This document shows, one piece after another, positions 1-64,000 of a DNA stretch of 64,000 nt. The stretch comes from Amoebidium appalachense (lineage: Eukaryota; Protista; Ichthyosporea), in the NCBI GenBank assembly GCA_963693365.1, contig CAVNZM010000003.1, positions 5,452,472-5,516,471 of the forward strand, given 5' to 3'. A model generated the notes under the pieces. The model was not told the DNA's origin. It did not search any database and saw only the letters and a list, made by a program, of their open reading frames with translations. Made by a program: the position numbers and the translations under genes. The number at the start of each line of letters is the position of its first letter. The stretch's first letter is position 1.

Positions 1-1707
1 CGTCCCTGGTTTCCACGTTCCACCCCCTCCGGCTCCGACCCCACCCATGCCACCTCTCCGTCGTTCAGCTCGACTGCAAGGAAAGCTCGGTCTTCAGGCT
101 TCCATTCCCCTACCAGTTCCCCAACCTCCCACCATCAACATTGACCAGCTGCCCAAACCTGTCCGTCAACTGTGCTCCGGCCCTAACGGAGACAAGGTAC
201 AGGCTGCTATGACTGCTGAATACCAAGCCTTCGTCGACAAAGGCATTTTTGACCTCGTCGATCCCCCCCCGGTGCCAACATCGTCGGTTTCAAGTGGATT
301 GTCTTTGAGAAAACACTCAACTCAGCTGGTAACACCAAGATCAAGGCCCGTGGTGTTGCTCAAGGCTTCAGTCAGGAGTTCGGTGTTGACTATGAGTTGA
401 CTGAGAGCCCCGTCATCCGTCCAGCTGCTCTCCGTGCCCTCCTGGCTCTTGTCGTCGTCCAGGGCCATGAAATTCACCAACTCGACGTGTCCACGGCCTT
501 CCTTAACAGCCCACTCACCGAGACCATCTACATGAAACAGCCCCCCGGGTTCATCACCATGGCTACCTTCGGCAAGGTGTGGAAACTCAAGAAAGCTCTC
601 TACGGTCTGAAGCAAGCCTCGAAGGCTTGGTATGACTTCCTTGACGGCATTCTTCTGGCCCACGGTCTACTCAAAACCAAGACTGACCCGTGCATCTACC
701 TCCGGTTCTTCCCCAACCAAGATGTTGTCCGTGCTGGCAACTATGTGGATGACTCCACCATCACCAACACCCGTGGTTCTGATGCTGCCCGGCGTGACCT
801 GGCTGCTCACATCGGCAAGATGGCCAGCTGCCGGATGAGCCCGTTCGATCGTATGCTCGGTGTTGATTTTCACCACTCCGGCCCTCACCACCTTCACATG
901 CACCAGAAGTCCTACATCATGGACATCATCCACGACTTCAACCTCACCGATGCTAAGTCCAAGGCCACCCCGATCCCTGCCGGTACCAACGTATCTCTGG
1001 CTGACTGCCCACCCCAACCGTTCACCGTTCCCTACCGTGAGCTACTCGGCCGTCTTCTATGGGTTGCACGATGCACCCGTCCTGACATTGCCTATGCTAT
1101 TGGGTTCCTCGGCCGATTCAGCAGTAACCCTGGCAAGGCTCACTGGGACCTCCTCCGTCGTGTGGCAAGGTACCTCCTCGGCACCATCGATCTGGGTGTT
1201 GACTACAAGTACACGGCCACCCAGGACCCCATCCTTGTGTGCTACACCGATGCTGACTTTGCTGGGTGTATCGACAGCAAGAAGTCCACCACAGGCTTTG
1301 CCATCACCTTTGCTGATATGCCTATCGTCTGGTACTCCAAACTTCAACCCATCACGGCCACCAGCACCACGGAGGCTGAGCTGATAGCTCTCAATGCCGG
1401 CACCCAGGAGGTTGTGTGGCTACGTGACCTCTTCAAGGAGCTCGGTTATCCGATGCCTGCCCCCACCCCGGTGTACTGCGACAACCAGTCCACCATTGCT
1501 ATCGTCAACTCCACCGGCATCAAACACCGTACCAAACACATTGCCGTCCGTTACCACAACACCAAGGACTACATTGCAAGTGGGGATGTGGTGGTCAACT
1601 ACGTCGAGTCTGCCAACAACTTGGCTGACATCCTCACCAAGCCTCTACCGGGTCCCAGCCACGTCACTCACCGTGACCGGCTCTGTGTGCCCGACCTTGT
1701 GCAGTGA
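1..1707 (+). mobile_element. Ty1/Copia pol 3' portion (RT + RNase H), frameshift at C-run ~263-270
   Basis: Copia RT/RH motifs: AAMTAEY, KARGVAQGFSQ, HQLDVSTAFLN, LKKALYGLKQA, YVDD, TRPDIAYA, YTDADFAG, STTEAE, CDNQS, RTKHI, NLADILTK. Two frames join across the C-run (DPPP/GANIVGFKW). 5' part lies outside the window. Confidence 0.95.
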
Positions 1708-1798
1708 TCATCGTGTGGTCTTCTACTACAGCTGGGGCCCTGGACAGCAGCTTCATCTACTCTGCTTCCCAGTTGGAACGTCTACTACTTCGTTAGTT

Positions 1799-1938
1799 GT
1801 GTCTAAACATTGATGTCTGTTCTGTACACTTCTCCGATCGTTTCTGTGTGTGGTTGTGTGTGTACCTGCGGTGTTTTTACACTGCACCACTGTGTCTCTG
1901 CTTCCCCGACATAGTCAGAATACTTATATAATTTTTCA
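1799..1938 (+). mobile_element. 3' end fragment of an LTR (internally deleted 3' LTR of the left Copia)
   Basis: Clearly similar to 17622-17754, the 3' end of the TSD-flanked solo LTR (gtgtctaaacattgatgtctgtt...cactgcaccactgtgtctctgctt...aatacttata..aattt..CA). No PPT or LTR 5' part is visible between the pol stop and this segment. Confidence 0.7.
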
Positions 1939-3713
<1,775 letters not shown>

Positions 3714-3759
3714 CTGCAAAAAAAATAAAAAAATGAATACGCTTAGTCACAACGCGATT

Positions 3760-6002
3760 ATTATATTATCCGGAACATCCACCCCCCAAGCGAATAATAT
3801 ATTCGCTTGGGGTTGTAATCTCGGTGCGAGTGAATATTATATTCGCTCGCATCCTGATTATCCATCCCCCCAAGCGAATATAATATTCGCTCGCATGCTG
3901 ATGATCCAACCCCAAGCGAATATAATATTCGCTCGAATCCTGATGATCTAACCCCAAGCGAATATAATATTCGCTCGAATCCTGATGATCTAACCCCCAA
4001 GCGAATATAATATACGCTCGAATCCTGATGATCCAACCCCAAGCGAATATAATATTCGCTCGAATCCTGATGATCTAACCCCAAGCGAATATAATATTTG
4101 CTCCAATCGATCCGAGCGAATATTATATTCGCGCGGATCTTGATTATCCAACCAATCGATCCGAGCGAATATTACATTCGCTTGGGGTTGTAATGTCGGT
4201 GCGAGTGAATATTATATTCGCTCGCATCCTGATTATCCATCCCCCCAAGCGAATATAAAATTCGCTCGCATGCTGATGATCCAACCCCCAAGCGAATATA
4301 ATATTCGCTCGAATCCTGATGATCCAACCCCCAAGCGAATATAATATTCGCTCCAATCGATCCGAGCGAATATTATATTCGCGCGGATCTTGCAATCGAT
4401 CCGAGCGAATATTATATTCGCTTGGGGTTGTAATCAGGGTGCGAGCGAGTATTATATTCGCTCGCATTTATCCATCCCCCCAAGCGACTATAATATTCGC
4501 TCGGATCCTGATGATCCAACCCCAAGCGAATATACTATTCGCTCGAATCCTGATGATCTAACCCCAAGCGAATATAATATTCGCTCGAATCCTGATGATC
4601 TAACCCCCAAGCGAATATAATATACGCTCGAATCCTGATGATCCAACCCCAAGCGAATATAATATTCGCTCGAATCCTGATGATCTAACCCCAAGCGAAT
4701 ATGATATTCGCTCCAATCGATCCGAGCGAATATTATATTCGCGCGGATCATGATTATCCAACCAATCGATCCGAGCGAATATTACATTCGCTTGGGGTTG
4801 TAATGTCGGTGCGAGTGAATATTATATTCGCTCGCATCCTGATTATGCATCCCCCCAAGCGAATATAAAATTCGCTCGCATGCTGATGATCCAACCCCCA
4901 AGCGAATATAATATTCGCTCGAATCCTGATGATCCAAACCCCAAGCGAATATAATATTCGCTCCAATCGATCCGAGCGAATATTATATTCGCGCGGATCT
5001 TGATTATCCAACCAATCGATCTGAGCGAATGTTATATTCGCTTGGGGTTGTAATCAGGGTGCGAGCGAGTATTATATTCGCTCGCATCTATCCATCCCCC
5101 CAAGCGAATATAATATTCGCTCTGATCCTGATGATCCAACCCCCAAGCGAATATAATATTCGCTCGCATCCTCATTATCTACCCAATCGAACCGAGCGAA
5201 TATTATATTCGCTTGGCGATAATATTCGCTCGCATTTATCCATCCCCCCAAGCGAATATTATATTCGCGCGGATCTTGATTATCCAACCAATCGATCCGA
5301 GCGAATATTATATTCGCTTGGGGGTTGTAATCATGGAGCGAGCGAATGTTATATTCGCTCGCATCCTGATGATCCAACCCCCAAGCGAATATAATATTCG
5401 CTCGCATCCTGATGATCCAACCCCCAAGCGAATATACTATTCGCTCGAATCCTGATGATCTAACCCCAAGCGAATGTAATATTCGCTCCGATCGATCCGA
5501 GCGAATATTATATTCGCGCGGATCTTGATTATCTAACCAATCGATCCGAGCGAATATTATATTCGGTTGGGGGTTGTAATCAGGGTGCGAGCGAATGTTA
5601 TATTCGCTCGCATTTATCCATCCCCCCAAGCGAATATAATATTCGCTCGCATCCTGATGATCCAACCCCCAAGCGAATATAATATTCGCTTGAATCCTGA
5701 TGATCCAACCCCCCAAGCGAATATAATATTCGCTCGCATACACATTATCTAACCAATCGATCCGAGCGAATATTATATTCGCTTGGGGGGTTGTAATCAG
5801 GGTGCGAGCGAATATTAATAATATATTATTATGTTATAATAACAATATAATATTAGATTCGCTCGCATCCTGACTATGCATCCGCCAGGCGAATATATAT
5901 ATATATATATATAAATCGCTTCTGAGTATCCAACTCCCAAGCGAATATAATATTCGCTCGGATCCTGAGTATCCACCCGATCCAAGCGAATATTATACGC
6001 GA
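3760..6002. repeat. Palindrome array 1: roughly 55 units of ~38-42 bp, core GCGAATAT(A/T)ATATTCGC, in both orientations
   Basis: Forward caagcgaatataatattcgctcg and its reverse complement cgagcgaatattatattcgcttg are interspersed. Linkers are aatcctgatgatccaaccc / gggttgtaatcagggtg. Higher-order duplication with ~610 bp offset (4101 vs 4711). Confidence 0.95.
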
Positions 6003-7163
6003 GTATCCAAAACATTCCTTGGGAGCAACTATTAAATTCACTTGAACATAGGTAAAATGTGAGCGTGATTTAAAATTTAAATTTTTTTAAATGTTAATTT
6101 CTCTACAGTGATTGGTTTAATTATCGAATGCTGTTCGCTACACCAATCGTTTCTATAATCTATGTTTTATGTTTTTTCGCTCGATCTGGAACCCAATCAT
6201 ATTTGACCTTCTCATTCGTTGTCACGTGCTCATCTGATAACAGGAATAAATTACTATACCGGTAGCTTCGCACATCTTCCCTTGTTACTCAGTACATCAT
6301 TGCATGACGTTGGTATTAAGCTTTTAATTTGTATAGCAAATTTCTGTTGTTTACGCAGCGAGGCAGAGCAAGAGACAGCTTGCAATATACAAAGCACGGC
6401 TTAGTGGATTAATAGCATCTTAACATCACACCTGCTGTATTCTTCGCTGATTCATGTTTGTTCTGCTCTGTTCTTTCTGATGTGATTGCCATTTCATAAA
6501 GTATGGCGTAATGTTGTATCATGCAGCATGCAGAATGGCGGGTACTAAACTCGAGTCAGAAAGGTGCTTTGATCATGTGCACTGCAGCCTAGATGTACAA
6601 TACGCTACAATGGAAACAATTGGACCCAAAATAACCTGAATCAACCATGGTTCAGTGCAGTCCAGGCAATCGCCTTCTTCAACGTAAAGCTGGAACCACA
6701 TCAGGGTAAGTTTTTCATGAAAAGAATGAAAACATGAACACTGGAAAGGATAACCGTGCACAATGACTCTACGGAGACAAAAGCTTACCTTACATAAGTG
6801 AAGCGTTGACCAGCGCACACAGGGACCTTGATGTATTACAAAGCTGATCACAAAGACAACTCGCGATGATGTCGACCGAACAGTTAAGTGGGAAACAAAA
6901 AAAAAAAAAAAAAAAAAAAAATTGTACACCGCGCGAGTTCGGATTACTGGGTTACTGGGAAAGGATCTGGCGGTTGACATCATTCATTCATATACTACCC
7001 ATTTTAACGCCCGCATGGCGTTTGCCGATTGATTGTCAGAGGCGGCAAAATCGTATTTGTTTTAAGTTTTTAAATTTAGTATAAATTCGATCCAACCAAT
7101 GAAAATTGTTAACACGAAGGCGATTTATATAATGTTTTAAACGCTAATATCTAACCTGATTTT

Positions 7164-8460
7164 GAGCGCATATTATATTCCCATCCTCAAGCGCATATTA
7201 TATTCGCTTGACGCCACCTGTGCACGAGCCATCCTGAAGCGCATATTATATTCGCTTGACGCATGCCATGCTCCTGCCATCCTGAAGCGCATATTATATT
7301 CGCTTGACGCATGCCATGCTCCTGCCATCCTGAAGCGCATATTATATTCGCTTGACGCATGCCATTGGTCATGCCATCCTGAAGCGCATATTAAATTCGC
7401 TTGACGCATGCCATGCTCCTGCCATCCTGAAGCGCATATTATATTCGCTTGACGCATGCCATTGGTCATGCCATCCTGAAGCGCATATTAAATTCGCTTG
7501 ACGCATGCCATGCTCATGCCATCCTGAAGCGCATATTAGATTCGCTTGACGCCACCTATGCACGTGCCATCCTGAAGCGCATGTTATATTCGCTTGACGC
7601 ATGCCATGCTCATGCCATCCTGAAGCGCATAATTATTATTATATTCGCTTGACGCATGCTATTGGTCATGCCATCCTGAAGCGCATATTATATTCGCTTG
7701 ACGCATGCCATTGGTCATGCCATCCTGAAGCGCATATTAAATTCGCTTGACGCATGCCATGCTCCTGCCATCCTGAAGCGCATATTATATTCGCTTGACG
7801 CATGCCATTGGTCATGCCATCCTGAAGCGCATATTAAATTCGCTTGACGCATGCCATGCTCATGCCATCCTGAAGCTGCGCATATTAGATTCGCTTGACG
7901 CCACCTATGCACGTGCCATCCTGAAGCGCATGTTATATTCGCTTGACGCATGCCATGCTCATGCCATCCTGAAGCGCATATTATATTCGCTTGACGCATG
8001 CTATTGGTCATGCCATCCTGAAGCGCATATTATATTCGCTTGACGCATGCCATTGGTCATGCCATCCTGAAGCGCATATTATATTCGCTTGACGCATGCC
8101 ATTGGTCATGCCATCCTCAAGCGCATATTAAATTCGCTTGACGCATGCCATGCTCATGCCATCCTGAAGCGCATATTAGATTCGCTTGACGCCACCTATG
8201 CACGTGCCATCCTGAAGTGCATATTATATTCGCTTGACGCATGCCATGCTCATGCCATCCTGAAGCGCATATTATATTCGCTTGACGCATGCCATTGGTC
8301 AAGCCATCCTCGCGCGCATGTTATATTCGCTTGACGCATGCCACTGGTCATGCCATCCTGAAGCGCATTTTATATTCACTTGACGTTGCTATGCACGTGC
8401 CATCCTGAAGCGCATATTATATTCGCTTGACGTTGCTATGCACGTGCCATCCTGATGCGA
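7164..8460 (+). repeat. Palindrome-derived array 2: about 27 head-to-tail 48-49 bp units
   Basis: Unit ccatcctgaagcgcatattatattcgcttgacgcatgcca[tgctcctg|ttggtcatg|tgctcatg] plus a variant gccacctatgcacgtg. Core GCGCATATTATATTCGC differs from the array 1 core by one base. Confidence 0.95.
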
Positions 8461-8584
8461 TTGACGCTTGTCATGACATATGGATATCATGATGGTTATG
8501 ATAATAATGTTGCGTTGGAGTGTGCATGCTTTCTTTTCACATGTTTGGTGTGTGCATATCTTAACCAGGCTTTACCTTGTTACA

Positions 8585-11500
8585 GGGATTGTCTTCCATA
8601 ATCCCGACGGAAACGACTTGTTCGTGAATGCCCTGGGTAACGTCAACTTTGGATACATTGGTGCCTTGGTTGCCATGAAGGTGGTTGACGGCCCTGGTTG
8701 TGGAGTTAAGTTCAAAAATACTGCCCACGAAGACTATGTCAAGCAAGAGGTGGCTGTGTTGGCATGGCTTTGCGATAGGGCGTATGCCCTTTTTTTCGAC
8801 AACAGATCGGCCAAATCAGCTATTCGCCGGAAGTGCAGCAAAGGCTTCCATTTCCAATGCCAAGAAGGCGCTGTCTTCTATTCAGGGTATGTGTATGTCT
8901 TTGTGTTATATACATGTACACTTAAAATTCGATTCTAATAGTCCGTTCTCCAGGTCAGACCGTCGACGGCTCACGAAATCATTGGGAAAGAAGTCGCCAC
9001 CTCGCCGTGTCCTGTTTTTTTCACAGGTCATGGAACGCCTTGCGGAGTGTCATACCGGCGGGGGTTTGGGGCATGTTGGACGGGATGCGATGATGGCGGA
9101 CTTCCATCGCAAGTACTTTGTGTTTTGCAACGCAAAGACGCTAGTGTCCGCCTACATTAGTCGGTGCTTCTCGTGCACCGCGCACTCCACAACCCTGGGC
9201 CCAACAACCAGAAAAGTGATCGTGGCTAATCTGCCTGGACATATTGTAAGTCTGTCATTGATACCATCACTTAATTTTCGTCTTGTCATAGCACGGTTTT
9301 AGATGACACATGCATGCTTGTGTGAAACGCATATGTACTCAATGTTTTATCCGTATGATTCCGTGCTCAGGCCATGCCTCAAGCCATTATTAGATTCCCT
9401 TGACCCTTGCCGTGCTCATGCCATCCTGAAGGGAATACTATATTCCCTTGCCGCTTGTTCCCTTGCCACTTGCTCCCTTATGCTTCTTTGATACCAAATT
9501 GAGACCCACCTGGCTCTTCTGACTGTTTCATGTCAGGTGGTAATGGATTTTTCTTGTTATTGGGCAAAGAGGCTACCATGAAAGACCCCGTTACTGGCTT
9601 CACCAAGATGAGCCTTGCGACAGACCACCTTTCAAAGTTCACTGTGGGGATTCCCACTGCATCCGAGGACTCCAACACCGCCATCCGAACTTTGCAGGCC
9701 ATGATGAAGGTGACCCCGGTTAGGGAGGTTTGGGTTGACGGCGGTGGTGCTTATGTCAGCAACGAATTTCGCGCGTTTTGCGATGAGAACAACAATGATT
9801 TCGTTCCGGCAACGCAGTACCACCCTCAAACTAAGGGCGTAGTGGAGCGTATCCATCGAACCATCAGGAAACTGTTGGCATCCGCGATGCTGGCAGGCAG
9901 GGATGTCAAGGAGGGGTACACTCTTCCTGGGCGACTGTTTGATCAGGTGTTGCATCAATATAACACAAAGTATCATTCGGTTCTGAAGGCGACCCCATGC
10001 GAGGTTATGATGGGTCGTGAATCAGGTTCTGTCCGCGCCATGGGCAGGGATCACCATAACCGTCTACTGGCGGAGATGAGACGGAATATCATTCGGAGCG
10101 GTTCCAGGTTCCACAAGGATACCACGGTCAAGCTACCAGAATTGTCCGTCGGTGATTACGTTATCGTCAACACCGGTGTGAGGGATTGCACCAAGGCGCG
10201 TAGTACCCTCAGACCGGTGTGGGGGGCATATGTGTGTGAGGTGAAGGCACAGAGATCTCCATTCACATACACGGTGGAGATTCTGGCCTCAAAGGCCAAA
10301 CATCCGGGTTCCACCATTGTTGCTGGATCCACGACGGTCTTCCACATCAGGTAATGTTTCAGGCCTGGCCTTGAATGTGCGTCTGCTATTATGGCAGGAT
10401 CATCTTTTTTGCTTTGCCGTATAACATACTGTCAACAGCATAGTTCACTGATGGGATTTTATGCAGAGACATCAAGCCGGTTCCATCCAGCTTCAGACCC
10501 GACGACATGGAGCGGTACCTCGTCCATACAATCGGCGACCCGACATATGTTGTTGATTGCGTGTTCGGTCGCAGAACCATTGTAGATGACAAAGGGGACT
10601 TGTACGACCAGGTTTTAGTTAAATGGCGTGGATTTCCCTTTTCCCAATGTACTTGGGAGGATCCTGGTGAAGTTATGCCCCCCAACACAGGGGCACCCAC
10701 TTGCGATGAACAAGATGTGGATGGCAACGACATTCCATTAGCATTACGTGGTCTGAAAGATTTCAGTAGCTACACGGATGCAAAAATGGAAACGGTCCTT
10801 CGTACACTGGATGCCAATGGCGGGTTGGACGACACGGACTTTGCAAATGGTAGTGTTCCAGTTGCCACCATGTTTACCACTGTGACATCCAATCAACGTA
10901 AGCCCGTGCGTCCATCAAAACCGACACTGTCGCACCCGGCAGGTACACCAGTGCGCTCTGAGCCAGAACACAACACAGGGTCGTCGGATCCAGCTTCGCC
11001 AATTTCGTCGTCGAGTTTTACCAGTGCAGGTGACGGCGCCCCGTCACAAGTACCACTTTCTTCGGCAATGGCACAACCGCCCCATAAGCGTGCCAAGGTG
11101 ACACTGGAGCCCGAGGTAACTGACTTAACGTCGTATACAATTGCAACCCTTGCCCCACTGTGCCCATCCCCGTCTCTCTCCGGTCAAAATAGCCCGGGAA
11201 TGTCAGTGAGTCTGTGTTTACACACTACAGCAACAGCGCAGACCCAGTTTATGACGTCACCCCCGTGCCGATGGATGCTTTCTCATTCAACAGCACCCAC
11301 CAGTGTCGCCGGTCCCATCAACTAATGATTGCAACCCTTGCCCCACTGTGCCCATCCCCGTCTCTCTCCGGTCAAAATAGCCCGGGAATGTCAGTGAGTC
11401 TGTGTTTACACACTACAGCAACAGCGCAGACCCAGTTTATGACGTCACCCCCGTGCCGATGGATGCTTTCTCATTCAACAGCAACGCCACCTTTAGTTTC

Positions 11501-12571
11501 CGTCCAAGATTTTCATGGGAAATGAATTTCTGTTTCATCATCACCGTATTGGACGGATTAAACTGTGGGCTGATAAAATCCAACGTGCCACCTTTACATC
11601 TTAAGCCAACCGGACTGGACGTTTGGGACCGGATGATTGCTGCCTTAAAGCACCGCGAGAAGCATACAGCAAATATCCGGGCCATTGCTCATCGATTGGC
11701 ACGGGTGTGGAAGGTAACACGATACAGGATTGGGGACATAAGTTCAACGGACAAGTTGTTTGACGCGCTTCAATGTGACATTAGCGGTTCGGATTACCTC
11801 ACGGGTGTCCCGCTGGATGGGTCTAGTCGTCCGCTATTCCGAGACAACGTGGTACCCCCTCACATGACAATCATAACCGCTACATGCGTTAAATGCACTG
11901 GCGTGTGTACGCGTGTGTTGTGTTCCATCGATGCCGAGCTTCGCACCCGACGTCGCCGTGAAAGGATGGACCACAAGGAGATTTACATTGTCAATCCCAT
12001 AGAAAACATAGCGGGTACCCACTTCTTCGATGGCGACTGCACTGAATATGGCAGGGAATTTCAAAGCCCAACCTCGGTTTGCACAACGTGCAATTCCAAG
12101 GGTACGGTGCGGGGCAACGTTTTAATACTTCCTAGAATTCTCTTCGTCCACATGTCAGTGCAATCCGTGCCGCCTGTTCATGTCATGAATTGCGTAAACT
12201 TTATGGGGCGCCAATACCATCTTGCCTACATTGGTTTTCACAAACCAGGACACTTTTTCGGTGTGGCACCCGCATTCACATGGAAAAACGGGAGACCATA
12301 TCATCTCCACTGCGACGGTTTCGGTATGACCACGGAAAAACCAGACACTGAGCTATGGGAGAGCAACACGGGACCTACCAATGTCTCTGTCCAAATGTCT
12401 CGGGAAGGTGGCGAGTGCGAAGGCTGGTGCCCATTATATGTTAAGTTGAATTGGGCACGCATTAAGGATGTGCATCTCAACTTCATGGTGTCTGTGCCCG
12501 CGCAGGAACCACTGTTAGGCGTGGGCTCCCGCAAACTGACGTATGCTAAGTCAACTGTGGATGTAGTGTAG
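8585..12571 (+). CDS. Spliced Ginger/chromovirus-like DDE integrase with HHCC Zn finger, chromodomain and C-terminal USP-like cysteine peptidase; disrupted (exons ~8585-8886, 8954-9245, 9537-10350, 10467-~11300, ~11400-12571)
   Basis: HHCC: CHTGGGLGHVGRD...YISRCFSC. First D in GHI|VVMDF (needs +1 nt in the T-run at ~9548). VWVDGG...VVERIHRTIR has exact D(35)E spacing. FHIR|DIKP precedes chromodomain YVVDCVFGRR...VLVKWRGFPFSQCTWE. USP-like Cys box (WEMNFCFIITVL), two CxxC, His box (YHLAYIGFHKPGHF...CDG). No gag/RT. Start codon not located. Confidence 0.8.
11140..11483 (+). repeat. 156-bp direct duplication (11140-11295 and 11328-11483)
   Basis: attgcaacccttgcccc...tctcattcaacagca occurs twice, offset 188 bp, between the chromodomain and USP-like regions. 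Confidence 0.9.
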
Positions 12572-12589
12572 ACGACCTTGTGGATATCG

Positions 12590-12623
<34 letters not shown>

Positions 12624-13165
12624 GGGGGCTTTTTTTTTTTTTTTTGCTGCCAACATGCCATTATCGTTTGAACTGGAATGAAGGACATAATGCCTGCTCG
12701 TATTTAAATACACCATGAATGTGCTGGTTGCATGCTGTCTGGATTTATTTCATGTAGGTGTATAAGTATAAGATCAAGATTGAAAATTATGCATAGAAGA
12801 TGATTTACGAATATAACATTGAATTGGCTGCTGTGTATGGTTCTTTAACGTAGTGACAACTAAAACATACAAAATATATATGCTGTCCGCCGGCGGGGGG
12901 GTTTTATTCCATGTGAGCGGTACTTAGTCTATGTGAACCCAATTTAACATTGTGACGTAAGAATGATTAAGAATACAAGACGATTACGACTATATTATAA
13001 TGGTGTATTATGGATTCTGTAACGTGTAAATGCAATGGCGATAAATACATACAAACCACATGATACTACACCATTTGCAACGAGTTGGTAAAATCCTGCT
13101 GTCAGTGGCCATGATTTCTTTTCGACCAACACACAAAGCTACAAGCTCAGGACACTTTAATGATT

Positions 13166-13373
13166 ATACCACAACCCCCCCCCCCCCCCCCCTCTGGTCC
13201 CCCCCCCCGAACACATCATTTGCACCAAGAGGATAAAAAACTGGTAACAGTAGACATGATTTTTATACCACAACCCCCCCCCCCCCCCCTGGTCCCCCCC
13301 CCCCCCCCCCCCCCCCCGAACACATCATTTGCACCAAGAGGATAAAAAACTGGTAACAGTAGACATGATTTTT
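13166..13373 (+). repeat. Two-copy direct repeat (~100 bp) containing C-runs
   Basis: ataccacaa(C)n...gaacacatcatttgcaccaagaggataaaaaactggtaacagtagacatgattttt occurs twice. Confidence 0.85.
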
Positions 13374-13637
13374 TTCCCAACACATGTCATAAGCTAAGGT
13401 CACGACAATGATTGTTTATTATGCACACACAGTTTCTCCCACAACGTCATACAAACCTACCGACCCCCCCATGTCACCCAGGGTAGTAGGGGGGAGGGGG
13501 GGGGGGGTGCATTTTGGCCTGCCCGATATTCCCCCTAGACCAGTCAAATTTGACGACCTGGATTTTAATTAGAGATGACGACACTTTGGCCTGGACGACA
13601 CTTTGGCCTGCAACACCCCCCCCCCCCCCCCCCCCCC

Positions 13638-14373
13638 GTATCTCTCTCTCTCCCTTGTTTCTGTGTGCACAGATATCTGTAGATCTGTGCACACCTGGCT
13701 CTCTTGCCTGATAGAACTTATTGTATTTTATTTCTGTTTGCTCTCCTCTGTTTATCTGAGAGGTAGCGTGATTGGCTAGCTACATTCGTAGTCTTTGTTT
13801 TATTTCAAAGTGGCTTAGTTTTAGTTCTCAATAGGATGACTCGCCAATAGTCGCGAGCGAGTACATCTATAGATCGTGTTGTGCATTCCTGTCTATTAAT
13901 ATACGTGTTGTGATTGGACACAATAGAGATGTATGGAATTCGGTTTATTGTAATGTGTCTTCACTTTGAGAGTGTCGACTATTAGGAAATATTTTTTTTT
14001 AAATGAGTTTCTTTATAGAGACGAGTATAAATATATATGTGCATTAATAGTGTAAGATATATAATTACTTAATTTATTTAACTTACGGTAAGAGTTTCTA
14101 AACTTTAGTTAGGTCGGAAGTTGGAATGTGTATGCTCTGTCGGAATGTGTTTTTCTATCATCTGATAGAACCGATTGGTTCTCCCCCTTTAGTTGAGATA
14201 AGATGATAAGTCGCAAGTAGAAAAAGAACCGAGAGCACAATAAAGGATCAGTTGTTGTTTGAAATCTTTCAATGTGTCGTGAACAACTCCGATTGCCCTC
14301 TCTTTATGGTGTTGGTCGTGTTTTACATGACACCTCTGTGCACTCTGCTCCCTTAGACCCGTACAAAACAACA
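13638..14373 (+). mobile_element. LTR (5' end not defined), truncating the adjacent AP2 gene copy
   Basis: 3' end tctgtgcactctgct.ccc...acaaaacaACA matches the 3' end of the Copia LTR at 60935-61685(-). AP2-coding homology starts exactly at 14374. No upstream TSD found. Confidence 0.6.
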
Positions 14374-14769
14374 CTGACAGAGGAGGAATTAAAAGGCGGA
14401 GAATATATCGGGGTGACAAGGGATATGAGAAGAAAACTACCATATGTCGTCAATGTGAGTGCTGGTAGATTTTTTCATGACGTAAAACTTCAAGCGGACG
14501 TGTGGGAACTGCATAAGCAACCCCTTAAAAAACCTCGTGTCGGGTGTTTTCCGACAGCGATCGAGGCAGCACAGGCATACGATATTTATGTTTTGGGCCA
14601 GTGGGCAAAGGCGCTGGAGCCAAAAGGGCCTCTGCCCCCAACCAACTTTAGCCCCACGAGGCACGGGTACAGTCTGATGGATCCACCAATAGCAGCATAC
14701 AGGGTGAGATCAATCGAATCAGATCAGCTTAGTACACCTAGAGAGAGAGGACACCCACCCACTAAATAG
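14374..14769 (+). pseudogene. 5'-truncated AP2-domain gene fragment
   Basis: YIGVTRD...RVGCFPTAIEAAQAYD...PPTNF is AP2-like and a close paralog of 18136-18485(-). Confidence 0.75.
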
Positions 14770-15044
14770 TGCGAACCGCCTGATGCAATACCTTCAATAT
14801 TCACACAGCTATGTGATTTATAGACACTCACTGGTGCCAGACACCAGTACCGGTGCTCACACACTTTGCTACTGAAAATCCATACATATATAGTAGAAAC
14901 TCGGTTCGTCGAAATCAAATTTGCAGGATCGATTAACAGCGCTGAAATAAAAAAGATACCTTCTTCTCACAATCCCCTGGCCCCTCTCTCTCTCTATCCG
15001 GCCCTCCTCCCCCCTCCCCACCCCCCACCCTCCCTTCCCTCCCC

Positions 15045-15082
<38 letters not shown>

Positions 15083-15537
15083 CGACACGCACATACGCAT
15101 GCGCGCACACACCACCTACAAACACGCACTGACACACAAACACACATTTTTTATTTTTTATTTATCCGGTTTTGTTCCCGGAGGGACCCTCAGGGGCCCT
15201 CAGGGGAACTACCGTCTTCCCAACCAGCACCGACTATACTCTAGCTAGGCGGATACAGTGCCATCAACACACAAACACGGCAAACACACATGCATTGTCA
15301 CGCACACACGCACACATGCGCCACACACACACACACAACCACGCACGATACACGCACACACACACACACGCCCGCGCGCGCACACACACACACACACACC
15401 GGGCCACACGCAAACACACCCCCGTGACACACGTATACAAAATTCACACGTACACACAGTTATGCAAACACACACACATTCATGCACAAAAAGGTGCATT
15501 AAAGGCTGTTCACGTGCACAGCCTCAGGAAGTTAGAG

Positions 15538-15578
<41 letters not shown>

Positions 15579-15974
15579 TCTTACATTTCTCCCAGGTTCG
15601 GTAGCCCCGGGACAATCTTTTTTTATTTTTTTAACCCCCAAAAAACAGGGCCAACTGCATGATGTAACATCTAAGTTAATTTCCCACACTGTACGTACTG
15701 TATTCTATAATAGGCTTGCCCTCGACACCTGTACAGGTGTTTACACAACTTCCTGTTTGCATATGCATACACCGTGGAGACTCTATTTTTCTTTCTCGGA
15801 ATTGATGGGCCCTAAAATAAAAAGACATGAAACATTAGTACTAGTGCTCTTTTGCAATCGTCGAATTATACCTCTCACTTTCTTAAAGGCAATACATTCA
15901 GTTCGAATCCATACAACTTTGTTATTTTGAGATCCCTCTCGTTCTCTCTCTCTTGACAGTGGCTGTACAACAAC

Positions 15975-15976
<2 letters not shown>

Positions 15977-16069
<93 letters not shown>

Positions 16070-16076
16070 GCATCGT

Positions 16077-16159
<83 letters not shown>

Positions 16160-16207
16160 ACACACACGCCACCGTGGGTGTGTGTGTGTGTGTGTGTGTC
16201 TGTGTAC

Positions 16208-16257
<50 letters not shown>

Positions 16258-16339
16258 GTGTGTGTGTGTCACAGTGTGTATGTGCATGTGTGCGTGTGTG
16301 TTTCATGGTGACTCCCTCCCTCTCCCTCTCTCCCTCTCT

Positions 16340-16372
<33 letters not shown>

Positions 16373-16435
16373 GATCTCTCTCTCTAGATCTCTCTCTCTC
16401 TCTCTCTTCTCTCTTTCTCCCTCCCTCTCTCTCTC

Positions 16436-16516
<81 letters not shown>
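15977..16516. repeat. (CA)n followed by (TG)n (fold-back microsatellite), then (CT)n
   Basis: (CA)n 15977-16167 and (TG)n 16178-16300 face each other; (CT)n follows to ~16516. Confidence 0.9.
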
Positions 16517-16518
<2 letters not shown>

Positions 16519-16819
16519 GTGGGTGTGTACATGTGTGTGTGTGTGTGTTTGGGGGGGGGTGGGGGGGTGGGGGGTAGGGGGGGTTCATGCCTTCTTGCCC
16601 GATGCTTCTGCACGACGCTGTGGGCCTTTCAGTGCTATGTGGTGTGTCACTGGAAAAAAATAGACATTATGGCACCATATATGCACAGCAAAAGACAACG
16701 TCCCAGTACATCACACTTCAAGTTGCACTGTGATCTATAGATATATTCGAAAAAAGAATGGATATCTCGGAATATCCATTGTATTTTCTGGTGCATACCA
16801 AGAGTCGTGCACAATTATA

Positions 16820-17754
16820 TGTTATAATACGTAGTATTTACATATTGTAAGATCTTCTCAGTTCGTGTTATGTTTTCATTCATTTACTTAATGAAAAAGA
16901 TGTGCTCCTTGTACGTAAATTATGACATCGATCTCCAGTGTATTTGAGTACTTGTAATCGTGTTGTGTCGGCTATATTCGTGTGTTTAGATATCGATTAC
17001 AGCAACTGATTATAGGTACACGAGTCTACCCAGTGAGGGAGACACGTGTACATGTTATGTGTACATGAATATCTTCGGTTATAACTGTGTTTTGCTGTTC
17101 GTGTTTTCTGTCCTGCTTTCTTTTCTTTTTCCTCTTTCTTCGTCTTTTCTTTTCTCTTTCTTTCTTCTCTTGTTTCCTTTCATTTAATTATATTTCTCTC
17201 TCACTAATATACGTTGAGTAGATTTATATTACTCGTTATGTTTTGATTGGTAGAAAAACACTTAGGTTACACTTTAGCTTGTCAGGTATGATTCATAGCT
17301 TAGTCAACCACTTTTGTTTTGTGTGTTGCCGTACTATATCCAATCAGTGGACTTAGTCAGAAAATGTCTGAGTCTTTGTAGCCGATGATAGGTTAGAAAC
17401 ACCACCTCTTTCCTCGTTACTCTTCACCTCTTTTCTTTCTTATAGCTGTGACCTATGGTGTGTGTTCCCGCGTCTCCGGATCTATCCGGGAAATAATCAG
17501 TTAATTATGATTGGTTATTTTAGACATAGATCTGATTTCCGACTGGTCGGAAATCATGTATGGATTTAACTTAAGGGAATTTCAGGTATTTATTAGCGAT
17601 CAAAATAAATTGAGTTCAGTCGTGTCTAAACATTGATGTCTGTTGTGTACACTGCTCCGATCGTTCCGTGTTTTGTTGTTGTGTGTGTCTGTGGTGTTTT
17701 CACACTGCACCACTGTGTCTCTGCTTACATCCTAAATACTTATAGAATTTAACA
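16820..17754 (+). mobile_element. Solo LTR, 935 bp, TGTTA...TAACA, 5-bp TSD TTATA
   Basis: TTATA at 16815-16819 and 17755-17759; inverted terminal pentamers; 3' end shared with 1799-1938 next to Copia pol. Confidence 0.88.
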
Positions 17755-17814
17755 TTATAAGCTGGCAAGTCATGTACAGGCTGGAGTCATCCCCCCCCCC
17801 CCCCCCCCCCTTTT

Positions 17815-17865
<51 letters not shown>

Positions 17866-18135
17866 TTTGGTCAATGCGTCCACAAGTATGTCATGTACTC
17901 CTTGTATCACTTTGTCATCATACTTTCAATTTATTACGTAGCCTGAATCCATTCTTATAATAATAGAAGCCCAGCAGATACATACACAATCGAAGTGTGA
18001 GATAAACATGTGACTAGATAGTTGAATTAAAGTGCCACGTGGCCAATTTCATTCACAACGCTAGCATTGCGGAAATATTAATTAAATTCTGTTATTTTGG
18101 AGCTTTCCATGTTTACGAATGGGCACTCTCTCTTT

Positions 18136-19111
18136 TTACTTCTGTTCAACGCATACACTCGATTCTGCTATTGGTAGATCTATCAGACTGTACCCGTACC
18201 TCGTGGGGCTAAAGTTGGTTGGGGGCAGAGGGCCCCTAGGCTCCTGCGCCTTTGCCCACTGGCCCAAAACATATTTATCATATGCTCGTGCTGCTTCGAT
18301 TGCTGTCAAAAAACACCCGATGAGTTTTTTCCTCATGGCTGGCAGGTCATGGGATGACATAGCTGCTTGGAGTTTCATGTCCCTGATGAATTTACCTGGG
18401 CCTATGTAGACGACATATGATAGTTTTCTTGTCTTATCTCTTGTCACGCCGATTTATTCATCGGCTTTGCACCTCCCCCTCTGTCAGGTAGTCTGTTTCT
18501 ATGTAGAAGTTGATGCGCCATAGGCGTTCAGTCTTGGACATATCCAACGATTGAACCGCCGCATCCACCGCTACCGCAGCCTCACTGTCCGCCGTGAAAG
18601 TTCCTAAACTTTTTACTCCAAGTCCGGAACCTCTTACTCCAGCTCTCCAGGGTTTGGTAGACGCACAGGTTGGAAGGAAAACTACCCCCCGATATGGCGT
18701 TGCTTTCTTCCATTCCAACCTTTCCGTTCACCGGGCCTTTACCTTTCGCAACTCTGCACGAGTGGCTTTAAACGGCTCGAGGTTTCCCAATGCAACGTTT
18801 GTCTTGGCAAGATAGCAGCTGCTAAGTACACCCTGTCCTAACAAATATTTGACTGCAACATCATAGTGGCGGGCTGCTACCACCTCGTCAGTGAAATAAC
18901 CAATGTGGAGAACGTTGCTCACCGCTGTCCTCCATTTTGAATCCCTCTTGCTCCATTGTACGCCTCGATATTGGGAGCTGTGTTTGCGTGGTGACGTAGA
19001 CATGTGTCTAACTGCAGTCCGTTGGTATATACACATGCTGGCTGGCTGTTCTGTAAACGTGGCAGTCCGCATCTGCGAACCAGCAGTCAACTTCAAAGCT
19101 GTCGTCATCAA
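18136..19111 (-). pseudogene. Triple AP2-domain DNA-binding protein pseudogene
   Basis: AP2 #1 SSQYRGVQWSKRDSKWRTAV...HIGYFTDEVVAARHYD; #2 YRGVVF...PWRAGV...SLGTFTADSEAAVAVD; #3 GVTRD...LIGCFLTAIEAARAYD. In-frame TGA at 18728-18730 and frameshift/stop at ~18455. Confidence 0.85.
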
Positions 19112-20148
19112 TATGATACTATAAACAGCATGCTGTTTATAGGACAGTGAAAGGCAGACAAGGGAGAGAGAGAGGTTCTAACTCTGGAGGTGAGGGGGCA
19201 TGTGTGGCACTGCGTCTGACTCAGAGTATGCATGCATGTGCACGTGCATGAAGATATGAGTGTAATGCACGTGTGCATCCTAGCATCCTTTCATGTGCGT
19301 GTACGTGTATCACAAGGACGAGAAGCAGGTGAGCCGATTTACCGGTTGGTTGTGGGCATTTTCCCGGGTGTGTATGTGTGCCCCCGGGAATGTTTTTTCA
19401 TTGACCAACACTGTTTCTGCCCACACTAATCCTGTAGTGTGTGTTGTGAAAATAATTGACACTCTGCCCGTGTATGCACACAGGTCCGACCCCAAGCGCA
19501 CACAGTGACTTTGTGCTTGGGTACATGTGAGTGTTTATATGCCCGCGCGTGTGCCTGTGTGCAGGCAGGGCTGTTAAAGTGTGCGTGTTTTGTGTCTATG
19601 ATTGTTTGGAAGGAGGTGAAATGATCACACATAGGCGGAAGCACGAAAATATACATAACACCAATTGGGTTCACGCTTTAGAGTGACTCATCAGTTCGTC
19701 TATATATGCATTCAGAACAAGATTAGCTTACCCAGAAGCGACAATCCGAAAACAAAAAAGAAGAAAGTAATACACGAGGCTGCTCACCTGCAAAGCCCCC
19801 GCCTGCCCTTTCCTGCCAGTGTGTGGATGGAAGGCGAGAGTGTGGGCTGGGCTGGTCTGGTGACCCATAGTGGCCGGCTGGTCACAAATACTGTATGGGA
19901 AGATGGGTTAGCGGAAAGAAAAGTACCTAAAGCCAGTATGTGGATAGAGGGAAAGGGCATCAAAAGAAAATCCCTCATCACCAGAACAATGTACATGGAA
20001 GTGTGTAAACAACCGTAGAGAAAGTCAACTGAACAGACCGTGTGTGATTATGGGTGTGTGTGTGTGCGTGTGCGTGGGCGGGGGAGGGCTGGGGGGGGGG
20101 GGGGGGGGGAGAGAGAGAGATGCGAGAGCGCGCGAGCGAGCGAGAGAG

Positions 20149-20287
<139 letters not shown>

Positions 20288-20420
20288 GAGGACAGCCTCC
20301 ATGATAGGATCAAGAGGACGCTGAATTTTGAAGGAGAGGAATTACAGACCGCAATGTGGAAAAGGGCAAACGAATGAGCAGGTATTAAATGGAGCAGGCA
20401 AGAGCATTTTTCAGTACTTA

Positions 20421-20455
<35 letters not shown>

Positions 20456-22864
20456 CACATCAGAAGTTTAGGATAGTGGAAGGGGCTGCACCTGAAAAAA
20501 AAAAAGTCCGAATACGAAAACTAGAAACAAAAAAAAAAGTGCATGCAAGAGACACTTGAACAGAGCCCATCATCAGGGGGGTTCTTATGCCTCCACCAAA
20601 GAATGGGTTTCGACTCAATTTTTTTTCATGTGTGGTTCCCACCCATATGTTGTTTCAACGACAACACACCAATCAGCTCGTCTTGTCACGGAGAGGGGCT
20701 ATGATTTAGAGAAAGCGAGGGGTGGTGGTGTGTGCGGGTGTTGGTGTGTTTGCTGGGTTTAGAGGGAGCGAACTCTGAACATAGAAAGTTGTGGAACAGC
20801 AGAAAGGGGAGTCAAGGCAGCAATAATGCTCACTTGGAAAGACTGTTGGGGGGGTCTGTGGATGGGATGGGGGCCTGGATGTGAAAATGTGGGTATCCGA
20901 TGTGTGCTTATAAATCTGCGTGTGTGAGCATTGTATAAGCAACATGTGTGTGAGCATATGTGGGTGGGAAGTTCTTGCATGGCTTTTGTTCGCCTGTGGG
21001 TGTGTGAAAGCAGCACAGAGACAACAGTAACACCTCCCATTGTGCTGGGTGCAGAAAAGAAGATGTTAGAGCAATTAAGGTACATGTGTGCAGCTGTGTG
21101 AGGTGTGAGTGAGTGAGTGAGTGAGTGAGTGAGTGAGTGTGTGTGTGTGTGCGCGCACACATGCGCGACTGAGGGGAGGGGGGAGGGGGAGGGGGGGGGA
21201 GGGGGGGGGGGAGGGGCACATGTTCATTTGCTTGAATAATACCTAGAGGATGAAAAGGGGAAAGATTATCCACACATGCCCCAAAAGCCTAAAACATTTA
21301 TCCAATTAGATAAGCTTGCTTTTAACTCACCACGTGCTTACGTGTTGTGAGTGTGGGTAGGTGTACGGACTTATGCACGCGGTTGCGATTGTGTTTGTTT
21401 GTGCGTATGTGTCTTGTGGACTTGGTGGAATCTTAGCAAATATAGGCCACCCACCTTCATTTTCAAAAACCCACCGCCGAGGCCCAAAATGGCTGCTGGC
21501 CTCCGCGCCGTGGCTGCATGCATCCCCTGCACTTGATATTGGTCCAATCAGTGCATGGTATTGGGGAGAGATTCCGAGCCCAAGAGTGGACATTGATCTG
21601 TATTCATTGCCTCTGGACGTGATAATCAGTATGACCCAAGGGGGATGATACCTGCAATTAATGTGTTATCAAAAAGATAGAACTCCAAAGCTCAGCGGGA
21701 GAAGGGGGGGGGGGGGGGGGGAGGCATTGGCGGCCGTTAGGTCTTTGTGGGGGGGGGGGGGGGGGGGGGGGGACGGGGACGGAAGACCGATAATGAAGGC
21801 GGAAGCCACCGTGATCAGATCGAGGAGAAAGGGGGGGGGGGGAGGAGGAGGGGGGGGGGGGGGGGGGATGGAGAAAACGGGAGGGGTGCGGTACTGAATA
21901 ATCTATGGGGTGGCAAGAGAAGGAATGGCTCATGACGGCAGTTGACCTGCCTTTTTGCGACATCTGATTGGTGGAAATTGGTGGAAATCAAGGGATTTCA
22001 AGCTGTGTGAAAACCACTAGACACAAATTTTGGTCAGCAGATTTTGTACTATTTGATTTTGTAGGCCGCATGCATGTCGATAATAAGAATCGCATGCCCC
22101 TTACTTCCAAGCGTATGTATGAATGTGAACCAAATTCGAATGTTAACCTTTTCATCACGAAACATGCTGTACGCAGTCCACCATGTTTGATAATTAGGCT
22201 GTATTTCAACGTGCGAGCAACCCTCAGCTTTCAACAATATCTCCTCTACTATGTAGCTCCAGCTGCGCGTCGATGAGTCACAGTAGCTCATGTTCCCCCC
22301 CCCCCCCCCCCCCCCCCCCCCGAAGAAGCAGTATGGGATTATAGTTTGCTTGAGGGTTTGTGAAGTACTAGGTTATATGGTGCAAAAAGCTAACTACATA
22401 GTATGTTATTCCGTTTTGAGCTTTGCTTAACATTGATGTTGAACATACACTGTTGCGGTTTTGTGCTGGTCAACATCAAAACCAATGCTGCAATTGTATT
22501 ACTGATACAGCACCACTTCTGCTAGGGTGTTGACCAATAGCAACTTGCTCAGCCGACAGGTCTCATGTGTCATTCGTTCTCTTGCCACCCCATATTAACG
22601 AGGAGGTTGGTGTATTAAAGTGCAGGGGAGGAGCGTGATGGTCGTGGTGGTGGTGGTGGTGGGGGGGGGGGGGGGGGGGGGGGGGAGGGGGTGGAGGGGA
22701 GGGGGGAGGGGGAAGGGGGAGCTAATTCTACTTCTCAATTCCCTGCGCGCACCATTTTATAACACCGTACATCCATGACACACGGTCACGTTCATCTAAG
22801 AGCCCCCCCCTCCCCTCCCTCCCCCCTTCCCTGGATCCCCTTTTCCCCTGCATCAATCCACGTA

Positions 22865-22900
<36 letters not shown>

Positions 22901-23341
22901 ACCCCCCTCGGGCCCCTCCCTCCCCTGCGCCAGCACAAATAACCAACCACCCCCCTTCTCGAGACAAGTGCCTATGTTCACCGCTTATTTCCACCCTTCA
23001 ACAACTTTTCAAACACTAAGGGCTGAAGAGTTAATAAGCGTGACAAGGTTGCTGCGGTGGTTTGCAGGCTGGCGTTGATTGCCGGTGTTGGCTCAATCTG
23101 CATCACCATTATACCGCCTTTCCTTTCTCTCATTTTCTTTTACCTTCTACAAGGGAGGTGCAAGCGGGGGCATATGCACTTCCGCCCCATCTTTCACACT
23201 CTTCATCTCCCATAGCGGAAGCAATCAGATGCCATAACAGTGTATTTTTTCCCCCACGGGGAGGAGGGGGTGGGGGGAAGGGGGGGAGGGCCCCGGGGGG
23301 AGGGTCTTGAGGGGTTGGTGTGTGTGTGTGTGTGTGTGTGT

Positions 23342-23430
<89 letters not shown>

Positions 23431-23435
23431 CGTGT

Positions 23436-23500
<65 letters not shown>

Positions 23501-24530
23501 TGGGCGAAGAGAACGAGGGGGCGGAGTTCGAGGGGGGAGAGGGGGAGGAGGGGGGAGGGTCAAAACGTGCTTACCCTTGCGCATATCGACACAGCAGGGG
23601 TGTGCCAGGCTAAAGAGATGCTGCAAGTTGCAGCCCTCTGTCCAAACATGGTCTGTGGTGATGGTGGTACAGAAGCCCGTGTGAGGGAGAAATGGGAGGG
23701 GATAAGGTGAAGGGGGAGGGGGGGAGGGGGGGAGGGGGGCAGGTGGTTAGCCATGGAGTCTTCCTGTGTTAATGAGTTTCGTGGCCTGAAAATTATTCAT
23801 CGAACCAGAAATGGTAGGTGTATAGATGGTGAGAACTACAATTCGGTCAGAGAATAAAGGTAATGGTGTGAGAGGTGCTAGTAGTGGCGGTGCTGTTTAA
23901 TGGGTGGGTGGGTAGATAGGGATAAGCGGCATCTAGGTAGTAGTGAAACGGTCGGTGATTGCATGGGTAGGTTTTTCCCGGGGGTGGGAGAGGGGTGGGG
24001 TGGGAGGAGGGGCGGGAGACGGGGAGGGGGGAGGGAGGCGCGAGGTGAAGGGGGGGGGGGGGGGGGGGGGGAGGGGGGGGGGGGGGGGTGGAGGGATGAG
24101 GGGGAGGGGGGGGGGGTCGAACCGAACTAATTTTTTTGCACGGTCAGCAGGAATTCTTCCCGGCAGGAATCCAGCAGCAACGCGGCAAGACCGTGCAAGA
24201 AGCAGCTACAAGAAGCCTGAGCTGAAAGTGAGCAGTCCGGCGGAAACCAAGGCCTCCTACTCTGACGCGGAAATTTACACCGGCCGGCTGTCTTGAAGGA
24301 GGGAGTGACGTCATCAGGTGCGTGTGAGCACGGGGATTTCTCGCGGACCACGGTGTGCTTCCGAGAATGTGTTTGCGCAAACCCTGGGAATCTCAGTCAG
24401 CCTCGTGGAACCACGCATGCGCCAGCCACTCGGACACCACAACGGTGCCGAACCACCTCAGCAAAACAGCACGACGTTCGTCTCACCTGCAAACACACAC
24501 AATCCTCTGGTGTCTTCCCTGCCTCTGCAA

Positions 24531-24568
<38 letters not shown>

Positions 24569-25230
24569 AGAAAAGTCTCCCACGCCCTTTCAAGTACCCA
24601 GCCCTTCCCGGGCCTGTCACCTACTGAGGTGACGTATTTTTTCTTACACACACAGCGAACACTGGACTCTCGGGACCGTAGAGCCGCCGCGAGAGAAAGC
24701 ATGCACGCGGTCGCGAGAGTGTAAGGAGGCGTGACTGAGGCGAACGGCAAGTTCATAGCAGCCCAGGCACCGTCAGTGTACGTACGTGCCAGGCCCTTCC
24801 GCCCCTCCCCCCCGTTCCCCCCCCACCCACCCCTCTCGGATGCGCAACTACAAAACCTACAAATCGTGAGAACTTTTCCCAGAAACTCGTATATCTTGTG
24901 AAGGGATGATTATTTTTAAAAGCGGAAAAAACCTTTATAATACAATTTTAAGTCCTCTACTAGTAACTGGCACTTAAAACAACAAAGCGACAGCAGTTTA
25001 GTTCAGGCAGTTGATTTGTCGACCATACCTTCAAATCAATTAGAGAACCCTGTAGATCATGATAGGCTCTTGACTGTCGGATGATCGATCGATCACATGT
25101 CCCGCAAAACAAAACTTGAAGAGGTCCCGTCGAAGTGCCCACACTATCTATTCTCCCACTTTCTCCTAGCTCTTTTTACGGTCACTAAAACTCCGAGTCT
25201 TCGAGGCCAAACATACACAAGACAAGTAAA

Positions 25231-25716
25231 ATGGCATTTGCCGACATTATTCTTGTGCCCCGGCTTGACACAAGCGACACGGTTGACATAGAGTACAAGG
25301 ATGATGCGCAGTTACTGAAAATCAAGCACTATCCTCACTTGGAAGTCCTGCTTACCATCTGGGAGGATACAGCACACATATACTACGCAAACGTCACAAC
25401 TGCGGATTATGAAGCTGTTCTGCGTCTAAAGGAACTCTTTATTTTTAAACAATCAGACGTCAGCCCCATAGTCGCTCGTGGGCATCACATCATCCTCCGT
25501 GTCACTCCCACTTCCTTCACGTTCTTCCCCTACATCTTCCCACATGCTCCTCCCCCCGTATCTCTCCTCCCACTCCTCCTCTGCGCTCTGTTCTCCCTCG
25601 CCCTCCTGTGCGTACTCGCTTTCGCACACATCGATTCAAATGTCGCTCTTTATTATCTGCTAATAAATAGTATCCTTCGCGCATCCACCCCTAAACCAGG
25701 CCATCCGTGGCCCTAA
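25231..25716 (+). CDS. Hypothetical 161-aa ORF upstream of LINE ORF1, hydrophobic C-terminus
   Basis: ATG start, non-repetitive protein, same strand, ends 27 bp before ORF1; segment LLPLLLCALFSLALLCVLAFA. Confidence 0.4.
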   Translation: MAFADIILVPRLDTSDTVDIEYKDDAQLLKIKHYPHLEVLLTIWEDTAHIYYANVTTADYEAVLRLKELFIFKQSDVSPIVARGHHIILRVTPTSFTFFPYIFPHAPPPVSLLPLLLCALFSLALLCVLAFAHIDSNVALYYLLINSILRASTPKPGHPWP

Positions 25717-25743
25717 GGGCCGGGGAACACCCCCATCCATGTC

Positions 25744-26928
25744 ATGGCACATGCCTATAATCGTTTCAGAACCTCTTTCAAAGTTCCATCTACACCCATC
25801 ACACATGTGCGACCATTAAAACGTCCAGCAGATACACCTACCACAGATGCACAACCAGAAAAACATCGCCTTAGACTAAGCGCAACACCTATTTACAATA
25901 CACTACCCATTCAGAATAACACCACACCACTCCGTAGAAACACAATAACAACCATGCCGAAACTTTCGGTTGATACAGTACTGGCAGAACTTGCCCTCGT
26001 TAAGAAACAGCTAAATGAGCTGTTACCACTCAAGAACATGATAGAAAAACTCCAAACAGAAAATACCCAACTCAAGCTCACCATTGATTCACTCACAGCC
26101 CAGCTGAACATTAGTGGATCGCAAAACCCCAAAACTCATGAGCAAACATCTCGCGACGGAGACATTTCCACCCCAACACAAAACAACACAGGACCGGAAG
26201 CACAGCTCCCGGCAGAGTTCCTAGAATATGCGAACTCTCGTAAAACACCCGAGCTCCGCCAAATTGCCAAGGAAACATATGCCAGCATTCTTGCAGGCAA
26301 CGAGTACCGCCGCAACTCCCCTCCCAAACCGCCGGCTAAGGGGAACACCCAAGCAAACGGTAACATCAACATCCCACCCAAATACGAGAGGGTGTATTTC
26401 AAAGTCAAGCACGGCAGACGCCCACACAGGGCCATGTGGTCCATCTTCAAGGCTCTCGGCTTCCGGTGCTCTCGCATCCTTTGTCTGTCCTTCATTGGAT
26501 ACGATGTGCTGGAAGTAGCAGTACGGGGCGACTATAACCGTGCGTTCATCCGTGACGCGACAAAGGGGTGTGGAAGCTTCTTCACCCACCTCCCAAGCTA
26601 CGACCCATGCGCGCCGGAAAACATTCAGAAAGCAGACAAAGAACGTAAAGTGTCTGCTAAGAATGCGTGCGCCACACGTTGTCGTGTACGCATCAGCAAG
26701 GCAAAAGAGTTCCTCGCAAAGTTGGAAAACGATGCTACGAGCGTGATAGACACGGACACGAAGGAACCAATGTTTTCTGGTGAGAAACTGCTCGAGCGCA
26801 AACGCCGATGCGAGATGGAAATCGAGCTCTTCTGCGAACTGTTCGCGCTGGCGGAAGGTCGTGCATACGACCCCGTAAGCGACAAGTGGGAACCAACCCC
26901 ACAGGTGTCGGACCAAACCGATGCCTAA
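25744..26928 (+). CDS. LINE ORF1-like protein
   Basis: Coiled-coil stretch (LAELALVKKQL...LKLTIDSL), TYASILA motif, RRM-like segment (VYFK...LGFRCSRILCLSF...VLEVAV); overlaps ORF2 by 8 nt. Confidence 0.8.
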   Translation: MAHAYNRFRTSFKVPSTPITHVRPLKRPADTPTTDAQPEKHRLRLSATPIYNTLPIQNNTTPLRRNTITTMPKLSVDTVLAELALVKKQLNELLPLKNMIEKLQTENTQLKLTIDSLTAQLNISGSQNPKTHEQTSRDGDISTPTQNNTGPEAQLPAEFLEYANSRKTPELRQIAKETYASILAGNEYRRNSPPKPPAKGNTQANGNINIPPKYERVYFKVKHGRRPHRAMWSIFKALGFRCSRILCLSFIGYDVLEVAVRGDYNRAFIRDATKGCGSFFTHLPSYDPCAPENIQKADKERKVSAKNACATRCRVRISKAKEFLAKLENDATSVIDTDTKEPMFSGEKLLERKRRCEMEIELFCELFALAEGRAYDPVSDKWEPTPQVSDQTDA

Positions 26929-29900
26929 TTTATCCTTCTTCTTCTGGAATGCTCGGACACTGGGCCCCCAAAAGGGCCTCCCCCCCGGGACACTCGACGA
27001 TAAAATCAGCTACATACAACAACAGACAAACAACCACACGTTTACAGTGATTTGCGAAACACAGTTTAAAAACCACCACAAATTCAACTCTACATTGGTC
27101 GACACATCCACACACCCCGGTTACGCGAAAAACCGAGGCATTATTGTACTTGCCGCACCACACGTGAGAGTGAAGTGCAAACCGGTAGCAAAAACGGAAT
27201 TCTCGGTTTCTATAGAGTTTCTTTCTAATGTTTTTACTTTTGTATATTACCCACCATCTATGTCGGTTGTCGAATTGACTCACGAGTTGTCACAGTTACC
27301 AATGTCCACTGTTATTTTAGGTGATTTTAACACGCGACTCCACCACACAGACACACTGCAAGTGAGTGTCGGGTACCCATCTAAGCCCCCGGAGCGTGCT
27401 ATCCCTTTAGCAAGGTATGTCCAAAGTCACACTTTGCGGTTCCCTCAAATATCCCATGCCCACAACACCGACTGGGGAGTGGCCTTTTGGCCATCAACCA
27501 TGTCAAAACTCTCTCTCCCTCCTAACCTCTCTAGGTCATCTGACCACTCTCCTATCCTTTTCCTACCTAAGATCTCCCTTGATCTGCTCCCCCCTCCCCC
27601 TCCCACCTTTCGCCTCCGTCTATCCCAGCTTAAGTCACAGTGGGGTAGAGTTGATGTATGTGTATGCTATGCTACGAAACACCCTATATATATGCGCCTA
27701 TTAGAATCTGCACAAGCCAGGCCAGATTCACATCTCGTACTAGATACATGCACTAACTTTATTGTTGATGATTTGATAGATCTCGGTGATTATGCTGGCG
27801 GTGGTAGGAAGGAATATCCCGATGCTCTCTTGTTACCAAACACCACTCCCGCTAGACTAGGTGAACCCCTGTCTCAAAAGGAAAGCTTGCGCCGGCTTGC
27901 TAGTATGAATCGATTTGGCCCCCCTGCTCGTATTATTGGTGATACCACTGGAGACCCCCTCATAGACTCTGATAAGTATTTCTCGGAACTGTTTAAAGAT
28001 AGGACCCCCGCTCAGAAACCTATTGTGTGGCCTGTAGACCCATCTATCCCCATAGAATCGATCCTCCCCTTTTTCAGTCCCGATGCCATATGGTCTGTGA
28101 TATCTAGTTATAGCTCTAGTAAGTCTTGTGGACCTGATGGACTCCCTGCTGGGTTTCTTAAAATCCTTGTTCCCTCCTACCCACAAAAGGAAAGTGATCG
28201 TGCTATTAAACCTGATCTTACTATCATGTTAAGCTCTCTCTTTTCTTGGTGTGTTAAATGTGGACATGTCCCGTCATCTTGGTTAGATACCTTAGTGATC
28301 CCCATAGTTAAGAAGGACTCTGAGGGCCCCATATCATCCTTTCGCCCCATTACACTAACCCAGGTTGTTCGTAGATTCTTTGAAGCTTGCTTACTTAGGT
28401 TATTTGCACATCACCCTAGGTTTCAATCTATTCTTCACATACACCCATGCCAATCCGCTTTTCGTAAAAACAATTCATGTTATGTTCAAATAATGGCACT
28501 GCACGATTCTATGCAAGTTGGTGCACAATATGTTGGCTTTATTGATTGGAAAACTGCTTACGATTCTGTCTCCCCTGGTCTCCTATGGGAAAAGCTTGCT
28601 GCACGGGGTGTACCACACTGCATTGGTGTTCTGTTAGAAGCACTCTTGTCTCAAACCTATGGTAGAGCTGTGGTTAATGGGCATCTTTCATATGGTTTTG
28701 CTCGTACTAGAGGTCTCTTGCAGGGTTCATTGCTTAGCCCCTTTTTGTTTAACCTATTTATAGATGATTTGGCTGTCAAGATTTACGCCGAAAACGATGA
28801 CCCTATTAATAACTTTCCGCCTGCACTTCTCTATGCTGATGATCTGTCCCTCCTTGCCCGTACCCCTAGACGCCTGCAAAGATTGTTCGATGTAGTGTCA
28901 GAGTGGTGCAAGGCAAACCTTATGATCCTTAACATAGACAAATGTGGTGTTCTTGTACCTGATATAGCTAACAATTTACACACATTTACATTATCATCTA
29001 AACCTGTACCTATAGTTCCAGAATACAAATATCTTGGTGTTCCGGTTGATTCTGTTGGTGTTATGTTTCCCCATATGGTCGAAAAGAGGGTAGAGTTGGC
29101 TCGTAAGCGGTTAGCTTTCTTCTCGGCTAATATTTTTAAAGACACACCCCTCCATCCTTCTATTAGACTTACATTTATTCGCACTTTTGTCTTCCCGGCA
29201 TGTGAATATGGTTTACCCCTTCTCGCCGCTTGGATCAAGAAAGAGAGAACTAGAGCGCTTAAACCCTTGGCAAATTTCCTTGAAGCAGAAGTTGCCTCCT
29301 TTCTATCTAACAACTGTTGTAAACCTGGGCCTGTAACGCTCTCGATATATGGTCTGGTCCCAATAGCTGCTAGAGTATCCTATCTCGCGCTGAAATTCAA
29401 TAAGCACATAAGCCGCTTAAAGAAGTATTTGCCCTCCCACCCTCTCTTCTCTATCCGACCTGTCCCCTCCTCACCTCTCCCCTCTTTCCTCCCCTCTCTC
29501 TCCCCTTCTCCCCTGGGCACAAATACAAATAAACCCCGCAATAGTGTGTGTGTGACTTTGGACTGCCACTTACTTATTAAACATGTACACAATCACAAGA
29601 TAATCACGCAATATAACAAATGGAAAAAGATACCACACGACACTAGACCCGATGAAAGCATACACCTTGAAAAACTAAGCCTTATGTCTCGTTTTATATA
29701 TACTGACCGCCTCAACCATATTGCCAAATATGGCACTCGCAAGTGTATAACACCTAAATACATATTACCTTCCTGTAGAACTGGTCTTTCTCTAGCTGAT
29801 GGTATTATTGATCAATTACCACGCTTTTACTGTACACGTGCTATACAGTGGAGATCTAATAAGTATAAGGTGGCATCATTTGCATGCCCAAACAACACAC

Positions 29901-30115
29901 ACACACACCAGTTTAACCGGTCATGTATCGCCAAATGTAGTTTGATAGACCACATAATACCGCAACACACACACGTCACATTCACAACAGACACCCAGAA
30001 AGATAGCCTACCTGTAAATTACAACATCCTTGATTTTATACTAAACACGCGTAACTACGACCTGTTTATTAGATGTATTGATTGGCTTGAGAAACACATC
30101 ACTACAAAATTATAG
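26921..30115 (+). CDS. LINE ORF2: APE endonuclease + reverse transcriptase, intact 1064 aa
   Basis: APE: FWNAR, ICET, VYYPP, LGDFN, SDH. RT: GPDG, FRPITL, QSAFR, FIDWKTAYDSV, GLLQGSLLSPFLFNLFIDDL, YADD, YKYLG. Cys-rich C-terminus. Confidence 0.97.
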   Translation: MPNLSFFFWNARTLGPQKGLPPGTLDDKISYIQQQTNNHTFTVICETQFKNHHKFNSTLVDTSTHPGYAKNRGIIVLAAPHVRVKCKPVAKTEFSVSIEFLSNVFTFVYYPPSMSVVELTHELSQLPMSTVILGDFNTRLHHTDTLQVSVGYPSKPPERAIPLARYVQSHTLRFPQISHAHNTDWGVAFWPSTMSKLSLPPNLSRSSDHSPILFLPKISLDLLPPPPPTFRLRLSQLKSQWGRVDVCVCYATKHPIYMRLLESAQARPDSHLVLDTCTNFIVDDLIDLGDYAGGGRKEYPDALLLPNTTPARLGEPLSQKESLRRLASMNRFGPPARIIGDTTGDPLIDSDKYFSELFKDRTPAQKPIVWPVDPSIPIESILPFFSPDAIWSVISSYSSSKSCGPDGLPAGFLKILVPSYPQKESDRAIKPDLTIMLSSLFSWCVKCGHVPSSWLDTLVIPIVKKDSEGPISSFRPITLTQVVRRFFEACLLRLFAHHPRFQSILHIHPCQSAFRKNNSCYVQIMALHDSMQVGAQYVGFIDWKTAYDSVSPGLLWEKLAARGVPHCIGVLLEALLSQTYGRAVVNGHLSYGFARTRGLLQGSLLSPFLFNLFIDDLAVKIYAENDDPINNFPPALLYADDLSLLARTPRRLQRLFDVVSEWCKANLMILNIDKCGVLVPDIANNLHTFTLSSKPVPIVPEYKYLGVPVDSVGVMFPHMVEKRVELARKRLAFFSANIFKDTPLHPSIRLTFIRTFVFPACEYGLPLLAAWIKKERTRALKPLANFLEAEVASFLSNNCCKPGPVTLSIYGLVPIAARVSYLALKFNKHISRLKKYLPSHPLFSIRPVPSSPLPSFLPSLSPSPLGTNTNKPRNSVCVTLDCHLLIKHVHNHKIITQYNKWKKIPHDTRPDESIHLEKLSLMSRFIYTDRLNHIAKYGTRKCITPKYILPSCRTGLSLADGIIDQLPRFYCTRAIQWRSNKYKVASFACPNNTHTHQFNRSCIAKCSLIDHIIPQHTHVTFTTDTQKDSLPVNYNILDFILNTRNYDLFIRCIDWLEKHITTKL

Positions 30116-30136
30116 CGCACGCGCACACACACACAC

Positions 30137-30189
<53 letters not shown>

Positions 30190-30221
30190 CCAGCTGATAC
30201 CGAGTGTCCCGAGGGGAGCCC

Positions 30222-30269
<48 letters not shown>

Positions 30270-30299
30270 GGGGAACCCCAACTAATTGATTTCTCCTTG

Positions 30300-31790
30300 T
30301 AGTCTTTATGGTGTCTCGTAGAGAAAGTAAACCCTGATATATAGTCACCACCCGACATCTATGTACGTGATCATGATATACCGCTGAGGGGATATTCCGA
30401 GCAAAACCCCCCCCCCATACCTGAGACTGGTTCTCTTTGCCTCGAGTAAACAGCGTAAACCCCCTTTCGCTAACACCCTGCTCCGCATCATTGGTGGTGT
30501 TGTTCGGTTTCGCTGCGGCGCTTGTGTTCTCCAACCCCTTGTTCCGTGTCTTTAGGTGCCGCTTGCACAGTCGCACCCCTCCGTGTTCGTGGCTTGGCAT
30601 GGCTTTGAGGCCACAAAGTTCCCCCGACTGCTTGTTTGCTTGGCAGGGACCGATAACCAGTGCCACTAAGGCCTTTTGCTTCTTTCTTTCCCCCGCTGCC
30701 TTTGCCCGTTCCTCCTTCTGCTTCTCCTCCGCCACAACACGTTCCTTCTCCCTTCTGCCGTCTTCCGTTTTCGCACTATCGTGGCGTTGCTGTTTGGGTT
30801 GCGTTCCGCGAGTGGTGCTCGACCGTTTTGTGGTGTTTGCTGGGGCGTGCTGGTGGGGAGGGGGCCTGCCTGCTCGGGACGAATGTTGTGCACTGTACCG
30901 AACCGCTGTCTTGCTGTTTTGAGGGCAAAGACTTCTGCCTCCAATCCGGGTGTTGCCGGGTGTGCTCGAGGTATATTGTGCAGGGCACTACAATGGTGGG
31001 TGGGAGGGCGTCACCGGACGCAACAATAGTAGGAATGATGGATAGGTGCCAGTCTTGCTCCGCAAACCCATAGCCGACTTTGTATGTGTTTTTCATGTCT
31101 GTGACCGTGAGAAGTTTCTGACCCGCACGCCCGTTGACAGGTTATGCGCAGTTGTTTCTCGTCGTCATTGAACAGATTCTTCTCCACGTTTATCTGCTTT
31201 TCTTCCACCAGTTCCTCCACCATATCAAACCACGAATTCATCTTCTCCTCCGTGAGAGCGGAAACACGCGCTTTCGAAAGTTCGTTTGGTTTGCGGAAAG
31301 TGAGGTTGTAACCGTGCTGTTTGGCACGGCGTTCGAACAAATTGAACCACCCCTCACCCGGAAGCCCGTCTGCTGTATTGAATTTTTTGCCGTTACGCTC
31401 AGCAATGTCCCGTGCAGACCTGAGAACTTCAGCACGAGAAATCCCCAACCCCCTCCCAGCCAGGAACACCAGCCCACTAGCAAGGCCAATCTCCTCATCT
31501 GCTGTTAGAATGGGCTTAGGGCCCGGTTTCTTGTTTCCATACTCAGGGTCTTTTTTGTGTCTGTATAGGGTTGCAACGGAAATGCCAGTGGTTGCAGCTA
31601 CTTCGGCAACCCGTTGCTTGACTGAGCTTCTCTTCTTTAGCTGTCTAGTTGCCTGTTCCATGAACATGGGATTATACTTGCCAATGGGCCCGTGCTTGTA
31701 ACCCTGCTTTATTACACTAGGTGCACTGCGAGTGGGCCCATTTTTGCGAAGCTTAGGCATAGGCTTGTTTTTATTGGGAGCCTTTGCCAT
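30300..31790 (-). pseudogene. pogo/Tigger-like transposase pseudogene (psq-like HTH + CENP-B HTH + partial DDE)
   Basis: VAATTGISVATLYRH; GPKPILTADEE...LGISRAEV...GWFNLFERR; LFNDDE; after a frameshift at ~31138, IIPTIVASGDALPPTIVV. Rest of the DDE core is absent; Lys/Glu-rich and Cys/His C-terminal remnant. Confidence 0.85.
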
Positions 31791-32613
31791 TTTCTGACAC
31801 GCAGTTACAACAGTGCTGTACTATGCTAGTGTTGTGGTCAGTAATGAAGGCCAATGCTACCCCGAGCATCACGTGCTCACACCAGCTACCTACCCCTACA
31901 CAATTACACCCAAACAAAGGCCCAAGCTACTCAGAAACATTTATTTAGTTGAAAAGAACGTGGTGTGTGCCCGTTTATTATGTAGAAAACATGTCCGAAG
32001 GGTTTTGGCCCGCAGCTCATGAGAGCTCACATTTCACGTTCTGGGTATCGGAGAAGCGCCGTTTTTTTTTTTGCCGTGGCAGGCGTGAGTGCCAGTAACC
32101 GCCCCACGTGCACCCATTTCCCCGCCCATATTCAAACAAAACCAATGAGAAAAAACGCACAAAAAAAGAAAATAACCAAGTATGGGATCATAAGTTTCTC
32201 ACGATTTATAGGGCTCTCAAGATTCGTAGGTTTGCCCCTACACCCTGCCACCTACTACATAAGGTTGACGGTGTTAGAAACAGGTTACAGACACAGGCAC
32301 ATAGTAAGCAGCTGCAATTGAGAGTATGAATAATAGGGTGCGACCAACGGTTTGTGACGGTGGAGTAAACAGACAGACATAAGACACTCGGAGTCGTCCG
32401 GTACCGGTACTGAACGGTTGAGATGGCTGTACAGAGGTTGGAATTCGAGCGGGAATGTATAACGGTTATGCATGACGTTATCAATGCCTTGTCAGCGATT
32501 GCATCAAAATCATGCAAAGAAATCAAATTTGCTTCGCTTCGAGCCTTTTCACTGAATGGCTGTTTAATTTTTTTAAAAATTGCCTCAAGGTGGGGTCAAA
32601 ACGCACGCGCGGG

Positions 32614-33064
32614 ATTAGATTGGGCGATGGACTTGGTACGGTTCGAATCGAATCGCGAAGGGCCGCCAGGCCCGGAGCACGGAGCATGGAGCACGGAGCA
32701 CGGCGCCCGACCCGGCCCGCGCGGGGTCTGGGGGACGGCGTCTGGGGGGACGGCGTGGGGCAGAGAGCGAGCGGGGTCTGGGGGGACGGGGGCCCGGGGG
32801 GACGGGGGGGTGAGCAGGAGAGTCTGCTCACCCCCCCGGAGAGTCTGCTCACCCCCCGTCCCCCCGGGCCCCCGTCCCCCCGGGCCCCCGTCCCCCCAGA
32901 CCCCGCTCGCTCTCTGCCCCACGCCGTCCCCCCAGACGCCGTCCCCCCAGATCCCGCGCGGGCCGGGTCGGGCGCCGTGCTCCGTGCTCCGTGCTCCGTG
33001 CTCCGGGCCTGGCGGCCCTTCGCGATTCGATTCGAACCTTACCAAGTCCATCGCCTAATCCAAT
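32614..33064. mobile_element. GC-rich foldback/MITE-like inverted repeat (~450 bp)
   Basis: ggcgatggacttggtacggttcgaatcgaatcgcgaagggccgcc... pairs with ...ggcggcccttcgcgattcgattcgaaccttaccaagtccatcgcc over ~190 bp arms. No TSD seen. Confidence 0.75.
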
Positions 33065-33242
33065 ATTGGACTAGTCACGTGGCCTGGTAACTTTGAGATC
33101 ACACCACACCAAACCACCTCCGATCCGATCGCGATCAATCTATTTCCCACTTCCCACTTTTCTCACTTAAAATCGAAAAAGAGAAAAAAAAAAGACAAAA
33201 CAAACGATACAGCATTACCCACTTCTAAGTGGAAAAGTGGCC

Positions 33243-33690
33243 AGAGAGAGAGAGAGAGAGAAAAAAAGCTAAGTCTACGCGAGAGAGAGAGAGAGAGAAA
33301 AAAGCTAAGTCTACGCGAGAGAGAGAGAGAGAGAAAAAAGCCAAGTCTACACGAGAGAGAGAGAGAGAGAAAAAAGCTAAGTCTACGCGAGAGAGAGAGA
33401 GAGAGAAAAAAGCTAAGTCTACACGAGCTAAGTCTTGACCCGGGCAGGGGGGGCAGGGGGGGGCAGGTGAGGCAGGTGAGGCACGTGAGGCAGGGGGGGG
33501 GGGGGGGGGCAGGGGGGGGCACGTGAGGCAGGGGGGGCAGGTGAGGCACGTGAGGCAGGTGAGGCAGGGGGGGGCAGGCGAGGCAGGGGGGGCACGCGAG
33601 GCAGGTGAGGCACGCGAGGCAGGGGGGGGGGGGGGGGGGGAAGAGATGCACGCGAGGCAGGCGGGTGCCGGGGGGGGGGGGGGGGGGGGG
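33243..33690 (+). repeat. Minisatellites: (GA)n-aaaaaagctaagtctac x5, then G-rich gtgaggca repeats
   Basis: Directly visible tandem units. Confidence 0.85.
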
Positions 33691-33958
33691 GTTATTTTAA
33701 TAATATTCACCAAACATATCGAGTAACAACACAATGAAACTTTTTACATATATATATATATATTGACAAGCCAAGTCGAAACAAGCACAGAAACACATAT
33801 GCATACTAATAGAAGCCGAGTCGATATAAGAAACAAGCACAGAAACACATATGCATACTAATAGAAGCCGAATCTACTGTTAAGACTAAGAACACGCATA
33901 CATCGACACTAATGACATGATTTACATCCGTGTAACACATCGTAAAGCAACACAAAAC

Positions 33959-35201
33959 CTATTCATCAGGCTTTGACTCGTCTTCGATTCTCTTCTGCCA
34001 GGCCGCAAGTTTAGCCTGTTTAGCCTGCTCCTCTGTCAATATATTCTTCTTTACCAGTTTACAAATATTCTTGCAAGTATCCATATATTCAGAAAATGCA
34101 CGTTTTCTACTCTCTGGGTTATTACAGTCGGCAATGTTGTTGGGTGCGGGCGATTGGGGCGCCGGAGCCGACTTAGACTTCTTAGACTTCTTGGGCTTAG
34201 ACTTCTTGGGCTTGGAGTGCTTTTGAACACCGGCATTCGCGATCTTCCGAAGTGCCTCGGCAGTCCCGGGGGGGGGTCTTGCCCACCGATGGAATCGCCA
34301 ACTTGCGGCCAATGGTCTTACTGATCCCATTAGAGACGACGGGCTGAGCGACAGGCGGACGATCTTGAGTGATGTCATCGTCAGAGAAAATCTCGATCGG
34401 AGCGGTTTGGGGTTCGGCGATTCGATGGCGTGACTCGACAAAGATCGGATTGCCCAGTTTATCGAACATAGCAAACCGCGAGGCTGGCACATCGATACCC
34501 ACGTTGTCCTGGCTCTCACGATTCTTCTGCATAAGACTGTAGAACTCTCTGAGACAGATAGCCCCCTTGTTGTCATCGTTGTCATCGTTGTCATCGTTGT
34601 CATCGTCATCACATGAAGACGAAGACGACGACGATTCGGTATCAGACCTACTACTGGAGCTCCTTTCCGAATTGTGATCACCCATCTTAGTATCATCTGG
34701 GTCTTGCTCAGCCATCTCGATGTCGACATCTTGAGGCGGGGCGATGGGGGCGACATCTTGAGGCGGGGCGATGAGGGCGACATCTTGAGGCGGGGCGATG
34801 GGGGCGACATCTTGAGGCGGGGCGATGGGGGCGGCACCCATAGACTGGGCGAGATCACCGGCACGTGCACGCGACTCGACATTCCGAGCAATCGTGGCGT
34901 TGCGGTTGCTACTCTTGAAGTAAGAAACGATGGCGGTCCTCAGACTCTCTTCGTCTTCTGAAGTGAAACCCCTCGGGTATTGCGGTATCCCTTCAGGTAA
35001 CATACACTTGATAGCAGAAAGGATTTCCTTGAGCCCCTCGTCGTGGGTATAGTCGGCAAAAGTAGTCATCAGATCACGGACAACACATCCGAACCCAGCA
35101 CTGCGCACGAGGTTTTTGACATTCCTAGGAATGGCAAGGGCCGCCTCGATTGCAGCACCATCAACCCCCAAGTCGTAGTCTCGAGAGCTAAGGTTAGACA
35201 T
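33959..35201 (-). CDS. Intronless hypothetical protein (~410 aa), frameshift at G-run 34267-34277
   Basis: ATG at 35201 (MSNLSSRD...) with CCAAT boxes upstream; APIAPPQDV x4, Ser/Asp tract, KPKKSK basic tract; two ORFs join across the homopolymer. Confidence 0.55.
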
Positions 35202-35434
35202 GTTGAAAACAGCCTCGTTGAGAGCTAGAGTAGATGTGAAGAGAAAGCTGCGACTGTAGAATGAGCATACTGACACACACACAACACTTCTTATAGCCAG
35301 GAGACACACAACGTAGCGACAAAAACAAAGTATCAAGAGACATCCATCAATTGGACCGCCCGGTTTAAGATTGTTGTACACCAATCACAGAAGGAGAATA
35401 AAATAACAAAAAAAAACAACAACAGAAATATCAC

Positions 35435-36370
35435 ACATCAGATTGCGCGTTCGACACGATAGGGTCTTCGAACTCTTGACCACACGACCACGCCCCAACC
35501 GCGCGTTCCGATTGGTCGCCATACAGAACCCTTGTTTCCGTCCCACCAATCAGATTGCGCGTCCGACACGACAGGGTCTTCGATGATGCTTCTACTCTTG
35601 ACCGCAGTCCCGTCACCACGACCACGCCCCAACCGCGCGTTCCGATTGGTCGCCACACAGAACCCTTGTTTCCGTCCCACCAATCAGATTGCGCGTCCGA
35701 CACGACAGGGTCTTCGATGATGCTTCTACTCTTGACCGCAGTCCCGTCACCACGACCACGCCCCAACCGCGCGTTCCGATTGGTCGCCACACAGAACCCT
35801 TGTTTCCGTCCCACCAATCAGGTTGCGCGTCCGACACGACAGGGTCTTCGATGATGCTTCTACTCTTGACCGCAGTCCCGTCACCACGACCACGCCCCAA
35901 CCGCGCGTTCCGATTGGTCGCTACACAGAACCCTTGTTTCCGTCCCACCAATCAGATTGCGCGTCCGACACGACAGGGTCTTCGATGATGCTTCTACTCT
36001 TGACCGCAGTCCCGTCACCACGACCACGCCCCAACCGCGCGTTCCGATTGGTCGCCACACAGAACCCTTGTTTCCGTCCCACCAATCAGATTGCGCGTCC
36101 GACACGACAGGGTCTTCGATGATGCTTCTACTCTTGACCGCAGTCCCGTCACCACGACCACGCCCCAACCGCGCGTTCCGATTGGTCGCCACACAGAACC
36201 CTTGTTTCCGTCCCACCAATCAGATTGCGCGTCCGACACGACAGGGTCTTCGATGATGCTTCTACTCTTGACCGCAGTCCCGTCACCACGACCACGCCCC
36301 AACCACGCGTTCCGATTGGTCGCCACACAGAACCCTTGCTTCCGTCCCACCAGACTAGCCGATTGGCGTG
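35435..36370. repeat. 134-bp tandem array (~6.5 copies), two CCAAT boxes per unit in opposite orientations
   Basis: Unit caccaatcagattgcgcgtccgacacgacagggtcttcgatgatgc...ccgattggtcgccacacagaacccttgtttccgtcc; the ORF track repeats with period 134. Confidence 0.95.
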
Positions 36371-36424
36371 TCCGTTACGAGACCAATAATTTGTCGCTCG
36401 GGCGGTGTCGATATTTTCACAGCA

Positions 36425-37350
36425 ATGATAAACAGAAATGTCAACCGACAACGAAGAAATTCTAAGCCTTGCGGAATTCGGAATTCACTGAGCGCCACAC
36501 ACGATGACATCGTCAGATTGTTATCGAAAATGCCAAAAGAAAGCGACACCGCTGGATCGGGAACAGTTGGGGGTGGCACTGATGACGACAACCCAAACAA
36601 AATAGACGAGATTAAAAATATAATAATCATGTTTAACAGAACCCCCACACAGACACTCAAAATTTTGAATCATTTCACGACGATGGCTGCTCATTTGCAA
36701 CCAGACACAACAGAAAAAACCAAAGACGATCCACTCGAGAAGGGATCATTGGAAAATATATGTCGCAAATAAGCAATGCGATCAAGCTCTTAAATAATCA
36801 GAACAGGCTTATAAATTCATTACAAGAGACGGAAAAGGATAACATTAGGCTTCACCACGAACTCGCCAATTACAAAAGACTCTACCAGGAAAATAACGAA
36901 CCCCAACAGAAAACGGCCACATCGAGGGACCCAAACATCCATAGAATTGCATTTCTGGATGTACACGGCGGCCGCGTATTCACACACGGATCGTCTCCGT
37001 GGATGACATACGACGGGACAGTTCACGGGGCAATATCTTCAGGACTGATCCACTTCTCTGGAGACAAACAGAGCCCTTGTTGGACCGTCAAGAGTGCTTT
37101 TGAAGGCACATATGTTGCGTTTCCACTGCACGACTGTGGAACGGTCACGGCCGTCAAATCCGGCTCGACAACAATCTCATGCTCTATACGACCAAGACCC
37201 ATGGCCTGTGACCGATGAAGACAAGAAGGTTTTCAGTTGTGTGTTGGGTCACAAAAACTGTAGAGGGAGATAGGTCAGACTGCGTAGAAGCTGCTATGTG
37301 AACTTAGGGTGTGCCTATCCACTCTTGGGCCATCGGGAAATGTTGTGGAT
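36425..37350 (+). pseudogene. Intronless hypothetical gene, frameshifted (ORFs 36368-36772 and 36760-37218)
   Basis: Consecutive complex ORFs on one strand beginning just after the CCAAT array; coiled-coil-like segment; no known motif. Confidence 0.35.
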
Positions 37351-38898
37351 ATGATCCCACCGAAGACTCCATAACACCGCAGTCTTTACCTTATTGGGGG
37401 AATAATCAATGGTTTCGAGATATCTGCCAACCCGAATATTCTTTCAATTGAACGCGTGTGTATGCGCGCGCGCGCGTGTGTGTGTGTGTAGGGGGGGGGG
37501 GGGGGGGGGTCAAGTGCACGCTCATTCACGTGCATGATCTTTCATAGTAAGACCACAAACACAAACAAGAACCCTGGTAACGAATACAGAAGCATACACT
37601 CGTACAGAAGGGGAGAGAGCAAGGCATGTGTGTGTGTGTGTAGTAGGTGTGTGTCTTGGGTGAGTAAATGTGTGCACTGAGAGTGGGGGAGACAGATGCG
37701 CGCGCGCGCGTGTGTGTGTGTGTGTGTGTTTTGTGTGTGTGCATCAGCAATCTTGTCGAATCCATCCATAAGCCATCTAAGACGTCAGCATCTAATCAAA
37801 GTCATCTACATCCCACCCTTTAACCCTATCTACCCCATATCCCATCGAAAAGATGTCAGGATATTTTCGGACCATTTAAAGACGACTTTCAAGTTATCAT
37901 AAAGATGTCTGGACATTTCCTGACATCTTTATATACATTTTTCCTGACATCGTTTTCTACACCTAAACCTAACCACTACCCATCCGTAACCCCACCCAAT
38001 CCCCACCTTTTCTACCCCTAAAATATAGGTATTGTATGATCCTGCACATCAAGACCCTTTTATGTCATCTTTAAGGCCACTTTAAAGAGCTTAATTAAGA
38101 AATTAAGGCAACAAACAGACATCTAAACGATATCGTTAAAGGGACATCATGTACATTACCTTATTGCAACGAGAGGTGATTTAGAGGTCTTCATGTTGAC
38201 TTTTCAGCATCTAAAAGGGCACATAAGGAGAACTAAATGTTGCCTTTACAGTATCTCGGGGCATCGGAATCCTTATTTCACGATGCCTTTATGTCATCAA
38301 ACGGATCTGTTGCCGACCATACAAAGATACCTTTTGGATCACTCTACATGATCTTTATTTCATGCAGACCGATTCACGACATACACATGTCACCTTTATG
38401 TTTACTTTGTGACAACTTGTGCAGCATAATAAGTCGACAAAACGATCACTACAAGCAATTTAATATGATCATTATACTGTATTCTAATCGTCCAAAAATC
38501 TATATTAAAGCATCATTTTGTGGCCCGGTTGATGCCAAGATGATGTCAGTTCCCCCCCAGTTCCCCCCCCCCCCCCCCCTCCCTTTCCCTTTCCTCCCCG
38601 TGGCTGCACAGTGAAGTGTCGTTGACCGTGCTGAACAATCTTTAATTTCTTATGACACGTCCCACTGGGACGTGTCTCCACTCTTTACATCTACGGGATG
38701 TCCCACTGGGACACCCCTCTACTGTCTCAACTATTCAAAACATTAAAATTCAAGAAAAGAAACACTATAAATTTATGAGAAAAAAACAAACTAAACAAAG
38801 TAAACAAACTTGCAAAATAAAATCCAAAATAATCCCCTACAAAAAAGGGGCAGTACATTTCTTGGGGGGAAGGGGGAGGGGGGGGGGGAGGTGGGGGG

Positions 38899-40087
38899 CT
38901 AAGGGGTGAATTTGGGCTTTTTGTGGGGGCTGGCATGACCCTGTTGGCGCCTTCTCTTCATCGCCGACCTGGTAAGGGGGGTCTCTCCCTCAGCCTCGTT
39001 GAACTCAGCCGGAGAGTCCTCACCTTGAAACTCAGCCGCCTCCTCCTCCACCCCCTCCACCTGCTGCACGGCCTCGCTGTCACCCTCCGTGCCGCCCACA
39101 GCGACATCCTCGCCCTCCTTGCCGACCTTGGCCGCGTCCGTCTCGTTTTCACGTTGGTCCACCTTGGGGTCTGGCGCCACCTCCCCGGCCTCCCGCTCGG
39201 CTGTCACCATCTGGTCCTTCACGTAGTTGTCGTAGTTTGAGATGTACTGCAGGTAATGGCGGGCACAGAGTCAGATGCTTTACAGAAGTCAGTCTAGAAA
39301 ACTTTTTCCAACTATGTGATTGTGTTGTTTGTGTTTTTTTTTTTTTTACGGGGGGGGGGGGGGGGTTTGCAGATGTGAACAAAGAAGTCTTTTATAAAAC
39401 AGAACAGACTAAATGCTAACTAGCTCGAGTGTCGGCACGCTATAGTGTAGTAAGCCATAATCACACCATAAGGGGGGGGGGGGGGGGGGTAGGAATTATA
39501 AAGAACTTAGCGTAAGTCTCGTGAGCCATGATGAAACACCCCACAGCTCAAGTGTCAGCATCCTATTGCCTAACCAAAAGGGGAGGGGGGGGGGGGGGGG
39601 GGGGGACCCACCAACTTGATGTTGCCTTCGGCCGCAGCACCGTCATAGTTGGGGTCGTCACATTCGAATTTCACGGGGGTCCACTTGTTGATGAGCTTGT
39701 GTTGGTTGGGGTCTCGCAGCGACACCTCGAAGCAGTTGACGACCAGCCGGAAGAATGCCCTGTGGTCTCTGGCGATATCCTGCCCAGTGCTTCTTTAGTG
39801 ATCTGTTTTCAAAAGAGGTAAAGTTCGGAAGGAATACACATAAGGAAGAGAAGAGAAGAGACAGATAATGTTGTCGTCATATTGTCTTACTGACATCCAA
39901 TGGATGTCATTAGGATCATATGACGACAACATTATGGCCCTTCATGATGTAAGAATGTGACCGTAATTCTCTATGATGATGCTTAAAACTGTCTTTATTC
40001 TTGAAATATTCCAAGCATTTGCAGACCTAGGAATATGCATCAATTTTTTTTCGATTCGATTCGTGGAATGTTCATGGTGGAGGGGAG

Positions 40088-40122
<35 letters not shown>

Positions 40123-42619
40123 AGAAAGCGTTATGCAAGTAAATATATACGATGAAAGCAAGTTATTTGGGAAGTTAAACCGGTGATCAGAGGAGAACGT
40201 GGAAGGGTGAAAGGGAGTGTGTGTGTGTGTATGTGTGTGTACACACGTGTGTTGGTTGAAGAGCGAGTATGTGTGAGTGGGTGGTGGGCAGGAGGGAAGG
40301 GGGGGGGGGGGGGGGGGGGGGGTCCTTTGATGTAGTCTAGACTCAGAATGTGTTGAAAGTGATTTGTTGGGGACATTACATACCAAGGCAGTCTTGTTGC
40401 CAAGGACAAGCCGCACAGCCTTCAATGAGATGCTGCTGAACAGGCGGGAAAACGGCTGGTACCCGAACGGGTTGCCCGTTTCAGGGTCGACAGAGTACAC
40501 GCGGCCGCACGGCTGGCCATTCAGCTTGACCTCATCCAGGAGGGCCAGCCACAGCGCTGGTCGCTCATCGGCAGTTGGGGCGTAGGCGACCAGCTGTGAA
40601 TGTGTGTTTGAATGCAGCAAAAGAAAGGAAACAGAAGCGAGTGGTGGTGAAGCAGGTGGCGGTGGCGTTGTGGGGGGGGGGGGGAGGAGGGGGGGGGGGG
40701 GGGGGTTAGTTAGTCCATGATTGTGTATTACAGAAGACTGTCAATAAAATATTATATAAATACAATGAAAAGAAAGTATTATTACTACATTACTACTTGA
40801 AACAGCTACATATCTCCATCCCTGTACAAATGACGTTAATGGCATACAAGTAGATTAGAACAAAACAGCTACATATCTCCATCCCTGTACAAATGACGTT
40901 AATGGCATACAAGTAGATTAGAACAAAACAGCTACATATCTCCATCCCTGTACAAATGACGTTAATGGCATACAAGTAGATTAGAACAAAGTAACCTGTG
41001 TGCTAGGATGCGTGTGAGAAGAGTTAAGCCCATTGTCATAGAAGGAGTCCGTTGAGTACGGAGGCGGGGGACCGCGGGGGGGGGGGGGGGGGGGGGGGGG
41101 GGGAAATACATCGAGATTGGTCCCAGGTACAACGTACCCAGTCCTCAGGAAGTTGCGGACGTGCTGGTGGACATTGGACTTGATGGAGGTGATGCCCGTG
41201 CGGATTTTGGAGATATACTTCTGTGCGGGATCGCTACGCACACAGTTGCGGATGATGTGGACCCACTTGGCCACGGCCTCCTGATTCAGCTTCGCGCTTG
41301 ACGTCTCGACTTTCTGAAGAACCTCAACGAACTTTCCAGCCAGGTCCCCATCGTGGGCGTTGTTGATCTGGGGTGACTCCAGCACAAGGTGCTGGTAGAT
41401 GTTGTGGGTCTTGGAGGACTTTTCCACATAGTCATTCTGACGGTGATGGAAAATGTTAGAAAACAAGAATGACGATGTGAATAAATCTTGATGGAGCTAT
41501 AAATCCTCCATGCTGGAAACGTGCTGTAGCAGTTGCTTTGAAATGACCAAGTTTGAATAGTTCCTTCAGTTTATCCACTTAGACAGAATAAGGGTGTGGA
41601 TGTAGTAAGGATGGGTTTAGTGCGGGTAGGGGGGATGAATGCATTAGGATCGGAGGTGGCAGCATGAGGTGGTGGGATGGCAACAATTCCTCCACAAGGA
41701 TGAGCTTTGATCACAGAGATTGGTGGGGGGAGGGTTGTTTGAAACATAACTACTACAATAGGTAAGAGAAACAAAATCAAAACGAAACCAAGGGAGGGAT
41801 AGGTTGCCTACCAGGAACTGGGTGGTCTCCTGAAAGGATAATGTCTCGGGGTGTTTCTTGGAGGGGGAGGGGGTTGGGCGACGGGAAGGGGTGGTAGGGG
41901 TGCGGCCCAGCCCAGGCGCAGATGGAGACGGAGGCGGCTCTGGATCATCAAGCGCTGGCAGTCTCGCCTCCTTGCCCAGGAGGGCGCGCAACTGCTCCCT
42001 CATGGCGGCGCGACTGTAGGAGCGGATGAGCTTTCGCATCCTCTGGGAGGTGTAGGTTGGGTGCTTGCCCGACAACACCAGTGTGTAAAAAAGGACCTCG
42101 AGCTGATCCTCGCGGTTGTAGGGGCATTCATCCTCGTCGTTGAAGTTGTTCTCGTCATCTTCCTGGACTTCTGTGACTGAAGAATAGTAGGACTAATGTT
42201 AGTACAATTGTTGGAATCGTAGAAAACTAACAGAAGTGCGGAAACAGGGCAACCCTGGCAACAGATAGTATTTTCCGGCATGATCCAGATAACTATTGGA
42301 GGTCATCATATGACCCAAAACACCACCGAATCCCCCCCCTTTCCCAACCATTTCTACACCAAAAATGATCTATCGTATGGATATCCCCATCAACATATCG
42401 TGGGTGAAGGCGGAGGTTTCAAAAACACAAAAGAACTAGTTGACGTGGACAGGCGAGTGGGGGGAGCGAGTAAACCACACTAGCAGCAGGTGTGTTTAGA
42501 AAGAGTGGAGTGGGTGAAGGGAGAGTATATAAACGGAGGGGGAGGGGGGGGGGGGGGAGGGTTGAATGCAGTCAACAGAACAAAAGTACAAATACAACGG
42601 GGAGTGGGGGGGGGTGAGT

Positions 42620-42651
<32 letters not shown>

Positions 42652-44028
42652 TGACCAATAGCAACGGCTATGTTTTCCTGTGTAACTGACTGGAATCCCG
42701 CTATCATGTTCTCCACACTAGGCAAGAAGTGTTCCCGACACTCGCACGTGGGATACAGCGCAAGCTGGTCGATCCAGAGAAAAGTTGCGGTGTTCACTGC
42801 TAGCGCAATGTTCGGGCCAACCTGAAAGCCATAGTGAAGCGCTCCAGGTGTGGTTTGTACCAAGTCGCCGGCGCGCTGTACGACTATGACAGGTGCCAAC
42901 CCTATGGATGCAAGGTAACGCGGAGACCGAGGGATATAATTTTTGTGCTGAAGTGGGTTTCTGCACGAGCCTGGCAATTCGTTGCGGGCCAGCTGTAAGA
43001 GCCGTTTGTACTGGGAGGGAGGGTGGATAAACCACACCTTAATGCCCCACAAAAGAAGGCTTGCTGAGGCCAGCGCGGCATCTTCAATGTGTGCACCAAA
43101 CACTGTTAAACCCAAGACAGACAACTGCACGTACAACATGGCAACATTGATTCCTGGCATTGTTTCCCCGAAATGATTTCTTCCCAACGGCGTGAAGTCA
43201 CTGATTGCAGTTACATTGAAAACACGTTCGTCGAATATTTGATCACCATCCACCTCGACATCGGATGCATAGACACCACCAACACCTTCCAGGTTTTCCT
43301 CAAACAACTGCGCTATCTGCTCACTGCTCATTTCACCCAAACCACTAACATCTTGAGGCAACGTTTGACACTTGGAAAGGTCCACGCTGACAGGCTCCCG
43401 GCTTATCTCGCACCATGACTCGGACACGCGAGTTACTGTTTGCCTACACGCTTGCTCTTTTATCTCTTTGGTCGAAAACTGTTCCATCGCATCACGAAAA
43501 GGAACAGGAGGTGCAAACCCCTCTAATAAACAACAGCCCTCCCGTTTCTCTTCAGCACTGTGCAGGGCACGAAGTGCCTTTAAAGCCTTTTCCCTATTCA
43601 TGAAAGACGAAGCGCAATGTTGTTTTTATGTTTGAAGATTTTAAAAGTTTTTGATGTTACAGTGAGAAAGCCTAGGTGAAACTGACAACGAGCACACGCG
43701 TAACGACTATTTATGCAGCAGGGGGTGTAAAACACAAACACAACCCACCTTTCCTCTTCGGCTGCAGCATGGCGAGGGCGGCCGGGGCCGTAACTGAGGT
43801 GATGCCTTTGAGGAGAATACCGACTGACTGCCCAGTAGGGCTTTCAGCCTTGCTGGGATTCTCCCTGCCCCTACCCCCGGCCTTGCTATCCTTGCCGCCC
43901 TTGCCGCCCTTGCCGCCCTTGCTGGCGGCCACGGGCTCGCTGCAGTCCGAGTCGTCGAACGGCGTCTCAACCTTTTTGCGCTTGGGAAGCTTGGTCGTTG
44001 TGGCGCCCATTTTCGCGGTCTTTGGCAT
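38899..44028 (-). CDS. Multi-exon KDM4-like JmjC histone demethylase with C-terminal extension (exons ~44028-43749, 43671-42656, 42176-41812, 41436-41110, 40593-40385, ~40027-39891, 39803-39611, 39248-38899)
   Basis: VYASD, PGIN..MLY, FGAHIED (HxE), GIKVWFIHPP, CRNPLQHK, QRAGDLVQTTPGALHYGF..GPN...AVN, WID...CEC: KDM4-type Fe ligands and Zn site. GT-AG junctions; exons 2-5 join in phase, but exon1/2 and the distal exons need frameshifts. Confidence 0.85.
40795..40990. repeat. 63-bp tandem repeat x3 in a JmjC intron
   Basis: aaacagctacatatctccatccctgtacaaatgacgttaatggcatacaagtagattagaaca occurs three times. Confidence 0.95.
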
Positions 44029-45445
44029 GGTGGAGACGTGGAAGGCGTAAGCGCGAGACAGAGCGATGACGATATGTGGTCATATGGACCACAAAGATGT
44101 GTTATGTGGGGTTTCTGTTGCAGTTCCGGTTGGGAAATGGATTGCAATCGTATGCCCATGAAAACATTTTAATTGGTTGATCATCGCATAAGCTGAAGCC
44201 AATCAAACGCGTAACCCAATCACAGACGGCGAAAACATATGATATGTTTTCCCCCCACACCACCTGCAATTTGCTGAGGTTGGACCCTGGTCATCAAGAC
44301 TTCTTGGCCATAAAATGACAATACAATTACAGCAAAACATTCTGCAGAAACCCGATATTCTCACATTTAAAGTGTTTATAAAAAGCCTTAGTTTCAAGTA
44401 GAGGCATTTTTTTTCTTGCTTTGTGTCGACGACATCTTTTATCCGCTTGAAATTTGTCAGCACCCATAATTCTACTATTACAGTACGTTGTATGTGGGGA
44501 TCACCATCCGTCTTTCCTGTTTTAACTCGCGCTGAGGCAGAAGTTATAAGAAGCAGACGGGGAAAACTCAGCATAAGAGATCAATGAAATGAACATAAAT
44601 ATTAAATTACCAGACAATTTACAGTGCAAATTTTCTAGTAATTTCTACGTCCATTACGAAAGAAAATAACCAACTTTTGACTTGCACCTGTTTTCCCTGC
44701 CGCGCTCAGGTATGTGGGTCTATCGGAGGGAAGGTGTGGACCTGACATTGAGCTTATCGAGTCAGTGGCCGCAGGGAGAAGAGAATTAATATATATATTG
44801 GAATATTAATAGTTGAACTCTTCTGCATTTTTTATTGTTTTTTTGTATTTTTTACACTGTCCACATTTATTGACACTTATATAAGGACCGAACGATTAGG
44901 TAGGCTATGCCAGTGGATTCCCATGTTTACGAAGTGCGCGCGCTGCCTAGAGTGGCCACATGTATGCATGACAGATCACCAATGATATTTGCAACGCACG
45001 CAAACCAAACAACATCCAGGTCGTTGAAATCTCCACGGTTGTTCTAATAACACATTCAGCTTTATATTTACTTTTAAGTTTGTTATTTTTTATGTCAATG
45101 TATATATGGGCATGCGCACCTAGTAGCATAGTGTTGGACGAAGCAACGCAGCATGATAGAGTTTATGCCATAGCAGACCAATCGCCGCATTGGAACTATC
45201 CGAGTATGATAAATGTCCAATCACCACGATTAGGATTATTGGACATCTTCATGTTGTAGGAAACACCACCCGGGGGTCAACGCGGACTCCACGACATCAG
45301 GCAAGGGACATCATGATCAACACAACCCATCCACATCCCAGCTGGACGCACACGAGAGATCTATCTGTACTATAAAATATATATGTATATACACTGTTTT
45401 GATAAACTTTGTGTATGCACGTGATGTGCGGTAAAGCGCGTCAAA

Positions 45446-47122
45446 ATGCCGGGTCCTATACCATGCCCATTATGCCAAGATACGTTTCGAAACCGTGCCG
45501 GTATGGTTAGCCACCTTGTTCATAGGCATAGGTATACAAAAGCAGAAATCGATCGTGCGAACGAAGAGAGCGAGGACAGGCTGACACGTGGCCTGCGTGC
45601 GGCACGGTCCGAGAACCTGGCGCCTGAGTCAGAGAACGATCCTATGGACACTAGTGGAGAAGAAAACGAGGAGGATGCCAGGGAGCCGGACGAACCAGAG
45701 GGGGCGGCACATGGGGAGCTCGAGGACTCGGAAATGGAAGATCCCCACGCGCACCACAATCATATCCCATTCCCAGGCTGCACACACCACCTCACTTTCC
45801 TTAGGGACGGGGAGGAGTATCATGCCCTAAAGGAAAAACTGTTGAAGAGACAGCAGATGCAGCTTGTGGTGGAGGCCGGTAGCGATTCCAATTTAGGGAA
45901 ATTACGGGGGGTTCCTGAGGGGCAGAAGGCATACATTCAAAAAGTCAGTGCACTCACGGAGGAGCTACGGAAAGACCCATACTACCCGTTCGCGAGCAAA
46001 CCCGAGGTAAGCTGAACAAGGCGCTCCCCCCCCCCCCCCTCCAACCCCCCCCCCCCCCCGGATCCGAGCCCCCCCCCCCCCCCCTCACACACACACACAC
46101 ACACACACACCTCCATCCCCCCCCCCCCCCCCCCCCCCCCTGCCCCTCCCTACCGTGACTGTACCATGAAAACCCGCATATGAAACCCGCAAGGTATTAT
46201 GCGTGTGAACCACACTGAAAGCTAGAGCGATGCACCGTGACATGCACATTTTGACATCCATGTGCTCTCCCCTTGTTTACACTGTCTGTACATGTGCAGG
46301 CTGATTTGGCCGAGTTCTTCCACGAGAACAAGACCTCGAATGCAGCCGCTGACCGCCTCCTGGGGATCATGGGAGAGCACGCCAGTGACATCCCCAACCC
46401 TCTTCCCAAGAAGGTCAAGCACATTCATGACAAGATAGACAATCTACTCCCCGGCCTGGTAAGCTGTTTTACATTTGCATGCCAACCGCGCGCACGGTCG
46501 TGGGTAGATCGGGTAGATCTTGATCCGCTCAGGCTATACTATAAAAGTAATGTTTAAGCTGTCTAGCCATTCGTCGATCTACTAGATCAGATCCATTTAG
46601 GTATGTCATTGGCGAATCTATACAATTATCTAACCTCCACATTCCAATTAGATCCACGCAGGAACTTCAACGCCTAAAACTTTGTGCCTGCGTACGATCT
46701 TCCCGGTTTCTGCACATGCCTAATTTAAAAATCGAACCTAACACAATATGCACACAGGAATTCTCGCGCTTGAGCGTGGATCTTGACATGCACGGTGTGA
46801 AACCCCTCGACGTCATGTATAGGGACATTGGAGACTGCATCCAACGCGTGCTCCTTCATCCCTCTCTAGGCCGCGAGGGCGGCATCACCTACAAAACGGA
46901 ATTCCCAGTGGACGGGCTTGGGCGCCGGGTGTACAAGGACAACATGGATGGAGACTGGGCATTGAGGGAAGAATTGCAAATACCGGTCGGGGGCACTCTT
47001 ATGTCTCTGATCATATACTCAGATCAGACACAACTGACGCAGTTTGCCGGCAAAAAGGCGTATCCGGTGTACGTGTCGTTGGGGAACATCAACAAGGACG
47101 TGAGGTCTGGCGATTGGTGCAG
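45446..47122 (+). CDS. Plavaka transposase, 5' exons (45446-46005, 46300-46458, 46758-47122)
   Basis: N-terminal C2H2 (CPLC...HLVHRH); YYPFASKPE|ADLAEFF; RRVYKDNMDGDW; LIIYSDQTQLTQFAGKKAYPVYVSLGNINKDVR, the Plavaka hallmark. Splice phases are consistent. Confidence 0.88.
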
Positions 47123-47358
47123 GTATGTTAAGCAACTCAGATCCCCAACGTTGTACTGGCGTGTTACTATGCATGCACCGTGCATGTACTATAAATGAAG
47201 CAATAACATCCCCATGTATACCTCCGGGATGGAGATACTCATGATCACGCGTGCGCATGCATAGCGCGCAGCTGTGACCGGGGGGAGAGGGGAAGGGGGG
47301 GGGGGGGGGGGGGGGGGGGAGCGGCGGAGAGGGGACAGGGGGGCCCCCACGGGGGGGG

Positions 47359-47430
<72 letters not shown>

Positions 47431-47479
47431 CCCCCCCCCAGAGGGGGGGGGGGAGGGAAGGGGGGCGAACGGACATGGT

Positions 47480-50064
47480 CATCAGCAAACTTCATCCGGC
47501 ATCCGAAACCCATCTTATATATCATTTTGATATATGGCATACCAAACCCCACCCTAAATACGTCAAAAAGAGCCTGACAAGATATCATAGAATTCCCGGA
47601 TAGAACCCATCAGATCCCTATCAATGATATCTTTGATAGGGTTCGGATTGGTTATGGTATGGCGCATATCCGAAACCCATCCTTTGCTGATATCCTTACG
47701 ATATCCTTACGATATCATAGAAAACCACGATGGTTTTGGTTTTTGACCGAAAATCTCAAAATTTCCTCATAGCATTATGATATCCATATGCTATCCTAGT
47801 GATATGTATGTTAGCAAGGTCATAATAGCTCTTTTGGATATGTTTCACATACGTTTAGGATATTGGTGCCCCAAACGATATCTGTTAGATGTCTTTGTTA
47901 TAGCCTACAGATATCCCTCATTATAGAATATCTTAATCCCATCCAATACGCATTACATGACGATATCTACCTGATGTCGTGGGACAATACAAATTGATAT
48001 CCACGTGATATCTGATGGATAACATGTATGCTTATAAATTGAATATAATACAGATGTTGTTTTGATATCGTCTGGACATCGTTGTGATGTACCTACAACC
48101 ATTTTTTTGATATCGTTATGCGCCCATGGGGGTAATCCAGAAGATACCCTTGTACACAACCAGTAGGCATGTTGAAGACATCCTTTTGATATCCTTTCGG
48201 ATATCCCTTTGTCCACAGGCCCAAGATATGATATCTAATTCATATCATTGTACAGGTCGTAAGGATATGTACCAAATATATCTAAATAAAGACTTGTGAT
48301 ATATGTGATTGGTATGTGTAAGATGCCCCTATGTACATCAATGTGATATGCTGTAACTTATCATTTGAATATCCCGCTCTGTCTAAAACGGCAGCATTGT
48401 GGGTATCCTTTTGATATTCTTTTTGATATCCCTTTTATATTCAATATGTTATCTGTTTTTGGTCCTACATCTCAAACATATCACAACTGCCTCTTTGCAG
48501 GCCCAAGCTACGATATCTAATTCATATCTTTGTACACGTCGTAAGGATATGTACCTGATATATCTAAATAAAGACTAGTGAGTTGTGTGATTGATATCGG
48601 TAAGATGTCGCTATGTACATCAATGTGATATGCTGTAACCTATCATTTGAATATCCTAATCTGTCCAGAGCAGTAGTCCACGAGGTATCATCTACATATC
48701 TTTTAGAGGCCCTTAGATTATCATTGCGATATCCGCATAGGGATATATTTATATATCGAATTCATAAGTATATGATACATAAGCTTGCCATCCCAGTGAT
48801 ATCTAAGCGGCAGTATTGTGGATATTAGAAAGATATCAGAAGAACATCCGTGCAGTAGAAGGTCAGTGTCTTTTGTAAGTACATCAATGTGATATCTAAA
48901 CGGCAGCATTGTGGATATTAGAAAGATATCAGAAGAACAATCGAAAAATCCTTTAGATGTCTATTAGATGTCCGATGAGAATGGTTGCGATATACGCGCA
49001 AAGAAAATTTTTGTGATCAAGCCAGCTGAGCAATCGTTGGGAAACCCGCCAATTACTCACACGGGGCATTGCGGGGCTCATTGCGGCCATCTGAATGTGA
49101 TGGTGGCATGGCCATTTATATAGGGCCAGGAAATCACTTTTCCGTTCGATTGTGGGACGAAAATCACAAAATGGCAAACCCGATTTTGATTGGTTGTTAT
49201 TCTTCAAAACGGCATGCTCAGGGTCACCCAACTGTGATCAGCCAATCACGTTTCATGTTTAATTGAGATTATCGCATACATCTAATGAAGATATGTTTCT
49301 GCCATCTTTACGACATCGCAACGACCTGATCTTCTATGGTCTGATCTTGTACATATCCCACAGGGGTCATAAACATCTCATAATGATATTTGTTAGATAA
49401 ACACGCAACCACAACGGCCGCAAATAAAACTAAATTACCCCATTTGGCAAGTGCCATGTGGCAGAGTGTAAATTGCGAACGTCCGAAACACTAAACACTA
49501 GGCAAAATAGAGCAATCTAGTAACTACATAGTACCAATTTCGAGCATCGAAGCAGGAAAATGGTTATTTATTGCAATTTTATATTTTGTGTGTTCCGAGG
49601 ATGTTACCACCTTTGAAGGTTTATTAGCGCCTGAAAACAATACCTTACTGCATTAGGGCGGGTGCACATCACAGGCACGTGCACATTCTCCGGACACCAG
49701 ATGATATATCGCAAGATATCCGTACGATATCTAATGTATGTATTGTTGATATCATTCTATTCTCATGCATCGTAGTTATAATGAACGTTACCATTTTATG
49801 ACTATTTATGATATAAAACGCTAGTTACGCTTGTGCTTTCTATAACCGGTAACGCACGTTAACATTATGCCTCCGCGCGCGTGAACTACAAAGTATGTGA
49901 AAACTGCAACGTAGTGATACACACTCTTCTTCTGAACCTATGTCGTCAATCATGACACACACACACACACACACACACAGCGAGACACGCACGCTGCCAC
50001 ACACACACACACAAACACACACACACAGAGAGAGATACACACACACAGACAGACACGTTGCCCT

Positions 50065-50095
<31 letters not shown>

Positions 50096-50128
50096 GCCAC
50101 ACACACACACACACACACAGGCACGTTG

Positions 50129-50212
<84 letters not shown>

Positions 50213-50236
50213 ACACACACGTTACCATGCGCACCT

Positions 50237-50295
<59 letters not shown>

Positions 50296-50362
50296 ACACG
50301 TACATACACACACCCAAACACATGCCCGTGTGCACGTACATCGGTAGACACGAACGCGCGAG

Positions 50363-50394
<32 letters not shown>

Positions 50395-53036
50395 GTGTTC
50401 ACATAAAGACAGGGTACACCACGGTTGCCTCGATATTCCTCTGTTCTTTATCTACACATTCTCGGCTCACTCTCCCGTTCATAAAATATCTCCTCCCTTG
50501 TAGCACCTTGTAGCATAGTATATGTACATATGTTACCTAGACATTATTGGTTTTTCAATAACTACCCACAGAACAGCCTCTAGCACGAGAAATTTACCAC
50601 AACGTTTATGGGGGGATGGTAAATGTGCCCCTGGAGTACGAGGGTCACACGAAAAAAACACAACCTTGTAGCTCGAATAGAACCCCCCTTGTAGCATAGT
50701 ATAAGTACATGTGTTACCTAGACATTATTCGTTTTTTCAATAACTACCCACAGAACAGCTTCTAGCACGAGAGCTTTACCACAAAGTTTATGGGGGGGAT
50801 GGTGAATGTGCCCCTGGAGTACGAGGGTCACACGAAAAAAACACAACGTTGTAGCTCGTATAGAACCCCCCTTGTAGCATAGTATATGTACATAGTATGT
50901 TACCTAGACATTATTGGTTTTTTCAATAACTACCCACAGAACAGCTTCTAGCACGAGACATTTACCACAAAGTTTATGGGGGAGATGGTGAATGTGCCCC
51001 TGGAGTACGAGGGTCACACGAAAAAAACACAATGTTGTAGCTCGAATAGACCCCCCTTGTAGCATAGTATATGTCCATGTGTTACCTAGACATTATTGGT
51101 TGTTTCAATAACTACCCACAGAACAGCTTCTAGCACGAGACATTTACCACAACGTGTATGGGGGGGATGTTGAATGTGCCCCTGGAGTACAAGGGTCACA
51201 CGAAAAAAACACAACGTTGTAGCTCGTATAGAACCCCCCTTGTAGCATAGTATATGTACATAGTATGTTACCTAGACATTATTGGTTTTTTCAATAACTA
51301 CCCACAGAACAGCTTCTAGCACGAGAGCTTTACCACAACGTTTATGGGGGGGATGGTGAATGTGCCCCTGGAGTACGAGGGTCACACGAAGAAAACACAA
51401 CGTTGTAGCTCGTATAGAACCCCCCTTGTAGCATAGTATATGTACATATGTTACCTAGACATTATTGGTTTTTCAATAGCTACCCACAGAACAGCCTCTA
51501 GCACGAGAGATTTACCACAAAGTTTATGGGGTGGATGGTGAATGTGCCCCTGGAGTACGAGGGTCACACGAAAAAAACACAACATTGTAGCTCGAATAGA
51601 ACCCCCCTTGTAGCATAGTATAAGTACATGTGTTACCTAGACATTATTCGTTTTTTCAATAACTACCCACAGAACAGCTTCTAGCACGAGAGCTTTACCA
51701 CAACGTGTATGGGGGGGATGGTGAATGTGCCCCTGGAGTACGAGGGTCACACGAAAAAAGCACAACGTTGTAGCTCGTATAGAACCCCCCTTGTAGCATA
51801 GTATATGTACATAGTATGTTACCTAGACATTATTGGTTTTTTCAATAACTACCCACAGAACAGCTTCTAGCACGAGAGCTTTACCACAACGTTTATGGGG
51901 GGGATGGTGAATGTGCCCCTGGAGTACGAGGGTCACACGAAAAAAACACAACGTTGTAGCTCGTATAGAACCCCCCTTGTAGCATAGTATATGTACATAT
52001 ATATGTTACCTAGACATTATTGGTTTTTCAATAACTACCCACAGAACAGCCTCTAGGACGAGAGATTTACCACAACGTTTATGGGGTGGATGGTGAATGT
52101 GCCCCTGGAGTACGAGGGTCACACGAAAAAAACACAACATTGTAGCTCGAATAGAACCCCCCTTGTAGCATAGCATATGTACATGTGTTACCTAGACATT
52201 ATTCGTTTTTTCAATAACTACCCACAGAACAGCTTCTAGCACGAGAACTTTACCACAAAGTTTATGGGGGGGATGGTGAATGTGCCCCTGGAGTACGAGG
52301 GTCACACGAAAAAAACACAACGTTGTAGCTCGTATAGAACCCCCTTTGTAGCATAGTATATGTACATCATACGGTATGTTACCTAGACATTATTGGTTTT
52401 TTCAATAACTACCCACATGCGGCATGTGTTACTTTCACGTTATTGGTTTCCTAGCACGGGATATTCAGCACACAGTTGGGGATGTGGGGGCAGTGTACAC
52501 CTCAATATTGGTAAGGTGGTGGGTGGGTTGGGGGGGGGGGGGGGGGGGGGGGGGGAGGGGGGGGGGGGTTCCACACAACCGAAACTGTCGGTGTTACAAG
52601 TGGTTCGGTCTTAAGAAGTTAGAACGGTGATTTTTTAATTAATAGCGGGAAACAATATTATCCCCATTGCATATGGGGGGAACGAGGAGGGGGGAGGGGG
52701 GGGGGGGGGGGGGTTCACAACGAATTCTATCGACTGTGCATAATTAATGTATATTGCACATGTAGCCTGAAAGATTAAAGTGAATGTGTGTATGTATATG
52801 TGCGAGTATATTTGTGTATGCAATACATGTACAATGTTTTCGTCTTTGTAGGTGGGTGGGTGGGGTGGGTGGGGGGGGGGGGGGGGGGGGGTGCGCGGGG
52901 GGGAAGAGGGAGGGGGGAGGGGGCATCATGATCAGGGATAACAGGGTGTGTGCGTGTGTGCGCTTGTGTGTGCATGTGCTGTGTGTGTTGTGTAGGTGTG
53001 CGCCTGTGTGTGTGTGCGTGCCTGTGTGTGCGCGCC

Positions 53037-53068
<32 letters not shown>

Positions 53069-53102
53069 GTGCATGTGTGAGTGTGTGTGCGTGCGCGCGC
53101 GC

Positions 53103-53133
<31 letters not shown>

Positions 53134-53993
53134 TGTGTGATTTCAAAGAAGTCGAAAGCGCCAGTGACACCCATGTTGAAAAAAAGACAAGCAAGCACGC
53201 TAAGAAGGACAGCAAGAAGTAACAGAAACCCTTTCATGCCGAAAAAATGGTCAAGAACAAAGAAGTGGAGGACACGTAACTATAGTCTGATAGTTGTGAC
53301 TAAGGGCACTAAGGGTAGCGCTAAGGGCACCAAGCTGATGCACGCGCGCGCGCGAGCCGAAATCTATTTTTATCTTTTTCCTAATCAGGCGCGGCGAATA
53401 GTGATTGGCTAAATCCCAATCCGGTTTGCAATTTTTTTCTCCATTTAAGCCTGTACGCACGTTGTTTTCTCCATTTCTCTTCCCCCTTCCCGCAGGTCCG
53501 CAGGTCCTTTCCCGCAGGTCGCCTGGTCGCAGGTCCCTTCCCGCAGGTCGCCTGGTCGCAGTTCCCTTCCCGCAGCGCCTGGTCACAGATCCCCTCCGCA
53601 GATCGCGCAGCCACCGTGCTGATTGTTTTGGACCATGCTGCATGCTGCAGCTTCTTCTTGAAGGTTAGTTTTGTGTTGCCTGCTTTTGTGCATATGGCGT
53701 TTGTCTGTCTGGTCTGTGTCTGTGTCTGTGTGTGTGTGTGTGTATGTGTGTGTGCGTGCGTGCGTGTGCGTGTGTCTGCTGGCTGCAGATGCACGTTGCC
53801 TTTCACGTTCATGAACCAGCGACTGTGGGCACTACTTTTGCTGTTAGCACTATAGCTATCATCCCCTCCACCGATCGTTCAAGCTATTTTCTGCTTCTCT
53901 AGACTTCATAAGTTCTGGTCCGGGTTTCCGTCCTTACTATGTTTAAGGTTGGTTCTGTCGACTCTTTTTTTGCCACTCTCAGTCAGCCCCCTC

Positions 53994-54030
<37 letters not shown>

Positions 54031-55062
54031 CCCCACTTCTCGCAAGTAGGATGAGCTAATTCTTAGCTCGAGTTCCTTTACAGGTTTTGGCAAGGTTGGC
54101 CCATGAAGTCATCAGCAGCTATAAGGCTACGTTATCATCTAGAGGTGGGTACCGGCTCTTTGTCCTATGGCTGCTGTTGTTTCCGTTTTTCGTTTCATAG
54201 GTGGGTACCGGCTCTTTGTCCTGTTAAGGTAAATAAAGTATGGAGGCAAGACCCTGTGGGTCTGGTTCTTTGTCCTATGGCTGCTGTTGTTTCCGTGTTT
54301 CGTTTCTGTGTTGCTCTTATAGCACATGAATGATCATGTGCATGTTTAGCACCCATAGGTGGGTACCGGCTCTTTGTCCTGTTAATTACTCTGCCGGCAT
54401 TTGGTATGGTATGGTTTGGTGTAAGAGTGCCCCCCTTATATTGTCATGTTGGGCGTCCTTTTTTTTTTTTTTTGGGCCTCATACCCATACACACACACCT
54501 TGTTACTCTTCTGTCAAGGGATTAGCATGTGTTTAGTTTAATGATGTTGGGAGCTTCTTAGAAACCCGCATAATAGTTTGCTTGTTTTGAGTTTTGTTTA
54601 TGTTCGTTGCTGCTCTTTTATACTCCTTCCCCCCCCCCCCCCCACACACACACACACACAAAAGAGTGACTTTTCTTTTTTTTTCTTTTTTTCTTTTTTT
54701 TTGTGTGTGTGTGTGCGAAGAGAAAAAGTAACAGAGCTTTTTATTATTTTTATTATTATTATTATTATTTTGTGTGTGTCTGTGTATTTATTTTGTGTGT
54801 TTTCGTAGTTCGAATAAATTGTGTGAAGACATGTCCCGAGGACATGGACATGTCTTTAAAAATATTTGTCTTAGAAAATATTTGTCTTAGAAAATATTTG
54901 AAGTGACAGACACGCCCCAGTGGGACATAACCCTACGTAAAAGATAATAGATGAGTTATAGTTGACACGTTCCAGTGGGACGTGTCTGCAGAAAATGGAT
55001 CTGTAATCAGCGGCTCGACGACATATGACCACGTGACAGGCAGGTTCGAAAGGGGTGAGGGG

Positions 55063-55111
<49 letters not shown>

Positions 55112-56136
55112 AAACGACATCAAACAGTGATCGGAAACGACGTCTGGATGATATCAACTTTGAAAATGGCTCAATCATATATATCAAGACATAACATAAT
55201 GATATGAAAAGGATAATATAACTATATTGCGAAAATCATTCTTAATAAATCTTAATTATACCTTAAATTTATCGTTTTGATATATGTGCTGTATGTCAAA
55301 AAGATGTGACAGAGTTATGTTAACGATATGCTACTAATATCATAAGGAATGGTTAGCTGATAAACTACTATATGTTTTAACGATATGTAACAGATACTAG
55401 AAAGATGTCGTGTAGAGGACATACAGCCAGAACTTCTCATATCTTTAAAGGCTCCTAAAACTATCAAAACGATATTATTACGAAATTTCTTTTGACCCAT
55501 CCTAGTTATCTTTATGTTATGAGGCTTATATCGTTATGACATTTAACGTATGATCTTTAGATAATGTTTTCGGCATCCTATACCTATCCGTTGTATATGA
55601 AAAGGACATCTGTAATAGTATCTTATAGATGTATTACCATATACGAAACCTCCTATAATGACCTCGAAATGATATCATATAGATATATATGTATCTTATG
55701 ATCGATTATCATATATATCGTAAGGATATGTGATAGCTACCATAAGGATATGGGGAAGGGCTCCTAATCCGCTATTAGAGATATCTTTATTATGTCTAAA
55801 ACGCTTCTGAACATCAGACTAAAAAGATTTTATGATATCAAATAGACTATCATAATGGTATCATACGGATATAACGAGGTTGTTGAATACATGGAACACA
55901 GGATAGAACAACGATGGGTTCAGGGTGCTCCGTATGAGCCCATTATGAGATCATTTTGATATCTAGCAAAAGATACCAAAATGATATCCAGAAAACCCGT
56001 GATAGCAAAACGATGCTGTTATGTTATCTAAAAGACAAGAGGGGGATAAAGAGTGGCAAAAAGATGGGTTTATGGGTTTATGATATCTTTAATGGGTTTT
56101 TAATGGGTTTCGGATGCCGGATGAAGTTTGCTGATG
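47480..56136. mobile_element. Non-autonomous TIR element of the same CATCAGCAA family, 8,657 bp, 34-bp TIR, 2-bp TSD GT
   Basis: catcagcaaacttcatccggcatccgaaacccat at 47480-47513 with its perfect reverse complement at 56103-56136; GT at 47478-79 and 56137-38; GATATC-rich subterminal regions; no credible ORF. Confidence 0.9.
50506..52417 (+). repeat. ~183-bp tandem array (10 full copies + partial)
   Basis: Unit ccttgtagcatagtatatgtac...gttacctagacattattgg...gaatgtgcccctggagtacgagggtcacacgaaaaaaacacaac...agaacccc starts at ~50506, 50687, 50870 ... 52343. Confidence 0.95.
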
Positions 56137-56138
56137 GT

Positions 56139-56687
56139 GGGGCCTGTCAGGCCGCCGACGCGGAGGCCAAGGATCTTATCCGGGAGTTTGATCGCCAATT
56201 CAACGACATCCCACGTTTTCACGGACTCAGACACTTCACCGGATCGGTGTCTGACTTGACCTTCCTCCGTGCCAACGAGTACAGAGACATCATGAAGGTA
56301 CAGAGACTAAGCCCCCCCCCCCCCCCCCCCCCCCCCCCCATGTTTCATATCCCCCCCCCCCCCTCCGCCTGCCACCCCCCCCCCCCTCCCCCCCCCCCAA
56401 AACCCTAACCCCCTTGAAGCCAAGCAAGGGTTATAAAGCAGAACCCTAATCACATTCCACCTTAACGCAGGTCATGCCTTTCGTGGTCCGTGACCTACTT
56501 CCAGACGCTTCGGCAAACATCAAAGCCGAGAAGGTTTTCGTTGGTTGGAATGAATGGTACATGGCCGTCACCAAGAAGGAATATACGGATGATGCACTCG
56601 AGAAGATAACCGAGTTGTACAAGAGGTATGGTTATGAGTTCGTTAATACATTTTATTTTGTAATTTTCTTTTTTTCCCTTTTTTTTT

Positions 56688-56718
<31 letters not shown>

Positions 56719-57191
56719 GGGTAAGGTTATCAGTAACACGAGCATTACAGGTTTGCACAGGATACATACAACTGCTTTTATATTTTCGGGATACCGTTAC
56801 TTATTGTCCCCTTTTCTTTTTTTGTTGGGGTGGTGGGGGGGGGAAGGGGGGGAGGGGGGAGGAGGATGGTTATCTAACACGCGTGTTTAAGGTTTGCCCA
56901 GGATGCATACGACTGCTTCAAGGACTCCTCCAAGAATGGCCTACGCACTTCCAAGTTTCATTTCGGTGGCCATTACGCAGACAACTACCGTCTCTTCGGC
57001 CCTGTTGAGACAGCTGAGAGCTGGGAGCGCGCACACAAGTACTACTGCAAAATACCGTATCGCTCGACAAACAAGAACTCCACATTCATGCTGCAGGTCA
57101 GTGGATATATAGGTGTCCGTGCCCGTGTCTTGTGTGTGTGCATATGTGACGGTGTGTACGGTCTGTTGTGTGTGTATGTGTGTGTATGTTA

Positions 57192-57269
<78 letters not shown>

Positions 57270-57301
57270 CAGTGTGTGTGTGAAACAAGGGTGGTGGTGG
57301 T

Positions 57302-57336
<35 letters not shown>

Positions 57337-59835
57337 TTGGTAACGACCTTTTTTGGTCAGGTGGCAAAAAAGGTTCGACGTTGGGACGGCATGGACCTGC
57401 GTAGGGCAACTCTTCAAGGCCTGGAAGAGGAGAAGTTGATTGCAGCTGGGCTCCAGCCACAGGTTGAGGATGTGCTTCCCGACCTGACTGAAGAGGAACT
57501 GGCAGATGAGGAGGGCTCAGAGGACATTCCCGTTGTTTTGGAGCCAGAGATACCGGGAGATGCAGCAGCCGTGCTGGAGCAGGCGGATGCCACAGACACC
57601 GTCCTAATGTCAGGTATGCGGCCCCCTCCCCCCCCCCCCCCCCCCCAAAAAAAAAAAAAAAACAAAAAACAACATTCCCACCCGAGGGAGTGTTTTTGGG
57701 AGTGTTTTTCCTATACATGCCCTCATGTAGCTTAAAACCCCATCAAGACCCCCCTGCGTGTGGGCCAAGTTACAGGGCAGCAGCCAAAATACCAAAAAAA
57801 AACCCCCCTACATTTACACCCGTAAATGGTATTTTTTCTACATGTGCAACATCAACCACTCAGGGCACCACCAGATAATGAATAAAACGTGTTCCACGTT
57901 CAAGTAGCAGTTGAAACTTGGTATAAAGTAGAATATGGGTGCTAGGAACGTGTGCACCGAGTTTTAGCCGTGCACCACAAACCCCCACTAAGCCCCCCCC
58001 ACTTTCCCCACCCGGCGGGTGCGTTTTTCCCATATGTGCCTTCATATGGCTAGGTGCACTTTTGTTGCCACCCACGAACCAATGGCCTGGGAGCATCCAT
58101 GTTTTGGGAATAGCAGCATATAGGTACTAGGGAGGTGTGGGCCAAGTTACAGGGCTGCAGCCAAAATACCAAAAAAAAACCCCTACATTTACACCCGTAA
58201 ATGGTATTTTTTCTACATGTGCAACATCAACCACTGAGGGCACCACCAGATAATGAATACAACGTGTTCCACGTGCAAGTAGCAGTTGAAACTTGGTTTA
58301 AAGTAGAATATGGGTGCTAGGAACGTGTGCACCGAGTTTTAGCCGTGCACCACAAACCCCCACCAAGCCCCCCCACTTTCCCCACCCGGCGGGTGCGTTT
58401 TTCCCATATGTGCCTTCATATGGCTAGGTGCACTTTTGTTGCCACCCACGAACCAATGGCCTGGGAGCATCCATGTTTTGGGAATAGCAGCACATAGGTA
58501 CTAAGCAGGTGTGGGCCAAGTTACAGGGCTGCAGCCAAAATACCAAAAAAAACCCCCCTACATTTACACCCGTAAATGGTATTTTTTCTACATGTGCAAC
58601 ATCAACCACTCAGAGCACCACCAGATAATGAACAAAACGTGTTCCACGTGCAAGTAGCAGTTGAAACTTGGTTTAAAGTAGAATATGGGTGCTAGGAACG
58701 TGTGCACCGAGTTTTAGCCGTGCACCACAAACCCCCACCAAGCCCCCCCACTTTCCCCACCCGGCGGGTGCGTTTTTCCCATATGTGCCTTCATATGGCT
58801 AGGTGCACTTTTGTTGCCACCCACGAACCAATGGCCTGGGAGCATCCATGTTTTGGGAATAGCAGCATATAGGTACTAGGGAGGTGTGGGCCAAGGTCCA
58901 GGGCTACAGCCCTAAAGCCCCCTAAACCCCGCCCATATGGTTACATACATCGTTTTATTCTCATTTTTTAAATGTAGCAAAACTGACATTACGATGTCAG
59001 TTTTGGTTGTGTAATTGTGGGTGTGTGTATGTATTATGTGTGTTTGTGTGTGTGTGGTGTAGGGGGGGAGAAGGGGAAGGGGGACGTCGTGGCAAATTCC
59101 TAAGGTCTAGGGGGACACCAGCACCATATATAGTAAACGTAGCGAGTAATTGGTTTTTGAGGTTGTGTCTACCCTGCAGGTATAAAGATCAAGAGCCACC
59201 CGGGCCTCGATAAGACCGGTCTGCTGTGGTCTACCCTGGACAAGTTCTTTGTTCCCCCTGGCCAGGAGTTTGTGCCAAGCCCCTTCCTGGGCTCGGACCG
59301 CAGCAAGTGCCTCAAGTATCTGCCATTACAGACGCAGCTGCACCTGGCCTCCGTGTCCGAAGCACAGGCCCGCAACGTTGACCGTCATACACTGCCTGTT
59401 CCACTGGGCTGCAAGGTGAAGGTGTACAACAGCTGCTACATCAGGCTGGGAGTGCCGGATGAGAGGGTGTGGCATAGAGTGGTGGCGTGTGACCAGTTCT
59501 ACGGGCGGCGTGACCGGTACGACGACATCGTGATCCAGGGTCAGGACGGAGTTTGGTACGCACGGACGGTGCTCCTATTTACGTGCGAGACGGAGGAATG
59601 CGCTGAGGATGGCCAACCGGGGGCGTCGGAAAAGGTCTTTGTACGGTACTACACCGAGGTGGAGGTGGATCCCCTCACAGGGTGCAAGAAACTCCAAGTG
59701 GAAATGACAGGGACGGGTGCCCGGAGGAGGCCCAGATACGACGTCATCGACGTGGAATCCATACTGGGGACTTTCCACTGTATCCCCATGTATGCACAAG
59801 ACGGGGTGCAGAAGAAGTTCCTGGTTAACCGACAG
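56139..59835 (+). CDS. Plavaka transposase, 3' exons (~56139-56297, 56471-56625, 56892-57096, 57361-57613, 59180-~59835+)
   Basis: EFDRQFNDIPRFHGLRHF...EYRDIMK|VMPFV; KFHFGGHYADNYRLFG...WERAHKYYCKIPYRSTN; C-terminal RYDDIVI...WYARTVLLF...VFVRYY...YDVIDVESI. Canonical splice sites. Confidence 0.85.
57758..58915 (+). repeat. ~375-bp tandem repeat x3 in a transposase intron
   Basis: gtgtgggccaag unit starts at 57758, 58135, 58509 and (partial) 58884. Confidence 0.95.
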
Positions 59836-60855
59836 AGATCTGTAATACCACATCATCAACACCATAGGTCCACATGTAGATGCCTTCAAGTGCACGGAAT
59901 CGATCGAGCCAGGGTCAAAAAGATGTCACAAACCCATCCCAGAAACCTCATGATGACCATCCGAAAGGCATCTAAAAGACCACGTAAAGGCCATATAAGA
60001 TGCAAATATGGTTTTCCCTCATGACAACTAAATGTTCCTAAAAGGTTCATTAACAGACCACTTAAAGACGTCAAAAAGATGCTGTATACCAGGAATAGCG
60101 TCCAGCAACATTAAAGCAACCATATATGCCTATCATGTGCACCACCCAATCCACATACCATCTATGACGTCGTGGATGAGGTCCATCTACAAGAGCACAT
60201 AAAGACACTTTGTCGATCATTAAAAGTGCATATGCTGTGCATATAACAGCGAAAAAAACAATATGGATCGTATAAAATGCACTAAAACTAGTCTTGGACA
60301 TCATAGGGGACTTAGGGGGTAGAAATGGATGGGAAGAAAATATGATCATATAAAGTGGTCCATATAATGTCTATGTGCACCGGAAATAAACTAGAAGTAC
60401 ACTTGGACGTCCTGGAGTACTTAGGGTGTACTTTGGGATGGGTACAAGAAAAGAGCATTTAATGTGGTCTTTAGATGGTCCATATCACCACCCAAACCCC
60501 ACCAAATTGTGTTTGGAAAATTTTGAACATCGGGGCATTTAATATGCATTTAGGATGGGTTGTAGATCATTTCATGACACCATAGTAGATGCCTTGCGGT
60601 GCTGTTCTGGATGATGGATGATATCAAGTCCCCTTTATCCCCACCTGGACATCATAGATGAGTTATGGATAGTGGCCATCCAAATTGTTTACGACCCCCA
60701 CATCCCATCTAGATGTCATCATGTAGGTAGGTTGTGGTGGATGTGTGGGGTGGATATGGTGGGAGGACCCCCAAAAGGTGTCCTGGATGGGATCCGGATC
60801 GCCGAACAAGATTGCTGATGTGTGTGTGTGTGTGTGTGTGTGTTTGTGTGTGTGT

Positions 60856-60905
<50 letters not shown>

Positions 60906-60934
60906 GTATGTATGTGTGCATATGGGGGGGGGGG

Positions 60935-61685
60935 TGTTGTTTTGTGTGGGTAAACGGGGAAGCAGAGTGCACAGATGGGTGTTATGTTATACACAACACA
61001 GAGACACACGGGAGAAACACAACCGGAGAGGTGGAACGATTACTGGGGCCATAGGAAAAGAATACGACTGCTTGATATTTATTCCAAGATGAAGTCCCTT
61101 TTATACTTGGGAATGTGAAATCGATAAACCAATCAAAAGGACGAAAACTCTATTTTCCAATCAAAAAGACGAAAACTATGAGTGTAAAATATATCGATCG
61201 AAATCGTCTGTCGACACATAGAATATAAAACTCAATCCTCTAATGAAAGAAACTTCTAATAAAAACACGGAAACATTTAACAAAATGAAACCACTTATGT
61301 AACTATTAGTTCACATCATACATTTATACATGTTCTTATCATAACACGTCTAAATATAATTATTCCTAATAGTTGGAGAACATAGCACAATGCTACGTCG
61401 TGAGAAAGGAATGGGAAAGGAATGTAAGTTACTATATTTGGGAAAATACAAACGAGATCTCATTGGGTGACATATTTAGATATTGACACAAACGACAATA
61501 CGTGTGCGCGAGCTAAGTATGTCGATACGTACACAGATCTAAGATATCGGTGTACACGGAAACAGAAAGGAAAGAAAGAAAGAAAGGAAGAAAGGAAAAG
61601 GGAAAAGGAAACAAACTACAACAAACTAATAAATAAATACAAAACTCAACTTCTAAGTCTTGCTATGAATCATGGGAAGATGACA
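60935..61685 (-). mobile_element. 3' LTR (751 bp, TG...CA) of the minus-strand Copia
   Basis: Minus-strand PPT-like ttgagtgggga (61696-61686) immediately precedes TGTCA; ends ...acaaaacaACA, as does the LTR ending at 14373. Confidence 0.8.
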
Positions 61686-62372
61686 TCCCCACTCAAGGGT
61701 TGGAAGTTGGGTTCTCGTGAAGTTTGTTGATGTGACTGTTGATGTCAATACTCTCACACATGTAGAAGCAGGTGCCGTGAAGTCACAGTCAAGTTTCCCC
61801 ACTCGAGAAGACAATGGAGAAGACTTGAAGGGGCAAGCCAGGGAAGAAAACCAAAACGGAAGAAGCACACAACGACGGTTGCCTCTGAAGACTCGGAACA
61901 TGACGGTAGCCAACGACGATATATAAATATATATAGAAGAAAACAACTAGTGTATGTGTGACGTGTTGGTGGCTAATGATTTATACTGGGGACCACCCAG
62001 ATAAACACAAGGCATGAACATCTTGTGGACTGATTTATATACTGGTGGTCAACCAGTTAAGACACGGGGAATGAGCATCCCGAGGACTAGGTTTAGACTG
62101 GCAGTCAACCAGCACGCATTGGCTATAGATAATTATTTATACTGGGACGCCATCCCAGTTCGACAGATATATAAGTCGAATATAAAAGAAAACCAATATA
62201 TATGATGGTATATAAATAAACGACGGATGGTGGAGAAAGAAGTCCCCACTGAAGATGCACACACTGAAGATCGATGAAGACAGCAGTAGACTTTCGTTGG
62301 GAGGTGTCTCTACACGGTGAGGTGTAGACCACTGGCCAGGGCCCCAACCTACTTGAAGACCACTGTAGATGA

Positions 62373-62411
<39 letters not shown>

Positions 62412-62412
62412 C

Positions 62413-63062
62413 TCAGTCACGAAGACTGAGTGAAGTACGGTGCTGCTCGTGGGAGGGCCCGGGCAGGGACTTGGTGAAGATGTCGGCCACGTTGTCTTTG
62501 GTGGACACGTAGGTGACGACCACATCCCCACTCTTGATGTAGTCCTTCGTGTTGTGGTACCGGACAGCAATGTGTTTGGTCCGGTGCGTGATGCTGTTGG
62601 TGTGCAGGAGGGCAATGGTGGACTGGTTGTCACAGTAGACGGGGGTGGGGTCGGTCATCGGGTAGCCGAGTTCACGGAGGAGATCACGGTGCCAGATGAC
62701 GTTTTGAACAGCAGCATTGATGGCCAGAAGCCTCGGTGGTGGATGTTGCCGTGATGGACTGCAGCTTCGAATACCATGTGATGGGTATGCCCTTGAAGAA
62801 GATGACGTAACCGGTGGTTGAACGACGGGTGTTGGGGCAGTTGGCAAAGTCGGCATCAGAATAACACTCCAGCAAGGATGTGTTGTCGTCGGATGCAGAC
62901 TTGTCGTAGTGAAGGCCGAGGTTGGATGTGCCGATGAGGTACCGAACTACACGGAGTAGACATTCCCATGCAAGTTTGGTGGGGTTGGCACTGAATCTAC
63001 CGAGGTAGCCGATGGCAAAGGAGATGTCGGGCCGGGAACAACGAGCAACCCACAAAAGACGG
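62413..63062 (-). pseudogene. Ty1/Copia pol 3' end (RT C-terminus + RNase H), frameshifted at ~62733
   Basis: SRPDISFAIG, YSDADFAN, STTEA, CDNQS, RTKHI, NVADIFTK; closely similar to the Copia at 397-1707; cut at 63062 by a nested LTR. Confidence 0.93.
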
Positions 63063-64000
63063 TGTAAACAGTTGGACTAGTTAGGATAAGGCAGAGTACA
63101 ACTGAATCAAAATAAAGACAGAGAACGGGTAGAAAGGCACACGCGGCCAGGTTGCGTTTACTATGGGCCGACTCAGTCTGTCTCAGACTTCACTGATGTG
63201 ATCCCCGTACTGGGACGGCTTTCTTATATAGCCCCCAGGTTTCGGATCAAGGCCCAGGATTGGTTCATCCGCGGCCAGCGCGGGTGGCAACATGCCATTC
63301 GTGATTCTGGTGCGGTCCGAGCCAGTCAGACCTTTGTCCTATTTATGCAAACCTCTTATTGGTTCACTTCGTTTATGTGGTATGCAGCGGAAGAACCATA
63401 TATGGTTCAATTCTTAGGTCAGAGTGAGTCCTATTGGTGCGGACATAATATTTATGTGATATTCATGACAAAGCACGAATCGTGTGCTAGTAGATCACAT
63501 TCTTTAGTAAACATGTACAGTTCATGTGTACAGTTGTTTACACTCCCCCCCTTGTCGGGAGCCTGGTGGTGTCGTTAGACAAGCAAACCACCAGGCTGAG
63601 AGGCGATAAACAACCTTCAGCGAGAATTCCTGTGCGCCGAGCTGCTGGGCAGAACAGAGCAAGGACGGTTGAATAGTGTTGTGCACGTCTATGAGCACTT
63701 CTTCATTTGCCAAAACGTAAATTCATGCAGCATTCTTCTGTGATTTCATTTTCGTGGCGAAGATTATTGCAGAGTGTGTGCGAATTGTTCGCTTCGTCTC
63801 TGTGCTTGGCTTTTCTGTAGAAGTAGTATTTTTCTTTTTGGGAATTTTTCCTTTTTAGGACACTCCCGCAGATTCGTTTTCAATTGCGAGTAATTTAGTT
63901 GTGTGGATGAATGATCATACCAAACATTCGATAATGAATATAACTCAAGCCTTAGGTCACTTCGTAGCTCAGGTAGTGGTGGATAGCTTCTTAGCGCTGC
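63063..64000 (-). mobile_element. Second LTR retrotransposon nested in Copia RT: 3' LTR 63063-63542 (480 bp) plus PPT and internal 3' region
   Basis: TGTAAACA...TGTTTACA 8-bp inverted termini; ctccccccctt at 63543-63553 is the minus-strand PPT; host RT coding stops exactly at the boundary. Confidence 0.85.

Follow-up and report, generated by a model that had tools for sequence, protein, structure and literature searches.

H3K9me3 is the histone mark most closely tied to transposon silencing, and to our knowledge transposon-encoded counter-silencing has been shown for very few systems. A 64,000-nucleotide stretch of Amoebidium appalachense DNA (herein referred to as the window) raises the question of whether a DNA transposon carries, between its own termini, a KDM4-like enzyme that could act against this mark. 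The outer element at this locus (37742-60820, 23,079 bases) is a PlavakaB-type DNA transposon that encloses a Plavaka transposase and, head to head with it, a KDM4-like JmjC frame. As a preliminary description of the locus had it, the ends are 15-bp terminal inverted repeats (TIRs): a left one that starts CATCA (37742..37756, plus strand) and a right one that is its perfect complement (60806..60820, minus strand). These are the only two exact matches to the repeat in the window, and the termini read 5'-CATCA..TGATG-3', the ends that mark PlavakaB. The 2-bp target site duplication claimed in that description stands less firmly: TG is present at both flanks (37740-37741 and 60821-60822), but each lies inside a (TG)n tract and is therefore no proof of a duplication. 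Because three isolated inverted pairs of 15-16 bp occur elsewhere in the window, the ends rest also on the CATCA..TGATG termini, the subterminal motifs and the enclosed transposase. Short CATC-type motifs are enriched in the left subterminal kilobase (37742..38741; CATCT 11 and ACATC 11 per kb) and similarly in the right one (CATCT 12, CATCC 12), against a background for CATCT and ACATC of ~2 per kb in 9001-35000. Two 13-bp palindromes (GTCCCASTGGGAC; 38659..38712), candidate protein-binding sites, lie downstream of the minus-strand gene, and this palindrome has four matches in the window versus 0.15 expected.

The outer element lies among remnants of Copia, Gypsy-like and LINE elements. Of the 39 ORFs or exons scanned in the window, none was recognised as a viral gene, and by location the locus does not qualify as a giant-virus insertion. 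Related-locus scans returned 0 related loci in viral contigs and none in metagenomes; 64 viral loci with the TIR pattern were rejected as chance (at most 24 bases of the ends matched), as were six metagenome loci (no BLAST match to the window).

The transposase lies on the plus strand in two parts. Exons 1-3 (45446-46006, 46300-46458, 46758-47122) encode 361 aa free of stops, with a C2H2-like start and the first catalytic Asp region, and five 3' exons with predicted splice sites (56151-56297, 56471-56625, 56892-57096, 57361-57613, 59180-60024) encode a further 534 stop-free aa; the last intron holds a 375-bp x 3.1 array (57758-58911). Both halves align with the fungal protein P0156 (E 8e-15 and 4e-6), the only Plavaka relative retrieved. 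The profile (HMM) search that the preliminary description had suggested recovered both domains on the expected strands, JmjC on the minus strand (Pfam, E 4e-14) and Plavaka on the plus strand (PF18759, E 9e-21), the latter covering profile positions 41-148 of 325 only; the last transposase exon has no Pfam match. Residues 796-989 of P0156 have no counterpart within the window, and a six-frame motif scan of 47124-56152 found no transposase core motifs. The spliced transposase is hence real as to family and strand, but it is without ~190 aa of its catalytic core, and the copy is a defective PlavakaB member that cannot transpose by itself; with the core missing, it would move only if another copy supplied the enzyme.

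At the gap in the core sits a second, nested PlavakaB-type element of 8,657 bp (47480..56136) with perfect 34-bp TIRs (47480-47513, 56103-56136) and GT on both sides in non-repetitive flanks. It holds a 186-bp tandem array (50506-52417) and two of the palindromes common to the outer element (54914-54981), and no recognisable gene was found in it. Both genes first reported for the locus are there, but this insertion, 8,657 of the 23,079 bases, had been missed.

The two divergent start codons (ATG 44028 on the minus strand, ATG 45446 on the plus strand) are separated by 1,417 nt (44029..45445), a candidate bidirectional promoter, and the head-to-head arrangement at ~1.4 kb is thus confirmed. The minus-strand gene, by contrast, is not the spliced JmjC gene first described: the JmjC domain is a single ORF of 315 codons (42656..43601, minus strand), which opens with an ATG of its own, ends at a predicted phase-1 donor and lies in intron 1 of a cargo gene whose observed splice joint skips it. 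This cargo gene has six minus-strand exons encoding 565 aa of no recognisable family. Exon 1 (43749..44028; 93 codons, Lys/Gly-rich, phase-1 donor) is joined in spliced contigs to the exon at 41812..42176; an exon at 41110..41436 (acceptor seen in runs X7, X10 and X11; in-frame donor 41110 predicted) and exons at 40384..40593 (both ends at spliced joints in X7) and 39612..39779 (acceptor at a spliced joint in X7) follow, and the last coding exon (38899..39246; acidic tail, basic NLS-like end) has predicted splice sites and a joint absent from the contig joint list. The exon structure was observed directly at four splice joints. An out-of-frame donor, 41138, is also used in X7; a frameshift through it at the end of the 41436 exon was rejected because contigs continue to 41110, whose donor restores the frame. 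No recognisable domain was found in the 565-aa protein by protein searches or by Pfam on four cargo exons; two exons gave no usable Atlas match, a word-index search with one exon scored 0 of 59 candidates, and exon 1 has no similarity to the N-terminus of P0002, a JmjC relative. Since exon 1 and the JmjC ORF share a phase-1 end, the reading frame is kept whichever of the two is spliced to the following exon.

The JmjC ORF itself is well preserved. Its Fe triad (His-x-Glu...His; H171, E173, H256) and its Cys-His-Cys-Cys zinc site (C213, H219, C286, C288, the equivalents of the KDM4A zinc-site residues) are both kept, as are the 2-oxoglutarate (2OG)-binding Tyr132 and Lys206 equivalents and the substrate-orienting Tyr177, Lys241 and Asn290 equivalents (Y157, K220, N270). 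The alignment thereby upholds the active-site reading of the preliminary description, down to the Ser at the Asn198 position, a residue that helps bind 2OG in KDM4A (PMC8162366); Ser occupies this position in 16 of 153 aligned relatives that keep the Fe triad. Key positions are identical to those of the named KDM4D-like protein P0010 at 18 of 21 sites, the three differences being Asn198 to Ser, Tyr175 to Met and Glu169 to Pro, and no relative closer than 39% identity was found; conservation of the key positions at such divergence points to long purifying selection on the catalytic site. Contigs of all seven sequencing runs examined contain the ORF with no stop or indel, and the four differences listed across runs comprise two synonymous changes and two outside key positions.

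Structural comparison also places the ORF close to KDM4. Its best solved-structure matches are KDM4C, D, B and A (E 5e-18 to 2e-15), with weaker matches to Rph1 (4e-10), JMJ14 (2e-9) and KDM5 (2e-8 or weaker). A model predicted from a 101-row alignment has core pLDDT mostly of 85-98, with residues 1-79 at low confidence (a single-sequence fold, pLDDT 32, was not used), and only KDM4 entries appear among the 40 fold matches listed for it. Matches in a viral fold library were all distant JmjC/cupin ones, the best being the LbFV JmjC at 15% identity, and a word-index search with the ORF scored 0 of 4114 candidates. Enclosure by the TIRs, the KDM4 structure matches and the key residues together sustain the earlier view of a KDM4-like cargo. 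Pfam matched JmjC only, with no JmjN, PHD or Tudor in the ORF, and given also the low-confidence N-terminus we call the protein KDM4-like, not a canonical ortholog. In a tree of 153 rows built by a quick method (excluding P0005, P0156 and a short domain; no chosen KDM5 outgroup), the ORF pairs with P0002 (SH-aLRT 90) among long branches, its own terminal branch being 1.04 changes per column; this tree says nothing on donor or direction of transfer.

Expression was read from spliced contigs of X7, X10 and X11, three samples of one study that are labelled 'DNA?' yet contain GT-AG joints. The only joint across intron 1 skips the JmjC ORF (42176/43749 in X7 and X11, with a matching loose end in X10), and down to a 1% share none is listed that enters or leaves the ORF, in a set from which one joint had been discarded and in which 42602-42659, the stretch containing the predicted donor, had been masked. 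Contigs of the same three runs do cover the ORF while the neighbouring intron 41437-41811 is spliced out; they retain intron sequence all the way to exon 1, the frame of which runs into a stop at 43711, and could therefore be pre-mRNA. In X7, one contig alignment ends exactly at 47122, the exon-3 donor of the transposase, and continues with 317 other letters. Co-expression of the two genes, as first proposed, thus stands to the extent that spliced cargo contigs and this transposase contig occur in one run, but the spliced form omits the JmjC frame.

The read sets also bear on copy number. In X2, contigs of the left end and the JmjC ORF have depths of 345-700 versus 16 for a flank contig (depth being no copy number), and 431 letters of a different flank are attached to the left-end contig; in X3, some variants have an intermediate share, and inside the outer element there are three long loose ends. 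This suggests a multi-copy family in which the JmjC ORF is co-amplified with the left end. X2 also has a gap at 46266-46947, where two bins over transposase exons 2-3 are uncovered and no contig bridges them.

Our preferred explanation, in which we place about even confidence, is that this is a PlavakaB-type transposon whose intact KDM4-like JmjC cargo, likely a minor isoform, serves anti-silencing for the family, in a copy that needs an outside transposase. The JmjC ORF would begin at its own ATG, as an alternative first exon, and be joined in phase to the five exons downstream; the product would be a minor JmjC fusion of 787 aa, made alongside the JmjC-less form of 565 aa. The C-terminal part common to both forms may tether the enzyme to the element, perhaps through the palindromes, which the nested element carries too, and the enzyme may be active on histone H3 despite the Ser at the Asn198 position. 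By removing H3K9/H3K36 methyl marks, the fusion would help the family to escape silencing, a role that is plausible by analogy. Several observations count against this explanation: the joint seen across intron 1 skips the ORF, the contigs that cover the ORF could be pre-mRNA, a single study supplied every spliced contig, three key positions depart from P0010, the 565-aa protein has no recognisable domain that would directly support tethering, and codon use differs sharply between the JmjC ORF and the surrounding gene (GC3 0.52 vs 0.77 in the six other cargo exons; G/C at 163 of 315 vs 433 of 565 third positions, p 1e-13), which fits separate acquisition.

The same contrast favours a reading that we find possible, if doubtful, in which the JmjC ORF is a passenger, recently captured into the cargo intron from a host paralog or an endogenised giant virus, normally spliced out and of no benefit. 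The observed joint does skip a frame whose codon use is foreign to the gene around it, the active-site conservation would then record selection before capture, and JmjC-only genes of a divergent KDM4-like type have been reported from endogenised giant viruses and, as host paralogs, from one protist (PMC11244446, in the part available). Against such a capture, the ORF has its own ATG and lies flush with an in-phase donor, it is uninterrupted in 7 of 7 runs under three different organism codes, contigs of the spliced runs cover it, and no viral gene was recognised nearby.

A fuller version of the anti-silencing model appears unlikely to us. In it, the JmjC-less protein is abundant, the JmjC fusion is rarer, and the two have the same C-terminal domain, which would bind the palindromes of the outer and nested elements and so direct the stripping of H3K9me3 to the family itself. 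Were this self-targeted version true, transposons, not viruses, could carry the intron-bearing KDM4-like genes found inside endogenised giant viruses.

It is improbable, in our judgement, that the JmjC protein is useful without being an H3K9/K36 demethylase, whether by reading or competing for methyl-lysine without catalysis or by hydroxylating another substrate. Ser at the Asn198 position and Met at Tyr175, the long terminal branch, the lack of a PHD or Tudor match and the fission yeast precedent of Epe1, a JmjC protein with reported non-catalytic anti-silencing (as far as the portion of that literature consulted goes), are compatible with such a role; the retention of the Fe triad and of all the Tyr132, Lys206, Tyr177, Lys241 and Asn290 equivalents, and the recurrence of the Ser in relatives that keep the triad, argue against it. 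Least credible of all is a fortuitous TIR pair or a set of unrelated fragments, with the minus-strand gene an ordinary host gene beside a broken transposase: other 15-bp inverted pairs in the window and the uninformative TG would allow it, but the termini fit the enclosed transposase family, motifs are enriched at both ends, X2 has a different flank at the left end and high depth from there through the JmjC ORF, and the nested element has same-type ends and palindromes.

Returning to the preferred anti-silencing explanation, some of its ingredients are already known, namely Plavaka elements with chromatin cargo (TET, SET/methylase) and KDM4-like genes in endogenised giant viruses, and our literature search found no paper that places a KDM4-like gene inside a delimited transposon. 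Published Plavaka cargo acts on DNA or adds marks; a KDM4-like eraser would extend this arms race to the removal of histone marks. A JmjC frame that is nested in an intron and usually skipped also hints at a way for an element to keep a genome-destabilising enzyme in check, and the locus offers a compact system for testing transposon-borne counter-silencing.

The cargo published for Plavaka, in the accessible parts of two studies, comprises TET/JBP, SET/methylase and 2OG-oxygenase genes (PMC12730594; bioRxiv 10.1101/2025.02.11.637652). PlavakaB, including its TET/JBP-bearing families, shares with our element the CATCA..TGATG termini, a Plavaka transposase and a length of ~20 kb; PlavakaB is also flanked by target site duplications of 2 or 3 bp, for which the TG pair here is a weak candidate, and the TET/JBP-bearing families also share a 2OG dioxygenase cargo with a proposed anti-silencing role; these are, however, fungal consensus elements with complete transposases, unlike the element here, and their cargo is directed at DNA, whereas the KDM4-like JmjC is histone-directed (Kojima 2025, PMC12730594). 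The word 'JmjC' has 0 occurrences in the main text and supplement of that paper as available. The giant Plavaka elements of the red alga Bostrychia (17-19 kb, with accessory genes PAG1-3) likewise combine chromatin-modifying cargo with an accessory gene without assigned function, and their inverted repeats, like the palindromes here, are proposed as binding sites for a cargo protein; their cargo is instead a DNA methylase-SET and a ParB-2OG oxygenase, and in the text available no intron-nested cargo is described, and neither 'demethylase' nor 'Jumonji' occurs in the main text (bioRxiv 10.1101/2025.02.11.637652). In Amoebidium, the KDM4-like genes of endogenised giant viruses are also divergent, JmjC-only, multi-exon and in mobile DNA, and are proposed to counter H3K9me3 silencing; the same report, in the part available, describes Plavaka-flanked giant repeats carrying tyrosine recombinases and assigns the KDM4-like genes to giant-virus insertions or host paralogs, not to a position between transposon TIRs as here (Sarre et al. 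2024, PMC11244446). The JmjC ORF has the fold, Fe triad and zinc site of human KDM4A-D (JMJD2), together with the majority of their pocket residues for 2OG and methyl-lysine, and KDM4D entries share its Ala at the Ser288 position; the ORF differs in its ~29% identity, in Asn198 to Ser and Tyr175 to Met, and in having no Pfam match to JmjN, PHD or Tudor. Finally, VANDAL elements of Arabidopsis encode, as outlined in the portion of the literature consulted, an accessory protein, VANC, that is proposed to target members of its own family via short motifs inside them, much as the cargo protein may do here. VANDAL is a Mutator-type element, and DNA hypomethylation by VANC has been demonstrated experimentally.

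The outer element (37742-60820) is a real but defective copy of a PlavakaB-type transposon family that carries an intact KDM4-like ORF in an intron of its cargo gene. The structure of this minus-strand gene, six exons encoding 565 amino acids without stops, follows from X7, X10, and X11 contigs (one study, three samples; labeled "DNA?" yet containing GT-AG joints), with joints at 39778/40383, 40593/41138, 41436/41812, and 42176/43749. The preliminary description of a spliced JmjC gene is accurate for the six-exon gene but not for the JmjC domain, which is contained in a single ORF (43601-42656; 315 codons, own ATG) that the 42176/43749 joint skips by linking exon 1 to the exon below it (X7 and X11, with a matching loose end in X10). 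The ORF is also covered by contigs that run unspliced back to exon 1 (depth 358-505, vs. 4,000-11,000 at the main joints, 83-107 in the intron stretch below the ORF, and none in intron 41437-41811), a hint of a minor RNA only, as contig depth cannot rank the parts of a gene. At a 1% share, none of the listed joints enters or leaves the ORF, with the predicted-donor region 42602-42659 masked and one joint dropped; a predicted phase-1 donor at 42656 would connect the ORF in frame to the five exons downstream, giving a JmjC fusion of 787 residues. Third codon positions are G or C in 163 of the ORF's 315 codons, compared with 433 of the 565 codons elsewhere in the gene (P = 1e-13), a difference suggesting that the ORF was acquired separately from the surrounding gene. 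Single-exon searches matched the 565-residue protein to no family; exon 1 (43749-44028, minus strand) encodes low-complexity Lys-Gly-Gly repeats that we take to resemble a histone H4 tail. At 42471, X10 and X11 contigs leave the intron below the ORF for other sequence (at least 255 letters in X11), a break that points to a further copy, either carrying an insertion or differing in its upstream part.

Within this observed architecture, we hypothesize with moderate confidence that the family produces an abundant JmjC-less accessory protein and, via an alternative first exon, a minor JmjC fusion that would demethylate H3K9 and H3K36 on the element, perhaps anchored at its 13-bp palindromes by the C-terminal part common to both proteins. 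A more doubtful alternative is that the ORF is a spliced-out passenger whose conservation predates its capture, which the skipping joint favors and the unspliced cover speaks against. In all seven runs examined the ORF is free of stops and indels, and its four listed differences (two synonymous, two replacements off key sites) are too few for dN/dS.

The JmjC domain resembles KDM4 enzymes: among the 55 matching sequences of solved structures, the 36 highest-ranked belong to the KDM4 group (E 5e-18 to 2e-15), followed by Rph1, JMJ14, and KDM5. A structural model built on a 101-row alignment has a mean pLDDT of 75, with most of the core at 85-98 and poor values for residues 1-79; its matches are KDM4A/B/D, at E about 1e-15 and 28-31% identity. 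As previously claimed, KDM4-type residues are kept and the Asn position reads Ser; 18 of 21 key positions equal those of the KDM4D-like protein P0010, the differing ones being Glu169, Tyr175, and Asn198. That the domain is noncatalytic or retargeted is improbable, the Ser at Asn198 and Met at Tyr175 speaking for it and the retained Fe triad and Tyr132, Lys206, Tyr177, Lys241, and Asn290 equivalents against. Positions are given in KDM4A numbering. Roles and numbers of Tyr132, Asn198, Lys206, His188, Glu190, Tyr177, Lys241, Ser288, and Asn290 follow PMC8162366. Ser occupies the Asn198 position in 16 of 153 aligned domains, including that of the nearest relative, P0002 (Logan; 39% identity, E 6e-35), which also shares Met at the Tyr175 position and pairs with the ORF in the tree (SH-aLRT 90, long branches). 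Of four further divergent JmjC-only KDM4-like proteins from whitefly, thrips, and other assemblies (P0001, P0004, P0006, and P0009), some have C-terminal zinc fingers, and several share this Ser and may be mobile-element or viral cargo.

The stretch was found in 20 of 24 listed runs, 12 of them at half its words or more. Depth in run X2 reaches 345 on the left-end contig (which includes 431 letters from a flank other than the window's) and 635-700 on JmjC contigs versus 16 over the window flank, and run X3 has JmjC variants at intermediate share (2457/4420 and 2128/3719) together with long loose ends at positions 41877, 43754, and 44417. This fits a young multicopy family in which JmjC and left end travel together, as judged from depth, which is not a measure of copy number.

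The 15-bp terminal inverted repeats of the preliminary description are confirmed, the 15-mer at 37742-37756 having a perfect reverse complement at 60806-60820 and no further exact matches within the window. This match alone is not decisive because three isolated 15-16-bp inverted pairs exist elsewhere in the window, beyond position 9500; as to the 2-bp target site duplication likewise described, both flanks read TG, but each lies inside a (TG)n tract, so that a duplication cannot be distinguished from background. Nevertheless, the ends are credible because they read CATCA..TGATG, as do PlavakaB termini with their 2-3-bp duplications (PMC12730594), because short CATC-type motifs are about fivefold enriched in both terminal kilobases, and because they enclose a Plavaka transposase (profile match); that they are fortuitous, as the other inverted pairs might suggest, is highly improbable. 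The (TG)n microsatellite around the element spans 37685-37741 and 60821-60918, and the nested element lies between GT flanks; a preference for GT/TG targets is possible.

Transposase exons 1-3 (361 amino acids) and five predicted 3' exons (534 amino acids) contain no stops and are out of frame if joined directly. In P0156, a mushroom protein and the sole Plavaka relative retrieved, residues 735-795 and 990-1030 have counterparts in the window and those between them have none. The roughly 190 missing residues are the part with the second Asp region, C(2)C, and His motifs, core motifs of Plavaka transposases (PMC12730594) that a six-frame motif scan did not find in 47124-56152. A plus-strand transposase with predicted exons, described earlier as spliced, is therefore present without this core, and the copy in the window is, by its sequence, defective; the loss may stem from a deletion next to the nested element or from an assembly that collapsed between G runs. 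An X7 contig over exon 3 ends exactly at the predicted donor (47122) and continues with 317 other letters, the pattern expected if the transposase transcript of some copy is spliced.

The nested element (47480-56136; 8,657 bp), without which the outer element measures about 14.4 kb, has a perfect 34-bp inverted repeat (47480-47513 and 56103-56136; self-comparison) that starts CATCAGCAA, as do the outer ends, with GT at both flanks. It contains a 186-bp tandem array and no gene recognizable by six-frame motif, profile, and similarity scans. Because a contig of run X12 connects one of its ends to another flank, this PlavakaB-type element is likely mobile in trans. A 13-bp palindrome, matched four times in the window versus 0.15 expected, forms pairs at 38659-38712 (outer) and 54914-54981 (nested), roughly 1 kb in from an end of each element, and may be a site to which the transposase or a cargo protein binds.

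The surroundings within the window hold Copia, Gypsy-like, and LINE remnants and no recognized viral gene. Copia reverse transcriptase/RNase H remnants (253-1707, plus; 62349-63076, minus) are 69% alike in opposite orientation; an integrase core (rve) with a chromodomain ORF behind it (9503-11325, plus) marks a Gypsy-like element with a chromodomain; and an apparently intact LINE (25717-30115, plus) has a 403-residue ORF followed by a 1078-residue reverse transcriptase ORF. Two short ORFs (14263-14769, plus; 18728-19177, minus) may resemble AP2 DNA-binding domains (no Pfam match at 0.01) and lie near 330-bp inverted arms (14374-14698 and 18162-18487), and an ORF at 31011-31820 (minus) with what we take to be a pogo/Tc1-type DNA-binding start (no Pfam match) adjoins a near-perfect 450-bp palindrome (32614-33064).

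Literature searches for a KDM4/JmjC gene inside a transposon, which covered few subscription papers and only the main text of bioRxiv preprints, returned only PMC11244446 and general reviews, and an earlier published case may exist. Published Plavaka elements carry TET/JBP cargo in fungi (PMC12730594) and methylase-SET and ParB-2OG-oxygenase cargo in red algae (bioRxiv 10.1101/2025.02.11.637652), whereas the cargo here is a KDM4-like ORF. The same anti-silencing idea has been proposed for intron-bearing KDM4-like JmjC genes in endogenized giant viruses of Amoebidium (PMC11244446); however, those genes are assigned to giant-virus insertions or to host paralogs, whereas the ORF described here, with no viral gene recognized around it, resides in a PlavakaB-type element.
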